Below are positions 1 to 64,000 of a DNA stretch of 64,000 bases, piece after piece. Under the pieces are notes generated by a model. That model saw nothing but the letters and a program-made list of their open reading frames with translations, had not been told where the DNA came from and ran no database searches. Origin of the DNA: Stegostoma tigrinum (lineage: Eukaryota); NCBI RefSeq assembly GCF_030684315.1, contig NC_081378.1, forward strand, positions 49,810,851 through 49,874,850, written 5' to 3'. Position 1 is the stretch's first letter. Each line of letters begins with the position of its first letter. The position numbers were made by a program, and so were the translations under genes.

Positions 1-200
1 AAACAGAAGTTGCTGGAAAAGCTCAGCAGGTCTGGCAGCACCAGTGAAGAGAAAAATCAGAGTTAATGTTTCAGACCCAGTGACCTTCCCTCTCTGACGA
101 AGGGTCTAGGCCCGAAACGTCAGCTTTTGTGCTCCTGAGATGCTGCTTGGCCTGCTGTGTTCATCCAGCCTCACATTTTATTATCTTCCCTCAGAACCTG
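1..200. mobile_element. PLE family B terminal fragment (-) interrupted by family A hammerhead fragment (+, 93-184)
   Basis: cttccctc repeated at 85-92 and 185-192; insert nearly identical to 34516-34610. Confidence 0.8.
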
Positions 201-1024
201 TCGGGTTTGTTTAGTGAAACTGACAGACTGGGAAGGTTTCAAGGCGTGAAACTGAATAGCTGTGACACTACTTAAGTGAGAGAGTGTTCTTCCTGTGTTT
301 GACATGTGACTTCCAAATTCTCACAACATCAGTCACCTTCAGCTGCACCTCTAACAGCTTTATGTTGCAGTATTGGTGAGGAAGGGTAACAGCAGCATGA
401 CTAGCAGCGAGTCTCACTCCTCAGCTGCCTGCTCCACTGTGGGCTGAAATGGAAAGGACACAGGAATCCAGCCAGTGGCTGAGAAGCGGACTGTTGCTGG
501 ATGACCTCGCCCACTCTCTCTACTCTCTCCCCAGGCCCCCTTCCCCAGCCAACCTTCTGCTTCTTCTGTCAGGAGAGGAATCAAAGAGTTCAGAAATGGA
601 TTGTTAAGGGCATGAAGCAAACTATTGATTTGAAACGCCTGTGGAGCAGTTTTGGAATATAATTGGCAAAAGTGTTTGAAGGTCGACTATGAAAATGAAG
701 ATGTGCTTTTACACCAAAGCCATTGCAAAATGCTGCACTTTGAAATCTGAACGCAAAAATCTGGAAGCCAATGTGCAGAGAGAAACCAAGATAATATTTC
801 AGGTTGATGAACTTTCATCAGATCTATACTAATTACAATATTTATCCATAAACTAACAGCACTAAAATATCAAACACCAAACAAGATATCATAGATGCTG
901 GAAATCTGAAACAGATCTCAAATCAAAGGTCATTGGCCTGAAACCCTTCTCATTATAGACTTGATACTGATCCTAACAACTCCATGTGCAATTTAAACAT
1001 TGGCCAAATTATATAGAATTTGTA

Positions 1025-1300
1025 CAGTGTGGAAGCAGTTGTGAGTCCACAATGATCCCCCAACCCCCCACGCAGTCCAATAACTCTGCATTTCCTATGG
1101 CTAATCCACCTAGCCTGCATGCCCCAGGACACAATGGGCAATTTAGTATGACCAATCCACCTAACCTGCACATCTGTGGACTGTCAGCTTCCGGACAAAC
1201 CCACGCAGACATGGGAAGATTGTACATACTCCACACAGACAATTGCCCAATGGTGGAATCAAACCCAGGTCCATGGTGCTGTGAGTCAGTGTGCCACTCA
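1025..1300 (-). mobile_element. HE1-like (V-SINE type) tRNA-derived SINE
   Basis: ggctaatccacctagcctgca..cacgcagac..ctccacacagac core and reverse B box; similar to the other copies in the window. Confidence 0.8.
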
Positions 1301-1860
1301 CAAAGAGCAAGGAGATCAAAGGTGGTATGTTTGCTAGAATTGTATCTTTGTCCACATAAACTCTGCTTGTGCTCCATATATATACCTCCCACCGATCTCA
1401 CTTCACCACTGCTTGGAGACATTCATTGCATTTAGTTCACAGGCTTGCCTCTGGTTTACCACGTGAATTCAACCACTGCTGTAGATGCCTTTGTGTGCAG
1501 GCTATGAAGGATATTCAAGCAGCCTCTAGGTCTCCACCCACCCAAATAACGGGCCTATGCTACAGCCAGGAAACTACATTCTTACCACACTATGAGAAAG
1601 GCAACAGTGAAAGATTGGGCTGTTGATGGGAAGATCTGGGCCATTGCATAAGACAGCCATCATTATTATTTTGTATCTTATCAATTATTTAGTAGCTTTT
1701 TATTATTTTTGGAGATGTCATTTGCAGTATGAAACTTGGTTCAAACATTCTTCAGTCTTTCTGAGGTGTGAACCAGCATGTTCCTTTTCAGTCATTTTTA
1801 GGTACAACACTGACCTCTAGTGACAACTCCTAGTGACATCAGCCAGAGTCAACAAATTCT

Positions 1861-2051
1861 TAGTGATAATGGGAACTGCAGATGCTGGAGAATCCAAGAT
1901 AACAAAGTGTGGGGCTGGATGAACACAGCAGGCCAAGCAGCATCTCAGGCTGACGTTTCGGCCCTAGACCCTTCGGTCTAGGCCTGAAACGTCAGCTTTT
2001 GTGCTCCTAAGATGCTGCTTGGCCTGCTGCGTTCATCCAGCCCCACACTTT
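1861..2051. mobile_element. Palindromic PLE-terminus cassette (family A)
   Basis: Inverted arms; 13-bp TSD gtcaacaaattct (1848-1860, 2052-2064). Confidence 0.9.
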
Positions 2052-2079
2052 GTCAACAAATTCTCAACCATTTTAAAAA

Positions 2080-2900
2080 TTGGTATGAGGAGGCCATTCA
2101 GCCCCCTGACCCACTCATTAACATCATGACTGATTTGTGACTATAGTCCATGTGGCTAACATTATTCCACAATACCCCTGGATAACAAACTTCCATTAAA
2201 GTTGAGTTGAAGTAACAACTGATAGAAAGCCTATTTTCTTGCTGGTCTTGTTCACCATTGATTCCCACGCTAATCAAAAATCTGCAACAAATATACTCAA
2301 GTCTCAGTGGACTTGAAACATTAACCTCACAGTTAAACCCAGCCTCCATAGCTCCCTGGAGTTGAGAACTACAAAGGTTAATGAACCTCTGAAGGAAGAA
2401 ATTCCTCATCCCTCTCTTAAATAAGGGATCTCTTGTTTTGAAACTAGATCCCCTGGTTCTAGATTCCCTGACAAGACCTATCAGAATCAGACATGATTCA
2501 ATAAGCTCACCTTTCATTTTTGTAAACTTCAACATGCAACAGCCCAATCTGCCGAACCCTTCCTCATAAAATGACCCTTTCATCCTAGGAACATAAACAT
2601 ACCCCTCTTTAAATGAGGTGTTCAAAATGGTACACAGTATTCAAGGTGCATTCTCAGCAACTCCCTGTACAGAGGTGCCAAAACTTCTCCACTTTTACAC
2701 TCCATCCCCTTTGCAATATTTACTTCCTCATGACTTGCTGTACCTGGATACTAACTTTTTATGAATAATTTTTAAGAAGTTCCCTCTGAAGAGCTCCCTC
2801 TGTACTGCAGCATTTTCCCGTCTCCAATTACCGTAAATAACATTCTGTTTTTCTGTTCCACTCAGAATGTGGAAGACTTCACTACTTCTTACTTGTTCCC
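2080..2900 (-). mobile_element. CR1 (HER1-like) LINE 3' fragment
   Basis: Minus-strand YEE..RLG, RTRG.S.K, MRNFF.QR.INL motifs. Confidence 0.75.
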
Positions 2901-3309
2901 ATTCTGTGCATGATATATTCCCAAACTTATTTCCTTAAGAATCAGGGTTGAGAATATTTAGAGTACGCCTCCTAGACCGAGATTCCAAACCAGTGAATTG
3001 TCACTTTCCAGTTATGACTATTTTCCTGAGTATCTTGGAACCTGTTATATAATATAATGCATACGAAAGGGTTAATCTAGGAGCTATGCTGTAGGCCCAC
3101 ACTCTCTGAAATAAACCACAGCCACAGAGTTGGGCATTGAGCAGTTTATAGGCTCAGGAAGTTCTGCACAGTTATATTTGGGAATATATATGTTCTCTCC
3201 TCCTCAAATTACCATAAACATAATATAACCTGTGTGTGGTTATGAATATACCATAAACTTCTCTTGTCACCCAAGATAAGAGCTCGTTCTTTAAAAAAAA
3301 GATATATAG

Positions 3310-3520
3310 CTCATATCCAAACTCAGGGACATAGGTCTCAGCTCCCCGCTCTGTGACTGGATTCTCAACTTCCTGACCAACAGACCGCAGTCAGCAAGCA
3401 TAGGTGACAACACCCCCTCCTTGACAATCCTCAACACTGGTGCCCCACAAAGCTGCATATACAGCTACTCCTTGTACATACACGACTGTGTGCCCAAATG
3501 CTGCACCAACTTCCTTTAGG
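3310..3520 (+). mobile_element. Rex1/Babar-type RT fragment
   Basis: LCDWILNFLTNRPQ...IG....LNTGAPQ. Confidence 0.75.
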
Positions 3521-5304
3521 TTGTTATTTAAATCTAGCTGATTAGGCTTGGCTAAATCTACTATTTAATAAATTAGTGTTTAAATCCTGTGCTGAACGCT
3601 AGTTGTAATGGGTTTTTGGACTGTTAACTTATTACCAGTGTTGTGTGTGTGTGTGCAATGCACAACACGCTATATTATGCATGAATATTACTGAATTAGG
3701 GAACTATGGGCTGGGTGTGGTTTCTGTCTCTCTGCTGAGGTTAGAAAGAAAAACTGCTTTCTGCTGTGTGGCACAATATTTTCTACTGCAGGGGTTTCCA
3801 GCATTACTCCCAGGGCCTGATACTCTTGCACTTGCTTTGGGCGAAGCCTGAAGATGTTGGTTACTGTATAGCTCAGTAATTCTGGAATTCTTTCTTTATC
3901 CTATTGGGGCACAGTAGACCAAGAGCTGTGCTTCTTTGAAAATCTGGCGACTTGCAGAATGCATAGTAAACTATTCATGAACTGTTCCCGTCCTAATTGT
4001 TGAATGGGCTTTTATTTTCCCTGGGAAAATAAATTATTTCGAACAAGCTTGCACATTAACAGGGGACGAGAGGTTATTTTGGCTGTTTAATTTACACAAC
4101 CTTTCCCTGGGATGGCTGAAATTGCTGCCACTCCCAATACAGTTTAACTTATTCATTCACCAGACTTGAGCAGTTAGTTGCCAATCAGAAAGTACTGTGA
4201 AGATTAAGTGCCCTGTTTTGGCATTGCAGGGCAAAGTTGGGCATTAAACACATTGCTGTGGGATTGGAGTCATACATAGATCAGACTAGGTAAGAAGGGC
4301 AGATTTCCTTCCCTAAAGGACATTGATACATCAAGTTGATTTTTTAAATGACAATCCATCAGCTTTATTGTTGATGGTAGTGATGTATTAAAGATTCTTT
4401 AAATATCTGATTCTAAATACTGCCATTATGGGAGTTGAATTTCCAACTCTGAGGCTCCATTTCCAGGCTCCTGAAATATTAGCACACTCTCATTCGCACT
4501 AATTACCATTCCTATGAATGACTGCAGTAAAACAGGAGACTTACGATTTAATTGTAATATTGCACAGCTCCTAACAGGTGAACTGTTATTTATCCACATA
4601 CAAAGGATAAATAAGGTGTGGAACGCCACGGAGTTTACAGCAACAGGCGATTCTGCTCAAGCTGTCTGTGTTGTTATTTATCCTACACAGTAGTATCCTC
4701 CTCCCAATATACTTGTCATGTTCAAATCCCTTGACCCGCTTGCCTTCAAACATCAACCTGTTACCACCATTTCACCTCTACAGTCTCAGTGTAAATAACA
4801 GTCAATAAATAACAATCTTGCTTTTAATTATTTTCAATGATTTTGTTCAGACATGTTATGCCAAATATCCAGGGCAGGAGGGACTTGAACTCAACCATTG
4901 TGTCTATGATAACAACCTTACTTGTACTGGAGAACAACTAAGAAGAAACTTTGCAGTGACAACTATGCCTCCTATTTCTCACTCTTATACTCCCAAGTTC
5001 TTAATCTGTCTACAATGAGGTATGCAGGGATTCATTGCTTCTGGTCTTCATTCAGTCAATATAAATCGGGGAATCCAGTGGGTAGACCACAGGAATGCAC
5101 CAAATTGCTTTGGAAATGCAAGCAGATGGGTTTTGGTGCAGAAATCAATTTGCTAAAAGAAAAATGATGTTGATGCTGTACATCTGAAATAATCATCATA
5201 AAAAAATCAAAGTAGTGGCATATCAGACTCAAAATGTTAACTCTTGTTTTCACCACAGATGCTGCCAGATGTGCTGAATTGCTCCAGAATTTTGTGCTCT
5301 TACC

Positions 5305-6600
5305 TCAGGTTGCTGTTCAGGAAACCTACTTGCTGACACCCAGTTTGGGTTCTGCCAGGGCCACTCAGCTCCTGACCTCATTACAGCCTTGGTTCAAACA
5401 TGGACAAAAGAGCTGAATTCCGGAGGTGAGTTGAGAGTGATAACCCTCGACATCAAGGCTGCATTGGACCAAACGTGGCATCCAGGAGCCCCAGCAAAGC
5501 TGGAATTAATGGGTATTAGGGCAAACTCTCTGCTGGTTGGGTGATTCCTGGCAGATAGGAAGATGATTGTGGTTGTTGGATGTCAGTCATCTCAGCTTCA
5601 GACACCTCTGCAGAAGTTCATTAGGGTAGTGTCCAAGGCCCAAACATTGTAAGCCTCTTCATCAATGACCTTCCCTCCATCATAAGGCCAGAAGTGAGGA
5701 AGTTAATTGATGATTGCACAATGTTCATCATCATTTGCAACTCCTCAGATACTGAAGCAGCCCACGTTTAAATGCAACAAGATCGGGATAAAATCCAGGC
5801 TCGGGCTGACAAATGGCAAATAATAGTCACACCACACAAATGCCAGGCTATAATCATCTCCAAATGTAGACAGTCTAACCACTGCCCTTTGCCACTCAAT
5901 GGTGTTACCGTCATTGAATCTCCGCTACCAACACCTTCTGAGTTACCATTGACCAGAAACTCAAATGGACTCACCACATTAATATAGTGGCTACAGGATC
6001 AGGCCAGAAGCTGGGAATCCTGCAGTGAGTAACTCACATCCTGAGCCCCAAAGCCTGTCCACCATCTACAAGGCACAAGTTAGGAGTGTGATGGAAAAGT
6101 CCCCACTTGCCTGGATGAGTGCAGCCCCAACAACACTCAAGAAGCTTTACACCACACAGGGGAGAGCAACCTGCTTGATTGGTACCACACCCACAAATAT
6201 CCACCCTCTCCACCACCTACACTCAGTAGCAGCAGTATGGTCTATCTACAAGGTGCACTGCAGAAATTCACCAAAGAACCTTAGACACAACCTTCCAAAC
6301 CGACTACCACTTCCATCTAGAAGGACAAGGGCAGCAGATGCATAGGAACACCATCATCTGCAAGTTCCCCTCGAAGCCACTCACCATCCTGACTTTGAGA
6401 TACATCACCGTTCTTTCACTGTCCCTGGGTTAAGTTCCTGGAATTCCCTCCCTAAGGCCATTGAGGCTCTATCTACAGCACATGGACTGCAATGTTTCTA
6501 GAAGACAGCTCACAACCACCTTCTCAAGGGCAACTAGGGACAGGCAATAAATGCAGACCCAGCCAGTGATATGCACGTCTCACAAGTGAATACAAAACAA
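5305..6600 (+). mobile_element. CR1/L2-group LINE 3' portion (RT C-half + 3'UTR), decayed
   Basis: LDIKAA.D..WH, FINDLP, WQ....HKCQ, TIYKAQVRSVME.SPLAW motifs with stops and frameshifts. Confidence 0.85.
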
Positions 6601-7004
6601 GAAACTAAGTTGTTCTAATTTAACCACTTTTGTAACATCTTTAAATTGGTCAAAAGATCTACAGGTTCACCTGTTTCAGCAATGGTAAGCTGAAATCGAA
6701 CATCGACAGCAAAGGGTTAGCATGGCGATCTAAGTATCTATCCTTGCATTTGCCTCCCCATTGACAGAAATGCTCAGTCATGTTCAGCGATCTGAGAGTG
6801 TATTTTTAGTGTGGAAACAACTCATTCTGTACCACGGATTTCCTGAGAAGAAGACACAGCAGAATGAACAGTTATTGCCAGTTATGTGATATCTGGGAAG
6901 CCCGGTATCTTCAAGCAAAAAGTCTCCAACGCCTACTGTTTTAACAATCCCTTAAAAGAAAACTGAAATAAATCAAATTTTGAAGAATTTGGAAAAGTCA
7001 ACTC

Positions 7005-7372
7005 ATCAAGCATGGAAACACACTCTTTGGATGAACCAATCCATGCCGATCATAATCCCAAATTAAACCAGTCCCACCTGCCGGCGCTTGGCCCGTATCC
7101 CTCCAAATATTTCTTATTCATGCATTTATCCAAATGTCTTTTAGATGTTGTAACTGTGCCCACATCTAACACTTCCTCTGGAGGTTGGTTCCACACATGA
7201 ACCACTCTGTGTAAGAAATGTGGCCCCTCATGCTTTTTAAAAATCTTTCTCCTATCACCTTAAAAATATGCCCCCCCTAGTTTTCAAATCCCCTATCCTC
7301 GGGAAAAGGCACCCTCCATTCACCTTATCTATACCCCACATGATTTTATAAACCTTTATGAGGTCACTCCCT
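7005..7372 (-). mobile_element. CR1 LINE 3' end
   Basis: CR1 tail (ggcccgtatccctccaaa..atccaaatgtctttt..accactct) and RGD.IEVYKI-like segment on minus strand. Confidence 0.75.
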
Positions 7373-7789
7373 TAATAAATGTTACACCTAAAGCACCACC
7401 CACTGTGTTGTATGCTCAGGTGTTTATCTTTCAGTTCTTCAATGACAGAGTTCATGTTTCAACATTCTACTGGGTTTCCTTTTATTTTAAACCTCTTGAA
7501 CCTATAAAACATTTGGTCAATAGGAACCCAATCAGAGTTTTTCTTCATGTCACATCTTGTGGGCTTTATCCAAGATTAAAAATACATGTTATTAAATGAA
7601 TTCATTTAATGAATGCTATAATTTAAAATCACTCAGTCATGGTACTTGTTAATTCTTACTAATTAGCAACAAAACCTGATGTTGGGATTCACACACCGAC
7701 AACATCACCTTTTTCAGTGGTGGGTCTATTTCTTTGGTTTCAATCGCTGATAAAGCTATTTCTGACCACTTCCTTGAGTAACTTAAAAT

Positions 7790-8120
7790 TACTACAGTGT
7801 GGAAAGAAACCCCTCAGCCCATCAATTCCTCACTTTCCCACTGAAGAGCAGCACCACCTAGACCTTATTGTATTCCTGTAACCTTACATTTTCCATGGCT
7901 AATCCACACAGCCTGCACATCCCTGAATACCACGGGCAATTAGTACGGCTAATCCACCTAACCTGCACATCTTTGGACTGTGGGAGGAAACTGGGGCACC
8001 TGAAGGAAGCCCACGCAGACACAGGGAGAATGTGCAAACTCCACACAGACAGTCGCCCGAGTGTTGAATCAAACCTGGGTCCCTGGTGCTGTGAGGCAGC
8101 AGAGCGAACCACTGAGCCTC
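7790..8120 (-). mobile_element. HE1-like SINE
   Basis: Complete head (A/B boxes on minus strand), V-like core, CR1-like tail. Confidence 0.85.
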
Positions 8121-8985
8121 TGTGTTGGAAACTCTGGGTAACGCATTGAACTGGTTATGGGGAGAAGAATTGAGAAACACATCAGCCATGATTGAATGGC
8201 AGAGCAGACCCAATGGGCTGAATGGCCAAATTCTGCTTCTACATCTTATGGTCTATTTTAATATTGAACTGCCTGCAGTAATTCGTGTAATGAATGCTTT
8301 GCTGTGTAACTCTGGAAAAGTTAAACCAGCTGGATTGGTCAGAGAAGTGAGGAATCTTGACTTTAGAGCTTCCAAACTTGCAAATGATCAGCTTCAGTGT
8401 CTGAGCAATTGGGACAGCCTATTTTTCCAGATTCATTTGTCTCTTTGGGGCATTGGTGGCGACTGAACATTTCTTTCAGCACCCCCCAGCTTACCTGTGA
8501 ACCCCCCCTCACGCCGGTTAGAAAGACATGCCACAATTTTTACTCTGACAAAAAGAAAATAAGGAGGTATGTCCCAGCTGGAATAGTGTGCAAGGGAAAC
8601 TTGGAGGCGCCCTTGCTATTTTGCCGCTGTATTCTTGCAGAGGCAGCCCTGATGCATTGCTACATGCATCCTGTGGGTAACACACACTGAAAACCACAGC
8701 GTGTTAATACTGGACACTGAAAGCTGATGTTTTATCAATTTCACAGCGCTTTAGCGGAGACACTCTCATTCTTGACCTGTGAAGAAATTCGCTGACGTGC
8801 CGACAAGTCGAAGGAAACCATCCAGATTCGCTTGTTTTTTTTTCAAACGCAAAATAAACAGGGATGAAAATGATGTCTCTCGGTTTTCTGTCGCCAACGC
8901 GGTGCCTTTCAGGTGCAACAAGGTCTCTCAATGATTTGTCAGACTGAAACTCTGCAGTTTTGGGAAGTAATATATTTCTGACAAC

Positions 8986-9005
8986 GGGGGGGGGGGGGGG
9001 GGGGG
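8986..9005. repeat. G20 homopolymer
   Basis: Direct read. Confidence 0.9.
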
Positions 9006-9149
9006 TTTAGGGAGAACGAAGAAAGAAAAACAATTTCCGTAGGCAAGGGGGTTTGGTAGCCAAACGACACAGGGACCATAATTGGCCAACGCATCAGGGA
9101 GATGAGGTTTTTGCAGAATTTCAACAACGCACCCATTAAGTTGAATTGA

Positions 9150-9375
9150 CCTGGACCCACCTTCCCCGCTTGAGGTTTTTTCCCATGGCTAATCCACCTA
9201 GCCTGCACATCCCTCGGGCAATTTTAGCACGGCCAATTCACCCGAACCTGCACATCTTTGGACAGTGGGAGGAAACCGGAGCTCCCGGAGGAAACCCACA
9301 CAGACACGGGGAGAATGTGCAAACTCCACACAGATACTGTGAGGCAGCAGTGCGAACCACTGAGCCACCGTGCCA
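9150..9375 (-). mobile_element. HE1-like SINE with internal deletion, inside putative promoter region
   Basis: Same core; B-box segment missing. Confidence 0.85.
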
Positions 9376-9971
9376 CCTGCTTCGGACTGAGTTGTGCTCA
9401 GTCTGAAGGAGACATGGAAGCGAACACAGGAGGAGTTTTCAAAGGGGAACTGGAGGTGAACTTTGAAAGCAATTTGTAGGACTTTGGGAAATTAGCATGA
9501 GCTGTTTTGACAGCTTCTGCAAAGAGCTGGAGATCGGATTGACTCAGCGGCCAGTCATTTGGAGCGAATCAGCAGCTTTAAAGTTACATCAACAGAGAGT
9601 GGGGAGAACATGAAAGCCACTGCCATGTGGAAACGACAGGAATGGCATGTTGGAGGGAGGTTCGGTGCAGTGACGAGGAGATAGGACAGAAACGACAGGA
9701 GTGGTAGAGGATGCCTTTCGAGTTGGCGGAGGCAGATGGCATTGACCAGCTGGGCTGAATGGCTGTTGATTCTGTGCCGTTTGATGCAATTACCATTTAC
9801 GAAAGTGGAAGTACTTCGACAGACAAGCAGGAAGCCACGGAATCGGAAAAGGAAGCAAGTGGCACTGTTGAAGTAGGTCTGAAGGCAGAACCTCACCACT
9901 TTGAAGAAGCGGAGAATCGATAGACGCTCTCTCTTGATCTAGTTCTACAGATGCTCTGTGCAGACCAGAGC

Positions 9972-9986
9972 TGTGTGTGTGTGTGT
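9972..9986. repeat. (TG)7 microsatellite 25 nt upstream of the start codon
   Basis: Direct read. Confidence 0.9.
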
Positions 9987-10011
9987 CTGTGCATCTTAAA
10001 TACCGGGGACT

Positions 10012-11025
10012 ATGTTCCCAGTGAAGGTTGTGTTTCTCTGTCTTCTGCTCCTTAAGTCCTTGCTTGTCTTGCCCACTGAGCCCAAAGAGGAATTTCTATT
10101 CCGGGACCGCATCAACAACATCGCCGTCAGTACCAGCGGTCAGGTCTTCGTAGCCACTGACAACTCCTTGTATCAGCTGAATCAGGGCCTGGGCCAGGAG
10201 GTGGTCGAGAGCACGGGGCCTGGCCAGGATGGGCCTTGTGAGGAAGAGCATGGTTGTTGTGTCAAGTGGAAAGAAAAGGCCAACGTGAACAAGATCCTGG
10301 TGGTGGACGAGCGTCAGCAGATTGTTCTGACCTGCGGGACGTTGAGGCTGGGGGCTTGTGAGGTTAGGGAGTTGCACAACGTCAGCCACTATGAGAGTGA
10401 CAGGCTCAAGAATGTCGCCCCTGTCTACCCAGAGGCTTCGACAGTTGCCTTTCTAGTAAAAACCACGCGAGTCGATTACTTGGTAACGGCTGTGACTCCT
10501 GTTGGGGAGTCCAGCAAATACTTCCCACCTTCCTGCAAAGGCAACAGCAGTTACTACAATCCCATGAAGGAAGGATTGAACACCATTTTCGTAAGAAATC
10601 CTCGTAGGGGTAACACATTTTTGAGCTTTAATTATGCTGAATTTGGCGACGCAGTCGTAGAGGTGGACGAGCGGACTGCGGACCTCCAGTATGTACAGGG
10701 TTTCCAATGGCAGGAACATATTTATATCTGGCTTAATGTTAACACCTCAGGTCCACAGGTTATCCTCATGAACGTGAAAGAAGATGGCGCAAGTACGACT
10801 TGTACCGGTTTGGGAGCCAACCTGCTCTGCCCTAAGGATAAAAGTCAAACCCTCAGAGTCCTATCCTCCACCGCCTTCAACATCACTTCCTCAGATACCT
10901 TGATGGTCGCGATCTTCTCCGGACAAGGACAGTCTGAGTACAGCCAACTCTGCTTCTATAACATGACTGAGTTTAACACCTACGCCCAGCCTAAAGAAAA
11001 CTACCCCTGTTTTAAGAAGATATCG
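10012..11025 (+). CDS. PLXNC1: Coding exon 1: signal peptide + most of Sema domain (338 codons)
   Basis: ATG at 10012 with in-frame TAA at 9997-9999; hydrophobic leader MFPVKVVFLCLLLLKSLLVLP; Sema motifs; donor TCG|GTAAGT at 11026. Confidence 0.92.
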
Positions 11026-14000
11026 GTAAGTTTTCTAAATGGCAGTTATTTAAAATATATTTTACTGACTATATTGAACCAGCCAAAGCCAGACCAGCAA
11101 AGTGGCTCAGTGATTAGCCCTACTACCTCACAGTTCGATTCCAGCCTCCGCCCACTGTCTGTGTTAAATTCGCAGTCTCCCCGTGTCTGTGTGGGTTTCC
11201 TCTGGGTTCGCCGGTTTCCTCTCACAGTCCAAAGATCTGCAGAATGGGGGGATTAGCCGTGCTAAATTGCTTATGGTGTCCAGGGATGTGCAGGCTAGAT
11301 GGGTTAGCCATGGGAAATGCAGGGATCGGGTAAGGGGGTGGATCTCCTTTGCAGTACTCTTCAGAGGGTCAGTGTGGATTCAGTGGGCCGAATGATCTGT
11401 TGAAGGGGCTACGCTCCAAAAGCTTGTGGTTTCAAGTAAACCTGTTGGACTATAACCTGGCGTCGTGTGATTTCTGACATATTATGTATTCTATGGATGT
11501 TTTCCCTGGAGTTGTAGGTAAAGAGCGTGAAATTACTAAAGGCAGTGTTTACATTTGTTTGACAAGTTTACAGTATGTTGTGTGCTTACGTGACGCAGTG
11601 AGGTGGAATTGTATCAGAGATAATGGGAACTGCAGATGCTGGAGAATCCGAGACAACAAAGTGTGGAGCTGGATGAACACAGCAGGCCAAGCAGCATCTC
11701 AGGAGCACAATTTTCTGATGAAGGGTCTAGGCGCGGAACGTCAGCTTTTGTGCTCCTGAGATGCTGCTTGGCCTGCTGTGTTCATCCAGCCTCACACTTT
11801 GTTGTCTGAGGTGGAATTGCATCTAGTGTTATCAAAAGAAAGCTCATTACATGCATCTAAATTAATTTCAATAACCTGTTCGACATGTTATGACACTTCC
11901 GCGCAGTTGGGAATGAACAAAGACCTATCTGCCCCGAGATAGGGACACAGTACCGACAGTCCACAAGAGCCCACACTAGCTGCACCTTTACTTCATATTA
12001 AGCAGCATATTTAGTACAGTATTAACATTCTGGTCAAAATCACTTGCTTACTCAGATTGAGTGCTTCTTAATCGCATCAGAGGCGTATGCTGGGTATGAT
12101 GCCACAAATGGCTCAATTCCTATCCCTGGCACTTCCGTAAAACATGGTGTGACAACACTAGGTTAGCAATCCAACATTGTCCCGTCATTCCCGAAAACAA
12201 ATGCAGAAGGTGACTGCAATTTTATTTTTCTGTTGCCCCACTCGGCTTCCCAAATGCTGGACAGGAAAATTCGCTGGGACTGAGTGAGAAGGTGCCGCGG
12301 TTGTCTGGGGGAACAGCATCTGATAGCGTTTGATCATCAGTGGACACTATTTCTTAGCCTTTTATTGGCTGAAGTAACAATTAAGGCGAGAGCGAGGGGG
12401 CGCACATCGTTTAAATCTCTTATATAACGAAGTGTGGAGCTGGATGAACACAGCAGGCCAAGCAGTATCTTGTTGTGATTGACTGCGTGCTCACGGCCTC
12501 TCACCGTCCACCCCCAGCCCTTCTGTCTGATCTCTCTCTCTGTCTCATTGCCCAATAGAGCACTCAACTCCCTTGGCCTGTGCCCTTCAGGCCGGCTAGC
12601 TGTTAATTAGACACGCCCTGCCGAAAACGGTAAAATCCAGCCCTTAGTGTTTAGGCTCTAACACCAAGGACTGCACTGAGTGAGCTTTCAGAAATCTATA
12701 CCAGTACTTGACTATTTTCACAACACTAATCTGTTACCAGTGTTCAGTTAATGGTTCAGAATTGTTCAAGGCTCCGTCTCAATAGGAATAGGCTACTCAA
12801 CCCCTCAAGTCTGTTCCACCATTCAATGAGATCATGCGGATCTGTGGCTTCACTCCACAAATCCTCCTTTGGTCCATTTCACTTAATACCTTTCCTTAAC
12901 AAAAATATATATCTATATCGGGTTTAAAATTAACAACGGATCCAGCATCTACTTCTGTTTGTGGAAGAGATTTGCAAAACGCTACCATCCTGTGTGTGTA
13001 GAAGTGCTGTCCAACATCTCTCCTGAACGATCTAATTCTCAGGCTATGTCCCTAGTTCTAAAGTCACCAACCAGTAGAAATAGTTGATCTCTACCTTCTC
13101 TGTCTTTTCATGTTAATATCTTGAAGACATCGATCAGATCACCCTTAACCTTCTAAAGTTTAGAGGAAACAGGCCTCATTTCTATAATCTCTCCTCAAAG
13201 CTTGACGCCTGAAGTCTAGGCATCATTCTTGTAAACCTATGTTGTACTCCCTCTCGGATCCGTATGTCTTTTCTGAGATGTGGTTCCCTGATCTGCTCAC
13301 AATTCTCGAAGTGGAATCTAATCAGGGGTTTTGTATAACTGCAGCATAACTTCTGCATCCTGTATTCCCAAGTCTGTTTGGATATCCACTGTATTTAACT
13401 TCATACCTTCTAGAATAGACCCTGATCTAACCTTTTTTTTCTCCCAAAATAGATAACTTCACGCTGACTTACATTGAACTCCATCTGCCACATTTTTGCC
13501 CAATCGCTAAGTCTTTATAATTTTATGCTATCATCTACACTGTAAAGAATTTTAACTTTGTGTCATCAAAAAATTTGTATACATGGCTTTCTATGCCATT
13601 ATCCAAGTTGTTAATAACAAATGTGAATAATTGAGACCTTAACATAGACCTTTGTAGGTCCCGACTGGTCACATCTTGCAGTTTGATCACATGCTTACTA
13701 TCCCTGCTTTCTGTCACCTATCACTCAATCAATTTCCCAGCTGTGTCAGTAAATTGCCCTCAGTTCCATGGCCTGTACCTTAGCGAACAGTCTCTCGTGT
13801 GGGGCTTTATTAAATGCCTTCTGGAAGTCCTTGTAAACAGCATCCATAGATATTCCCCTGTCCACTATTTTTAATGTAAAATGCAGATTTTTCCTCTCAA
13901 GGGTATAAGCTGGTTTTGTAATGTGTCAAATGTTTCTTTAAATGTGCTGTAATTTACAGTGGACAATCTCTATCTCATCTCATTAAAGTCAGCCTTACTT

Positions 14001-17000
14001 AAATCTAAAGCCTTTAGTAGCTGATTCATGCTTTTAACTTTCAAACATTGAACTCAATCAAGTTATGATCACTATTTGATAAATGTTCAAGCACAATTAT
14101 GTTACTAATTAAATCCAGCTCATTACTTGTTACTAACTCTAATATTGCTTGTCCCCTTGTTGTATCCAGGACATATTGGTGTTGGAAATCATCCCAGCCA
14201 CACTCCACAAATTCATTACCTTCCTGACAAGTGCTTGTCTGCCTCTTCCAATCTAAGTTAGAGTTAAAGTCACTCACTTTGCTATATTTTTGCCCAAATC
14301 TTGCATTTATACAGTCTCGCACTTCACTACCTGGGAATCTGTGCACAGCACTGATTGCAATTTTGGATCCTTCGCTCTTCCTCAACTTCACCTATACATC
14401 TTCCCCTTATTATACCCTCCCTCACCTTTGAAATAATTTTGTTTCTAATCACCAAGGCTACTCCGCCTCCTCTGCCATTTCCCCTGTCCATCCTGTAATC
14501 CTTATAACCTGGTATATTTAGTTACCAATCCACATCATCCTGCAGCCATAATTCAGTGATAGCTATTATAATCCAATCTAACTTGAATTTGTGTCTGCCA
14601 CTCACTTAGTTTATTCCTTATGCATCTTGCATTTGTCTGTAGCTCTCTTGTTTGCGCCATACACTGCAACCTGTCCCTCAGAACTAGTGGGCCATACACT
14701 GTAATCTGTCCCTCAGCACTAGTGGGCCTTACACTGTAAAGCGTCCCTCAGCATTAGAGGGCCATACATTGCAACATGTCCCTCAGCACTGGTGGGCCAT
14801 TCACTGTAATCTGTCCCTCAGCACTGATGCTTTATTCATCTGTTTATCATTTCTCACTTCTGATTTGATCAATCCATGTAGTTTTGTGATAGCCTGTTGT
14901 ACATGAAGTTGGATTTCAGACTGTTTCTTTAAGCGCGGACATGTTGTTTAGTTTTGAAGCTGTATTAACTTGCCCTGAGCCCACGCCCCCACATTAATGA
15001 GTTTACAGTACTTTGACCGCCCTATTTACATTGATCCCCTGCATATTTACAGAATTTCTCATTGCCTTCATGTTGTAGAATCAGATAAACTTAACAAAAG
15101 ACAAGCTGAAGAGTGAAAATGAGGGAAATGATTGGGCTCCATCTCAATCTGTTTCTCCACTGGATCTGTTTTAATTTCTAATTCTATTGGTTATCGATTC
15201 TATTAGAGATAGAAAGAATTGCTGATGCTGGAGTCAGCGATAATGCCATGTGGAGCTGGAAGAACACAGCAGGCCAGGCAGTATCAGAGAAGCAGGAAAG
15301 TTGATGTCTTGGGTCAGGACCTTTCTTTCTGAAGAAGGGTCCCAATCCGAAACGTCCACTTTCCTGCTCCTGTGATGCTGCCTGGCCCGCTGTGTTCTTC
15401 TAGCTCCGCACTGTTATACCTACACTGTTAGCCTTCAAAGAATTCTACGCTTTGCCTTTCTTGCCATTCCACATTGTATGGTGTCACTTGGATATTTTAT
15501 GTGGCAATATGACTTATTTCAAGTTTAGGAACATTGTTCATCCCCCATCCAAAATTTCCCCATCTTCCATCCTCCACGAATGTCAATTCATCCAAAATCC
15601 TATTGCCTTTTTCCTAACTCACACCAAGACCTAGTCACCCTTCACTCCAAGCTTGCTGACTAGCTCAGAATATCCAGCTCCGTTTCTGTAATCTCCTCCA
15701 ACTCTTCAAGACATCTGCACTGATCCAATTTTGAGGCTCTTGCCTTCCTGATTCTCTTTGCCATTTTATTCGTTGCTGTACCTACAGCTGTCTTGCATCT
15801 GGAATTGGCTCTCTCAATATCTCCATGTCTTTGTTTTTGTCTTTGGCCAAAAGTGACCCACAAGTTTTACATGCTTATATAGCTCAATAAAAATTAAGCT
15901 TGATATTGCTACTGTGTAATGGATATTTCACAGCACTGATGCTGCTACACAAATGCAGATTGTTATTTTACTCATAATCAGTTGGAAGATAAAGTCAGCA
16001 AACTGGTTAAAATAATGTCATATCTGAAAATAAATAAGGAATGCTTTTATCACATAATAAAATGCTACAGGGTGAGAAATTTGCTCAGAATTCGATATTC
16101 TTTGATATTATTTCTGTGAAGTTCTTTGGGACACTGATGACTTGGGCTTTTGGTGCTCTTGAGAGTTGCCTTTGGCAGAGGATGGACTCCATGGAAAAGA
16201 TCATCTGTATCACTTCAGTCAACTAAATAGCAGAAATATAAGACGTAGAATGTTGAAGTAGAGTATTTTCTATCTTTATTGACAGTCAGACAGGAATGTG
16301 GAAGGGAGATGGATACAGAATGGTGAAATGTCTCACTTTCAAATGGGATTACAAAATGATAGTTGTTGTAAGTGAGTGATTTCCTCTTTAGGCAACCCTG
16401 AAGGGCAAATTTACTGAGTTATGAAAATTGTTATGAACTTGCTTATCCAACAAAATGATTTATTGATGCTAAAATGTCTAAATCTTTGTGGCTTTTCTCT
16501 TTGTGTCGTTTCCTGCTGTTGTGTAAAGTCATGATTCTGAAAGAGTTTGAGCTCTGCAGAGCTCTGTCCAGTCTGATGATACCATGTAGCTTTGGGTGGA
16601 GAATGATTTGGACCCTGACACAGTCTCTTACTGGAGACACAAGACTTATCTCTTGTTAGTAATAGTTAATATGGCTATGAGTTAGTATTCTTAGTTACTC
16701 TCCAGTAATAAACTATACCTTATCATTTTTTTAAAAAGCCTCTTATTCAAGGTCGATTCTCCATCAACCAACAACTCTTTAGATTAGTGTAGAATGTAAG
16801 AAATAGGAGCAGGAATAGGCAATTCAGCTCATTGTGTCTGCTCCTGCTACATAGGAAGGAGGATTGGTGACAGAACTCTACCCAGCCATAAACTACCAGT
16901 GCTTCAGACCCAGACATGACACCAGAACATCTCAGAGTATCAGTGGTGAGCATGGCACAATTGCTACACTTGTATTACATCAGCAGGGCAATTAGGGATG

Positions 17001-20000
17001 GGGCATGTATACAAGCCTGGCCACTCCCATTCCATGAACAAACTGTTGTGGCAGTTTGGCTGTTCAAGAAATACAAATACTATTTGATGGTTTTGCATCG
17101 CAAATCTCAAATGCAGATCAAATCCAAGGTTCTACTTCAGAAATGCAAGCAGGAGCCTCATTTCAATATTACCATAAAGCCCACAGTTCTTTAAGGCAAC
17201 TTTCAGCACCTGTTAAACAGAGGTACTAACCAACTCAGCAGTCAGCAGGATCTCTTTCAGATGGGTTTCAGGCCACTGGCTGCTAAATCAGCGATTACTG
17301 CAAATGTTTTTGACCAAATTATATAAAATTTAAACAACAGGAATCGAGGGAATAAAGGTCTCCTCTCCCAACCATGTTTTTCAGTTGTTAGCATTGGTTC
17401 ATTCAGATATGAATGATTCCCATGTCAATTTTATTTAATTGCTTTTCGACTGCTTTTGTAATTCAATGTGAAGATTCATCCAGCTTCACACTTTATTATC
17501 CTGAAGATTCATTGATAAGTTTTTAACATATTTCCCCCTCCCCACCTTTTAGATTTATAGAATCCCTACAGTGTGGGAGCAGACCTTTCAGCCCATCAAG
17601 CCCACACTGACCCTCCAAAGAGTATTCCACCCAGACCCACCCCTGTAAACCACCCAGCCTGCGCAGACCTGTTCACTATGCACAATTTAGCATGGTCAAT
17701 GCACCGAACTTGCACATTTTTACATGTGCAAGGAATGAGGAAACTGAACAAAATCCATGCAGACACGGGGAGAACATGCAAACTCTGCACAGATAGTCGC
17801 CCAAGGCTGGAATTGAACCCAGGATGCTGGCACTGCATAACTTGTAGTTTTATTTCTGAGCTTTAGTATCTCTTTCCACCTTGTTGTTGTAGAATTTTAA
17901 TTTGTCTGTGTGCTTACTATCCCTAAGGTTTATGCTGTCCTGGGAAAACTTGGTGAATTTTATGCCTGGTTTAAATGAGTGAAATTGCCATTCTGTTTCC
18001 TTAAGTTGCCTGTAATGCAGTTTATGCATGTTTAAAAAGTTGAGAAATTTCCCCGTCACAGGGATCGTAAGTGCAATGTTAACATATTTTTTGACTTTTT
18101 TATTTTGGTGAACGTTTATCACCAACAACGCAGACACAACTGTTTGTGTATCTGACAGCTAGGGAAACAATTTTCTGTGTTTTGTGCAGATGCCTGTTGA
18201 AGGATTGATTATCTTCAGAGATGGCAGGCAGAAAGACATGACACAACATCCTTTTTCTTGTGAATGTACGTTGTGAACTACTGCGCTGGATGTTATTGTG
18301 AATGTATTTACATTGCACTGAAGGAGTGCTGTATTGTTGAAGCTGACATCTGTCAAATGGGCTGTTAAGCTGAAACCTTCTGCCTGGTGAATAGCCACAG
18401 AATTGTTTTTCAAAGAGCAGGGGAAGTTGTCCCCTGTGTTGAGACACTTATTCATCATGTCAACCAACAAACTGATTATCTGGTCATGATCATGCGGGCA
18501 GTGGGAGTTTTTTGTGCCCTAATCGCTGCCGTACTTCCTACATTACCATGTTTTGAGAGGTTATAACGACTGCTACATCAACTCAGCTTCTAGCTTAAAG
18601 GGAAACTTGTGGTCATGAATATGAAAGATAACCGTGATGGAAGTAGGAAATGTAGGTGGGAGCCGAATAAGCAAGTTACTTGCAGGATTGAAAACTGAAC
18701 AAAGCACAATACTGGTACATAAAAGGAAGCAATAGGTTTTATTTCATAAACATATAAAATGTATATAGATAGTCAGAGAGAAGAGGATCACTCGACAATG
18801 AAGGAGGATTGTGGGGGATAGAGCTATAAGCAGAAATATATTAAATATAAAGTGTCAGAGTTTACAAATGATTCTGGAGGTGAGAATATGTGTAGACTAG
18901 TTCTGATGAAGGGCCACTGGACACAAAACATTAACTTTGTTTCTCTCTCCACAGATGCTGCCAGAGTTTCTTCAGCACTTTCTGTTTTCGTTTCAGATTT
19001 CCAGCATCTGCGATTCTTTGCTTTAGAAAATCTGCTATTTCACTTCCACCGTCCTGCATTACCCCCACATTCCTTAATAATATTAATGCCACAATGATTT
19101 GATCTGACTTCCAAAGATTTGTACCTTAAGTGAAGAAATTTGTCCTCATCTCAATCCCAAATCTATGATACCTTCCTTCTCAGACTGATCCCTATATCCT
19201 GATTCCAAAAGCAGGTAAAATGTCTCCCAATTTGTACCCTGTATCACCCCTCAAATATTTTATATATTTCATGGGATCACCTTTTTAAAAAAAGTTCTTA
19301 AGGAATATAAACTTAACCTGCTTAATTTCACCCAAGCTCTACATTATACTCCAGGTCTGCACTTATGAAGGATCTGTGTAGTTATTAGTAAGATGTCTTT
19401 TAATAGTGCAATCCGGTTGTAACAAAAAGTGTTCAGTTTAATTCCTGAATTGTTTACATGTTGACTTCCTATAATTTACATGCAACAACATTCTGTTCCC
19501 TCTGGGTATTAGTGTTTCTCATTTCAAAGATATACCATTTTTTCACAATTCCCTACATTATATTCTACCTGCCACCTTGCTGCCCACTCATTTAACCTAT
19601 CTAAATTCTTTTTGTAGCTCCTTTGCATCATCCTCTCAGCTTATTTTTTCCAGCTAATTGTGCCATCAGCAAACATGTGAACTTATGAAACAAGAGTAGA
19701 AGTAGACCATCCCCACCTATCTTCTCCTCTATCCATCTTTGATCCGTCTCCTCCTCACTCCCTATTTATTTCAGAGCCCTCTCCCCTTCCCCCTTTTCTG
19801 ATGAAGGGTCTAGGCCCAAAAACGTCCGCTTTCCTGCTCCTATGATGCTGCTTGGCCTGCTGTGTTCATCCAGCTCTCCACCTTGTTATCTCAGAGCTAA
19901 TCTGCTTGTGTTTTGATGCCCATCAGCCATCCAAGCCCAGCAACCTTTCATTCCCTTGCCTAACAAGAATCTATCCACCAATGTCTTCAAAAAAATTCAG

Positions 20001-23000
20001 TGACCCCATTTCTAGTCACATAGCCTCCAGAGAAATAAAAAGAAATCACCTCATTCCTGTCCCTAACTTTTTAACAGTTCCCCCTAATTCTAGACTGACC
20101 TACAACCACCTTGTCAAGACCATTCAGGATCTTAGACACATCAAACAGGTCACTTCTCACTCTCCAGTGGCAACAAACCCAGCTTGTTCAACTTTTTCCC
20201 TAAAACAACGCGCATATTCCAGGTATCAATCTAATTAATGTCCTGTAAATTGCCTCTGATGTGTTACAGATTTCCTTAAATGAGAAGAGCCGAACTATAC
20301 CCTATTCAAGATGTGGTGGCCCCAACAATGCCCTGTATAACTATAGTGTAACATTGTTACTTTGTAAAATAAATCATGCATGAGATAAGAGTGTAACTGG
20401 CTAGGCAGTATTTATTGTCCATTCCTAATTGCCCAGAGGGCAGTTAGGAGTCAACCACATTGCTGTGGGTCTAGAGTCACATATAGACTGGACCAGATAA
20501 AGATGGCAAATTTCTTTCCCTAAAGGACATTTGTGAACTATGTGCGTTTTTTCCACAATAGCTAATAGCATCATGGCCAATATCAAATTCTTAACTCCAG
20601 CTTTTTCTAAAAAAAAATTAAATTTAAATTCCACCTTCTGCTATGTCCAGAAGGATTCAAACCCAGGCCCCCAGAACATTACCTGGGTCTCTGGATCAAA
20701 AGTCCAGAAATAACACCACTAAGCCGTGGCCTCCTTATTTATGTTCAATAGTATTTTTACTTTTATGTTCAATAGCATCCCACTAGCTTCCTGATTCAGT
20801 GCTGCACCTGCATATTGACATTTTGTGACTCAAACACAAGGGTATCTAAAGCCCTCCGCATCTCAGAGTTCTGCGGTCATTCTCCATTTAAGTAATCCTG
20901 TACATTTTGCATTCTTCCTGACGAAGTGAAAAACTTCACATTTTTCCACATTTTCCATCTGCCAGATTTTAGCACACTCATCCAACTTATCCATGCGTGT
21001 CCGCCACTTCCTTAAGAATGCGTCACAACATGCTTTTCACGCATCTTGTGAATTTATCTCCCATTCCTTCACTTTCTGCATCTCAGTCAAGTAAGTGAAT
21101 TTTAAAAAGCGAAAGCACAGCACAGATCACTGCAGGACTCCACATATCATATGCCAATCAAACACCTGTTTATGCTCATGCTCTGTTTTCTACTGGCCAG
21201 CCAATGTTTGAGCCATGCTAATATATTATCCCCCACGAACTTCTATTTTCTGAAATAGCTTTTGGTGTGACAACTTATCAGATGCATTCTTGAAATCCTA
21301 GTGCAGTATTGTGTACAGGTTCCCCGTTATCTGCAACACATATCACTCCTTCAAAGACCTCCGAGAAATTGGTTATAAATGATTACCTTTTGAAGAAACC
21401 ATGCTGACTCTGTCCAATTATCTTGAGTTTTTCTAAGTGTGCTGCTATAAATGTACCTATAATTTAAGATTGATTTGAACACCTCCCCAAGATAGACATC
21501 AACCTAACTGACTGGTAGTTTCATGTTTTCAGCCTCCCTCTCTCCCTCCTTGACTAGACTTACATTTCTGTATGTAAGTTCTGAATGTAAGTCTAGTTTT
21601 ACATTTGCTGCTTCTCAGTCCAGTGGAACCTATCCTGAATCTACAGAATTTAGGATAATTGACACCAAAATATCTACTTCCTCATTAGGCACCTTTTAGA
21701 ACCTGAGGATGAAATCCATCTGGGCCTGGAGATTTGTCAGACCACAGCTACAACAGCTTTCTTATTACCACTTCTCTTGTATTTGTGATATTGTGACATT
21801 CTCATTTCCTTCCTTCATGATCTACAGCTATTACTGGAATGATTACTGTATCCTGTACAGTGAAGATAGAAATAAAGTATTTTGTTCATTTCCTCCGACA
21901 TTTCCGTATAATCTACTATGAACTCTTTGTTCTCACTTAGGATCAACTCTCACTTTATTTAATTTTTTCCTTTTTAAATACCTGTTTAAAAACTCTTATT
22001 GTCCATTTTTATATTCCTAACTGGCTTGCTTTCATGCTCTGCTTTCTTCCTCTATTGTAATTCACTATCATTCTCTATATTCTGACCAGTTGTCTGAGCT
22101 CCATTCATCTTTGTGCAATGACGGGCTTTTTCCTAAAGCTTGATGATTTCCCTATCTTCTTCAGATAACCACAGATTGTGGGTGTTACTTTTAGAAATTT
22201 TCTTTATAGCAGAAATATAGTTATTCTGATCATTCTGAAATATCCCCTTAAGTGTCTATCACTGACTGTCCATTGATGTATCCCTTAGCTTGATATATTC
22301 ATTCACTTTAGCTGACTCAGTTTTCAGGCTTACTGGTTGTCCTTGTCTAAGTTTAAAATGCTAATCTTAGACCCAATCTTCCTTCTATCAAACATCATAT
22401 TCATTTAGGGGAGGAGGCAGCCTAGTGGTATACTTCATAGTTAATCCAGCGACCCAGGTTATGTTGTAGGGATCCAGGTTTGAATCCTACCACAGCAAAT
22501 GGTAGACTTTGAGTTCAATTAAAAATCTCAAATTAGGAGTTAATAATGACCATGAATATATTGCAAATTGTCAGGGAAAACCCATCTGGTTCACTAATAT
22601 CCTTTAGGGAAGGAAACTGCCATCCCTATCTGGTCAGTTCTACGTGTGTTTCCAGCTCTATAGCAATGTGATTGACTCTTAACTGTCCTCGGGGCAATTA
22701 GAGAAAAGTAATAAATGCTGGCCCAGCCAGTGACACCTTCATCCTATGAATGTATTTTTAAAAAATATATTTTTTACCTCTGGGTACCTTAACTGTGAGG
22801 TCATTAATTCATCCTGTCACATTACACAATACCAAATCTAATATAACCTGCTGTCTGGTTGATTTCAAAATGTGCTTCTTTAAGAAATGATTTCAAAAGC
22901 ATTCTACAGACTGAAAACAGAACTGCGGATGCTGCAAATCTGAAATGAAAGCAGAGATTGCTGGAGAAACTCAGCAGGTCTGGTAGCATCCATGGACGGA

Positions 23001-26000
23001 AAGCAGAGTCAACATTTTGGGTCCAGTTCTGAAGAAGGGCCACTGGACCCAAAGTATTAACTCTGTTTTCTCCTTCCACAGGTGCTTCCAGATCTGCTAC
23101 ATTTCAGCAGCACTTTCTGCTTGTGTTTGCGTTCTATGGACCCCATTCAAACAATTACTGCCAATCTGATATTTCTAGATTGTACGTAGATTAAAGTCAC
23201 CAATGATTTTGCCATGCCTTTATTATAAGTATCCGATATGTCTTCTTGTATACTTTATCCCTCATTGTGGTTATTGTTGGGGCATGTATAAATCACTCCT
23301 ACTAGTGACTTCCTTATCACTCTCTTCTGCATCTTCACTCAAATAAATCCTCTCTTCGAGCAGGAGAGTCTGATGTAAGTAGTCTACAGGTCCTCCAACA
23401 GTAGTTGCTCAGTAGGACTGAGAAAAATCAGAAGATAATGAAGCAAAATAAAAAAGGAAGTACATTAATCATGGGTGAATTTAATCTTCATGTAGGTAGG
23501 GAAAGTCAAATTTGCAGAGGTAGCCACAAGGAAGAATTCATAGGGTGGAGATGGGTTAGGTTCCCAGAATATTTTGTTGTGGGCCCAAACTGGGATTAGG
23601 CTATTTTAGATCTGATAATGTGTGTTGAGGAGGGCTTAATAAATGATTTCAGAATAAAAGATCCCCTAGGGAGCAGTGGCAATGTAGAAATTGGCATTCA
23701 GTTTCACTCTATTCTTTCAGTTTCACTCTATTCACTTGTGGGTTGTGGGCGTTGCTGGCTGGCCCAGCATTTCTTGCCTATCCCTAGTTGCCCTTGAGAA
23801 GGTGGTGGGGAGCTGCCTTCTTGAACTGCTGCAGTTCTCCTGCTGTGGGTTGACCCACAATGCCATTAGGGAGGGAATTCCAGGATTTTGACCCAGTGAC
23901 AGTGAAGGAACGGGGATATATTTCCAAGTCAGGATGGTGAGTGACTTGGAGGGGAACTTGGAGGTGGTGGTGTTCCCATATATCTGATGCCCTTGTCCCT
24001 CTAGATGGAAGTGGTTGTAGGTTGGGAAGGTGCTGTCTGAGGATCTTTGGTGAATTTCTGCAGTGCATCTTGTAGATAGTACACACTGCTGCTACTGAGC
24101 GTCAATCATGGATGGAGTGAATGCCTATGGGTGTGGTGGCAATGAAATGGGCTACTTTGTCCCGGATGGTGTCAAGCTTCTTGAGTGTTGTTGGGGCTGC
24201 ACCCATCCAGGCAAGTGGGGAGCATTCCGTCACACTCCTGACTGGTGCCTTGTAGATGGTGGGCAGGGTTTGAGGAATCAGGAGGTGAGTTACTCACCGC
24301 AGTATTCCGGAGAAATGAGGCAGAGTTGGCTGGAGAGAACTAAGAAAGGAGGTTAACAGAATAGATGGTTGAAACACAACGGCAGACATTTTAAAGAAAT
24401 ATTCTTGACTCACAGCTAAGATATATCCCAGTCAAGAAGATGAATTCTAGGAAGGGGATAAACTGACCGTGGCTAACCAGGGAATTTAAGGATTGTACCA
24501 AACTCAAAGATAAAATGTATAATTTGACAAAGATTAGTGTAAATCAATGGATTCAGAAAGTTTTAAAAGCCAATAAAAGCTGACCAAAATAAAAGAGGGA
24601 GAAGAAGTAACTATGAGACAAACTAGCAAGCAATGGAATCGTGGAAACCTCCAGCACAGAAAAAGGCCTTTTGTCCCATCGTATCTGTGCCGGCCAAAAC
24701 CAACTACTGAACTTGGCCCATAATCTTGTTTGGCCTTCAAATCATAAGTGCATGTCCACATACTTCTTAAATGTTGTGAGGATTTCTGCCTCTCCTACTG
24801 TTACAGGCAGTGAGTTCCAGATTCGCACCTCAGGGTGAAAAGCTTTCCCTTACTTCCCCTTTAAACTTTCTGTCCCTTATGTTAAATTTATGCCCCCAGT
24901 CACTAATCTCTCCATTAAAGAGAAAGGTTTATTCCTGTCTATCCTATCTATGCCTCTCATAATTATGTCCGTCTCAATCATATCCCCCCTCAACCTCCTC
25001 TGCTCTTAGGAAAACAACCCCAGTCTGTCCTGTTCACTTCACAACTAAAACTCTCTAGCTCCAGGCAACCATCTTGGTAAATCTCCTCTGCATTCTCTCC
25101 AGTGCTATCACATCCCATAAAAACATATAGTGAGAAATTCTTTAAATGCATAAAGGAGAAAAAAAAACATTGAACATAAGCTCCTCAGAGACTGAGGCTG
25201 GGAGATGATAATTGAGATCCAGGAAATGCCGGAGAAATTCAACAAATTGTTTGCATTAGTCTTCAAGGGAGGGGATACCAGTAGCATTCCAGAAATACAA
25301 AATTATCAAGGGACTAAAGACAGGGGAGAAATAAAACACAATAACTATCACTAGAGAAAAAAAGCATGAGGGAAACTAATGATGCTCAATGCTGTTAGGA
25401 TCCCTGGAACTGTTGGGGTTGCACTGTAAGATTTTAAAGGAAATAGCTACAGAGATGGTGAATACACTGGTTGTAATCTTCAAAGAATCCTTAGATTCTG
25501 AATTGGAAACAATTAATGAAACACCCAGAATCAAAAAGGCAAGGGAGTCAAAAACCAGGCAACTGATGGCCATCAACAATCTGGTCCATCTACGTTAGCG
25601 TCACGGTCAGGAAAGCACTATAACGCCTCTGCTTCCTCAGGAGGCTAAGGAAATTCGGCATGTCCGTAAAGTCTCTTACCAATTTTTGTAGATGCATCAT
25701 AGAAAACTTTCTATTTGGATGCATCATAGTGCGGTACGGCAACTGCTCTTCCCAAGACCACAAGAGAGTTATGAACATAGCCCCATCCATCACACAAACC
25801 AGTCTCCCATCCATTGACTTCATCTATACTTCCCACTGCCTCATAATCAAAGACCCCTTACACCCCGGTTACACTCTCTTCCATCAAGCAGAAGATATAA
25901 AAGTTAGTATACATGTACAAATAGTTTCAAGAACAGTTTCTTTCCTGCTGCTATCAGACTTTTAAATGGACCTCTTTCAACATTAATGTTGATCTCTCTC

Positions 26001-29000
26001 TGCACCTTCTCGGCTGCTGTAACATTGTATCCTGCACTCTGTCCTGTTACCCTGATGCTCTTGTATGGTACAATCTACCTTTAAATCATGTAAGAGAGCA
26101 CCTTTCACTGTACCTTGGTACACATGACAGTAATCAAATCATAGCCAGTTGGCTGAATATCTGTCATTGGGAAGGTGTTAGCAGAGAATTTAGACAGATG
26201 TAATATAAACATATAGAGTCAGCATGGCTAAATGAAGGAGAAATCATGCCTGACAAATTTACTACAGTTCTTTGAGGTGATAACAAGTAAGATGGATAAA
26301 GGGGAACCAATAAATGTCATATATTTAGATTTCTAAAAGGCATTTGATGAGGTACCATGCATAAGATGGCTTAATGAGATAAGAGCCTATGCTTTTGGGG
26401 ATAGAAGATTAAAATGGATAGAGATTTGGCTAACTAATAGAGAACAAGGAGTTAGGATAAAAAGGGCATTATCAGGATGGTAACCTGTAACTAACGGAGT
26501 GCCACAGAGATCAAGGCTGGGCCCACAATTATTTAAAATATAAATGACTTGAATGAGAGAAATCAATATACTATCTCCACGTTTATGGATGACACAGAAA
26601 TAAGTGGGAAGGCAAGAGGAATCACATGGGGAGTGTACAGAGAAATAAGAAAGCTTAAAAGCGTGGGCAAAAACTTAGCAAGTGGAATGAAATGTGGTAA
26701 AATGTGAGGCCGTGCACTGTGGCAAGAAGAACAGAAGAGTTAACTATTATTGAAAAGGGGAAAGACTGCAGAAAGTTCAAGTGCAGAAGGATTTAGGATC
26801 CTGGTGCATGAATCGCTAAAAGCATGGCATCCAATTTCAGTGCATAATAGAGAAGGCAATGGAATATTGGCATTTTGTCTTAAAGGAGATGGAATTTACA
26901 AATAGGGAGGGTATTGCTAAAACTGTACAAGGCACTGGTCAGACCTCACCTGGAATATTCTGAATAGATTTGGTCCCCTTATTGAAGGAAAGATGAATTG
27001 GCATTGGAGGCAGTCCAGAGAAGGTTGGCTAGACTGATCCCAGGTTTGGAGTTATTTTCTTCCGATGAAAGGTTGAGTAGGTTGGGCTTGTACTCAATGG
27101 AATTTAGATTAATGAAAGGAGAGCTTATTGAAATATGCAAGACTCTTAGGGTGTCTGATGGGGTAGATGCAGAGACGCTGTTTCCCTCTTGGGAGTGGGC
27201 ATAATCTCAGAGTAAGGAGTCACCCATTTAAGACAGAGATGAGTATTTTATTTCTCTCAAAGGGCAGTGAATTTGTCAAATTCTTTACTGCAGAGAGCTG
27301 TTGAGACTAGATTGTTAAAGATATTTGAGGCTGTGATAGATAGACTTCTGATCATTAAGGCACTCAATGGTTATGGGGTTAAGGCAGGAAAGTGGAGTCG
27401 AGGATTATCAGATCAGCCATGATGTCACTGAATGGCAGAGCAGACTCAATAGACCGAATTGCCTACTTCTGCTCCTAAGGTCTTATGATTTCCTGAACCA
27501 GGGTCATCTCCAACAGTTGCTCAATGCCATCCTGAATAATAGTGCATGGTACACCTCCACTTTTACCTAGCTTTTAGTACTTCTTCAATGTCCTCTACCC
27601 CTCAATATTCAGCACCCAATCTTTGTCGCCCTGAAGCCATGTCTTTGTAATGTTTATCAGATCATATTTATTTACTTCAATATGTGATATCAATTTTGCT
27701 ATGAATGCAGGACACATTCAGATACAGTGCCTTCACTTTTTTTCTTTCTGTTATCTTTATAACATCTAGATTAATTGTTGGTGCTGTCATTAGACAGATT
27801 AATAAATTGATCAGAGGACTCGGGAAATCCAGGCCCACAACTATATGGTTGAATCTTAATTGCTCTCTGGAGTTACATGTAGGCCAGCCCTGATGACGAT
27901 GGCAATTTCCTTCCTTAACACACAGTAGTGAACTAGATGGGTTTTTTCAACAATCGACAATGGATTCACAGTTATCATTAGACTTTTAATTCCAGTTTTT
28001 TTAAAAATTAAGTTCAAATTCCACAAGCTGCCATGATGGAATTGGAACCCGGGTCCCCAGAATATGATCTGGATCTCTAGATTTACAGTCCAGATGTGAG
28101 TCTGTAGTCTGGGTGCAGGCACAAGATGGCTGCTGTGGAGGTTGGCAACAAAATGGCTTCTAGCCTGGGAACTGTGAATTCTGCGAGATCTGCTCTTTTA
28201 GCCTGGGAACTTTGCATTCTGCTAGGGCTGCAGCATAAATAATGTTGTAATGGTAAGATAATGCAGTACTAACCATTCTAGCTGACCTTCAGTAGCAAAT
28301 GTAATGGTGCTAATTAGTGGGACAATTCAGTAACCTGAGCATTGTGACATAAGCTGTTTACCAGTTAATACTATTGGATTAGGTAACTGTCAATGAGGCA
28401 ACATCATGTATTGATTGAAAATTCACTGAAAACACTATGCGATCACACCATGTACTCTGCTTTAAGAAAAGTATAAAATGTCTTTGTATTAATCTATGAT
28501 GTGCAGATCCTCCAAGAAGTACAGAAATGTCAACTTCTGTGATTCTGGATGATCTGTACCCGGCCGACTGAAGAAAATAAAGAGCAAAGTCTCAAGGAGC
28601 CAGACAGACTGCGAGTGCTCATTGACCAATTGCAGGATCGAGAGACCCCGGAGAGTACCACTAGATATTATCCCCATGTATATCACCTACATACTAGGTG
28701 TATTGCCTCCCCAGAATATTGTATATTTTAATCAGGTCAACTCTCATTCTGGGCTTTCTCCCTTTCTCCTGCTCCTCTTGGATATATTACACACAGTTCC
28801 CTCATCTTAATGGATTACAAATAGCTGAAGCCCAAACCCTTGTGTAACTCTGCTTGTTATTGCTTGCCAGCCTGAAAATGACCTGTCTGTTTCTTGTTCC
28901 TGCTGGTACCAATAATCAGTCCTTTGTATATATATTTCCAGCCATCCCATTAACCTGATTTTATTTTATATACTCATTTTTTGGTTTTTGAAAATCCAGA

Positions 29001-32000
29001 TGCATTGTATGCATTGGTTCTCTTTTATCTGTCCTGCCAATTATATTCGCAAAATCTCTAACAGATCTCTCCAACACAGTACCTCATTTAGAGATCCATG
29101 TTGAGTCTGTCTAATAGTGTTGGGATTTCCACCGTCACTTCTCCCCCAGAATAATTTCTAGAATTTTCTCTGCTGCTGATGCCAGACCAAATGAGCTGTT
29201 TACTCTGTCCCTGCTTTCTTGTATAGAGTCAGAAGTTACACAACACCAGATTATAGTCCAACAGATTTGTTTGAAATCACAAGCTTTCAGAGCACTACAC
29301 CTGATGAAGGAGCAGTGCTGAAAAAGCTTGCGATTTCAAATAAACCTGTCGGGGGCTATCACATGACTTCTGACTTTGCACACCCCGGCCCAACACTGGC
29401 ACAAGCACGTTATGGCTTCTTGCACAGGCGACTTGACTTTGATGAGGCGTCACACAATTGGCGAGTTACATAAATTCCAAATATGTAGAATAAAATATGC
29501 CTCCGGGTGGATGGAAAGTTGATTGACAAGCAGGCAACACAGGATTACTGAATGTGTCTTAGATAGACCAGAATTGCACACAGTATTCCAATAGTGGCCT
29601 AACCAATGTCCTGTACAGCCTCAGGGTGTCATCCCAACTCCTGTACTCCATGCACTGACGGATAAAGGCAAACGCTTTCTTCACTGTCCTATCTACCTGC
29701 AGCTCCACTTTCAGGGGACTATAAACCTGCGCTCCAAGGTCTCCTTGTTAAGCAACACGCCCCAGGACCTTACCATTTAGTGTATAAGTCCTGCCCTGAG
29801 TTGCCTCTCCAACATGCAGCACCTCACATTCATCCAAATTAAACTCCGCCTGCCACTGCCCTAAATTCAGTTACATTGCAACACAGTCCAGTGAAGAACT
29901 ATTTGTCTCAATTTCAAGTCTGGCTTTGGGTGCTGATGTAATTCAGAAGTGACAAGTTCAACCAAACTATCTCCACTTTCCAAAAAAGAATTTCCACGTA
30001 AAGGATAGCAGGTCAAGCAAGAACAAATCTCCGGTAAGACAACTGAGAAGGTGAACATGTTGTCATCATTGACAAGTCAATCACTGAGAGGGAGGGAGAA
30101 CGCACAATGTGTTCTAGAAGGAAAAAGTCCACCTACTTGAGCACAGATCAACAGGTAGACTGAAAACCAAATTCCACACGCACAATTTGAATATGTGGAC
30201 ACACAACTTTGTGAAAGGCACAATTAAGAAAATACAAGCAACAGGTAATATCCTGATACTGCAAGGACACTAAAAGAATGGACTTACATCATCAAAGGCC
30301 CCAACATGAAAGAAATGCAAGAGTTTTAAGACTCTCCAAGTCAAGATAGAATTGCAGATCTCAATCTAACAGGAAGACAATCCAAGTTAATTATTTATTA
30401 TTGCACAAACCCACATACTTCCAAGATTGAAGACAGCATGTTCAGGGAAAACAGTGACACTTAGATTCATCTGAATTTGTAAGAATCCAAAACTTGGGGA
30501 GACTGGTGAATGTAAACAAACCAAAGTGTATAACTGTATGATAATTATGGAGGAAAGCTACTTAAGGGGAAGACATTCTTGGGTCTGAAATGGTTAGGAT
30601 TGAGGGCAGTAAGCACTGTGATGAACTGAGGCCATTCTGGCTAGGTTAGCAGACGATACAAAGATAGGTAGAGGGATGGGTAGTATTGAGGAGGCAGGGA
30701 GGCTGCAGAAGGATTTGGACAGGTTAGGAGAGATGGAGTACAACGTGGGAAAGCGTGAGATCATGCGCTTAGGTAAGAAGAATAGAGGCATGGACTATTT
30801 TCTAAATGGGGAGAAAATTCAGTAGTCTGAAGTGCAACGAGCCTTGGGAGCTCTGGTCCCAGGATTCTCTCAAGGTAAACTTGCCGGTTGAGTCAGTTGT
30901 TAGAAAGGGAAATGCAAATGCAATTTATTTTGAGAGGACTTTAATATAAAAACAGGCACTATAGACTCTGGTCAGGCAACATTTGGAGTATTGTGCACAG
31001 TTTTGGGCCCCATATCTCGGGAAAGATGTACTGGCCCTGGAGCGGGTTCAGAGGAGGTTCGCAGGAATGGTCCCAGGAATGAAAAACTTAACATATGAGG
31101 AACGTTTGAGGACTCTGGGTCTATACTCAATGGAGTTGAGAAGGATGAGGGGGGATCTAATTGAAACTTACAGAATACTGAGTGGTCTGGACAGAGGGGA
31201 TGTTGGGAAGATGTTTCCATTGGTAGCAGAGTCTAGGACCTGAGGGCACAGCCTTAGACTAAAGGGAAGACTTTTAGAACAGAGATAAGGAGAGACTTCT
31301 TCAGCCAGAGAGTGGTGAATCTATGGAATTCACTGTCACAGAAGGCTGTGGAGGCCAGGTCATTGAGTACATGTAAGACTGAGATAGGTAGGTTCTTGAT
31401 TATCAAAGGAATCAAGGGCCCTGCGGAGAAAGTAGGAGAACGGGGTTGAGAAATTTATCAACCGTGATTGAATGGCAGAGCAGACTTGATGGGCTGAATT
31501 GCCTAATCTATGCTCCTATGTTTTATGATCTAATGGTCTTATGATATCACTGAAACTGGATCAGTGTGCAAAAGGAGGTTCTGGGAAACAAACCTGAGGC
31601 TAGTTCACTCCCCAAAGCCTCTGTGGTGATGTCAGTCACACTCTAATTGCAGCAATGCAATAAACTTCATAAACACTGAAAGGACAGCAGATGCTGTAAA
31701 TCAGGATCAATACCAGAAGTTGCCAGAAAAGATGTGTGAAGAAAAAAATCAAAGTTAACGTTTTGGATCAGGTGACATTTAAATTCACGTTGTTTACTTG
31801 ACAAGACACTTTCTGGTGAGGGGGAACCAGAAAGGTAGGAATCCTAATCCAAAGCATCGCCTCAGCTTTGAAGGAAGCCTAACACTACAAATACTGGATG
31901 TGTTCTTCTCTCTCGTAGGTGACCGTTTTGTCTTTGTGTGGCAGTGTTCTGATGAGACACAAGTCTGCTTCTGCTACTGACTGAGGACGAACGGTCAGTC

Positions 32001-35000
32001 CTTAGCAAGGGGCTCACCTTTGTCCCCCTACAACCACACATCAACCAATACCAGTCACGGTTGGACATAGAGCAGTTTTTCCGCCGCCTTCGCCTCCACG
32101 CCTACTTCTTCAACCGGGAGCCTAACCCTCCCTCCACTGACCCCTTCACCCGCTTCCAACACAAGTCCTCCTCCTGGACACCACCCCCAGGCCTCCTACC
32201 CTCCCTCGACCTCTTCATCTCCAACTGCCGTCGAGACATTAACCGCCTCAACCTCTCCACCCCTCTCACCCACTCCAACCTCTCCCCCGCAGAACGGGCA
32301 GCCCTCCGCTCCCTCCGCTCCAACCCCAACCTCACCATCAAACCCGCAGACAAGGGTGGCGCAGTGGTAGTATGGCGCACTGACCTCTACATCGCCGAGG
32401 CCAGACGCCAACTCTCCGATACCTCCTCCTACTGCCTCCTGGATCATGACCCCACACCCGAGCACCAAACCATCATCTCCAACACCATTCACGACCTCAT
32501 CACCTCAGGGGACCTCCCACCCACAGCCTCCAACCTCATTGTTCCCCAACCCCGCACCGCCTGTTTCTATCTCCTTCCCAAAATCCACAAACCTGCCTGC
32601 CCTGGTCGACCCATCGTCTCAGCCTGCTCCTGCCCCACCGAACTCATCTCCACCTATCTGGGCTCCATTTTCTCCCCTTTGGTCCAGGAACTCCCTACCT
32701 ACGTCCGTGACACCACCCACGCCCTCCACCTCCTCCAGGACTTCCAATTCCCTGGACCCCAACACCTCATATTCACCGGGCCCCCAACACCTCATATTCA
32801 CCATGGACGTCCAGTCCCTGTACACCTGCATTCCGCATGGAGATGGCCTCAAGGTCCTCCGCTTCTTCCTGTCCCGCAGGCCCGACCAGTCCCCCTCCAC
32901 CGACACTCTCATCCGCCTAGCGGAACTCGTCCTCACACTCAACAACTTCTCTTTTGACTCCTCCCACTTCCTACAGACTAAGGGGGTGGCCATGGGCACC
33001 CGCATGGGCCCCAGCTATGCCTGCCTCTTTGTAGGTTACGTGGAACAGTCCCTCTTCCGCACCTACACAGGCCCCAAACCCCACCTCTTCCTTCGGTACA
33101 TTGATGATTGTATCGGCGCCGCCTCTTGCTCCCCAGAGGAGCTCGAACAGTTCATCCACTTCACCAACACCTTCCACCCCAACCTCAAGTTCAGCTGGGC
33201 CATCTCCAGCACATCCCTCACCTTCCTGGACCTCTCAGTCTCCATCTCAGGCAACCAGCTTGTAACTGATGTCCATTTCAAGCCCACCGACTCCCACAGC
33301 TACCTAGAATACACCTCCTCCCACCCACCCTCCTGCAAAACTTCCATCCCCTATTCCCAATTCCTCCACCTCCGCCGCATCTGCTCCCACGATAAGACAT
33401 TCCACTCCCGCACATCCCAGATGTCCAAGTTCTTTAAGGACCGCAACTTTCCCCCCACAGTGATCGAGAACGCCCTTGACCGCGTCTCCCGTATTTCCCG
33501 CAACACATCCCTCACAACCCGCCCCCGCCACAACTGCCCTAAGAGGATCCCCCTCGTTCTCACACACCACCCTACCAACCTCCGGGTACAACACATCATC
33601 CTCCGACACTTCCGCCATTTACAATCCGACCCCACCACCCAAGACATTTTTCCATCCCCACCCCTGTCTGCTTTCCGGAGAGACCACTCTCTCCGTGACT
33701 CCCTTGTTCGCTCCACACTGCCCTCCAACCCCACCACACCCGGCACCTTCCCCTGCAACCACAGGAAATGCTACACTTGTCCCCACACCTCCTCCCTCAC
33801 CCCTATCCCAGGCCCGAAGATGACATTCCACATTAAGCAGAGGTTCACCTGCACATCTGCCAATGTGGTATACTGCATCCACTGTACCCGGTGCGGCTTC
33901 CTCTACATTGGGGAAACCAAGCGGAGGCTTGGGGACCGCTTTGCAGAACACCTCCGCTCAGTTCGCAACAAACAACTGCACCTCCCAGTTGCAAACCATT
34001 TCCACTCCCCCTCCCATTCTCTAGATGACATGTCCATCATGGGCCTCCTGCACTGCCACAATGATGCCACCCGAAGGTTGCAGGAACAGCAACTCATATT
34101 CCGCCTGGGAACCCTGCAGCCATATGGTATCAATGTGGACTTCACCAGTTTCAAAATCTCCCCTTCCCCTACTGCATCCCTAAACCAGCCCAGTTCGTCC
34201 CCTCCCCCCACTGCGCCACACAACCAGCCCAGCTCTTCACCCCCCCCCACACTGCATCCCAAAACCAGTCCAACCTGTCTCTGCCTCCCTAACCTGTTCT
34301 TCCTCTCACCCATCCCTTCCTCCCACCCCAAGCCGCACCCCCATCTACCTACTAACCTCATCCCACCTCCTTGACCTGTCCGTCTTCCCTGGACTGACCT
34401 ATCCCCTCCCTACCTCCCCACCTATACTCTCTCCACCTATCTTCTTTACTCTCCATCTTCGGTCCGCCTCCCCCTCTCTCCCTATTTATTCCAGATCCCT
34501 CTCCCCATCCCCCTCTCTGATGAAGGGTCTAGGCCCGAAACGTCAGCTTTTGTGCTCCTGAGATGCTGCTTGGCCTGCTGTGTTCATCCAGCCTCACATT
34601 TTATTATCTTGGATTCTCCAGCATCTGCAGTTCCCATTATCTCTGCTTCTCATCTCTTCTGTTTTCTTCATTGTCCTCAACGGGAAAATATTAAAACAAA
34701 TTCTGACTTGATAGGTGCTGTAGGAGGTGAAGATAGCAAATAGTATGTTGGCTATCATAGTGAGAGGAGATGAGTACAGGAACAGGAATGTCTAGGTGCG
34801 TTTGTGCAAGGGCCTTGGTTTAGCCCAGTTGGATGGATGGTTGGTTTGCATAAAGCACTGTGATGTCAACACCATTGGATTCAGTTCCTATCACTGGCTG
34901 CAGTTAACATGAAGGACTGTCCTTCTCAATCTCTTCCCTCGCCTGAGGCATGCTGACCCTCAGGTTAAACCACTGCCAGTTGTCCCTTTCCTATGAGAGG

Positions 35001-38000
35001 GCAGCCCTATGGTCCTGGTAAGATAATGATTACCTTACTTGCAAGATTACAACAACCACCACATTCTCCAGGGTAATTAGGAAGGAAATAAATGCTGGTC
35101 AGTCTGCAATGCCCAAATCCTGTGAACAAATAAAAGAAACATTTTCTCCCTGCCACTTCTATATTTGCCCTAATAACATGTACTTGAGTTTTTCCAACAA
35201 ACATCTTATTATGTCTTCAGAAAAATTCCTCGTCATTTCTGCTGCACTCACGTATTAATCTGTTTCCCCATTCAGTTATCTCTTAAATAAAATCCATCGG
35301 TTTTGTCAGCGTGAACTCTCCTCTGCACGATTTATGCTGGATGTCTGTGATCAACCTATATATTTCTGAAAGCTCATTGTGAAGAGACAACAGAGGGACA
35401 GCAGAAGAGAAATAGAGAGGGTTACAGAGCAAGAAAGGCAAAGCAAGAACAAGACAGGGAGAGCAATCAGCTTATGAAAGAGGCAGTAGGAGAGCGTCAG
35501 CATGGGTGACAGAAACAGAGAAAAAAGTGGTTAAAAGAAGAGGGATACAGAAATAGAAAGAGAAGAAACAGCGTGAGAGGGAAATGGAAGCCAAGGAACA
35601 GATAAATGATTGTTATTAAGCATTTAATTTTCTATGATTTTCCTTCAGCATTTCAAATTGTATTGTTTATAGTTTTCTTATCTTATATCATCACTTTTTT
35701 TAGCAACTGAAGCAAAATTTATCTTCAATCAACAAGGAAGCTGTGTTTAAATATCCCGGACTACTGTCGGTATCAGCCAGAGTTGTGAAAGATTGGATTG
35801 TCTTATTTCTCGGAACAGATGATGGGCAATTAATTAAGGTCAGAATCGATGCTGGTTACATTTATCCCCAGAATGCAGTATAACTGGCCCGAAAACCAAT
35901 TGCAGGCTGCCATCTGTCTATTCATTTGAGTGGCAGCTCGCAACTCAGGAATGGAAGAGTCGCCATTAACATTGACCAACACCCAGAACAGTGAAAAGTG
36001 ACTTTTCCATCCACCACTTCACTCTGTTAAAATGTGGCCTTCAAACACGCACTGCCTTTGCCTGATGTTAAAGTGAGAAGGGAGTGATAGGATTGCGATG
36101 ATGGCCTCATCTTACCCTGCAACCCCAGCACCCCCACCCCAAGACCTGCTGCCGGGTCAAAATCTGCCTGTGCCCCGACAGTAATATGATGGAGTGGAAA
36201 TAGTGAGTCACGAGCTTGCATTCCCGGCTCACAGGATTAGCCAGCCAGTGATAGGGAATCACTGCAGGCCTGGAGATTGTTGTAGGGATTTGAACACTGA
36301 ATCCAGGTTGACATTCTAGTGCAGTTCTGAGAGAGTGCTGCCCAGAAAAGATGTAAAACCAAAGCCCTGAGCAGGTGGACATAAAATATCCCATAGCGCC
36401 CTTTTGAAGAAGAGCAGGCATTTTAACCCCCGTGTCCTATTGATCACTCCATTGTGAGGAATAGATCAGATCCACTGGCTATTATCACATTCTTTGTGAG
36501 TCTTTAATGTGCACAAGTTAGTTGTCATATTTGCCACAATATTTTCATGACAGAAACTACAGTTCCGAGCCTGTGAGAAGCCTGTGATACGGAAAGCATT
36601 GAAAAACAGTCATTACCTATGTCTCTGTCTCTCTCTTTTCCACACCCTGCGTCTAAAACGTAACCAAATCTTGGAAAGTTCCTCCAATCAATTGTTGGAA
36701 TTGACTGGGTGAACTGATCTCAATGGGGGAAACCCGTTGATCAACATCAGTGATCTTCTACAGGTAATATAACAGCATGCAGTTCATTGACAATATCAGT
36801 AACTCACAATATTACAAACCATTGTTTGGACATTACGCAACTGTAACTACTGGTTATCTGATCAATTATTTCGTTACGGGCCAGTTAGCTCAACCAGCTG
36901 GCTGGCTTGTTTGCAATGCAGAGTGGCACCAACACATGGGTTTAATTCGCTTGCTGGGAGTGGTCCTGCCTGCTCAACCATGCCTCATGACCCTCAGGTT
37001 AAATCACTGCCAGTTATCTCCTTCTGGGACAAAAACAGAAGTTGCTGGAACAGCTCTGTAGGTCTGAAGAAAAAAAATCTGTGAAGGGTCACGGGACCCG
37101 AAACGTTAACTCTGATTTATTTTTCTTTATGGATGCTGCCAGACCTACTGAGCATTTCCAGCAACTTCTGTTTTTGTTCCTGATTTACAGCACCCGCAGC
37201 TCTTACGGTTTTTTTTAATCTCCTCCTGGGAGACTGTCCTCCAGGAACAATGACAACTTTACTGCCTAATCAGATCATTTTCTAATACAATATACAGCGT
37301 TATTAGAACCAACCAGCTGTGGTTCCCCTTGTATCTTTACATATTCAATTTTGCTTAAATTCAAAATAACTAAGTAAATGAAGAAGAAGGATTACATTAA
37401 TATAACACCTTTCACAACGCTGGGATGTCCTTGAGTGATTTACAGCCAGTAAAGAATTTTCAAAGTGTACACACTGCTGTCATTTCGGAAACTGGATCAA
37501 CTGGGAACCTCAGCGATGAAACTGTTGAGGCGAATTTATTACATTATCATTTCTTTGCAGCTTATTCTGGACAAATCCCTAAAAGTAATTCGTCCAATTG
37601 TTCTGGCTGATTTGGAGAGTGAAAGCCCAATTCATCACAATGTGATATTTGATCCATTGGACCAAAATTATTTGTACCTCGCATCTGAGAATGAGGTAAG
37701 CTAATGATTTCCTTGTCTATCACAGCATTGCTATTTTGCATGCAATAATTTATTCTTGAGATAGAGTGTAACTGGCAAGGCTGGTTGCCTGTTGTCCATC
37801 TTGAGTTGCCCTGAGGAAGCTGTGTTTTAACCCACTGGTCACTGTTTTAATGTAATTGGGTGTCTATCTGCGCTGTTTCAGATGGCATTTTGGAGCCAAC
37901 CACATTGACATCAGACTGGACTCACATGTAGGTCAGATGGGTCAGGAGGGCAAGTTTCCTTCTTTAAACGCTAATTAGCCTAATATATGTGGATCAGGAA

Positions 38001-41000
38001 AATGTTAAAGTCTATTATTAAGAAAGAAATAGGATACTTTTAGAAAAGCTGAATGGAATGCAACAGTCAATTGTTTTGCAAACGGGAAATCATGTTTGAA
38101 AAATTTTCCAGAATTCTTTGAAGATATAAGAAACAAAGTTGATAAGGGAGTCCCTTGTCCACTCCACACTCCCAACCAGCCCCACCACCCCCGGCACTTT
38201 TCCCTGCAACCGCAGGAAGTTCTATGCCTGACCCTACACCACCCCCCTCACCCCCATTTCAGGCCCCAAGAAGACCTTCCACATCAAACAAATGTTCACC
38301 TGCACATCTGCTAACGTGATATACCGCATCTGCTGTTCCTGATGTGGCCCCCTGTACATCAGGGGAAACCAAGTGGAGGCTTGGGGACCGCTTTGCACAG
38401 CACCAACACTCGGTTCGCACTAAACAACTGCACCTCCCAGTCGCGAACCATTTTAACTCCCTTTCCCATTCCTTAGACAACATGTCCATCATGGGCCTCC
38501 TGCAGTGCCACAAAGATGCCACCCGAAGGTTGCAGGAACAGCAACTCATATTCCGCTTGGGAACCCTGCAGCCCAATGGTATCAATGTGGACTTCACAAG
38601 CTGCAAAATCTTCCCTCTCCCAACTGCATCCCAAAACCAGCCCAGCTTGTCCCTGCCTCCCTAATCTGTGCTTCCTCCCACCTATCTGCCCCTCCCACCT
38701 CAAACTCCACCCCCATCTCCTACCTGCCAGCCTCATCCTTCCCCCTTGACCTGTCCTTCCTCCCTGGACCATACTATCACCTCCCTAACTCCCCACCTAC
38801 ACTCACCTTTACTGGCTCCACCCATGCCTCTTTGACCTGCCTGTCTCCTCTCCACCTATCTTCTCCTCTATCTATCTTCCATCCGCCTCCCCCTCGCTCT
38901 CTATTTATTTCAGAACTCCCATCCCGTCCACCATTTCTGAAGAAGGGTCTAGACCCGAAACATCAGCTCTGCCGCTCCTCTGATGCTGCTTGGCCTGCTG
39001 CATTCATCTAGCTCTACACCTTGTTATCTCAGATTCTCCAGCATCTGCAGTTCCTACTATCTCTTGATAAAGGTGAACTGGTTGGTATAGCGTATTTAGA
39101 TATCCAGAAGGCATTTCATAAGGTGCCACATAAAAGGTAAATGTGCGTGATAGGCATTCGCGGCTTTGGGGATAACGTGTTAACATGGATTGAGGATTTG
39201 TTAACATGCAGAATTGGGATTAATGGGTCTTTTTCAGGTTGGGAAGTTGTAACTAGTGAAGTACCACAAAGATCAAGCCTGGTGTCTCAAGCATTATGAA
39301 CGATTCAGAGGAGGAGTCTGTGTGTAATGTATCCAAATTTCCTGACAAAAACTAGCTGGGAGAGCATGCTGTGATGAAGATGTAAGGAATCTTGCAGGGG
39401 AAATAGATAAGTGAAAGGAGTGGACAAAAACCCGGCAGATGAAGTTTAACGTATGAATGTCTGAGACCATGCACATTTGGTAGCAAGAATCAAAAGGCAG
39501 GCTATGATTTTAACAGGGAGAGTTTCCAAAAAAGAGGCAAAACGGAAGGATCTAGAAAGTTCTTGTACATCAAACACAAAAGGTTGACATGCAGATGCAA
39601 CAAGTAATCAAGAAAGCAAATTTTTTGTCTTTATTGCTTGGGCCTTGGGAGTTTAAAACTAGGGGAGCCCTGTTACAACTGTAGGAGATGCCATACCCAG
39701 AGTACTGTGTAGATTTTTTGGTCCCCGTATTTAAGAGAGGATATGCTGGCATTGGAGTCAGTAAATGTGGAGCTGGAAGAGCACAGCAGATCAGGCAGCA
39801 TCTGAGGAGCAGAGAAGTCAATGTTTTGGGCCAAAACCCTTCATTAGGACTGGGGAGGGGGAGACGAGCCCAGAAATAATTAGGGGGAAGCGGGTGGAAC
39901 TGGCGGAAGGTAGGTGGGCTGGAGATAGGCGGATGCAGGTAGAGGATTATTATGGTTGGTCAATGGGAAGGGTGGAGTGGATAGGTGAGTTGGAAGATGC
40001 ACAGATTGTGGATAGAAAGATTTTGAAGTTGGTGAAGTCAATATTCAGGCCATTGGACTGTAAGGTCTCAAAGCAAAATATGAGGTGTTGTTCTTCCAGT
40101 TTACATTTGGTCTCACTCTGGCATTGGAGCAGGCCAAGGACGGACATGTCACTAGGGAGTGGGAGGGGGAGTTAAAGTGGATGGCAACTGGAAGGTCGGC
40201 TTAGTTGGTGCATGCAGAGAGCAGAGGCTCTGCAAACTGGTCCCTGAGTCAGCATTTTGTCTCCCCGGTGGAGAGGAGACCACATCAGGAGCAACAGATA
40301 CAGTAGATCAGGTTGGATGAAGTACAGGTGAATCTCAACCGGATCTGGATGGATTGTTTGGGGCCTGAGATGGAGCTGAGAGGGAAGGTGTAGGGGCAGG
40401 TGTAGCACTTCCTGCGGTTGCAGGGAAAAGTACTGGATATGGTGGGGGGGTTGTTGGGGAGTGTGGAATTGATGGGGGACTCTCGGTGTGAATGGTCCCT
40501 GTGGAAAGTTGATGGGGTGGGAAGGGAAATATCTTTTTGGTGGTGGGGTCTGATTGTAGGTGGTGGAAATGTCAGAAGATAATGCATTGGATTTGGTTTG
40601 TCGGTGGGGGTGGGGTGTATGTGAGGACTAAGGGACTCTATCCTTATTGTTGTTGGCAGTTCAAAAGCAATTTGCTGGACTAATTCTGAGGATGAAGGGG
40701 TTGACTTATGAAGATTGACTGGACAGGTTATTCCTTTATTCATTAGAGTTTAGAAGAATGAGGGGTGATCCTGTTGAAACACACCAAGATTCTGAGAGGA
40801 TTGACTGGGTAACTGTTGAGAAAATGATTCCAGTTGTGAGGAAATCTCAAACTCACAGACATAGTTGCGGAATACATACTTAATACTTGAACATGAAAGA
40901 TTCTTTTCTCTCAGAGGATAGTGTAATAGGATAGTGAGGATACTTCAGTATCTGAGGAGCTGCAAATGGTGCTGAACATCGTGTAACTGTTGGCAAACAT

Positions 41001-44000
41001 CTCCACTTCTAACTTTATGACGGAAGGAAAGTCAACAATTAGAGGTCAATTGGCCTAGGAAACTATTCCGAGGACCTCCTGCAGAATGTCCTTGGGCCGG
41101 TGATGAACTTCCAGTCAGCAGAACAGTGTCTCACGTGATTCCCATTGACATTATGAGGGCTGTTTGACGATAACTTTGGTCCAATGTGGCCTTGATGTTA
41201 AGTGCAATCATGTATTTGTTGAGTTCATCTCTTTTGCCCAAGTTGGATTAAGGCTACAATGAATTCTGGAGTCTAGTTGCTATGTGTCAGTGAGTAGGTT
41301 ATCACTGTGTAAATTCTTCCTGACAGTACTGTTGACAACATCTTCCATCCTTTTGTTGATCATGGGGAGTCGATTGTTAAGGCAGTAATTGGCAGTGCTG
41401 AATTTGTCCTTCTTGATAGTGTAACAGAGCCTTGAATTTTGCTGGTATATTGTTCTTGCTTTACCGCACTAAATGTTACAGTTTAAACCACCTTTCTCTG
41501 CAACATAATGCCTTGTTTAGGCAGTATTAGGCTGCACTTTTACTGGTTGCTATGTTGATGTAGAGTTGATGGGCCAAATGGTCTTTTCTGTGCTGTATGA
41601 ATCTATGAACCAGTACACAGCGAGCTGATTACTGCCTAAGCGCTCCATAGCCAGTAAGATTCATGCCTTTTGATTTTAAGAGCAGAAAATTACAGACCTG
41701 TGAATTCAGTATGCTATGGAGGTGTGCATCTTATACTGAGATCTCAGTCCTTAACAGCAGCTCAGTCTTAAAATAGTGAATTATGCAACTGAGGCAAGGC
41801 AGGACTATTGCTGATGTTTTATTTACAATGTCTTCAGAAGCATAAATTTTTTTATGTTGCCTTTCCTGCAAATAACCAACAGTGAATCACTGTTGATCAC
41901 TCTGGGAGCAGAGAAAGTCACAGTTTGTATTTCGTTGTGTCCATAAACATGCAACTTAAGAGCTTCACTAGGGAAGCTGGCCAGTGTAGGCAAGAATGTG
42001 GACTGCACTGAAATACGGAAGGATGTTAAAAATTTGCAGAGTCGGAAGCAATCAGCCGATTAAATCCCATAGATCCATAGATGTAAGAAGTGTTGGATTT
42101 TTGCAGCAGGGATAAGGAGGCTATTTAATTCTTCAAAGGAAAAGAAAAGCTACGAGAAGCAAAAAGATCCAGCAACACAAAAAAAAATGCAAGTTGGAAT
42201 ATATCTGATCCCAAAGGGATGTAGTGAAGGTGAAGTTGCTCTATTCCAGGTGCAGTTTCAGGTGTCGGTGGGAAATGGAGGGGTTATGAAAACGTGGGCT
42301 GGCCCACCCAATAAAGCAGCGATTTATATGCAACTCTGTCATTTCCATGAATTGTAGTAGCAACTCACAATGTAGACTCCCCTCGCCAGGGGGTCTTACT
42401 GCACACTGGATGACTATATTGCAGAGCATCTCTGTTTAGTCCAAAATAACCCTAAATTTCCAGTCAGCTGCCACTTTAAACTTCTGCTCCCATCGCACTC
42501 TTCACTCCTTGTTAGCCTAATGCAATAAAGTTCATAGGAAGCTTGAGGACCAGTCCCTTCTATTTTTAGTGAGTGCTTTATTGCCTTCTGGACATAGCAT
42601 TGCATTTAACATTTTTAGATCTTAACCACTGATGCATTCTTTTCAGATAGTCAGTGGTAACAATGTTTAAACACTCCTTCCATCCAGTCGGGACAGACTC
42701 TCACTTTCTGGTTAAGATTCCCAACATCTGCACGATATTGATTTTGTTTTAGTTTTAATATATATATTCAAATTTCCTATCGTGATCTCAATTGCTGCTT
42801 CCCCTATCTTCACTTTAATATCTTCACTCAATCTGCATCCTGTTTTCAAATAGACAAGTGATCTTTGCAAATTTCTTTTCTTCCTGTTCATTCCTATGAA
42901 ACTTGGAATCTTTTTGATGTTCTGAACTTTTTTTCTGAAAATATAAAATGTGCCCCCCCGTTCTACAAATCTTGCTTTTCAGAAGGGCCCAGCGTAAATC
43001 TCCAGCTCCCCGGATCTTTCTCCCTCTCGCGCTCTCCAATTATAAACTAATATTCAAGACGAGGAGGCAACATACAAACCACACGAATGTTAATTAAAGT
43101 AGCTCACAGCACCAGCTTCAGCAAAGCAAAATTTCAACCTGTAACTTTGCTGGCATGTGTAGTGTGTGTGGGCTGTTCTCTGCTGTTTGGGAATTATAAC
43201 TGTGAATTGCAGTTAACTGCTCAGTTCCCAAGTCTGTTTGGAACCATTACAGTAGTAGATGTGTGCAGTAAGTGTAACATGTACCCACTATATCTGAGAT
43301 AACAAAGTGTGGTCAGAGATAATGGGAACTGCAGATGCTAGAGAATCCAAGATAACAAAGTGTGGAGCTGAATGAACACAGCAGGCCAAGCAGCATCTTA
43401 GGAGCACAAAAGCTGACATTTCGGGCCTCGATGCTTCATCAGAGAGGGGGATGGGGTGAGGGTTCTGAAATAAATAGGGAGAGAGTGGGAGGTGGACTGA
43501 AGATGGATCGAGGAGAAGATAGGTGGAGAGTAGAGTATAGGTGGGGAGGTAGGGAGGGGATAGGTCAGTCCAGGGAGGATGGGACAGGTCAAGGGGACAG
43601 GATGAGGTTAGTAGGTAGGAAATGGAGGTATGGCTTGAGGTGGGAGGAAGGGATGGGTGAGAGGAAGTAAAGGTTAGGCAGGCGGGGACGAGCTGGGCTG
43701 GTTTTGGGATGCAGTGGGGGGAGGGGAGATTTTGAAGCTGGTGAAATCCACATTGATCTACAATATCTGCTAGGCTTTGTCTAGAGTGTAAATAGGGGAT
43801 GCTTCTAGATTTACAAATGACAATTGTTACCACAGAGCCGCACAGCACAGAAAGGAGTATGGCATGTGGAAACATATCTTCATTCCTTCATAATTGCTGG
43901 GTTAAAATGTGAGCCCACTTCTAAGAGTACTGTGGGGGCATCTACACAACATGGAGGACAGGCACCTCACAACTACTCTCGCCGAAGCACACTGAATGTA

Positions 44001-47000
44001 TTAAAAATACAGTGTTTCTATCTATTGATTGTATATTTGCAGTTTTTATGCTTGCATTCCATAGCATATTTCTTCATACTGCTCCATACTAAATTGCTCC
44101 ATACTAAATAGCCTACTCACTACATGAACCTGCCATTCTTGCTAAAGTCACTGCACCATTTCCTAAAGCCCCTGTTTTTATATTCTTACTCTTAACTCCA
44201 AACGAGGTTTCTGAATACTAAAATCCAACACCAACCCTTGGGATATCCCAAGTCCAACCTTACAACACTCCAAGAAATGCTCATTAGCCCTGAATCTCCC
44301 CAGTTTTGAGCCCAGAATACATGATTCCAATGCCAGCGATGACCACCAGAGCCATGCACACGGTCAGATGATGCACATGCCATCAGTCAGTGTGACAGGA
44401 ACCTACTGCAGGAGTGAGCCTCTGTGTATTCAGCCTCTGGGCAGTGGCAATAAAAGGTAGCAAAAGCAGCGACTTCGAACCAGGTGGTGGTGAAGAAACG
44501 TGAAGCCCACAGGAAGGTAGAAAATAAAACACAGGGAAGGCCAACAGCAACAAAGACCAGCGTTTCCATCTCAAGACTGATGGGTAAATGTTGCTTTACA
44601 ACTTCAGCTTTAATATAGGAGATTGTCCCAAAACAGCAGCTTGTAATAGAAGGCACTGTGCTTAGGTTGGAATATTAAAAGATATAGAGGGATTGGTCAG
44701 GTGGGCAGGCCAGTGGCAGATGGTATTTAACCCTGATAAGTGTGAGCTGATGCCCTTTGGAAGAAGAAACGGGATGAGGGAGTAATAAGGAATGGCAGAA
44801 CATTGGTTAGGTTAGAGGAACAGAAGGATCTTGGGTTAATTATTCTCAGGTCCCTGAAGTTGGCAGAGCACATGAATATAGTAGTTAAGGAAGGCATGCG
44901 GGACACTTGCTTTCATCCGTCATGGCATAGAGAATAAGATCCAGCAGCAATGTTGGAGTTGTACACACCTGAAGTACTGTATGCAGTTCTATCATGTCAC
45001 TACAAGAAGGATGCAGTAGGACTAGAGGAGTTACAGAGGAGATTCACCAAAATGTTGCCTGGGATGGAGATATAGAGCTTTAAGGAGAGACTCAAAGACT
45101 TGGCTTGTTTTCTTTAGAGCAGAAAAGACTGAGGGGAGACAAGACGGAGGTGTAAAAGATTATGATAGGTATGGACAGGGTGAATAAGGAGCAGCTGTTC
45201 CCCTTGGTTGAGGGGTTAAACACGAGAGGTCATAGCTTTAGGGTAAGGGGCAAGGCATTCAGAGGGGATTTCACTCAGCGCGTGCTGGGAGTCTGGAGTG
45301 CACTGCCAGGGAAGGTAGTGGAAGGCTGGAAAGCTTACAACCTTTAAAAATATTTGGATGAGTACCTCAAATATCATAACATTCACGGGTATGGACATGT
45401 GTGGTAATTTGGGGTTGGTGCACTTTTGGTCATAGTTATATCGATGCAGATTTGAGGGACTAACGGGCCCTTTCTGCTCAGTGTGATTCTATGAATCTAT
45501 TCCCGAATGACGTTTATAATGGGGCCACCTTTCCGGGCAATGTGACCACATGGGCAGCACCATCTCTCCGACAGGCAGCTGCTGTCCTGTTGCTTGACAG
45601 TGACACAGAATGATGGCAACGTGTTCCTGTCGGCGCTCGCTAACTGCGCAACTCAGTAGTGCCATTGACGATAAATGCAACCTTTTCTGTCCATGTTGTG
45701 ACATTTCTTTTGGAAGTAGTTTGAATTTTTCTGTTCATGCCGTGACATTTCCCCTGCAGCAAGTTTGATTGAGACAATGTATGAAGATTGCCCTCAGGCA
45801 ATGGAGATGCCTTCTAAAGTATTCGTCTTCTTATGCCCCATAGGTGAGAAGGATAAAAGTGGCTAACTGTACACAATACAGGTCGTGCACCGATTGTTTG
45901 TCTGCACAGGATCCATTCTGTGATTGGCACGTTGTGGAGAAAAGGTCTGTTTCAGCTACAGAGGCACTTAAAAGTTCAATTACAGTCTTACAAGATATTA
46001 CTCACATACCATTTGTGTTGCTCTGATCCGTAGCAAAATAAGAACAAAACTTTGAGATGGAGTAATCTATTTGTCGCAAAAAGCCTTATCCTCTTTAGAT
46101 TCGCTCATTTTTGGATTGCCCTACTTCTGCCACCTATCTTAGTCTTTCTCTCCATTCTCAGGATAACAATCATTTGTATTCACTGAATTTCCAATTCATG
46201 TGAAATTTCAAAATGGCCTACTTTGAAATTTATTGAGATCCTGATCAAAATGGGGGATTTTATTTTAATTTCTTTGGTAATAGCTGTTGCTGGACCATTT
46301 ATTAATGTTACATTGAAACAACTCCCTCAATATAAAAGGTATTTTTAAATTTTATTTCTCCCCACGTTTTAATGTAATGTTTATGTTTCATGTTACGTAT
46401 ATTTTTTGTCACTCATATTTTCCTTTTATTAAAAAATAGCCTTGTATTCTTGGGTGTCGGCTAGTCATTCAAGTGGAGGAGCATTCAGAGAGGCTGTAGA
46501 CCAGACTGGTTAAAGATGGTAACAAGGTGTGGAGCTGGATGAACACAGCAGGCCAAGCAGCATCGGAGGAGCAGGAAAGCTGACGTTTCGGGCCTAGAAC
46601 CTTCATCAGAAAGGCCTCTGATGCTGCTTGGCCTGCTGTGGTCATCCAACTCTACACCTTGTTATCTCAGTTTCTCTGGCATCTGCAGTTCCTGCTGTCT
46701 CTGGTTAAAGATTATGACTCGTTTGTTTTGGGATATCGGTGCCCTGGTTAAGTCTCTACGACAAGATGAAGTTTACTTTAACTCAATCAAATAGAGCAGA
46801 AGTGCTTGTTCAACACCGTGGGAATGATTGGCACCTTATCATACGCCTGTCTAACACCCCTCTCATAATTTAAGCCCAGGGATAATTCTGGTCAACCTAC
46901 ACTATACTTCCTATGCTATACTGTCAAGGATGCTGCCTGTGGAGACTGCCACTAGTCAACTCAGCTTGACCCATGGCCAGTGAGAACGTTCAAGGACCAA

Positions 47001-50000
47001 ATCCCAGCCCAATGACCAATTTCCATCAATTCTGGAACCTCTAAGTTTCTGAGTGCACATCACCAAGTGAGGGCCTAGTACCTGCCCCATTCTAATTCCT
47101 CAGCCACTATTCTAAACAATTTCATCTTCATTGTCAACTTGCATTGTCCACTTATAGTTTCCAGAACGGGGACTGCCCAATAAAAATCTCTGTAATCAGT
47201 TTTACGGCACATTGCATTCACCAGACTTCAGCAAATCAGAGAGAGACAGCATGGTCTCCAGTACTGTAGGGTTCTGGTTTGCAATCAGTAATTTGCTGAT
47301 TTTTAAGTGGTTCAGTTCACCCCTAGATCCCTGGTTCTGACGCTGGACTTATTTAGGGATGTGAAATGAAGAAGACAGTAGGCAGGTGTTTCAGGGCAAA
47401 AGAACCTCAGTGTTTATTAAAAAGAAAAGCTAAGTATAATACAAAAAATAAAGGCAGATGTAATAAACAGGGAACCTGACAACTAACTATACAGTGGGCA
47501 ATAATTAAATGCACTATTAAATTAAATACCAGATTAAACACAATTAGAAGCTAAACAGCAGTTTTGATTACAGAAACTTTAATCAGACTTCCTAACCTTG
47601 GAGTTCCTGCGCTATTGCCACCTGCCTCCCCCTCCGTGCTAGCTAGGTTGGAAACTTTAGGGTCTCGGGACTTTCAGCTCACCACTGAGGAAAATGCAGT
47701 TTTAAAATGTGTCCAGTGGCTAAGGTCCTTGATGTCAGTTTTCTTGGGTCAGAACAGGCCTGTGTCTGAAAGCACTTGTTTAGATAGCGTTTTGTTGGAA
47801 TCCCCCCTCTTGGATATCCTTAGTTGCGATGATGCTGTTGGCTTGGCTTCCTGATTCAGCTTCTGTGTTCAGCCTCCGGGGTTCCTGGTTCCAAAGCTGC
47901 TTGTTGGGTCTGGAGCCTGTGGGGAAGCTGTTTCTGTAGAAGCTTGCTGTTGAAAAGGCTTTCTCTTCCCCCTCCGATCAGATCAGGGATAGCAGACTGT
48001 ATGCCCTCTTAGCTCCTCGCAAATCTGTGTTGTCTGTCCTGTTTCTGGTGTTCCCTTTGAGGTCGGCTGGCTTCCTGACAGTTAAGAGTATGTGTGAATG
48101 TACTTTGATTGAAGTAAAGTGTCTGGTATCTGTGTAGATTCCATAATGCCTACAGCTGGGTAGCCTGGAGTTTTAAAGTTAGTTTCGGTTGCGAGTGTTA
48201 GGTTTGCCTGATCGTTCTGTTCGAGTTGAAGTGTGAATTGGAATGCCGGCATGACCAACTATCCCAGACTGAAATCATTCTGGCTGTGTGTGTGTTGTGT
48301 TGCGGCCTGAGTTCAGGCCTTTATCCAGCACTTTAGACATTAGGAAAGTCTGGGCCCTTCTCAAGTATTTTGGACAATAGGATTTTTGCTGAATCTTACA
48401 GTACACCTGAATAAAATGGCATGAACAAACACTGAACAAGATAAAAGGGATCATGGAATTCTGGCCTTTATAACTAGAAGAGTAGAATACAAAGTGTAGA
48501 AGTTGTGCTTCAGCTTTAAAAAGCCTTGGTTCGGTCACCTCTGATATTACAGAGTGCCTTGGAGGAGGTACAACGTAGGGTTGACCAGAATTATCCCTGG
48601 ATTTAAATTATGAGAAGATATTCCCTGAACTTTAGAAGGTTGAGGTGACTTGACTGAAGTTTCTCAAAATACTGAGAAGAGCTGATAGTTTTGGGAGAAA
48701 TATTTCTGTGGCTTTAAGGCTAAGGCACATGGTCAAGAAGTTGGAACCTGACTTCTCATCCATAAAATTAGAATCAGTCTAAGGGTGGGAGAACTCACAT
48801 CTGCCCATTCCATCAAAATGCTGCGTCAATAACTAGACTTAAAACTGATATTAGTAAAGTTTTGTAAATCAACCATTGCAAGGATAAGGGTGCATAGAGC
48901 CAGGTTGTAGATTAGCCTTGATCCTATTGAGAGTAGGACAGACTCGAAGAGTTAAGTGGGTCCTTCTCAGTCCCCCTGGTCCTCTATTCCTCAGTCTGGT
49001 TTGGCAGAAAGATGTCAACCAAAGAAACACCTTGGTGTTATTCTACAATGCTCAGTTTTGTACGACAATATAAACCCATCTGCAATATTTAACATATCGA
49101 AATGCTAACCACTTTTTGGCAGAAGCCTAAAATTAGCTTGCGTGAATATTACAAGTGAACAATTTATCTAACATTCAATGTCTTGGGCATTGTACAAGTT
49201 TAAAGCTATGAATTAAGGATACCACTATATAACTCCCACTCAGTACTAAGTGTAACCCATATCTTTTCAAGGTGTTTCTTTACCAGTGAATGTGAAAGCA
49301 TGAATCCAAATGACTTCATTACCATGAAAGATGGAATCAACAGCTGTCTAAGAGTAACTTTAAGCCCGTTGGTGATAGATCAGTCTTTCGAGAGAACAAA
49401 GGTAATGGACCAAAACACTTGAAATTTCACCTTGGAAATTTGACTTGTCTAAAACCCTGACTGATCACACTGCACACCAATTTGGTCCTCACATTATGTA
49501 AACTATATTGAGGCACGGGAGATGGTGCAAAAATAAGATTTACAAGTGTCATACCAGAACCTGGAGGTTGTACCCATCAGGAACAATTGAACAGGCTTTT
49601 ACACTGCAGTACAGCAAGGAGGAGGCCATTCGGGCAATCATCCTAATCCTATGTTAGAGCTTTTGGTCCAGACCCCTATCTATTATGGAACATCAAGTGC
49701 ATATCCAAGTATTTTGTGGTACAGTGAAAGTTTCTGCCTGGGCCAGTCTTTTAGGCAGTGAATCCAAGTTCCCACCAGCCTCTGGACATGTTCTCTATCA
49801 GAGGTTATACAGATTCCTCAAGCTGCTGCCACACACAGACCTCAGAGGGTGGGCACAGTGGCAGGAGAAGTTAGAAGTTACATAGGCCTCTGGGTGAAAT
49901 TCTCATTCTTCAAATCCCCTCTAATCCCTTTACCCTTTCCCTTAAATATATGCTCCCAGTTATTGATCACTTTGTCAATAGAAATAGATCTTTCCTATCT

Positions 50001-53000
50001 CCTGTAACTCGGCTCCTTATTTTTTTATAAACCTCAATTAAATCTTCCCTCAGCCTTCAGTTTTCCAAAGGGACCAACACCCCTGGCAATGCAACTTTTC
50101 TTCATAGCTGTAATTCTCCCACGACCTGGTAATGTCCTTGTAAATTCCCTCTGTACTCTCTTCAATGTAATCATCTCCTTCTTACAAGATGAGCAAAACT
50201 GCACACAGTATGCACACCAGAGCCTTGCTGGTGTTTATACAGTTCCAGTGTAGCCTACCTGCCTATTCCGTGTCTTAGCTAAGTATCCCATTTACCAATT
50301 CTTAACCACTTTGTATAGCTGTCCTACCTTCCGCAATTATTGCCTTTATCAGTCAAGGCATAGAGGTTAAGAGCAGTGAGGCTATGCTGGAACTGTATAA
50401 GACATTAGTTAGGCCACAGCTACAGTATTGTGCGCAGTTCCGGAATCCGCATGCGAGGAAGGATATGATAGCACTGGAGGGGGCGCAGAGGGGATTTACC
50501 AGGATGTTGCCTGGGCTGGAGACTTCCAGTTCTGAAGAGAGATTGGACAGACTGGGATTGTTTTCCTTGGAGCAGAGAAGACTGAGTAAGGCCATGATTG
50601 AGATGTATAAGATTATGAGGGACATAAACAGGGTATACAGGAAGAAACCTATCGCCTTGATAGAGAGATTAGTGACTGGGCCATAGATTTCAGGTAAGGG
50701 GCAGAAGGTTTAGGGGAAATGTGGGGAAAATATTTTTCACCCAAAGGGAGGTGGAAGTTTGGAGCTCACTGTCTGTAAGCGTGGCAAAAACTCTCACACC
50801 AGTTAAAAAGTATTTAGACATGCTCTTGTGATGCCATAAGACCAAAAGACAAAGGAGCAGAATTAGGCCAATCAGCCCATCGATCATGTCTGATATGTTT
50901 CTGAACCCTATTCACACGCCTTATCCTGCCCAAGGCATGCAAGTCTATACCAAGTGCTGGAAAATGGAATTCAAACATTTAGGTAGTTGTGTTTGACCGA
51001 TGCTGACTTGATAGGCAGAAGGACTTTCTCTTGTGCTGTAGCCCTCTAGGACTCTATGACATATGTTCCGAGGCCCTTCAGTTCCTCTGTACATCTGTGC
51101 ATGTACCTCACACTTCCCCACATTGAATGCTATTTGCCACTTTTTGCTCACCTGAACAGTTTAGTGCTATTTTTCTGCAGTTCACAGCTTCCTTCTTCTT
51201 CATCACATGATCAATTCCTGTATCATCTACAAACTTTGTAACCATAACCCCTGCATTCAAGTCTGAGTCATCATCCAAGATGAATTAGTCCAACTGCAGA
51301 AAATTCCTTTTGTAATCTACCCAATTTCAAATCTAGTCACCATCACATTGCCCAGATTAAACCAGGCAAATCAGAAATCCCGCTAAGTGCGACCATATGA
51401 GCTGCAGGACACAAGGTGCTGACATAGCTCCATTCCTTACAAATTAAACTCATAAAAAAGTGAAAACTTTGCTTTTATGTATCTTTATTTTAGGAAAAGC
51501 GACAACTAGGAGGTGACCAAAAGAGGTATTTAAATATCATGAAGAGGTTTGGCAGGATAAAGATAGTGAAGATTATTAGGGAAACTTAAAATAGCTTGCC
51601 TTAAATTTAAGACAGTCACTAAGAAAAAAGTGGTTAGAATTTGGGAATCATTGCAAATTACAGTCATGGAGTAAGTGAATAAAATAACACAAGATAACAA
51701 AGTGTGGGGCTGGATGAACACAGCAGGCCAAGCAGCATCTTAGGAGGACAAAAGCTGATGATTAGGGCCTAGACCCTTTTCTGATGAAGGGTCTAGGCCC
51801 AAAACATCAGCTTTTGTGCTCCTAAAATGCTGCTTGTCCTGCTGTGTTCATCCAGCTTCACACTTTGTTATCTTGGATTCTCCAGCATCTGCAGTTCCCA
51901 TTATCTCTGATCACAAAAATAACACAGTTGTATTTAACAAGAACTGAATAAAAGGATGAGGGAGAAAGGAATGGAAGGCTATGTTGATACCTTTAAATGA
52001 AGAGAATGGGAGGAATCTTGCATGGAACATAAAGACTATCCTAGACCACTTGGACCAAATGGACTATTTCTACATTCTACGTAAAGACACTATGGAAATG
52101 TTGTCGTTGCAATGTCTTAAGCCTGTGGTTTCATTCTGTGACCGTATTTTCATGCGAAACTTTTTTTCACTAGCTCTTTACAGTCGAAGTAACGTCAAAA
52201 TTCAACAATGTCATTCAACAAAACGCAACATGTACACTGACGAATGTTGGAAACAAGAAAGTCATTTGCACAGGCAACTTCACCACTGAATGTCCCTGCA
52301 ATGTTTCCGAGAACCACGCTCAGATCAAAGAGCAGCCAGGTACTCAGCCAACACTACTTTTAATTCCAGCTGGAGTGCTCAGGTTTTAGGAAATCCTTGA
52401 ACTGATCAAAGTTGCTGACCGTCCTGCAAAGTAGAGGCTGTTCAAGTTTGAAAATAGATAGAGGAAGGTCCTCTATTTAGCCCATTGTCAAAGCTTTCCA
52501 CTTGTTGCAACAGTATTACTGTTTAATCATTAGATTTACAGCCAATGAAATACTGAAATCCTCCTTGTTCCCGGTGTCCCCTGATTTTAAACCAGCCCAT
52601 GTGGCGGGTTCGACTGGTTAAAATTGTGGTAGGTGGCGCCCAGGGCACTTTGCTGCCCCATCACCGTTCTAACCTCCATGATTCTGACAGTGTGGAGCTG
52701 CCCATGGCAGGCAGGTGGGCACCTCATTGAAATGAGATAGTTGCAGCCCAAAGATGTTGGACACCACACTGCCATTTTAACACCCTGGGTTTGGAGGCCG
52801 CAGAAGCTGTAAATCCTCCAGTATAAGATGGTGACATTCAGCATGGAGAGAGGAGAGGGACAGGTATGGGTGGCCTAGAAGAGCAGAAAATCCCTTCCTG
52901 GCAAAAAAGATACCTTGGGGCCTTTTGATTTTCCCCGCAGGATTTCTGTCTCTTCTACTCCACTCCACAACACCTGTCCCCTCATCAACCATATTGGAGG

Positions 53001-56000
53001 GACTATTCCCTTCTGCCTATTGATTTCCCGCTGTTCTGATTTCAGAAAATTCATTGTGTAATCTAGCCGATTTCAAATCTGGTTACCACCACATTGCCCA
53101 GATCAGTAAAAAGAATTCAAAACAATCCTGACGGAGGGAAGCACAGAAATATGAATGAAGTCTGGGTTTTAAAGAGGGTTGGGCCTGAGACCCTGAAACC
53201 ATTTGACCCCATCCTGAGATAATGCAGCGCCTCACATTTTGCAAAGTGAGATGCCTTTAACAGATGCTTCTTGTGTGTTCCTTGTAGATCCAATGATTAT
53301 TGAGGTGTCTATTAAATCTGGCTCCTTGAATTTTGACAGCCAGTCCACAGTCCATAACTGCTACAAGATTGCAACGTCTCAGCAGACAAACACTCCGTAA
53401 GTGTGGCACCTCATTTAGATAAAGTGAAGCCTGTGATTTAGTCAAGGAGAAGCAGAGAAAAGTAAAATCCAAATGATTTCTGTAAAGCATTTGTACTAGT
53501 CACTAAAAGCACCTGTATCTTCTGTATTATTGAGCACTCGAGGAATTTAGGCACTGCTTCAGGCTAGGATTAAGTGCAAGATCGGAGTCTTTACAACAAG
53601 CTCCCTTCTACTAATAGGACAAGGCTAAATTGGAACTGGTCCTTTCTGTACTGGCCAATCAGGTGAGGGATGTGACCACACTGAGTGGCTACTGATACTT
53701 ATGGAAATCTATGTTCTGTCGTCAACGTAGTTGTCGCATTGATTTAATTAATCTACCCTGCATTCCTAAACATTGGGCATTGCCAGTTAATTTGCTAACT
53801 GTCCATGTTTGAGAACTGAAGCAGAATAATTAAACGAGTGATTTGCCAAAGGTACTTGTTTCAGACAGTAGTAGCTCAGTAGTAGCACTTTCACATGTTA
53901 TAATCCCAGACAAGACTGCCACGTTTTTGGTATGCTCTGGTTAGGGGCCAATAAGGTTTCGCTTAAAGTGGATGAAGTTTGAGATTCTAAGTACTTAACA
54001 AGAGAATAAAGTCACGTGGCTCCTGGATTTGATCAATCAAACAAGTTTATTATATAAAGTTAGAATATAAAAATAATTCACATTATGTGTACAACTCATA
54101 CTTGAACATTCAGGATTGACATCAGCTAAATATGAATTAACATTGAAACTGTGATCAAGATCCCTAGAGATTGAACTTTAATTGGTCAAATATGTCAAAA
54201 CAGATGCGACACAGATGTTACTGACCTTTGAGTCACTAAATCCCATTTAAACCCAAGAGAACAAGGTGTAGAGCTGGATGAACGCAGCAGGCCAAGCAGC
54301 ATCAGAGGGGCAGGAAAGCTGACGTTTCAGGCCCAGATCCTTCTTCAGAAAACTGCATCTGCAGTTCCTACTATCTCTGAAACCCATTTAAACCCAATCT
54401 CTTTTACAAAGGGTTCAAATTCTTCCATTTCAAAGATCTAACTTTGGAATGCCCTTGAAATGTTTCTGACTCAAATGCTTCAATCACTGCTCATTTAAGC
54501 TCTTCCCCAGACACCAGATTCCCCACAGCTTGTGATACAGCTACCACCCTATTTCTCCAAGCTTCAATCAATCTCAACAACTTCAAGGAAATGTTCATTT
54601 TAAGGGCTTCTCTCTGACATTCTTGGCTGCACTGAATCGTCAAAGGCTCCAGAGACTTTTCTTTTCCTAATTGCCAGGAGTCTGCTAACAGCTTCAGGCT
54701 GATTGAAGCCATTTCTTTGCTCTAATACTTTTCCAGTTTCAAACCATAGCTTACTTCTCCCAGCGAACACTCAGATAAATTTAAAACACAGAGTATTCCT
54801 AAACTCCACTAATCTCCATGACAACATAGCCTGCTCTGGGCTACTCATAATCTGAACTTTAGGCCTTACAGAATTCTTTACAGCCAATTTGGATCAAACT
54901 CCCTTGTTACTGAAAACTTTACAGATCCAGTGAATTAAGTCACCTTACTGGTTTTACTGTTCTGTCTCTTGTGATTCTATATAATAAATATGATTAGCCT
55001 TCTGAATGGTCATTTATTTTATGTCTCTGACAATCCTTAAAGCCCAGCACATTAATTATCTTAGTTTCTTAACCCCTGAAAGCAACATTACTTGAACCAC
55101 TAAGTACCTTAGACTTCAGTGTTTTGATTGCAGTTATCCAATTTTGTCCTAATTGACTTTAATTTTGTAAGTCAGGAGTTAAATTACTAAAACACACAAA
55201 TCTCTGAATAAATATTCACAAAGCACATCTGAGTCAGGCAGCTAACTCTCGCTCAGAAGCAATATACAATGTCAATGTTTCAGTTCAGTAGGCCTTTTTA
55301 GCATCCAGGCCATTGACTTGAATGTTAACTCTGTTTCTCTTCACAGAGGCTGCTTGGCTCAGTGGGTTTTCCAAGCCCTTTTTTAGTTCCCAGTCCCACT
55401 CCTGTGACTTAAGCCAGGCTGTCAATTTCAGTACAGTACTGAGGAAGTACTGCCCTGTTGGAGGCACTCAGCGGATGTGATAAATCCCATGGGGAAAATG
55501 ACCAACAGTGTACCATTTAGCTAACTAGCATGTACCATATCCATCCCATTATCAACACATCCAAAGGGATGTAAGTCTTTGGAATTTTGCAATCCAGAGA
55601 ACTGTGGATGTTCGGTCATTGAACAGATTCAAGACTGAGATTGATATCTTTTTGGCATACAAGAGAGATCAAGGTTTATGGGGATGGTAAAGTAAGTGGA
55701 ATTGATGGAAAAGATGACCAACACATGGGCCACATTGGATGAGAACTAGGCCAGGTGAAATAACTTACAACAGAACCATGGTTCAAGAGAAATATCGTCT
55801 TCTTTACTCATTGGAACCAGTTGAGGAGAATGTTGTGTGAGAGTTGTCATGCAAGATTATGCAGGAAAAACAGTGACCTGATTCCAGCCTGTTCCTTCAG
55901 ATTGGAAGTCCTTACTATGTTATATAAACCAGCTGGGACACTGGTGGTTAATGCAGGAGAGTGTCCATGTCCCAATGTTGTTATGCTGTACTTTGGTGTT

Positions 56001-59000
56001 GAAGTTGTATGCTTTCTGTGATCTGGTTCGGCAGAGGTTGCAAGGTGAATTAGATCACATGTGGAAGCTCTTGCACGGATCTACTGCAATGTAATGTTTA
56101 TTTGTAATTTGTTATCTATCTGTAATGTTTATCCTTTTAAATAAGCCTTATTTCCAACATATACTATAAATCGCTGTAAGGTAATGCAACTCCTTTTCTT
56201 TTTTATTCCTATTTTTGTATTGTTACAAAATTGGATAGATTATTCATAAATTGGCAGGCAGCAAGTCAGAATTTGTTGGTAAAAATGATCATGGGGAAAA
56301 GTGGTTCCCTTTAAGACCTTGTGCTCAGTCTGTGCTTGGAAGTTTATAAATGAAGGTGCACAGAGAGTGCCCCAATGGAAACATTTTGTATTGAGCAACC
56401 AAGCAGCACTGTTTCCAAGACAACAAGTTTGAATTTGGCCAATTAATTTAAACCAAGCATGTAGATACAGAAAGCCAAATGAATTTAAATCTGATGGTGT
56501 TGACAACCTGAAATCAATCGTATTATAAGAGTTTGATTATGTCATTATGGGTATATAAGACGTCGGCTTTTGGAAAATTGGGGAGAGCCAACTGCCATCT
56601 GAAAGAGAGAGACATCCGCCACCTCCCAGAGTTAACACCATTCAGGTCTCAGAGAAAGCCCATCTGATTAATCAAAAGTACCGTGGTGTTTTAGCTCAAT
56701 GTCATCATTGAAGAAATTATAGACATAAAACAATCCAGGTGGCAGAATTAGTAAAAGAAAGGTGTTTGTGAAGAGAACAGAGACAACAGAATATTCCAGA
56801 AAACAGTCTGTGTGAACTTGCTGAGATTAAGTTATAATTCTTTGTTCTCTTATTAATTGGATTTATTAAGTAGGACTTGCGTTTATTTGAACAGTGTTTA
56901 GATTAGATTAGATTCCCTACAGTGTAGAATCTAGTAGAATTTCGACCAGTTAGGAGGTACTTAGTAGTATAAGGGGAATTGTCAGTCTGTTAGTAATTCT
57001 GTCAATTTGTGCATTGTTGAATTAAATCAATAAATTGTTTCTTGTTACCTGTAAAGTGGAGATCCTGGATTTTCGTTCTTTTACTCATTCATTTAATAGA
57101 TTACGAGGGGAAAGACAAGCGTCTCTGGGTGTTTCGGGAGTAATTATTAGAGGTGAAACCCCTAGTCCCGTTTTAACAGATTGGGGCTAGTGTTTTAGTT
57201 GAATTATTAGAGGGGTTTGACCTTTTCACCTTCCTAACAGTATCCAAGATTCGTACCTAGGTATTTTGTACCTGAGATGATATCAACCTTTCACTGCAGT
57301 CTTGTGCTTCTGTACTTGAGTATTCGTGACAGTAAACCTAGTTCTAATTCTAACCCTAATCTCTTGGTCGCTAGATGTGAGCTGACTTCTGACACCTCAA
57401 CTCATCTTTAACCCTTCCACTGATTCCTGAGCAAATGCTGGCACAGATGGGCTGGGCCGATTGGACTCATTAATGTGGTGCTTTCATGCATCTAACTATG
57501 ATTTCCAGGCGTTAAAGTCTGTTTATTTTCTTCCTTTCCTTAACCAGATGTACTGATTGTATTAAATCTGGATGTCACTGGTGTGCAGTAGAACATCGAT
57601 GTACTTACACTTCAAGTTGCAGTAGACATACTCAAAAGGTAACCAGTCATTACTGGCTGATAGCATTGTTTTCAACCAAGAAAACTAGCCCAAAATTAAT
57701 ATGATGAACTATGTTTTGATTTCAGCTCTGCCCTCAAATTTACGAAGTGAAATTAAATCAGACTTCAGAGAATCTTGATATTGTTCTGACTCATGCGGAA
57801 GTGCTGAAAGTAAGTCTTACAGTAACTCTGATATCTATTAGCAGGACTATAATGTTTAAGAACAGTGTCCTCGCCAATATTCAACCATCAACTAACATCT
57901 CTACAGTGGGTTATCTGGTATTTATAACATTGCTGTTGTATGGGGTTTACTGTGCATTACAGCTGCCATCTTCCTCCATTATAATGGTGACTACACTTCA
58001 AAAAGTACTTCATTCTCTCAAGTGGTTTGGGATGTTTTTGGGTCACAATAGGCACTTTTCTTCAGGTTCTTCCTCCCTGAGGGATAGACAATTTCATCAG
58101 TGGTGAAATGAATTTGACAAGAAAAATCAAACCGTTGCCAGAGTTTTAGATTGAAGGGAAGTTAATGTAACCCCATGATATAAAAGGGGAAATAAAGAGA
58201 AAACAGAATTATAGACCAGTGAGACTGATGTCTTTAGTGGAAAAGATGCCCAGGGTCTCTTATCAAGGATTTTATGGTAGAGCATTTAGAAAACAAGTGG
58301 ATTTATGAGGGTGAAATGGTGCTTTACCAAGTTACTGGAATTCTTTGAGGACGTAACTACAAACTATCATGGGGAGCCAGTGTAATATTTGGACTTTAGG
58401 AAGGGCTCCTACAAAAGAGATTGATGTTTAAAATTAAAGTGCATGGGATTGAGGGGAGTGTATTGAAATAGATAGAAAATTAGTTTGCAGACTGGAAATA
58501 AAGAGTGGAAATAAATGGGTTTTTTTTCCTGAATGGTGGGCAATGACAGGGATTGGTATTAGTAGCCCAGCTATTCACAATATATGGTAATGATTTAGAT
58601 GAGGGAACTAAATGTAAAAATCTCAAAATTTGCAGATGACACCACAGTAGGTGGGAGGGTGAGCTTTGGCGAGGATCCAGAGATGTTGCAGTATGATTTA
58701 GACAGGGTGAGAGAATGGGAAAATGCATGTCAGGTGCAGCATAATGTGGAAAAATGTGAGGCTATCCACTTTGGGACAAAGAAGGAGGGTGGATTTTTTA
58801 AAATCTTTATTCATTCACAGGATGAGGGTGTCACTGGCTAGGCAGCACTTATTGCCCATCCCTGGTTGCCCAAAGTCAACCACGTTACTGTGGGTCTGGA
58901 GTCACATATAGGCCAGACCAGGTAAGGATGGCAGATTTCCTTCCCTAAAGGATATTAATGAGCCAGATGAGTTTTCTCCCCTGACAATCAGCAATGGTTT

Positions 59001-62000
59001 CATGGTCATCATTAGACTCCTAATTCCAGATATCCATTGAATTCAAACTCCACCATCTGCTGTGGTAGGATTTGAACACAGGTCCCCAGATCATTGCCTG
59101 GATCAACAGTCCAGCAATAATACCACTAGGCCATCACCTCGTTCCATTTGAATAGCTGTAACTTGAGAGAGAGGTTTGTTCAACAACACTTGAGTGTCCT
59201 CATACACCATTTGCTGAAAGTAAGTGCGGTGAAAAGGGCAAACCATGTGTTGGCCTTCAAAGTGAGATGTTTTGGGTACAGGAACCAGGATGTTTTGCTG
59301 TAATTATACAGGGCATTGATGAGAATTTGCCTGAAGTATTATGCGCAGTTTTGGTCTCCTTATGTTGGGAAGGATGTTCGTGCTGTGCAGGGAGTGCTGT
59401 GAAGGTTTGCCGAATGGATTCCTGGATTGGCAGAACTGACGTATGAGCAGAGATTGAGTCAGTTAGGACATATTCATTGAGGTTTAGAAGAATGAGAGAA
59501 GATCTTTTAGAAACCTATCAAGTTCTAACAGGACTCTACAGGCTAGAAGCAGGAAGGATATTCTGATGGTGGGGGAGTTCAGAACCAGGGGTCATAGTTC
59601 AAGGATAAGAATGAAACCTTTTAGTTCTGAGTTGAGGAGAAATTTCTTCACCCAGAGAGTGGAATTCACCACAACAGAAAGCGGTTGAGGTCAAAACATT
59701 ATGTATTTTCAATAAATCTTCCGTGGCTAATGGGACCAAAGGACAGGAGGGACAGGGGAGGATTAGGGTATGGTTTTAAATGATCAGCTATGGTCAAAAT
59801 GAATGCTGGAGCAGGCACAAGGGGCTGAATAGCCTACTCCTGCTGCTATCTTCTATGTTTCCATGTTTATTTTATGGCTTGAAACAGCAAGGTCAAGGTC
59901 AGGGTCGCCATTCATTAAAAATTAACACTTTTAGCTAGGATTGGATATTTAGTCTCTTCTTAAAGTTGTTTGTTGAAAGGGAAAAGTACTTTGAGCTAAC
60001 ATCCTGATTGCAAAATTTTTTTAGGAATATTACCGCAAGAATAATTCGTATAAATCAATTAAAGAAAGACCATCTATTGTGAACTGAGTCCTTGAACAAT
60101 CATTGAACTAGCAAAGTTGCACCTAGAAGGGCATTGGGAGCAGCTACTTGGGAAGATCACAATCTCCAAGCTCCCCTTCAACTGACCACCCATCCTAACA
60201 CGGGCACTGGTCGTTGTACCCGAGGCCAGTTTGTCAGGTGTTGGGATCTCTGACCCACTGAGGCAGCTCCTCACCCCACATGCTGCAGCAATATGGGATC
60301 ACAAGTTCAAGATTGTCAGCAAGAGAGCTTAGAGTGAGGAGTTAGGATTTGGAACATGCTGGCTGGGAGAGTGGTGGAGACAGATTTCTTGGGAGGTTTC
60401 ACAAGAGAGCTGGATATATATTTGAGAAGGATTAAGTTAGCAGGCCGAAAATAATGCTGGACAATGAGAGTAGTTCGGTAGATCCCTTGGGAGCTGGTAC
60501 AGACACATTGGATTGAATGGCCTCTTTTCGTACAAAAAAATTCCACGATTTTGTAAGAATGTCCTCAATCAACCAGGGATGGGCAAGGAATATCACTCTC
60601 AGATGTAATGCATCCAATAAATAGATAAAAGGGAATTGTCAAATTGCTCTTGGGTGCACACTAAACATTCACCATCCCCTGTGTTGTACCTAAAAGTTGT
60701 AAAGATCATCAATTCTTGACTGACTAACAAGATTGGAGCAGAACAATGTATGACTGTTTACAGATATTATAAATATGAATCAACTGATTTCCTGTTTCAA
60801 CAAGCTGGTTCCTCTTTGTGCTGTGTGCAAGGCGGAATCACGGGCTTGTAATCACAAGGTCAATAGCATGGCAGCTTTTTTTAAACTTTTTTCCTGAACA
60901 GGAAGATTGCTAAATTCTTTGAGAAATACCTCATCGCAGGTTGTGTGAAAAGAGTTCAGAGGGAGTTTCCAAGGAGCATGATGGTCTTGATCTAGATTCC
61001 TGGTCACAGACTCCTATTGCACCAATGGAGGCCATTCAGTCCATCAAGTAAACAAAAGAGCATAGAACAATCCAGGCAACCCCCTTCCCTGTCTCTAATA
61101 CATTGGACTATTTGCTGCCCCTTATATCACAATAGAAAATTACTGAATTCCCTGTTAAACTTAATTAATGTCTTGGCTGATACTGAAAAGTGTTTGGCTG
61201 ATATTCTTGGCTTCTGAAGCGACAAGAAGTGCAGTGAAGTCTGACATGCCTTCTGTGAAAGAGTTTTCAATTAACTGTGCGGTCTGTCCGTTCATGTTCT
61301 GTAGCTCAAAAAGTAACTTACACTGGGGTGATAGAATTTCTGCAAACATGCATGACCCTCACCTGCAGGTTCATGCGTAACAAATGAGTCAAAGCCCTCC
61401 AACAGCCATTCTAACAGCACTGTGGGTGCACCCATAAGGCCGTCAGATTCAAGAGCAGAAGGAGGTGATTTGGCGCATTAAATCTGTTTCACCATTCAAT
61501 GAGATCACGGCTGATCCGATAATCTTCATCTCTACTTTTCTGCCTTTTCCCCATAATCCTTGATTCCCTTTCAGCTTAAAAACCTCTCTGTTTCAGCCTT
61601 GAATATACCTAATGACCCAGCCTTGAGGGCTCCCTGAGGGAAAGAATTCCACAAATTCACAACCCTCTTAGACAATAAACCCATCCTGATCTCTGTCTTA
61701 AAAGGGTGACTCCTTATTCTGAGAGGATGTCCTTTGGTCCTAGACACTGCTGGAAGGGGAAACAATCTTTCAGCATCTACCCTGTCAAGTCCCCTAAGAA
61801 TCTTCGATTTTATATCTCAACCTTTCCCAGCACATCCAGCATGCTCAAAGTGAGGCTCTCTTGGTCCATGAGGTTAAAATCCAGTTTATAGACACGTTTA
61901 CAACCACCTTTGACCCGTCTGAGGTGACTGAGGATGTGAAAAGTGCCAGACAGCCTGCCCACTTTGGACCCATTGAGGTTCTGAAGTGACGAATGAATTC

Positions 62001-63758
62001 CTCTGCTCCTGATTTATATTGGGCAGGGGAAGGTAGAGGCAGGCAGTAATGGGGTATTGCCTCCTTTAGAGGCTCATTGAACCCATCCTCCCAAGTTTAA
62101 CACTTACCCCCCCCACCTCCAATTTAGAAATCGTCATGCCCCTGTGCTCTCAGATCCGTCCGTACACCAGCCTTCCCTCTCACTGGGTTGCACCATGAGA
62201 CCCGTCCAAAGTCCCAGACATACCCAAGTCCAGGCGTCATGGTGTTTCTCCACTTGGTCAGGTGCTGCTGATATTTCAGAGGAGCCGGGTAATTTACTAG
62301 CACTCCTGGGGCCTGGTTCTCCCACATCTGACGGGGCCAGAGGTCTCACTCTGAATCCATGAAGACTGTGCTCAGCATGTTATTGCTGCTGAGTACCTGG
62401 CCTTTGGGTCAGTGGGCTCAACAGCACCATTTCCTTCGAGCATAGGAACTGGGAATGTGTCTTTCTGTAAAACGCCAACCCCTGATCTTAAAGATCAGTT
62501 GATTCTTGATTACAATGGGCATTTTAAGCACACAATTAGTACTGGCATTGTAGATTAAAAATCTGCTCTGTTACTTTCTGTTTTTCCACATTCTATATTG
62601 TCTGCAAATTTTTTTTGCCCACTCACTGCACCTATTGACATCTCTTTTGCTGATTCCTCCTCACATCTTGCTTTCCTGGAAATTTCCATACCACCAGTAA
62701 ACATTGTTATCATGCACTCGTCTTCTTCACTTAAGTCATTCATATAGAACAATACAGATGGACACCGCAGCATTGATTCATCCTCATCCCTGTGGCAATC
62801 CACTGGTTAAAACTTGTCTATGTGGAAGTGAGACATCCATCCTGACACCAGGGTTCTTGTGGGCTGGCTAGAGAACTGGCGTGTGCCCTGTGTCACCTCA
62901 GCCTCCATTGGTGCTAGAAGTTGCCAGCAGTGGACTGATCACAGCTTAATGATCCAGACCTTGGGTGATTGAGAAGGGCTGGGATCTCTGGCTAGGAGTG
63001 GAGAGTCAGGTCATCTGGGAGAAAGGGCAGGTTCTAAGCAAACCCAACTTTTTTCCCAATGTGTAGACCCTTGGTAAATGATCTTTGACCGAGGGACTCC
63101 TGAGAGTCCGTAAGCCAACCTCACAGGGTTTTCCCTTTAGGGCTTCCTGTCTTCTGTCTACTGCTCGCTGAGTTTCATCAATAGTGAGGTGACAGTATTC
63201 GACTAGTGTCCAGGCAGGAAGGCTGTCCATGTACCTTCCTGGCTCAAACCTAATTGAAGCAGGATTAGATAGGTGATAAGTTTCGCACCCTGCACCTGAT
63301 TAACTGCTGCCCACTTCCAATTCCATTAAATTCCACCCTCTGTTTCCTATCGGTTAGGTATCAATGCTAATGTGTGACCTTAACACGGTGAGCATTTGAC
63401 AAGTAGCCTGTTATGTGGCAAGTTGTCAAATGCCTTTCAGAAATCCAAACATGCTGCATCCCTTTCCCAACTCCAGTCATTACATCCTCGAAGAACTCGA
63501 AAACATTTGTCAAACAGGATTTCCCGTGGACAAAATAGTGTTGCGTCTGCCCAGTTGGATTATGATTTTCTAAATTTTCTGCTGCATCTTTGTTCATAAT
63601 GGAATGGAAAGTTGTGTCCTAAATTATAAATCTTCGAGGAAGCTTCACAATACAATGTTTTGCAGAATTCTAATGTTGACCTGAATTGTACGTTCGATGG
63701 GAAGCTACAAGCGGCCAAGTGGATCGGGGAATCGGTCATCCAGTGTGTCAGACCTCAG
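10012..63758 (+). CDS. PLXNC1: Plexin-C1-like receptor gene, 5' part (10 coding exons, 686 codons, continues beyond window)
   Basis: Exons join in phase (0,0,0,2,0,1,2,0,0,0) with no stop. Sema motifs (NVNKILVVD, CGTLRLGACEVR, VLFLGTDDGQLIK), PSI motifs, and the exon series '..LFLGT.DGQL.K | ..YLYL...E | VRRI.VANC..' resemble plexin-C1 as I recall it. Orthologue versus paralogue cannot be decided here. Confidence 0.85.
11098..11398 (+). mobile_element. HE1-like SINE just inside intron 1
   Basis: tggctcagtgattagc A box, gttcgattcc B box, tctccccgtgtctg.gtgggtttcctc core. Confidence 0.85.
11616..11806. mobile_element. Palindromic PLE-terminus cassette (family A)
   Basis: Inverted arms; 17-bp TSD tgaggtggaattg(t/c)atc (11599-11615, 11807-11823). 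Confidence 0.9.
12760..14645 (-). mobile_element. CR1 LINE fragments (endonuclease, RT, 3' end), decayed
   Basis: EHLSNSDHN, INNLD.GIES.V.KF.DDTKL motifs. Confidence 0.8.
14656..14829. repeat. 35-bp minisatellite, 5 copies
   Basis: Unit gccatacactg(c/t)aa..tgtccctcagcact.gtgg repeated head to tail. Confidence 0.95.
15205..15418. mobile_element. Palindromic PLE-terminus cassette (older family A variant)
   Basis: Inverted arms around ctgaagaagggtcccaatccgaaacgtc; no clear TSD. Confidence 0.8.
17550..17835 (-). mobile_element. HE1-like SINE
   Basis: Same core and tail motifs. Confidence 0.8.
18200..18550 (+). mobile_element. Deu-domain-like SINE (SacSINE1-type), diverged
   Basis: actgaaggagtgctg..gaagagcaggg..gattatctggtcat..gctgccg..tcctacattac pattern. 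Related pieces at about 36270-36600, 55385-55500, 57870-58060. Family name from memory. Confidence 0.6.
18880..19025 (+). mobile_element. PLE family B terminal fragment
   Basis: ctgatgaagggccactggacacaaaacattaac...gatgctgccaga...cagcatctgc. Similar remnants at about 720-950, 5225-5300, 31676-31780, 42665-42750, 55270-55385. Confidence 0.7.
19710..19895 (+). mobile_element. PLE 3' terminal fragment
   Basis: Matches about 34430-34610, with mutated GAAA box. Confidence 0.85.
22405..22760 (+). mobile_element. tRNA-derived SINE sharing its 3' tail with the second CR1-like LINE family
   Basis: gcctagtggta / ggtttgaatcc boxes; tail ggcaattag..aataaatgctggcccagccagtga matches 6529-6570. Minus-strand copies at about 4215-4500, 20375-20735, 27850-28094, 37750-37970, 58805-59140. 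Confidence 0.8.
22912..23128. mobile_element. Palindromic PLE-terminus cassette (family B-like, diverged)
   Basis: Inverted arms around ctgaagaagggccactggaccc; degenerate TSD gcattctacagac / gcgttctatggac. Confidence 0.75.
23715..24308 (-). mobile_element. Same LINE family 3' end, nested in a CR1
   Basis: Reverse complement of about 6020-6590. Confidence 0.85.
24635..25117 (-). mobile_element. CR1 3' end nested in CR1
   Basis: Reverse CR1 tail and LGLFS.EQRRLRGD motif. Confidence 0.75.
25547..26140 (+). mobile_element. Rex1/Babar-type LINE 3' end nested in CR1
   Basis: RL.FLRRLRKFGMS.K.LTNF.RC.IE..L.GCI...YGN motif; host CR1 resumes after it. Confidence 0.75.
28095..28660 (+). mobile_element. 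Solo LTR (566 bp) inserted in a SINE
   Basis: TG...CA termini, flanks ccaga/ctaga, TATAAAA near 28473, AATAAA near 28576, internal enhancer-like duplication tagcctgggaact. Confidence 0.65.
29227..29405. mobile_element. Palindromic PLE-terminus cassette (family C)
   Basis: tttgaaatcacaagcttt..agcact / agtgct..aaagcttgcgatttcaaa arms around ctgatgaaggagc at 29301; single arm of same family at about 11400-11480. Confidence 0.75.
29564..29860 (-). mobile_element. CR1 RT fragment
   Basis: ccagaattgcacacagtattcca..tggcctaaccaatgtcctgtaca = LYRTLVRPLLEYCVQFW on minus strand. Confidence 0.8.
30630..31545 (+). mobile_element. CR1 LINE 3' portion
   Basis: ADDTKIG, EYCAQFWAPYL.KD..ALERVQRRF, LGLYS.E.RR.RGDLIE.Y. 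Confidence 0.9.
31973..34641 (+). mobile_element. Penelope-like retroelement, 5'-truncated, RT + GIY-YIG endonuclease, one frameshift
   Basis: IKPADKGG, LPKIHK..GRPIVS, DVQSLYT, GVAMGTRMGPSYA, RYIDD, FLDL, VVYCIHC..C..YIGETKRRL..RFAEH motifs; hammerhead-bearing 3' end; candidate TSD tctgcttct at 31964-31972 and 34642-34650. Confidence 0.95.
34513..34547 (+). ncRNA. Minimal hammerhead-ribozyme motif in PLE 3' repeat
   Basis: CTGATGA-A-GGGT(CTAG)GCCC-GAAA-CGTC: core boxes, stem II, vestigial stem III with palindromic ACGT. Minimal hammerheads are an established PLE feature; activity not shown. Confidence 0.75.
35380..35605. repeat. Purine-rich low-complexity tract upstream of exon 2
   Basis: GA-rich degenerate repeats. 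Confidence 0.7.
35704..35838 (+). CDS. PLXNC1: Coding exon 2 (QLKQNLSSINKEAVFKYPGLLSVSARVVKDWIVLFLGTDDGQLIK)
   Basis: tttttttag acceptor, AAG|GTCAGA donor, 135 nt, plexin VLFLGTxDGQLxK motif. Confidence 0.93.
37030..37217. mobile_element. Palindromic PLE-terminus cassette (family B)
   Basis: caaaaacagaagttgctggaa / ttccagcaacttctgtttttg arms; 14-bp TSD atctcct(t/c)ctggga (37016-37029, 37218-37231). Confidence 0.85.
37561..37695 (+). CDS. PLXNC1: Coding exon 3 (LILDKSLKVIRPIVLADLESESPIHHNVIFDPLDQNYLYLASENE)
   Basis: ttctttgcag acceptor, GAG|GTAAGC donor, 135 nt, end-of-Sema YLYL motif. Confidence 0.93.
38151..39063 (+). mobile_element. PLE 3' fragment (GIY-YIG + hammerhead tail) inserted in a CR1 LINE
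   Basis: Homologous to about 33700-34641; ETKWRLGDRFAQH; ttgataa.gg duplicated at both ends. Confidence 0.9.
39760..40650 (-). mobile_element. Older PLE 3' fragment inside CR1
   Basis: FPCNRRKCYTCPY, FTCTSSNLIYCICC, LEEQHLIF on minus strand. Confidence 0.85.
40930..41415 (-). mobile_element. Same LINE family, diverged RT fragment
   Basis: gatacttcagtatctgaggagctgcaaatggtgctgaacat, tgtggccttgatgtta are reverse complements of motifs at 5440-5760. Confidence 0.7.
43296..43756 (-). mobile_element. PLE 3' fragment (family A)
   Basis: Reverse complement of about 34128-34645, with partial extra terminal repeat gagataacaaagtgtgg. Confidence 0.9.
44680..45497 (+). mobile_element. CR1 LINE 3' portion
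   Basis: WQM.FN..KC, QRRFT.MLPG, TRGHS, CR1 tail. Confidence 0.85.
45844..45944 (+). CDS. PLXNC1: Coding exon 4, PSI1 N-half (VRRIKVANCTQYRSCTDCLSAQDPFCDWHVVEK)
   Basis: ccccatag acceptor, AAG|GTCTGT donor, 101 nt (phase 2), PSI cysteine pattern. Confidence 0.93.
46518..46700. mobile_element. Palindromic PLE-terminus cassette (family A)
   Basis: Inverted arms; 12-bp TSD ctggttaaagat (46506-46517, 46701-46712). Confidence 0.9.
47265..48400 (-). mobile_element. Solo LTR (1136 bp)
   Basis: TGTA...TACA, imperfect 10-bp inverted termini (tgtagggttc / gaatcttaca), exact 4-bp TSD GTAC, TTTATT near 47413 (minus-strand polyA signal). Confidence 0.75.
48405..48990 (+). mobile_element. Old CR1 3' portion
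   Basis: Degenerate LA.I.R..EYK, LE.VQRR motifs and tail. Confidence 0.6.
49272..49401 (+). CDS. PLXNC1: Coding exon 5, PSI1 C-half (CFFTSECESMNPNDFITMKDGINSCLRVTLSPLVIDQSFERTK)
   Basis: ttttcaag acceptor, AAG|GTAATG donor, 130 nt, completes phase-2 Arg codon and PSI cysteines. Confidence 0.88.
49600..50345 (-). mobile_element. CR1 3' portion, minus strand
   Basis: Reverse tail (gaggccattcgg) and LY...VR..LEYCVQF segment. Confidence 0.65.
50346..51060 (+). mobile_element. CR1 3' portion
   Basis: MLELYKTLVRPQLQYCAQF..LEGAQR.FTRMLPG..LGLFSLEQRRL. Confidence 0.88.
51692..51915. mobile_element. Palindromic PLE-terminus cassette (family A)
   Basis: About 90-bp inverted arms; 11-bp TSD aaaataacaca (51681-51691, 51916-51926). 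Confidence 0.9.
52174..52339 (+). CDS. PLXNC1: Coding exon 6, IPT1-like (LFTVEVTSKFNNVIQQNATCTLTNVGNKKVICTGNFTTECPCNVSENHAQIKEQP)
   Basis: tttttttcactag acceptor, CAG|GTACTC donor, 166 nt open, C..C..CxC pattern, N-glycosylation sequons. Confidence 0.85.
53288..53396 (+). CDS. PLXNC1: Coding exon 7 (DPMIIEVSIKSGSLNFDSQSTVHNCYKIATSQQTNTP)
   Basis: ttccttgtag acceptor, CC|GTAAGT donor, 109 nt, phases 1 to 2 fit neighbours, 'NC' start of PSI2. Confidence 0.87.
53896..55223 (-). mobile_element. Probable solo LTR interrupting a SINE head
   Basis: Starts TGTTA; host SINE head gctcagtagtagcactttcaca resumes as cacatctgagtcag at 55224 (caca duplicated); TTTATT near 54046. Confidence 0.55.
54257..54382. 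mobile_element. Inverted PLE-terminus cassette inside an LTR-like element
   Basis: Minus arm to the hammerhead core then plus-strand tail; 15-bp TSD cccatttaaacccaa (54242-54256, 54383-54397). Confidence 0.88.
56221..57239 (+). mobile_element. Solo LTR (1019 bp)
   Basis: TGTTA...TAACA, exact TSD GTAT (56217-56220, 57240-57243), TATATAA near 56553, AATAAA near 57029. Confidence 0.72.
57548..57638 (+). CDS. PLXNC1: Coding exon 8, PSI2 (CTDCIKSGCHWCAVEHRCTYTSSCSRHTQK)
   Basis: Polypyrimidine+cag acceptor, AAG|GTAACC donor, CxxC..CxWC..C PSI motif. Confidence 0.92.
57726..57809 (+). CDS. PLXNC1: Coding exon 9 (LCPQIYEVKLNQTSENLDIVLTHAEVLK)
   Basis: tttcag acceptor, AAA|GTAAGT donor, 84 nt, CPQI end-of-PSI motif. 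Confidence 0.87.
58140..59865 (+). mobile_element. CR1 LINE RT region with nested SINE (58805-59140)
   Basis: NYRPV, LLEFFE, ISKFADDT.VG, NVEKCE.IHFG, CR1 tail. Confidence 0.85.
61445..61812 (-). mobile_element. CR1 3' end
   Basis: RTKGH.LRI..PFKTE.R..S.RVVNLWNS.P. Confidence 0.85.
63666..63758 (+). CDS. PLXNC1: Coding exon 10, IPT-like (NSNVDLNCTFDGKLQAAKWIGESVIQCVRPQ)
   Basis: ttttgcag acceptor, CAG|GTTCGT donor, 93 nt, CxF..A.W...VIQC pattern typical of plexin IPT domains. Confidence 0.8.
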
Positions 63759-64000
63759 GTTCGTGTAATGGGTTACATTGTTTGAAAAGTACACTGTGTC
63801 TTCTCAGCCTGCACTCCCTTGACCTTTCACTGTTTGACTGTGTTCAAGGAAATATCAACCCGATTCATGATTTAACTTTTAACTTTCATCAATTAGTTTT
63901 GCAATTTGAAGAATGAGAGGTGTCAATGCCAATGTTGGTGTTAGTGTGGGTAATCATTTGGAATTTTTTTGGGCCTGTACTGTTGTCTCCATCAGGACTG

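Follow-up and report, generated by a model that had tools for sequence, protein, structure and literature searches.

Short arms of putatively Neptune-type PLEs in the genome of Stegostoma tigrinum end recurrently at one position, about 4 nt upstream of the CUGAUGA core of a minimal type-I hammerhead, and in young arms this edge is mostly preceded by a G. The edge very probably reflects a discrete end of the RNA template, and we assign a probability of roughly 0.6 to the reading in which this end is a capped transcription start. Its link to the ribozyme is positional, the RNA end coinciding with the 5' edge of helix I, and not catalytic. The PLE replication cycle and the role of the hammerhead are presented as open questions in parts of two papers (PMC8557442, PMC11167929). 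An RNA end placed to the nucleotide by thousands of insertions names the template of the commonest product; self-cleavage is excluded as the source of that product, a single CAGE peak and a single extra C that depends on the cap are predicted, and Neptune-type and Poseidon-type behaviour are set apart inside one genome. The element type, the hammerhead, the tail and the inverted partner are already known; the count of the extra G, the Neptune/Poseidon contrast, the test by pair classes and the test by pass-through copies are new here. A literature search, which covered few subscription journals and did not extend to Repbase or Dfam notes, turned up nothing published on the edge, the clade contrast or an extra G in PLEs (Fig. 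S2 of PMC11167929 may bear on these).

Element families and arm breakpoints

The window, the whole 64,000-nt stretch analyzed here, lies on contig C33 of the 3.2-Gb genome. The family A reference is a real copy, a long, 5'-truncated element at 31976..34645 (+) comprising RT, a CX4CxxC linker, a GIY-YIG-type C-terminus, 3' UTR, hammerhead and tail, and it passes the core. Position 0 is the first C of its CUGAUGA core (window 34517). Its minimal type-I hammerhead spans 34513..34548 (+), with -4 at 34513, the core from 34517 and the predicted cut at 34544/34545. The match of the ORF to RVT_1 is weak (E 4e-5, under the Pfam cut-off) and GIY-YIG is unmatched in Pfam; VYCIHC..CGFLYIGET..R was read directly and DKG is present, two patterns that we take to be GIY-YIG-like or PLE motifs. 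The GIY-YIG-like motif is preceded by the linker CNHRKCYTC (CNRRKCYTC in a second copy), and a CX2-5CxxC linker upstream of GIY-YIG is given as a mark of Neptune/Nematis in the accessible part of PMC8557442. On sequence grounds, families A and B are classified as probable Neptune-type elements, A by its Cys linker and B by an A-like C-terminus with a decayed linker.

In full-length copies the unit runs from the hammerhead (0..+27) through a short ORF (about +46) to the main ORF (about +165), so that the 0..+128 piece closing every copy is the head of the next unit; family A 3' ends group near +92 and +128. The PLE hallmarks of partial tandems (pLTR), an inverted 5' partner and an optional 30-40 bp tail are present. 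The short ORF (MLLGLLCSSS..., at +46..+128 in L110, L114, L117 and L119) separates the hammerhead from the main ORF and, in four of four copies, is in frame with the latter and closed by one stop codon. Elsewhere in the window, 10000-11256 (+) holds a 418-aa open frame with a hydrophobic N-terminus and no Pfam match, presumably resembling a plexin/semaphorin-type first exon.

The original prediction had named eleven breakpoints in the window, with breaks placed at -1 to -3. All eleven were found, at most 1 nt off, and their clustering at the hammerhead core was confirmed, but the actual edge lies at about -4 and three families are mixed: A (94, 11715, 15329, 51781, 46609(-) and 54348(-)), B (18903, 23029 and 37079, the last with a degenerate core) and C (29301). 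The young, short, untailed family A arm at 88..187 (+, about -4..+93) sits in an older inverted family B arm with the target duplication TTCCCTC, and part of the 'tct' at 94 is therefore common to the target. Other family A edges are found at 11711..11807 (+, starting TTTT-CTGATGA and ending at +92), next to a tailed arm at 11615..11710 (-, +33..+128); at 15325..15404 (+, older, about -3/-4), next to an older arm at 15205..15325 (-, +5..+127); at 46520..46614 (-, -3..-5, ending at +89), with a tailed partner at 46620..46703 (+, +45..+128); at 51774..51909 (+, TTTT, -4, tailed to +128), next to an arm at 51690..51778 (-, +6..+94); and at 54250..54352 (-, TTTT, -4), whose partner piece at 54353..54379 (+) is tail only. 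Family B contributes a solo arm at 18899..19019 (+, AGTT-CTGATGA, -4), an arm at 23024..23133 (+, -4/-5) that shares microhomology with its inverted partner at 22916..23027 (-, from about +13), and the arm with the degenerate core CTG-TGA at 37079..37216 (+), near a short inverted piece at 37029..37066 (-, +60..+97). The family C arm at 29298..29404 (+, starting CAC-CTGATGA at about -3, its 3' end approximate) adjoins an inverted arm at 29229..29302 (-, from +7). The junction at 1975 does lie inside stem II, as had been proposed, between family A arms beginning at +9 (1975..2051, +, +9..+85) and at +5 (1862..1974, -, +5..+127, the tailed partner). Five copies in the window that pass the core had been omitted: 19710..19891 (+, family A, to -87), the reference copy at 31976, 38148..39064 (+, older family A, to -820), 39763..39897 (-, older and family A-like, to -50) and 43314..43729 (-, family A, to -280).

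Family A was sampled in the window and in 160 stretches of 10 kb (1.664 Mb together), giving 340 arms, of which 302 were kept after dropping 10 that run into the ORF and 28 with under 75% identity. Among the family A arms that reach position 0, 87 of 174 end in -7..0 (hazard 0.0625/nt), compared with 4 of 87 just upstream, in -20..-8 (0.0035/nt). For young arms the corresponding figures are 35 of 77 at the edge and then 0 of 42 in -20..-8. The breakpoint distribution, which was checked for flatness, is not flat, and the edge is no mere pLTR start, since pLTR starts spread from -12 to beyond -1371. Inward of the edge, family A start counts fall from 50 in +1..+10 to 18 in +11..+20. Upstream homology resumed in one of 176 short arms, so the edge is no alignment break in the CT tract. 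Measured against the nearest long copies, exact extension is most often 4 or 3 bases (27 and 25 of 106), lengths that are biased slightly long because the best of five references was taken. The arms retain the -4..-1 bases of their own subfamily (CTCT, TTTT, ATTT or AGTT). Across the genome, 9,356 young arms have their first element base precisely at -4, preceded by two bases foreign to the element, and extrapolation from 87 per 1.664 Mb gives about 170,000 edge arms for family A alone. Tailed and untailed arms stop at the edge alike (38/75 versus 49/99), and a fixed-length ruler was ruled out because the two share this position. Five long arms (L082, L090, L146, L149 and L160) begin at -167..-172, possibly a weaker second hotspot.

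In family A, at about -23 (window 34489-34495 and the homologous positions of other copies), an extended pyrimidine tract leads into a conserved TTYCAG that resembles a 3' splice site, and family B has an acceptor-like TTTTCCYAG at about -13. Splicing was rejected as the source of the edge because AG is missing from -6/-5 in family A, -22 is the start of none of the young arms and the short copies lack a common upstream exon; spliced copies were not seen at the sites of either family.

The edge is common to the Neptune-type families A and B, as family B, with a different upstream sequence, shows it at 43/68. It seems to be present in family C as well, whose arms start at about -5..-3 in a sample without a long C copy. 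The Poseidon-type family D, which carries a hammerhead but no Cys linker, stops at the edge in 1/19, so the hammerhead alone is insufficient for an edge. The hammerhead features found (CUGANGA core, stem II, GAAA, palindromic ACGU and NUH) match the description of the min-HHR in the accessible part of PMC4209133, and an Rfam scan gave no hammerhead match and only chance hairpin matches. Helix I has 4 bp in family B, 3 bp in D, three of four positions in family A with ATTT and 2 bp in young A, where a minimal type-I hammerhead would have 4-5 bp, and the -4 edge is its 5' edge in family B and in A with ATTT. TCT, BBCABW and YYANWYY are initiator motifs of Pol II starts. TCT matches at -4 and likewise at -18, -41 and -43, BBCABW is unmatched at -4 in the scanned B and ATTT examples, and YYANWYY fits both by eye.

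The base preceding the edge

Exact genome-wide counts gave 5,035 for G followed by CTCT and the core, and 2,408 with A or T in place of G. Among the first 100 matches listed for young family A starts at -4, the base at -5 is G in 82, T in 13 and A in 5, a hand count over matches that are the first on C1 and not a random set, against a background of 27%. Together with the sharp edge, this excess supports the proposal that the template RNA has a defined 5' end. The G is absent from the element itself, and GG occurs in just 14 of the 82 G matches listed. When matches with A at -6, in which the partner could have supplied the base, were left out, G was present in 25 of 34 (p=2e-8). An interior control, starts at +12, had G at background level (28 of 100 matches listed), and the control total of 527 is an underestimate because the pattern leaves out the palindromic joint.

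In the older families the base A dominates at -5, largely at palindrome centres like AAA-TTT, and G is barely above background (p=0.06 for ATTT starts, p=0.03 for AGTT starts). Among 100 matches listed for each, G outnumbers T by 34 to 7 before ATTT and by 36 to 19 before AGTT. G thus exceeds T where the first element base is A, and the extra G is not a mirror base; palindromic P-bases were rejected on the rarity of T at these same starts. In young family A, 57 of the 82 G matches listed read AG-CT. The 30 sampled G loci include 21 with an inverted partner able to supply the G, 6 solo arms and 3 long copies, and the 30 sampled A/T loci 13 with a partner, 10 solo arms and 7 long copies; when scaled up, about 56% of solos carry G, a figure that rests on small numbers. 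In solo arms the target duplication often takes in the G as its final base (2-3 of 6), which fits annealing of an extra C of the cDNA to a target G (1-nt microhomology) and leaves no clean untemplated base.

The extra G is found across several downstream haplotypes, and the full-length copy L119 likewise begins G+CCCT-CTGA. A switch to the 3' cleavage product (AG of AGCU) was also considered and rejected, as it fails for family B and older family A. At the junctions of L230/L231, L240, L105 and L172, a short repeated head-start piece is followed by G and the arm, which suggests that copying aborted repeatedly, or that jumps occurred, where the RNA ends.

Paired arms and copies that pass the edge

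The 76 head-to-head pairs comprise 65 short-short, 10 long-long and one mixed pair, whereas independence would give 18 mixed pairs. One arm is tailed and the other untailed in 72 of the 76, which suggests that a single event uses both start sites in a coupled way. All 65 short-short junctions are distinct, and either arm of a pair can be the longer (21 versus 23, with 8 ties).

Selection of arms from the ORF side left 29 after one tandem array and one duplicate had been merged; 16 of these continue upstream of the edge, 11 end inside it and 2 end at it. The resulting edge rate (2/18) is below that of head-initiated arms (p=0.007 versus young arms, 0.002 versus all). Since 16 of the 18 ORF-side copies pass the edge, a general stall is unlikely, and the low edge rate shows that most long templates have no end at -4. 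Long copies carry G at -5 in 24 of 100 matches listed, against 10 of 100 at -6 (p=0.014; G:A ratio p=0.06). Two of the long copies with G at -5 looked recombinant, and 7 of the 24 come from one inherited sub-lineage of family A (L241, L248, L286, L291, L296, L301, L304 and L318, with G, once A, at -5), which may have captured its G once. Strand transfer carrying a cap G into long copies is unsupported in view of this shared inheritance.

A tandem array, L150-L155 (G000:C4:126.925-126.933 Mb), consists of 654-bp repeats (-247..+408) that each contain a hammerhead, and is retrozyme-like; smaller tandems are present in L091 and L200. The stubs are solo or head-to-head and not tandem hammerhead units, the arrangement by which non-LTR retrozymes are defined. 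Five copies (L141, L148, L149, L150 and L160) have 3' ends at +408..+646 within the ORF, which suggests further internal initiation sites.

Origin of the template end

A capped start would place the RNA 5' end at -4, at the 5' edge of helix I, with the ribozyme foremost in the transcript. The RT would bind the head of the RNA, initiate internally at +92 or +128, copy about 95-130 nt until it runs off the 5' end, and add one C opposite the cap; the cDNA ends, in many cases trimmed first, would be joined to the target or to one another. Starts at +1..+60 may be edge ends trimmed back during joining, and the long, pass-through and tandem copies may derive from templates without the -4 end, either multi-unit read-through or circular RNA (a circle model for the template of long copies is described in a section of PMC4209133). 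Internal initiation in these Neptune-type elements is suggested by analogy with a Poseidon element in vitro. Several observations count against the cap: addition of an extra C is conceivable at template ends of every kind, with or without a cap, the initiator motifs are weak, the G is weak in the older families, and inverted partners can supply it at most of the sampled G loci. The ORF-side edge stops are also fewer than expected if most full-length RNA began at -4.

The same end might be real but processed, with a nuclease trimming a longer RNA to the protein-bound hammerhead and the RT adding a non-templated C. This would agree with the coincidence of the edge and the 5' edge of helix I in family B and in A with ATTT, with the equal offset in families whose upstream sequences differ, and with the weak initiator motifs. 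However, the edge is lacking in family D despite its hammerhead with a 3-bp helix I, it is sharpest in young A despite two canonical helix-I pairs, and a single G, with GG in a small minority of the matches listed, fits a cap; we therefore regard processing as possible but unlikely. RT stalling on a long RNA, caused by a structure or protein block just 5' of the hammerhead, confined to copies initiated nearby and followed by fold-back or joining of the cDNA, is improbable. Fold-back would also yield matching pair classes, and a stall that depends on nearby initiation accounts for the passage of ORF-side copies. However, RT stops at structure are expected on the 3' side of the fold and the edge is on the 5' side, the extra G exactly at -5 is left unexplained, young breakpoints are absent from -20..-8, and tailed and untailed arms end alike. 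Stalling at the ribozyme, offered in the original prediction as an alternative, is not supported as the main cause, edge stops being rare both in ORF-side copies and in the hammerhead-bearing family D.

An edge inherited from one or a few SINE-like master loci already starting with G(-5)/-4 is favoured by the long-copy sub-lineage that inherits its G, but this explanation is already largely refuted and has a very small probability: the short-short junctions are all distinct, the short arms follow the -4..-1 bases and haplotypes of each subfamily, separate families show the edge, and the six 5'-flank matches that recur in a set of 51 unpaired edge arms consist of inverted pieces of the element. 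Hammerhead self-cleavage as the process that sets the template end is scarcely credible and, for the main peak, refuted. The predicted cut lies 32 nt downstream of the edge, and young arms starting at +28..30 number just 1 of 119, against 35 at the edge, which bears out the claim that the break is not at the GUC cleavage site. Genome-wide, 4,202 arms begin at +28 and may include a minor cleaved class, but 59 of the 100 +28 matches listed are AAAGCTTT-type palindrome centres, formed via AGCT microhomology.

If the capped start is taken further, the first 32 nt of the mRNA would consist of cap and hammerhead, and the RT would make a strong-stop-like cDNA that becomes a stub or, by template switch, gives rise to long copies and tandems. 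In that case the ribozyme would act as a decapping switch and not as a unit-length cutter, and the stubs would be fossils of transcription starts; we consider this extension rather doubtful. Retroviral minus-strand strong-stop DNA initiates near the RNA 5' end, runs off to the cap and gives a short cDNA with a fixed end. The stubs, in contrast, are target-primed and integrated as dead copies, and onward strand transfer is unsupported here.

The elements resemble the EN+ PLEs covered in part of Craig 2021 (PMC8557442) in their ORF with RT and GIY-YIG-type domains, partial tandems, head-to-head arms, minimal hammerhead and a tail confined to one arm. That account describes 5'-truncated copies with an inverted 5' partner, a pLTR and a 30-40 bp tail, and truncation there is variable, whereas here half of the core-reaching arms end in one 8-nt window behind G. 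The Poseidon element PAc of Anolis, as described in a portion of Frangieh 2024 (PMC11167929), initiates internally at two sites and needs the RNA downstream of them; hammerhead cleavage is dispensable, and that portion reports no RNA-seq ends at the cut site and maps neither an RNA 5' end nor a breakpoint peak. The two start sites in the head of its unit are comparable to +92 and +128 and the tail here. In contrast to PAc, the edge families are Neptune-type, and the Poseidon-type family D is without an edge. The PAc start site is, from the same portion, independent of strand in vitro, whereas almost every pair here has exactly one tailed arm.

In D. virilis Penelope, as given in parts of PMC2377424 and PMC4209133, an internal promoter in the pLTR starts at 371 and an intron spans 416-491. 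A processing boundary, the 3' end of this intron, likewise lies at the 5' end of helix I, but transcription begins some 120 nt before the intron end adjoining helix I, and starting at helix I is therefore no universal rule. For L1, an extra G at most full-length 5' junctions has been ascribed to the cap, and the same is described for processed pseudogenes, in the accessible text of PMC11702581. The single extra G at a run-off end is common to both systems, but in L1 it marks the rare full-length copies, and here it marks stubs of about 95-130 nt, the commonest product.

Follow-up and report, generated by a model that had tools for sequence, protein, structure and literature searches.

Inverted units have been described for EN+ Penelope-like elements (PLEs), in which a 5'-truncated copy lies head to head with its partner (Craig et al. 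2021, PMC8557442, Fig. 2; Arkhipova et al. 2013, PMC3846280), and the passages devoted to them also mention a one-sided tail of 30-40 bp, a target-site duplication (TSD) around the whole unit and palindromes at the junction. Where Craig et al. 2021 (PMC8557442) treat tandem and inverted PLE structures and their tails, the origin of these is termed undefined. Schistosoma PLEs carry dual minimal hammerheads on opposite strands, 100-700 bp apart, which the relevant passage of Cervera and de la Pena 2014 (PMC4209133) reads as truncated PLEs. An Anolis Poseidon PLE protein nicks and extends both strands in vitro, with reverse transcription (RT) starting at two sites, one at each boundary of the tail (Frangieh et al. 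2024, PMC11167929). In that system a dimer is predicted, the target is AT-rich, the start site does not differ between strands, hammerhead cleavage is unnecessary in vitro and no RNA-seq reads were seen at the hammerhead cut site (PMC11167929). Non-LTR retrozymes, which are non-coding, PLE-derived and endowed with a type I hammerhead and TSDs longer than 4 bp, are arranged as head-to-tail tandems in which every unit has one ribozyme, and their RNA takes the form of small circles (PMC7229834; Li et al. 2026, 10.64898/2026.07.22.740005).

We analysed a 64,000-nucleotide window of Stegostoma tigrinum, in which an earlier note had described nine short inserts built from two opposed pieces of a PLE terminal repeat. 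All nine were found at the places given, with lengths of 122-220 bp, and in each the 3' ends of the two pieces face outwards. Clear TSDs at six of them (1861, 11616, 37030, 46518, 51692 and 54257) were recovered as claimed, as was the pattern of one arm with the full tail and one shorter arm (ends at +125..130 versus +86..95, a gap of 34-42 nt). The three sequence families, A/B, C and D, also held up, A and B being 83% alike and C 70-73% similar to A/B; family D can be aligned with the other families over a stretch of 13-29 nt only. Positions within arms are numbered from C3 of CUGANGA as +1, which is window position 34517, and the PLE at 31956..34645 served as natural reference.

1862..2051: family A cassette; long arm on the minus strand (+6..128, with an internal deletion), short arm on the plus strand (+10..86); exact 13-bp TSD (1848-1860/2052-2064); no CUGANGA at all
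11615..11807: family A cassette; long arm minus (+34..129), short arm plus (0..93); 17-bp TSD with 1 mismatch; diagnostic sites 77-78 distinguish the arms, which show 0/46 differences elsewhere
15205..15420: family B-like cassette; long arm minus (+4..128), short arm plus (-2..91); no convincing TSD
22912..23130: family C cassette; long arm minus, short arm plus; degenerate 13-bp TSD with 3 mismatches
29228..29412: family D cassette; short arm minus, longer arm plus from CUGAUGA; degenerate 11-bp TSD with 2 mismatches
31956..34645, plus strand: PLE of family A with RT, CX4CXXC linker, GIY-YIG-type endonuclease and 3' pLTR with tail
34515..34546, plus strand: predicted minimal type I hammerhead of the pLTR (descriptor match; features as in PMC4209133)
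34606..34645, plus strand: "tail", lying between the bimodal 3' ends, short at about +90..95 and long at about +125..130
37031..37216: family C cassette; short arm minus, long arm plus; TSD of 14-16 bp with 1-2 mismatches
46519..46702: family B cassette; short arm minus (about -4..90), long arm plus (+41..128); exact 12-bp TSD
51690..51909: family A2 cassette; short arm minus (+7..95), long arm plus (-6..129); exact 11-bp TSD; bears the recurrent CCCTT/AAGGG junction
54257..54378: family B cassette; short arm minus (-2..93), 24-nt long-type arm plus (+105..128); 18-bp TSD with 1 mismatch

The earlier note had spoken of an intact PLE family. The reference element of the window is not intact: it is 5'-truncated, a short internal duplication splits its frame, and its RVT_1 match scores under the Pfam cut-off. 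Its linker motif CNHRKCYTC, upstream of the GIY-YIG-type motif, fits the CX2-5CxxC that defines the Neptune and Nematis clades in the RT-EN linker as characterized in PMC8557442; taken by itself, this motif points to a Neptune-type PLE, in contrast to the Poseidon clade of the Anolis protein. Frames matching the endonuclease precede the family A and B ends by 200-350 nt; family C ends lie behind matches of 32-35%, and the family D end behind one 37.6% match at a single locus (L302).

The predicted hammerhead of this element has CUGAUGA at 34517, a helix II of 4 bp and a palindromic ACGU in place of helix III, with the cut expected after 34544. It resembles the Schistosoma motifs as presented in PMC4209133 in its minimal type I form, the bulged base before helix II, G10.1-C11.1 and the palindromic helix III. 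A strict descriptor (CUGANGA, helix II with G10.1-C11.1, GAAA, palindromic 15.2-16.2, UH and helix I) matched 52 times in 1,354,101 sampled bases versus 0 in 20 Markov controls, and in the window at 94 and 34517 only. The name "hammerhead cassettes" is thus not borne out, since 0/9 window cassettes match on either strand; by reading, core bases are kept on one arm, with helix defects, in those at 15205, 46518 and 54257. Most cassettes have lost one or both cores, unlike the Schistosoma pairs, whose account in PMC4209133 contains no junction analysis in the part describing them. The predicted two-copy fold of the core is an alternative duplex rather than an active dimer, and is uninformative on activity.

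Beyond the window, the diversity of junctions was assessed from sampled blocks totalling 1.35 Mb, from 278 kb of sequence flanking loci and from five junction patterns matched exactly. Among 284 arms, adjacent pairs were head to head in 60 cases, tandem in 3 and tail to tail in 1, and a second sample gave 14/14 head-to-head pairs. TSD scores of at least 8 were obtained for 41/60 pairs versus 2/60 displaced-flank controls. Neither the orientation nor the TSDs are a matter of chance. At 62 sites, TSD length was 10-18 bp with a mode of 14, and the target was A-rich outside the left edge and T-rich and A-poor outside the right edge, a mirror-symmetric bias of the empty site. The proposal that each insert is a single PLE insertion event, and that together they are very abundant, stereotyped products of PLE retrotransposition, was borne out. 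Pairing of a long with a short arm was found in 51/52 scorable pairs versus the 50% expected from solo arms (p about 1e-14), of which 84 were long and 71 short (46% short). The same pairing was seen in 12/14 pairs of the second sample, 12/13 of family C, 9/9 of family D and 16/18 of the AGCT junction class described below; the short+short exceptions comprised 2 in the second sample, 2 in the recurrent CCCTT/AAGGG-junction set, 1 in the families C/D set and 1 in the AGCT class. Tiny inverted remnants beside solo arms gave no signal (4/69 versus 3 in controls).

We favor, at a probability of about 0.6, the reading that the cassettes are doubly 5'-truncated insertions of a Neptune-type PLE, made afresh at each landing through two-strand target-primed reverse transcription and not copies of a master cassette. 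In its favor are the outward-facing arms, the long-short pairing, the tail on either arm of one junction, the TSD lengths with their base bias, the sharp 5' boundary, the loop-free joints, the discordant arms and the in vitro behavior of the Anolis protein. A dimeric RT-endonuclease would nick both target strands about 14 bp apart, and each 3'-OH would prime a cDNA, one of them beginning at the outer start site and the other at the inner. The two cDNAs would run off at the 5' boundary of the RNA, at its self-cleaved end (+29) or earlier, anneal via CCCTT/AAGGG, AGCT or chance matches, and be filled in. Loss of one cDNA would leave solo arms, and longer runs would give 470-800 bp and full-length forms. 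LINE-1 twin priming likewise uses both target strands to prime cDNAs that meet by microhomology, which yields a 5' inversion inside one TSD. There, the template of the second cDNA is a part of the RNA that lies upstream and does not overlap, whereas here a single 90-nt stretch serves both cDNAs, which start from fixed sites separated by about 35 nt. Several observations count against dual priming: start sites in the Anolis system are equal between strands, so that strict pairing is not reproduced in vitro; the +29 peak is weak in random samples; short+short exceptions occur; and arms of one cassette resemble each other, as described below.

The cassettes had also been proposed to be a non-autonomous, MITE- or retrozyme-like class that propagates itself, being transcribed and re-inserted as a unit. 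Exact junctions common to hundreds of loci and the narrow size range (48/54 sampled pairs below 260 bp) would suit such a class. However, the 60 pairs from the 1.35 Mb sample and the window fall into 54 end-coordinate classes, one junction occurs with the tail on either arm, the AGCT junction is found on four repeat haplotypes with unrelated flanks, and cassettes grade into forms of 470-800 bp. Flanks are shared in one set alone (17/70 loci), and this set is a single insertion that was multiplied along with no less than 300 bp of host DNA. MITEs have a fixed short TSD set by their DNA transposase superfamily, and their copies are uniform, sharing fixed termini and a single internal sequence; the cassettes have TSDs of 10-18 bp, unequal ends and a tail on either arm. 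Retrozyme tandems repeat a complete hammerhead in every unit, whereas the cassettes are head to head, with at most one complete core and none intact among the nine of the window, and their arms are antisense to each other, so that the shared part folds as one hairpin. Identical junctions, taken beforehand as the sign of self-propagation, do exist, but here they are a false positive because of the tail on either arm, the AGCT junction on different haplotypes with unrelated flanks and the microhomologies built into the repeat. The converse sign, a unique junction at every copy, holds for most pairs but fails for the hundreds of identical ones. A self-propagating class is thus largely refuted already, and we regard it as very improbable.

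The inner limit of the arms is sharp. Among 227 arms, 62 5' ends fell in -6..+3 versus 3 in -36..-7, clustering just upstream of CUGANGA at 1-6 nt before the hammerhead core. Native upstream sequence was at most 6 nt long in 30/30 family C loci and at most 8 nt in 13/16 family D loci. Such a boundary across all families would suit a single arm (about -5..+129) as the mobile unit, in which solo pLTRs, having kept an internal promoter, would give SINE-like transcripts that begin just upstream of the hammerhead, and would provide the main cassette template. Exact-core family C copies are short in 30/30 cases, an internal promoter exists in D. virilis Penelope (PMC2377424), and internal RT initiation would make the RNA's 3' end irrelevant. 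Nevertheless, long family C copies exist (178 exact matches), the haplotype spectra of long and short family A copies do not differ significantly (p=0.16), and run-off from the 5' pLTR when the RNA is full-length accounts for the boundary equally well. We consider the single-arm template improbable; it concerns the template and is compatible with two-strand priming. The 178 long copies likewise weaken the idea of a short-only family C subfamily.

Other explanations of the boundary were also examined. Non-templated T addition was rejected, as subfamilies A2, B and A1 natively carry TTTT, ATTT and CTCT, respectively. By reading, a splice acceptor suits family C, where AG immediately precedes the boundary, but does not suit A/B. 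A cap-derived extra G at the boundary was not evident by reading, and a search for full-length 5' ends with locus L214 returned a segmental duplicate alone. Contigs of four presumed-RNA runs from another organism, in which transcript starts and ends are not visible, contain tail-to-+0 back-joints that may be genomic tandems.

Two kinds of junction recur, and both lie on built-in microhomologies. The CCCTT/AAGGG junction (228 exact 34-mers; 272 28-mers) forms a foldable CCCTT-loop-AAGGG hairpin and bears the tail on either arm (28 versus 17). Loop-free AGCT junctions, at the first base past the predicted hammerhead cut (+29), were found at no fewer than 612 loci, and loop-free junctions at three other 4-base palindromes at 108, 34 and 21 loci. 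Arms of the random samples show no more than a weak peak at +29, with 8 ends in +28..30 versus 1.2-2.0 per nt around it. The foldable hairpin raises a second mechanism, in which a cDNA begun at the tail folds back on a small palindrome and serves as its own template, after which the endonuclease resolves the hairpin and removes the tail of either arm. Self-priming has been inferred from junction palindromes in the passage of PMC3846280 on inverted units, and endonuclease resolution is suggested for the tail in the corresponding part of PMC8557442. However, in 28/45 CCCTT/AAGGG cases the loop belongs to the short arm, so that trimming would have to act on either arm; the commonest recurrent junction type is loop-free, and a single strand folding back could scarcely prime such 4-base joints. 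Short+short pairs are nearly absent although 46% of solo arms are short, and both 3' ends coincide with the RT start sites found in vitro.

The resemblance between arms bears on both mechanisms. Arms differ by 8.9% within cassettes versus 11.2% between them, and rare alleles are common to both arms in 25 cases versus 279 unshared. In the young AGCT class, haplotypes match in 19/20 cassettes, with 9 differences in 1019 sites. This likeness exceeds random draws, so dual priming is forced to posit that both cDNAs mostly come from the same RNA or from RNA of the same source locus, and only sometimes from a different one; high concordance is equally predicted by fold-back. On the other side, discordance in the pair of common subfamily alleles exceeded the mutation-background expectation (13/82 versus 3.2, 18/75 versus 2.9, 16/75 versus 2.9 and 10/68 versus 2.6), the arms of locus L174 differ at six diagnostic sites, and arms of two subfamilies occur within one TSD-flanked insert, which argues against fold-back. 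The discordance is concentrated in older copies and could reflect later gene conversion. We consider fold-back unlikely, though less so than the single-arm template.

For two-strand priming, the joints likely record both two-start copying of the RNA and the ribozyme cut site. Self-cleavage by the hammerhead remains putative, the junction excess at the predicted cut +29 being indirect evidence. A bolder version is conceivable, and we hold it tentatively: the cassettes would be a fossil record of some 100,000 PLE integration events, in which the dimer uses the outer and the inner start site on opposite target strands, always as an obligate pair, transcripts start at the helix I edge, and the hammerhead self-cleaves in the germline, its trace being the loop-free junctions, no fewer than 612, that lie precisely at the cut. 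Frangieh et al. 2024, by contrast, saw no in vivo trace of hammerhead cleavage, and the peak of junction counts at the predicted cut sets the present data apart. The pairing rule and this peak are two sharp predictions for the existing in vitro system.

The cassettes thus show the features of EN+ PLE inverted units, namely an inverted truncated copy, a tail at one end, a variable TSD around the unit and a link to an endonuclease, and differ from them in being very numerous with halves mostly below 135 nt. The inverted layout was known for PLEs generally (PMC8557442, Fig. 2; PMC3846280; PMC4209133), which removes that part of the novelty; in the main texts of openly accessible literature, we found no account of the structure in sharks and no junction counts. 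Three measured rules, on pairing, the 5' boundary and the junction peak, go further, as the descriptions of inverted units in PMC8557442 and PMC3846280 give no counts of pairing, 5' boundary or junction spectrum. The value of the cassettes therefore lies in the data and not in a new element class. In practice, annotation would mistake palindromes of this kind for MITEs or miRNA hairpins. Consistent with this, an Rfam search returned no hammerhead family match and four miRNA-family matches only, all sub-threshold, which we dismissed as generic hairpins.

All nine short inserts listed in the earlier note were recovered, each consisting of two PLE terminal-repeat pieces placed head to head with their 3′ ends outward (122-220 bp as a whole), and the stretch common to both arms folds as one long hairpin. 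The six clear target-site duplications (TSDs) claimed for them were borne out, at 11-18 bp; two of the remaining cassettes have degenerate TSDs and one has none. Their designation as hammerhead cassettes was not confirmed, as 0/9 matched the minimal-hammerhead descriptor. The cassettes are real, abundant and of a known kind. Excerpts of published work describe an inverted 5′-truncated copy with a one-sided tail, two features shared by the cassettes, as typical of PLEs (Craig et al. 2021, PMC8557442), palindromes at the junctions of head-to-head units (Arkhipova et al. 2013, PMC3846280), and hammerhead pairs on opposite strands, 100-700 bp apart (Cervera and de la Pena 2014, PMC4209133).

One element in the window provides the reference for repeat coordinates:

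31956-34645, + strand: parent of family A, with RT, CX4CXXC linker and GIY-YIG-type endonuclease

This element is 5′-truncated, its frame is split by a short duplication, and its RT match is below the cut-off (RVT_1, E 4e-5). Its linker and endonuclease match the Neptune/Nematis definition as excerpted from PMC8557442, and on this linker motif it is a putative Neptune-type element. The repeat is likewise located behind endonuclease-matching frames in families B and C, and such a frame was found upstream in 1/16 family D loci. The parent repeat carries a predicted minimal hammerhead by the PMC4209133 definition; the descriptor gave two window matches, both outside cassettes, 52 in 1,354,101 sampled bases and 0 in 20 controls. 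Repeat positions count C3 of CUGANGA, the hammerhead box, as +1; in this element that base is window 34517. At window 34606-34645, the two A/B 3′ end sites fall on similar TTATCT motifs spaced ~35 nt apart, and 1-4 bases are frequently shared between these sites and the target ends.

Abundance and pairing were assessed in fourteen 100-kb blocks plus the window, out of a 3.2-Gb genome; some blocks were picked beside the window or in junction-match-rich regions, so the sample is not strictly random. It held 284 A/B arms, whose adjacent pairs were head-to-head in 60 cases, tandem in 3 and tail-to-tail in 1. Pairs shorter than 260 bp outside the window numbered 48 (~35 per Mb, 0 to 10 per block), a density that by rough extrapolation suggests copies on the order of 100,000 genome-wide; short pairs grade continuously into 470-800 bp forms. 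The 3′ ends of A/B arms were bimodal, at about +90..95 (short) and +125..130 (long). Solo arms were long in 84 cases, short in 71 and eroded in 9, so that 50% long+short pairs would be expected, yet the 60 pairs comprised 51 long+short, 1 long+long, 0 short+short and 8 eroded (p about 1e-14). In a second sample (278 kb of locus flanks), 14/14 pairs were head-to-head, 12 long+short and 2 short+short; family C pairs gave 12 long+short, 1 short+short and 2 eroded, and family D pairs were long+short in 9/9. A TSD was found in 41/60 pairs versus 2/60 controls, with a length of 10-18 bp and a mode of 14 at 62 well-defined sites. Target flanks at these sites were A-rich outside the left edge and T-rich and A-poor outside the right edge, equally on both strands, the first base next to each edge being biased by the method.

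According to excerpts of Frangieh et al. (PMC11167929), both strands are nicked and extended, two RT starts bound the tail, and a dimer is predicted. On these results combined with the pairing and TSD data and the 5′-end, junction and arm data described below, dual priming is the simplest model for the observed structure, with a probability of about 0.62. Two nicks ~14 bp apart would be made in the target, and each RT start site would give one cDNA. The cDNAs would run off at the 5′ boundary of the RNA or at the cut, or sooner, and would anneal through microhomology. Both subunits acting on one RNA would account for strict pairing and arm concordance together.

Of 264 arms outside the window, 227 showed 85% or more identity to a long copy, and their 5′ ends were counted: 62 fell in -6..+3 and 3 in -36..-7, with 1.0-1.8 per nt over +4 to +60. 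The position of this boundary is independent of sequence, since the native bases upstream are not the same in A1, A2 and B and since C/D loci share it. Among loci selected for an exact core, native upstream sequence was at most 6 nt in 30/30 for family C and at most 8 nt in 13/16 for family D; long family C copies are present (178 exact matches). Run-off at the 5′ end of an RNA would leave a step of this kind; the alternative is an RT stop signal. For D. virilis, excerpts of PMC4209133 and PMC2377424 place the start further upstream, ahead of an intron ending at helix I. A SINE-like single-arm template, which would bear on the RNA source only, is improbable.

Arms were compared in 92 pairs (51 of junction type 1, defined below, and 41 random pairs with a TSD). 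They were discordant for two common alleles far above mutation expectation at sites 44, 77, 78, 87, 83 and 36, with no such excess at sites 35, 45 and 84. One locus (L174) joins an A-type to a B-type arm, and the arms of window cassette 11616 differ at 77-78 with zero other differences in 46 sites. Divergence between arms was 8.9% versus 11.2% for random pairing, 25 rare alleles were common to both arms, and the arms of young cassettes of junction type 2 matched in 19/20. Given discordant common alleles in closer-than-random arms, the arms are partly copies of each other, with a single source in most cassettes and two in some, or with later conversion. Fold-back with trimming, the main rival to dual priming, appears unlikely, though less so than the single-arm template.

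Grouping by end coordinates resolved the 60 pairs into 54 classes; the sampled pairs are thus mostly unique, and two recurrent junction types were also found. Type 1 (CCCTT/AAGGG) gave 228 exact 34-mers and 272 exact 28-mers. Seventy loci were examined, 17 of which were a single insertion multiplied together with its host flanks; keeping one of these and removing loci 176 (complex), 186 (identical to insertion 185) and 216 (misaligned) left 51. Of these, 28 loci (plus 2 eroded) had a loop-less arm bearing the tail, 17 (plus 2) had the tail on the loop arm, and 2 had it on neither; no single master copy could yield both arrangements. The proposed self-propagating palindrome, a new element class, fails on both the class count and this tail placement, and is very unlikely. 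One insertion with an inverted arm, a mini tandem and a 15-bp TSD (L201, L210-L215 and L231-L270, on C9, C10, C13 and many small contigs) has been copied along with a common host flank of 300 bp or more, which suggests a segmental duplication that is large and dispersed, or a gene array, and it inflates junction counts.

Type 2 junctions have no loop; their centre is AGCT at +29..32, immediately past the predicted cut GUC. They gave 1224 strand matches, corresponding to at least 612 loci. Similar loop-free junctions occur at CTAG (+13; 108 loci), ACGT (+24; 34) and GGCC (+56; 21), with CpG decay permitted in the CTAG and ACGT counts. Twenty type 2 loci, selected for matching on both strands, had unrelated flanks, duplications mostly of 10-23 bp and four haplotypes, and 16 were long+short. 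In random samples the excess at +28..30 was weak (8 ends, or 2.7 per nt versus 2.0 and 1.2 on the flanking sides). Because +29 coincides with the 3′ edge of the folded ribozyme as well, a stall could mimic a cut.

Searches of main-text literature listed neither shark PLE cassettes nor such junction and pairing counts. Newly measured here are the pairing rule, the 5′ boundary at helix I and the junction excess at the cut site, through which the PLE integration cycle becomes testable. Retrozymes are head-to-tail in the excerpted descriptions (PMC7229834; Li et al. 2026, 10.64898/2026.07.22.740005), whereas the cassettes are head-to-head. Thirty loci (L271-L300, with blocks on C13 and C33 of genome G000), from 337 exact matches, have the tail running into the element's 5′ part. 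Most are mini partial tandems, in which the pLTR extends to about +220..285 and jumps back to about -50..-130, giving a second hammerhead-bearing end and a unit of ~290-370 nt with junctions that vary by locus. These tandems, unlike the palindromic cassettes, resemble non-LTR retrozymes, for which the excerpted Li et al. 2026 gives a mean size of 363 bp in the single chondrichthyan included.

Other features were noted in the window. At 1-187, a family C arm is interrupted by a family A solo arm (88-187; 99% identical, with an intact minimal hammerhead), apparently with an 8-bp duplication, and a 19-nt short-end piece in direct orientation (43294-43312) lies directly past the tail of the 43313-43757 element. 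Further family B, C and D material absent from the earlier note, PLE fragments and solo arms, lies at 38148-39066, 39763-40749, 19710-19895, 18896-19017, 11381-11480 and 31671-31780, and a short tandem array of 35-bp period lies at 14656-14825. A long open frame at 10000-11256 (+) resembles an exon for a plexin Sema domain, with Plexin A as its best match (E 4.9e-11) and Plexin-C1 as its longest, and introns of this plexin-like gene may host the later cassettes.
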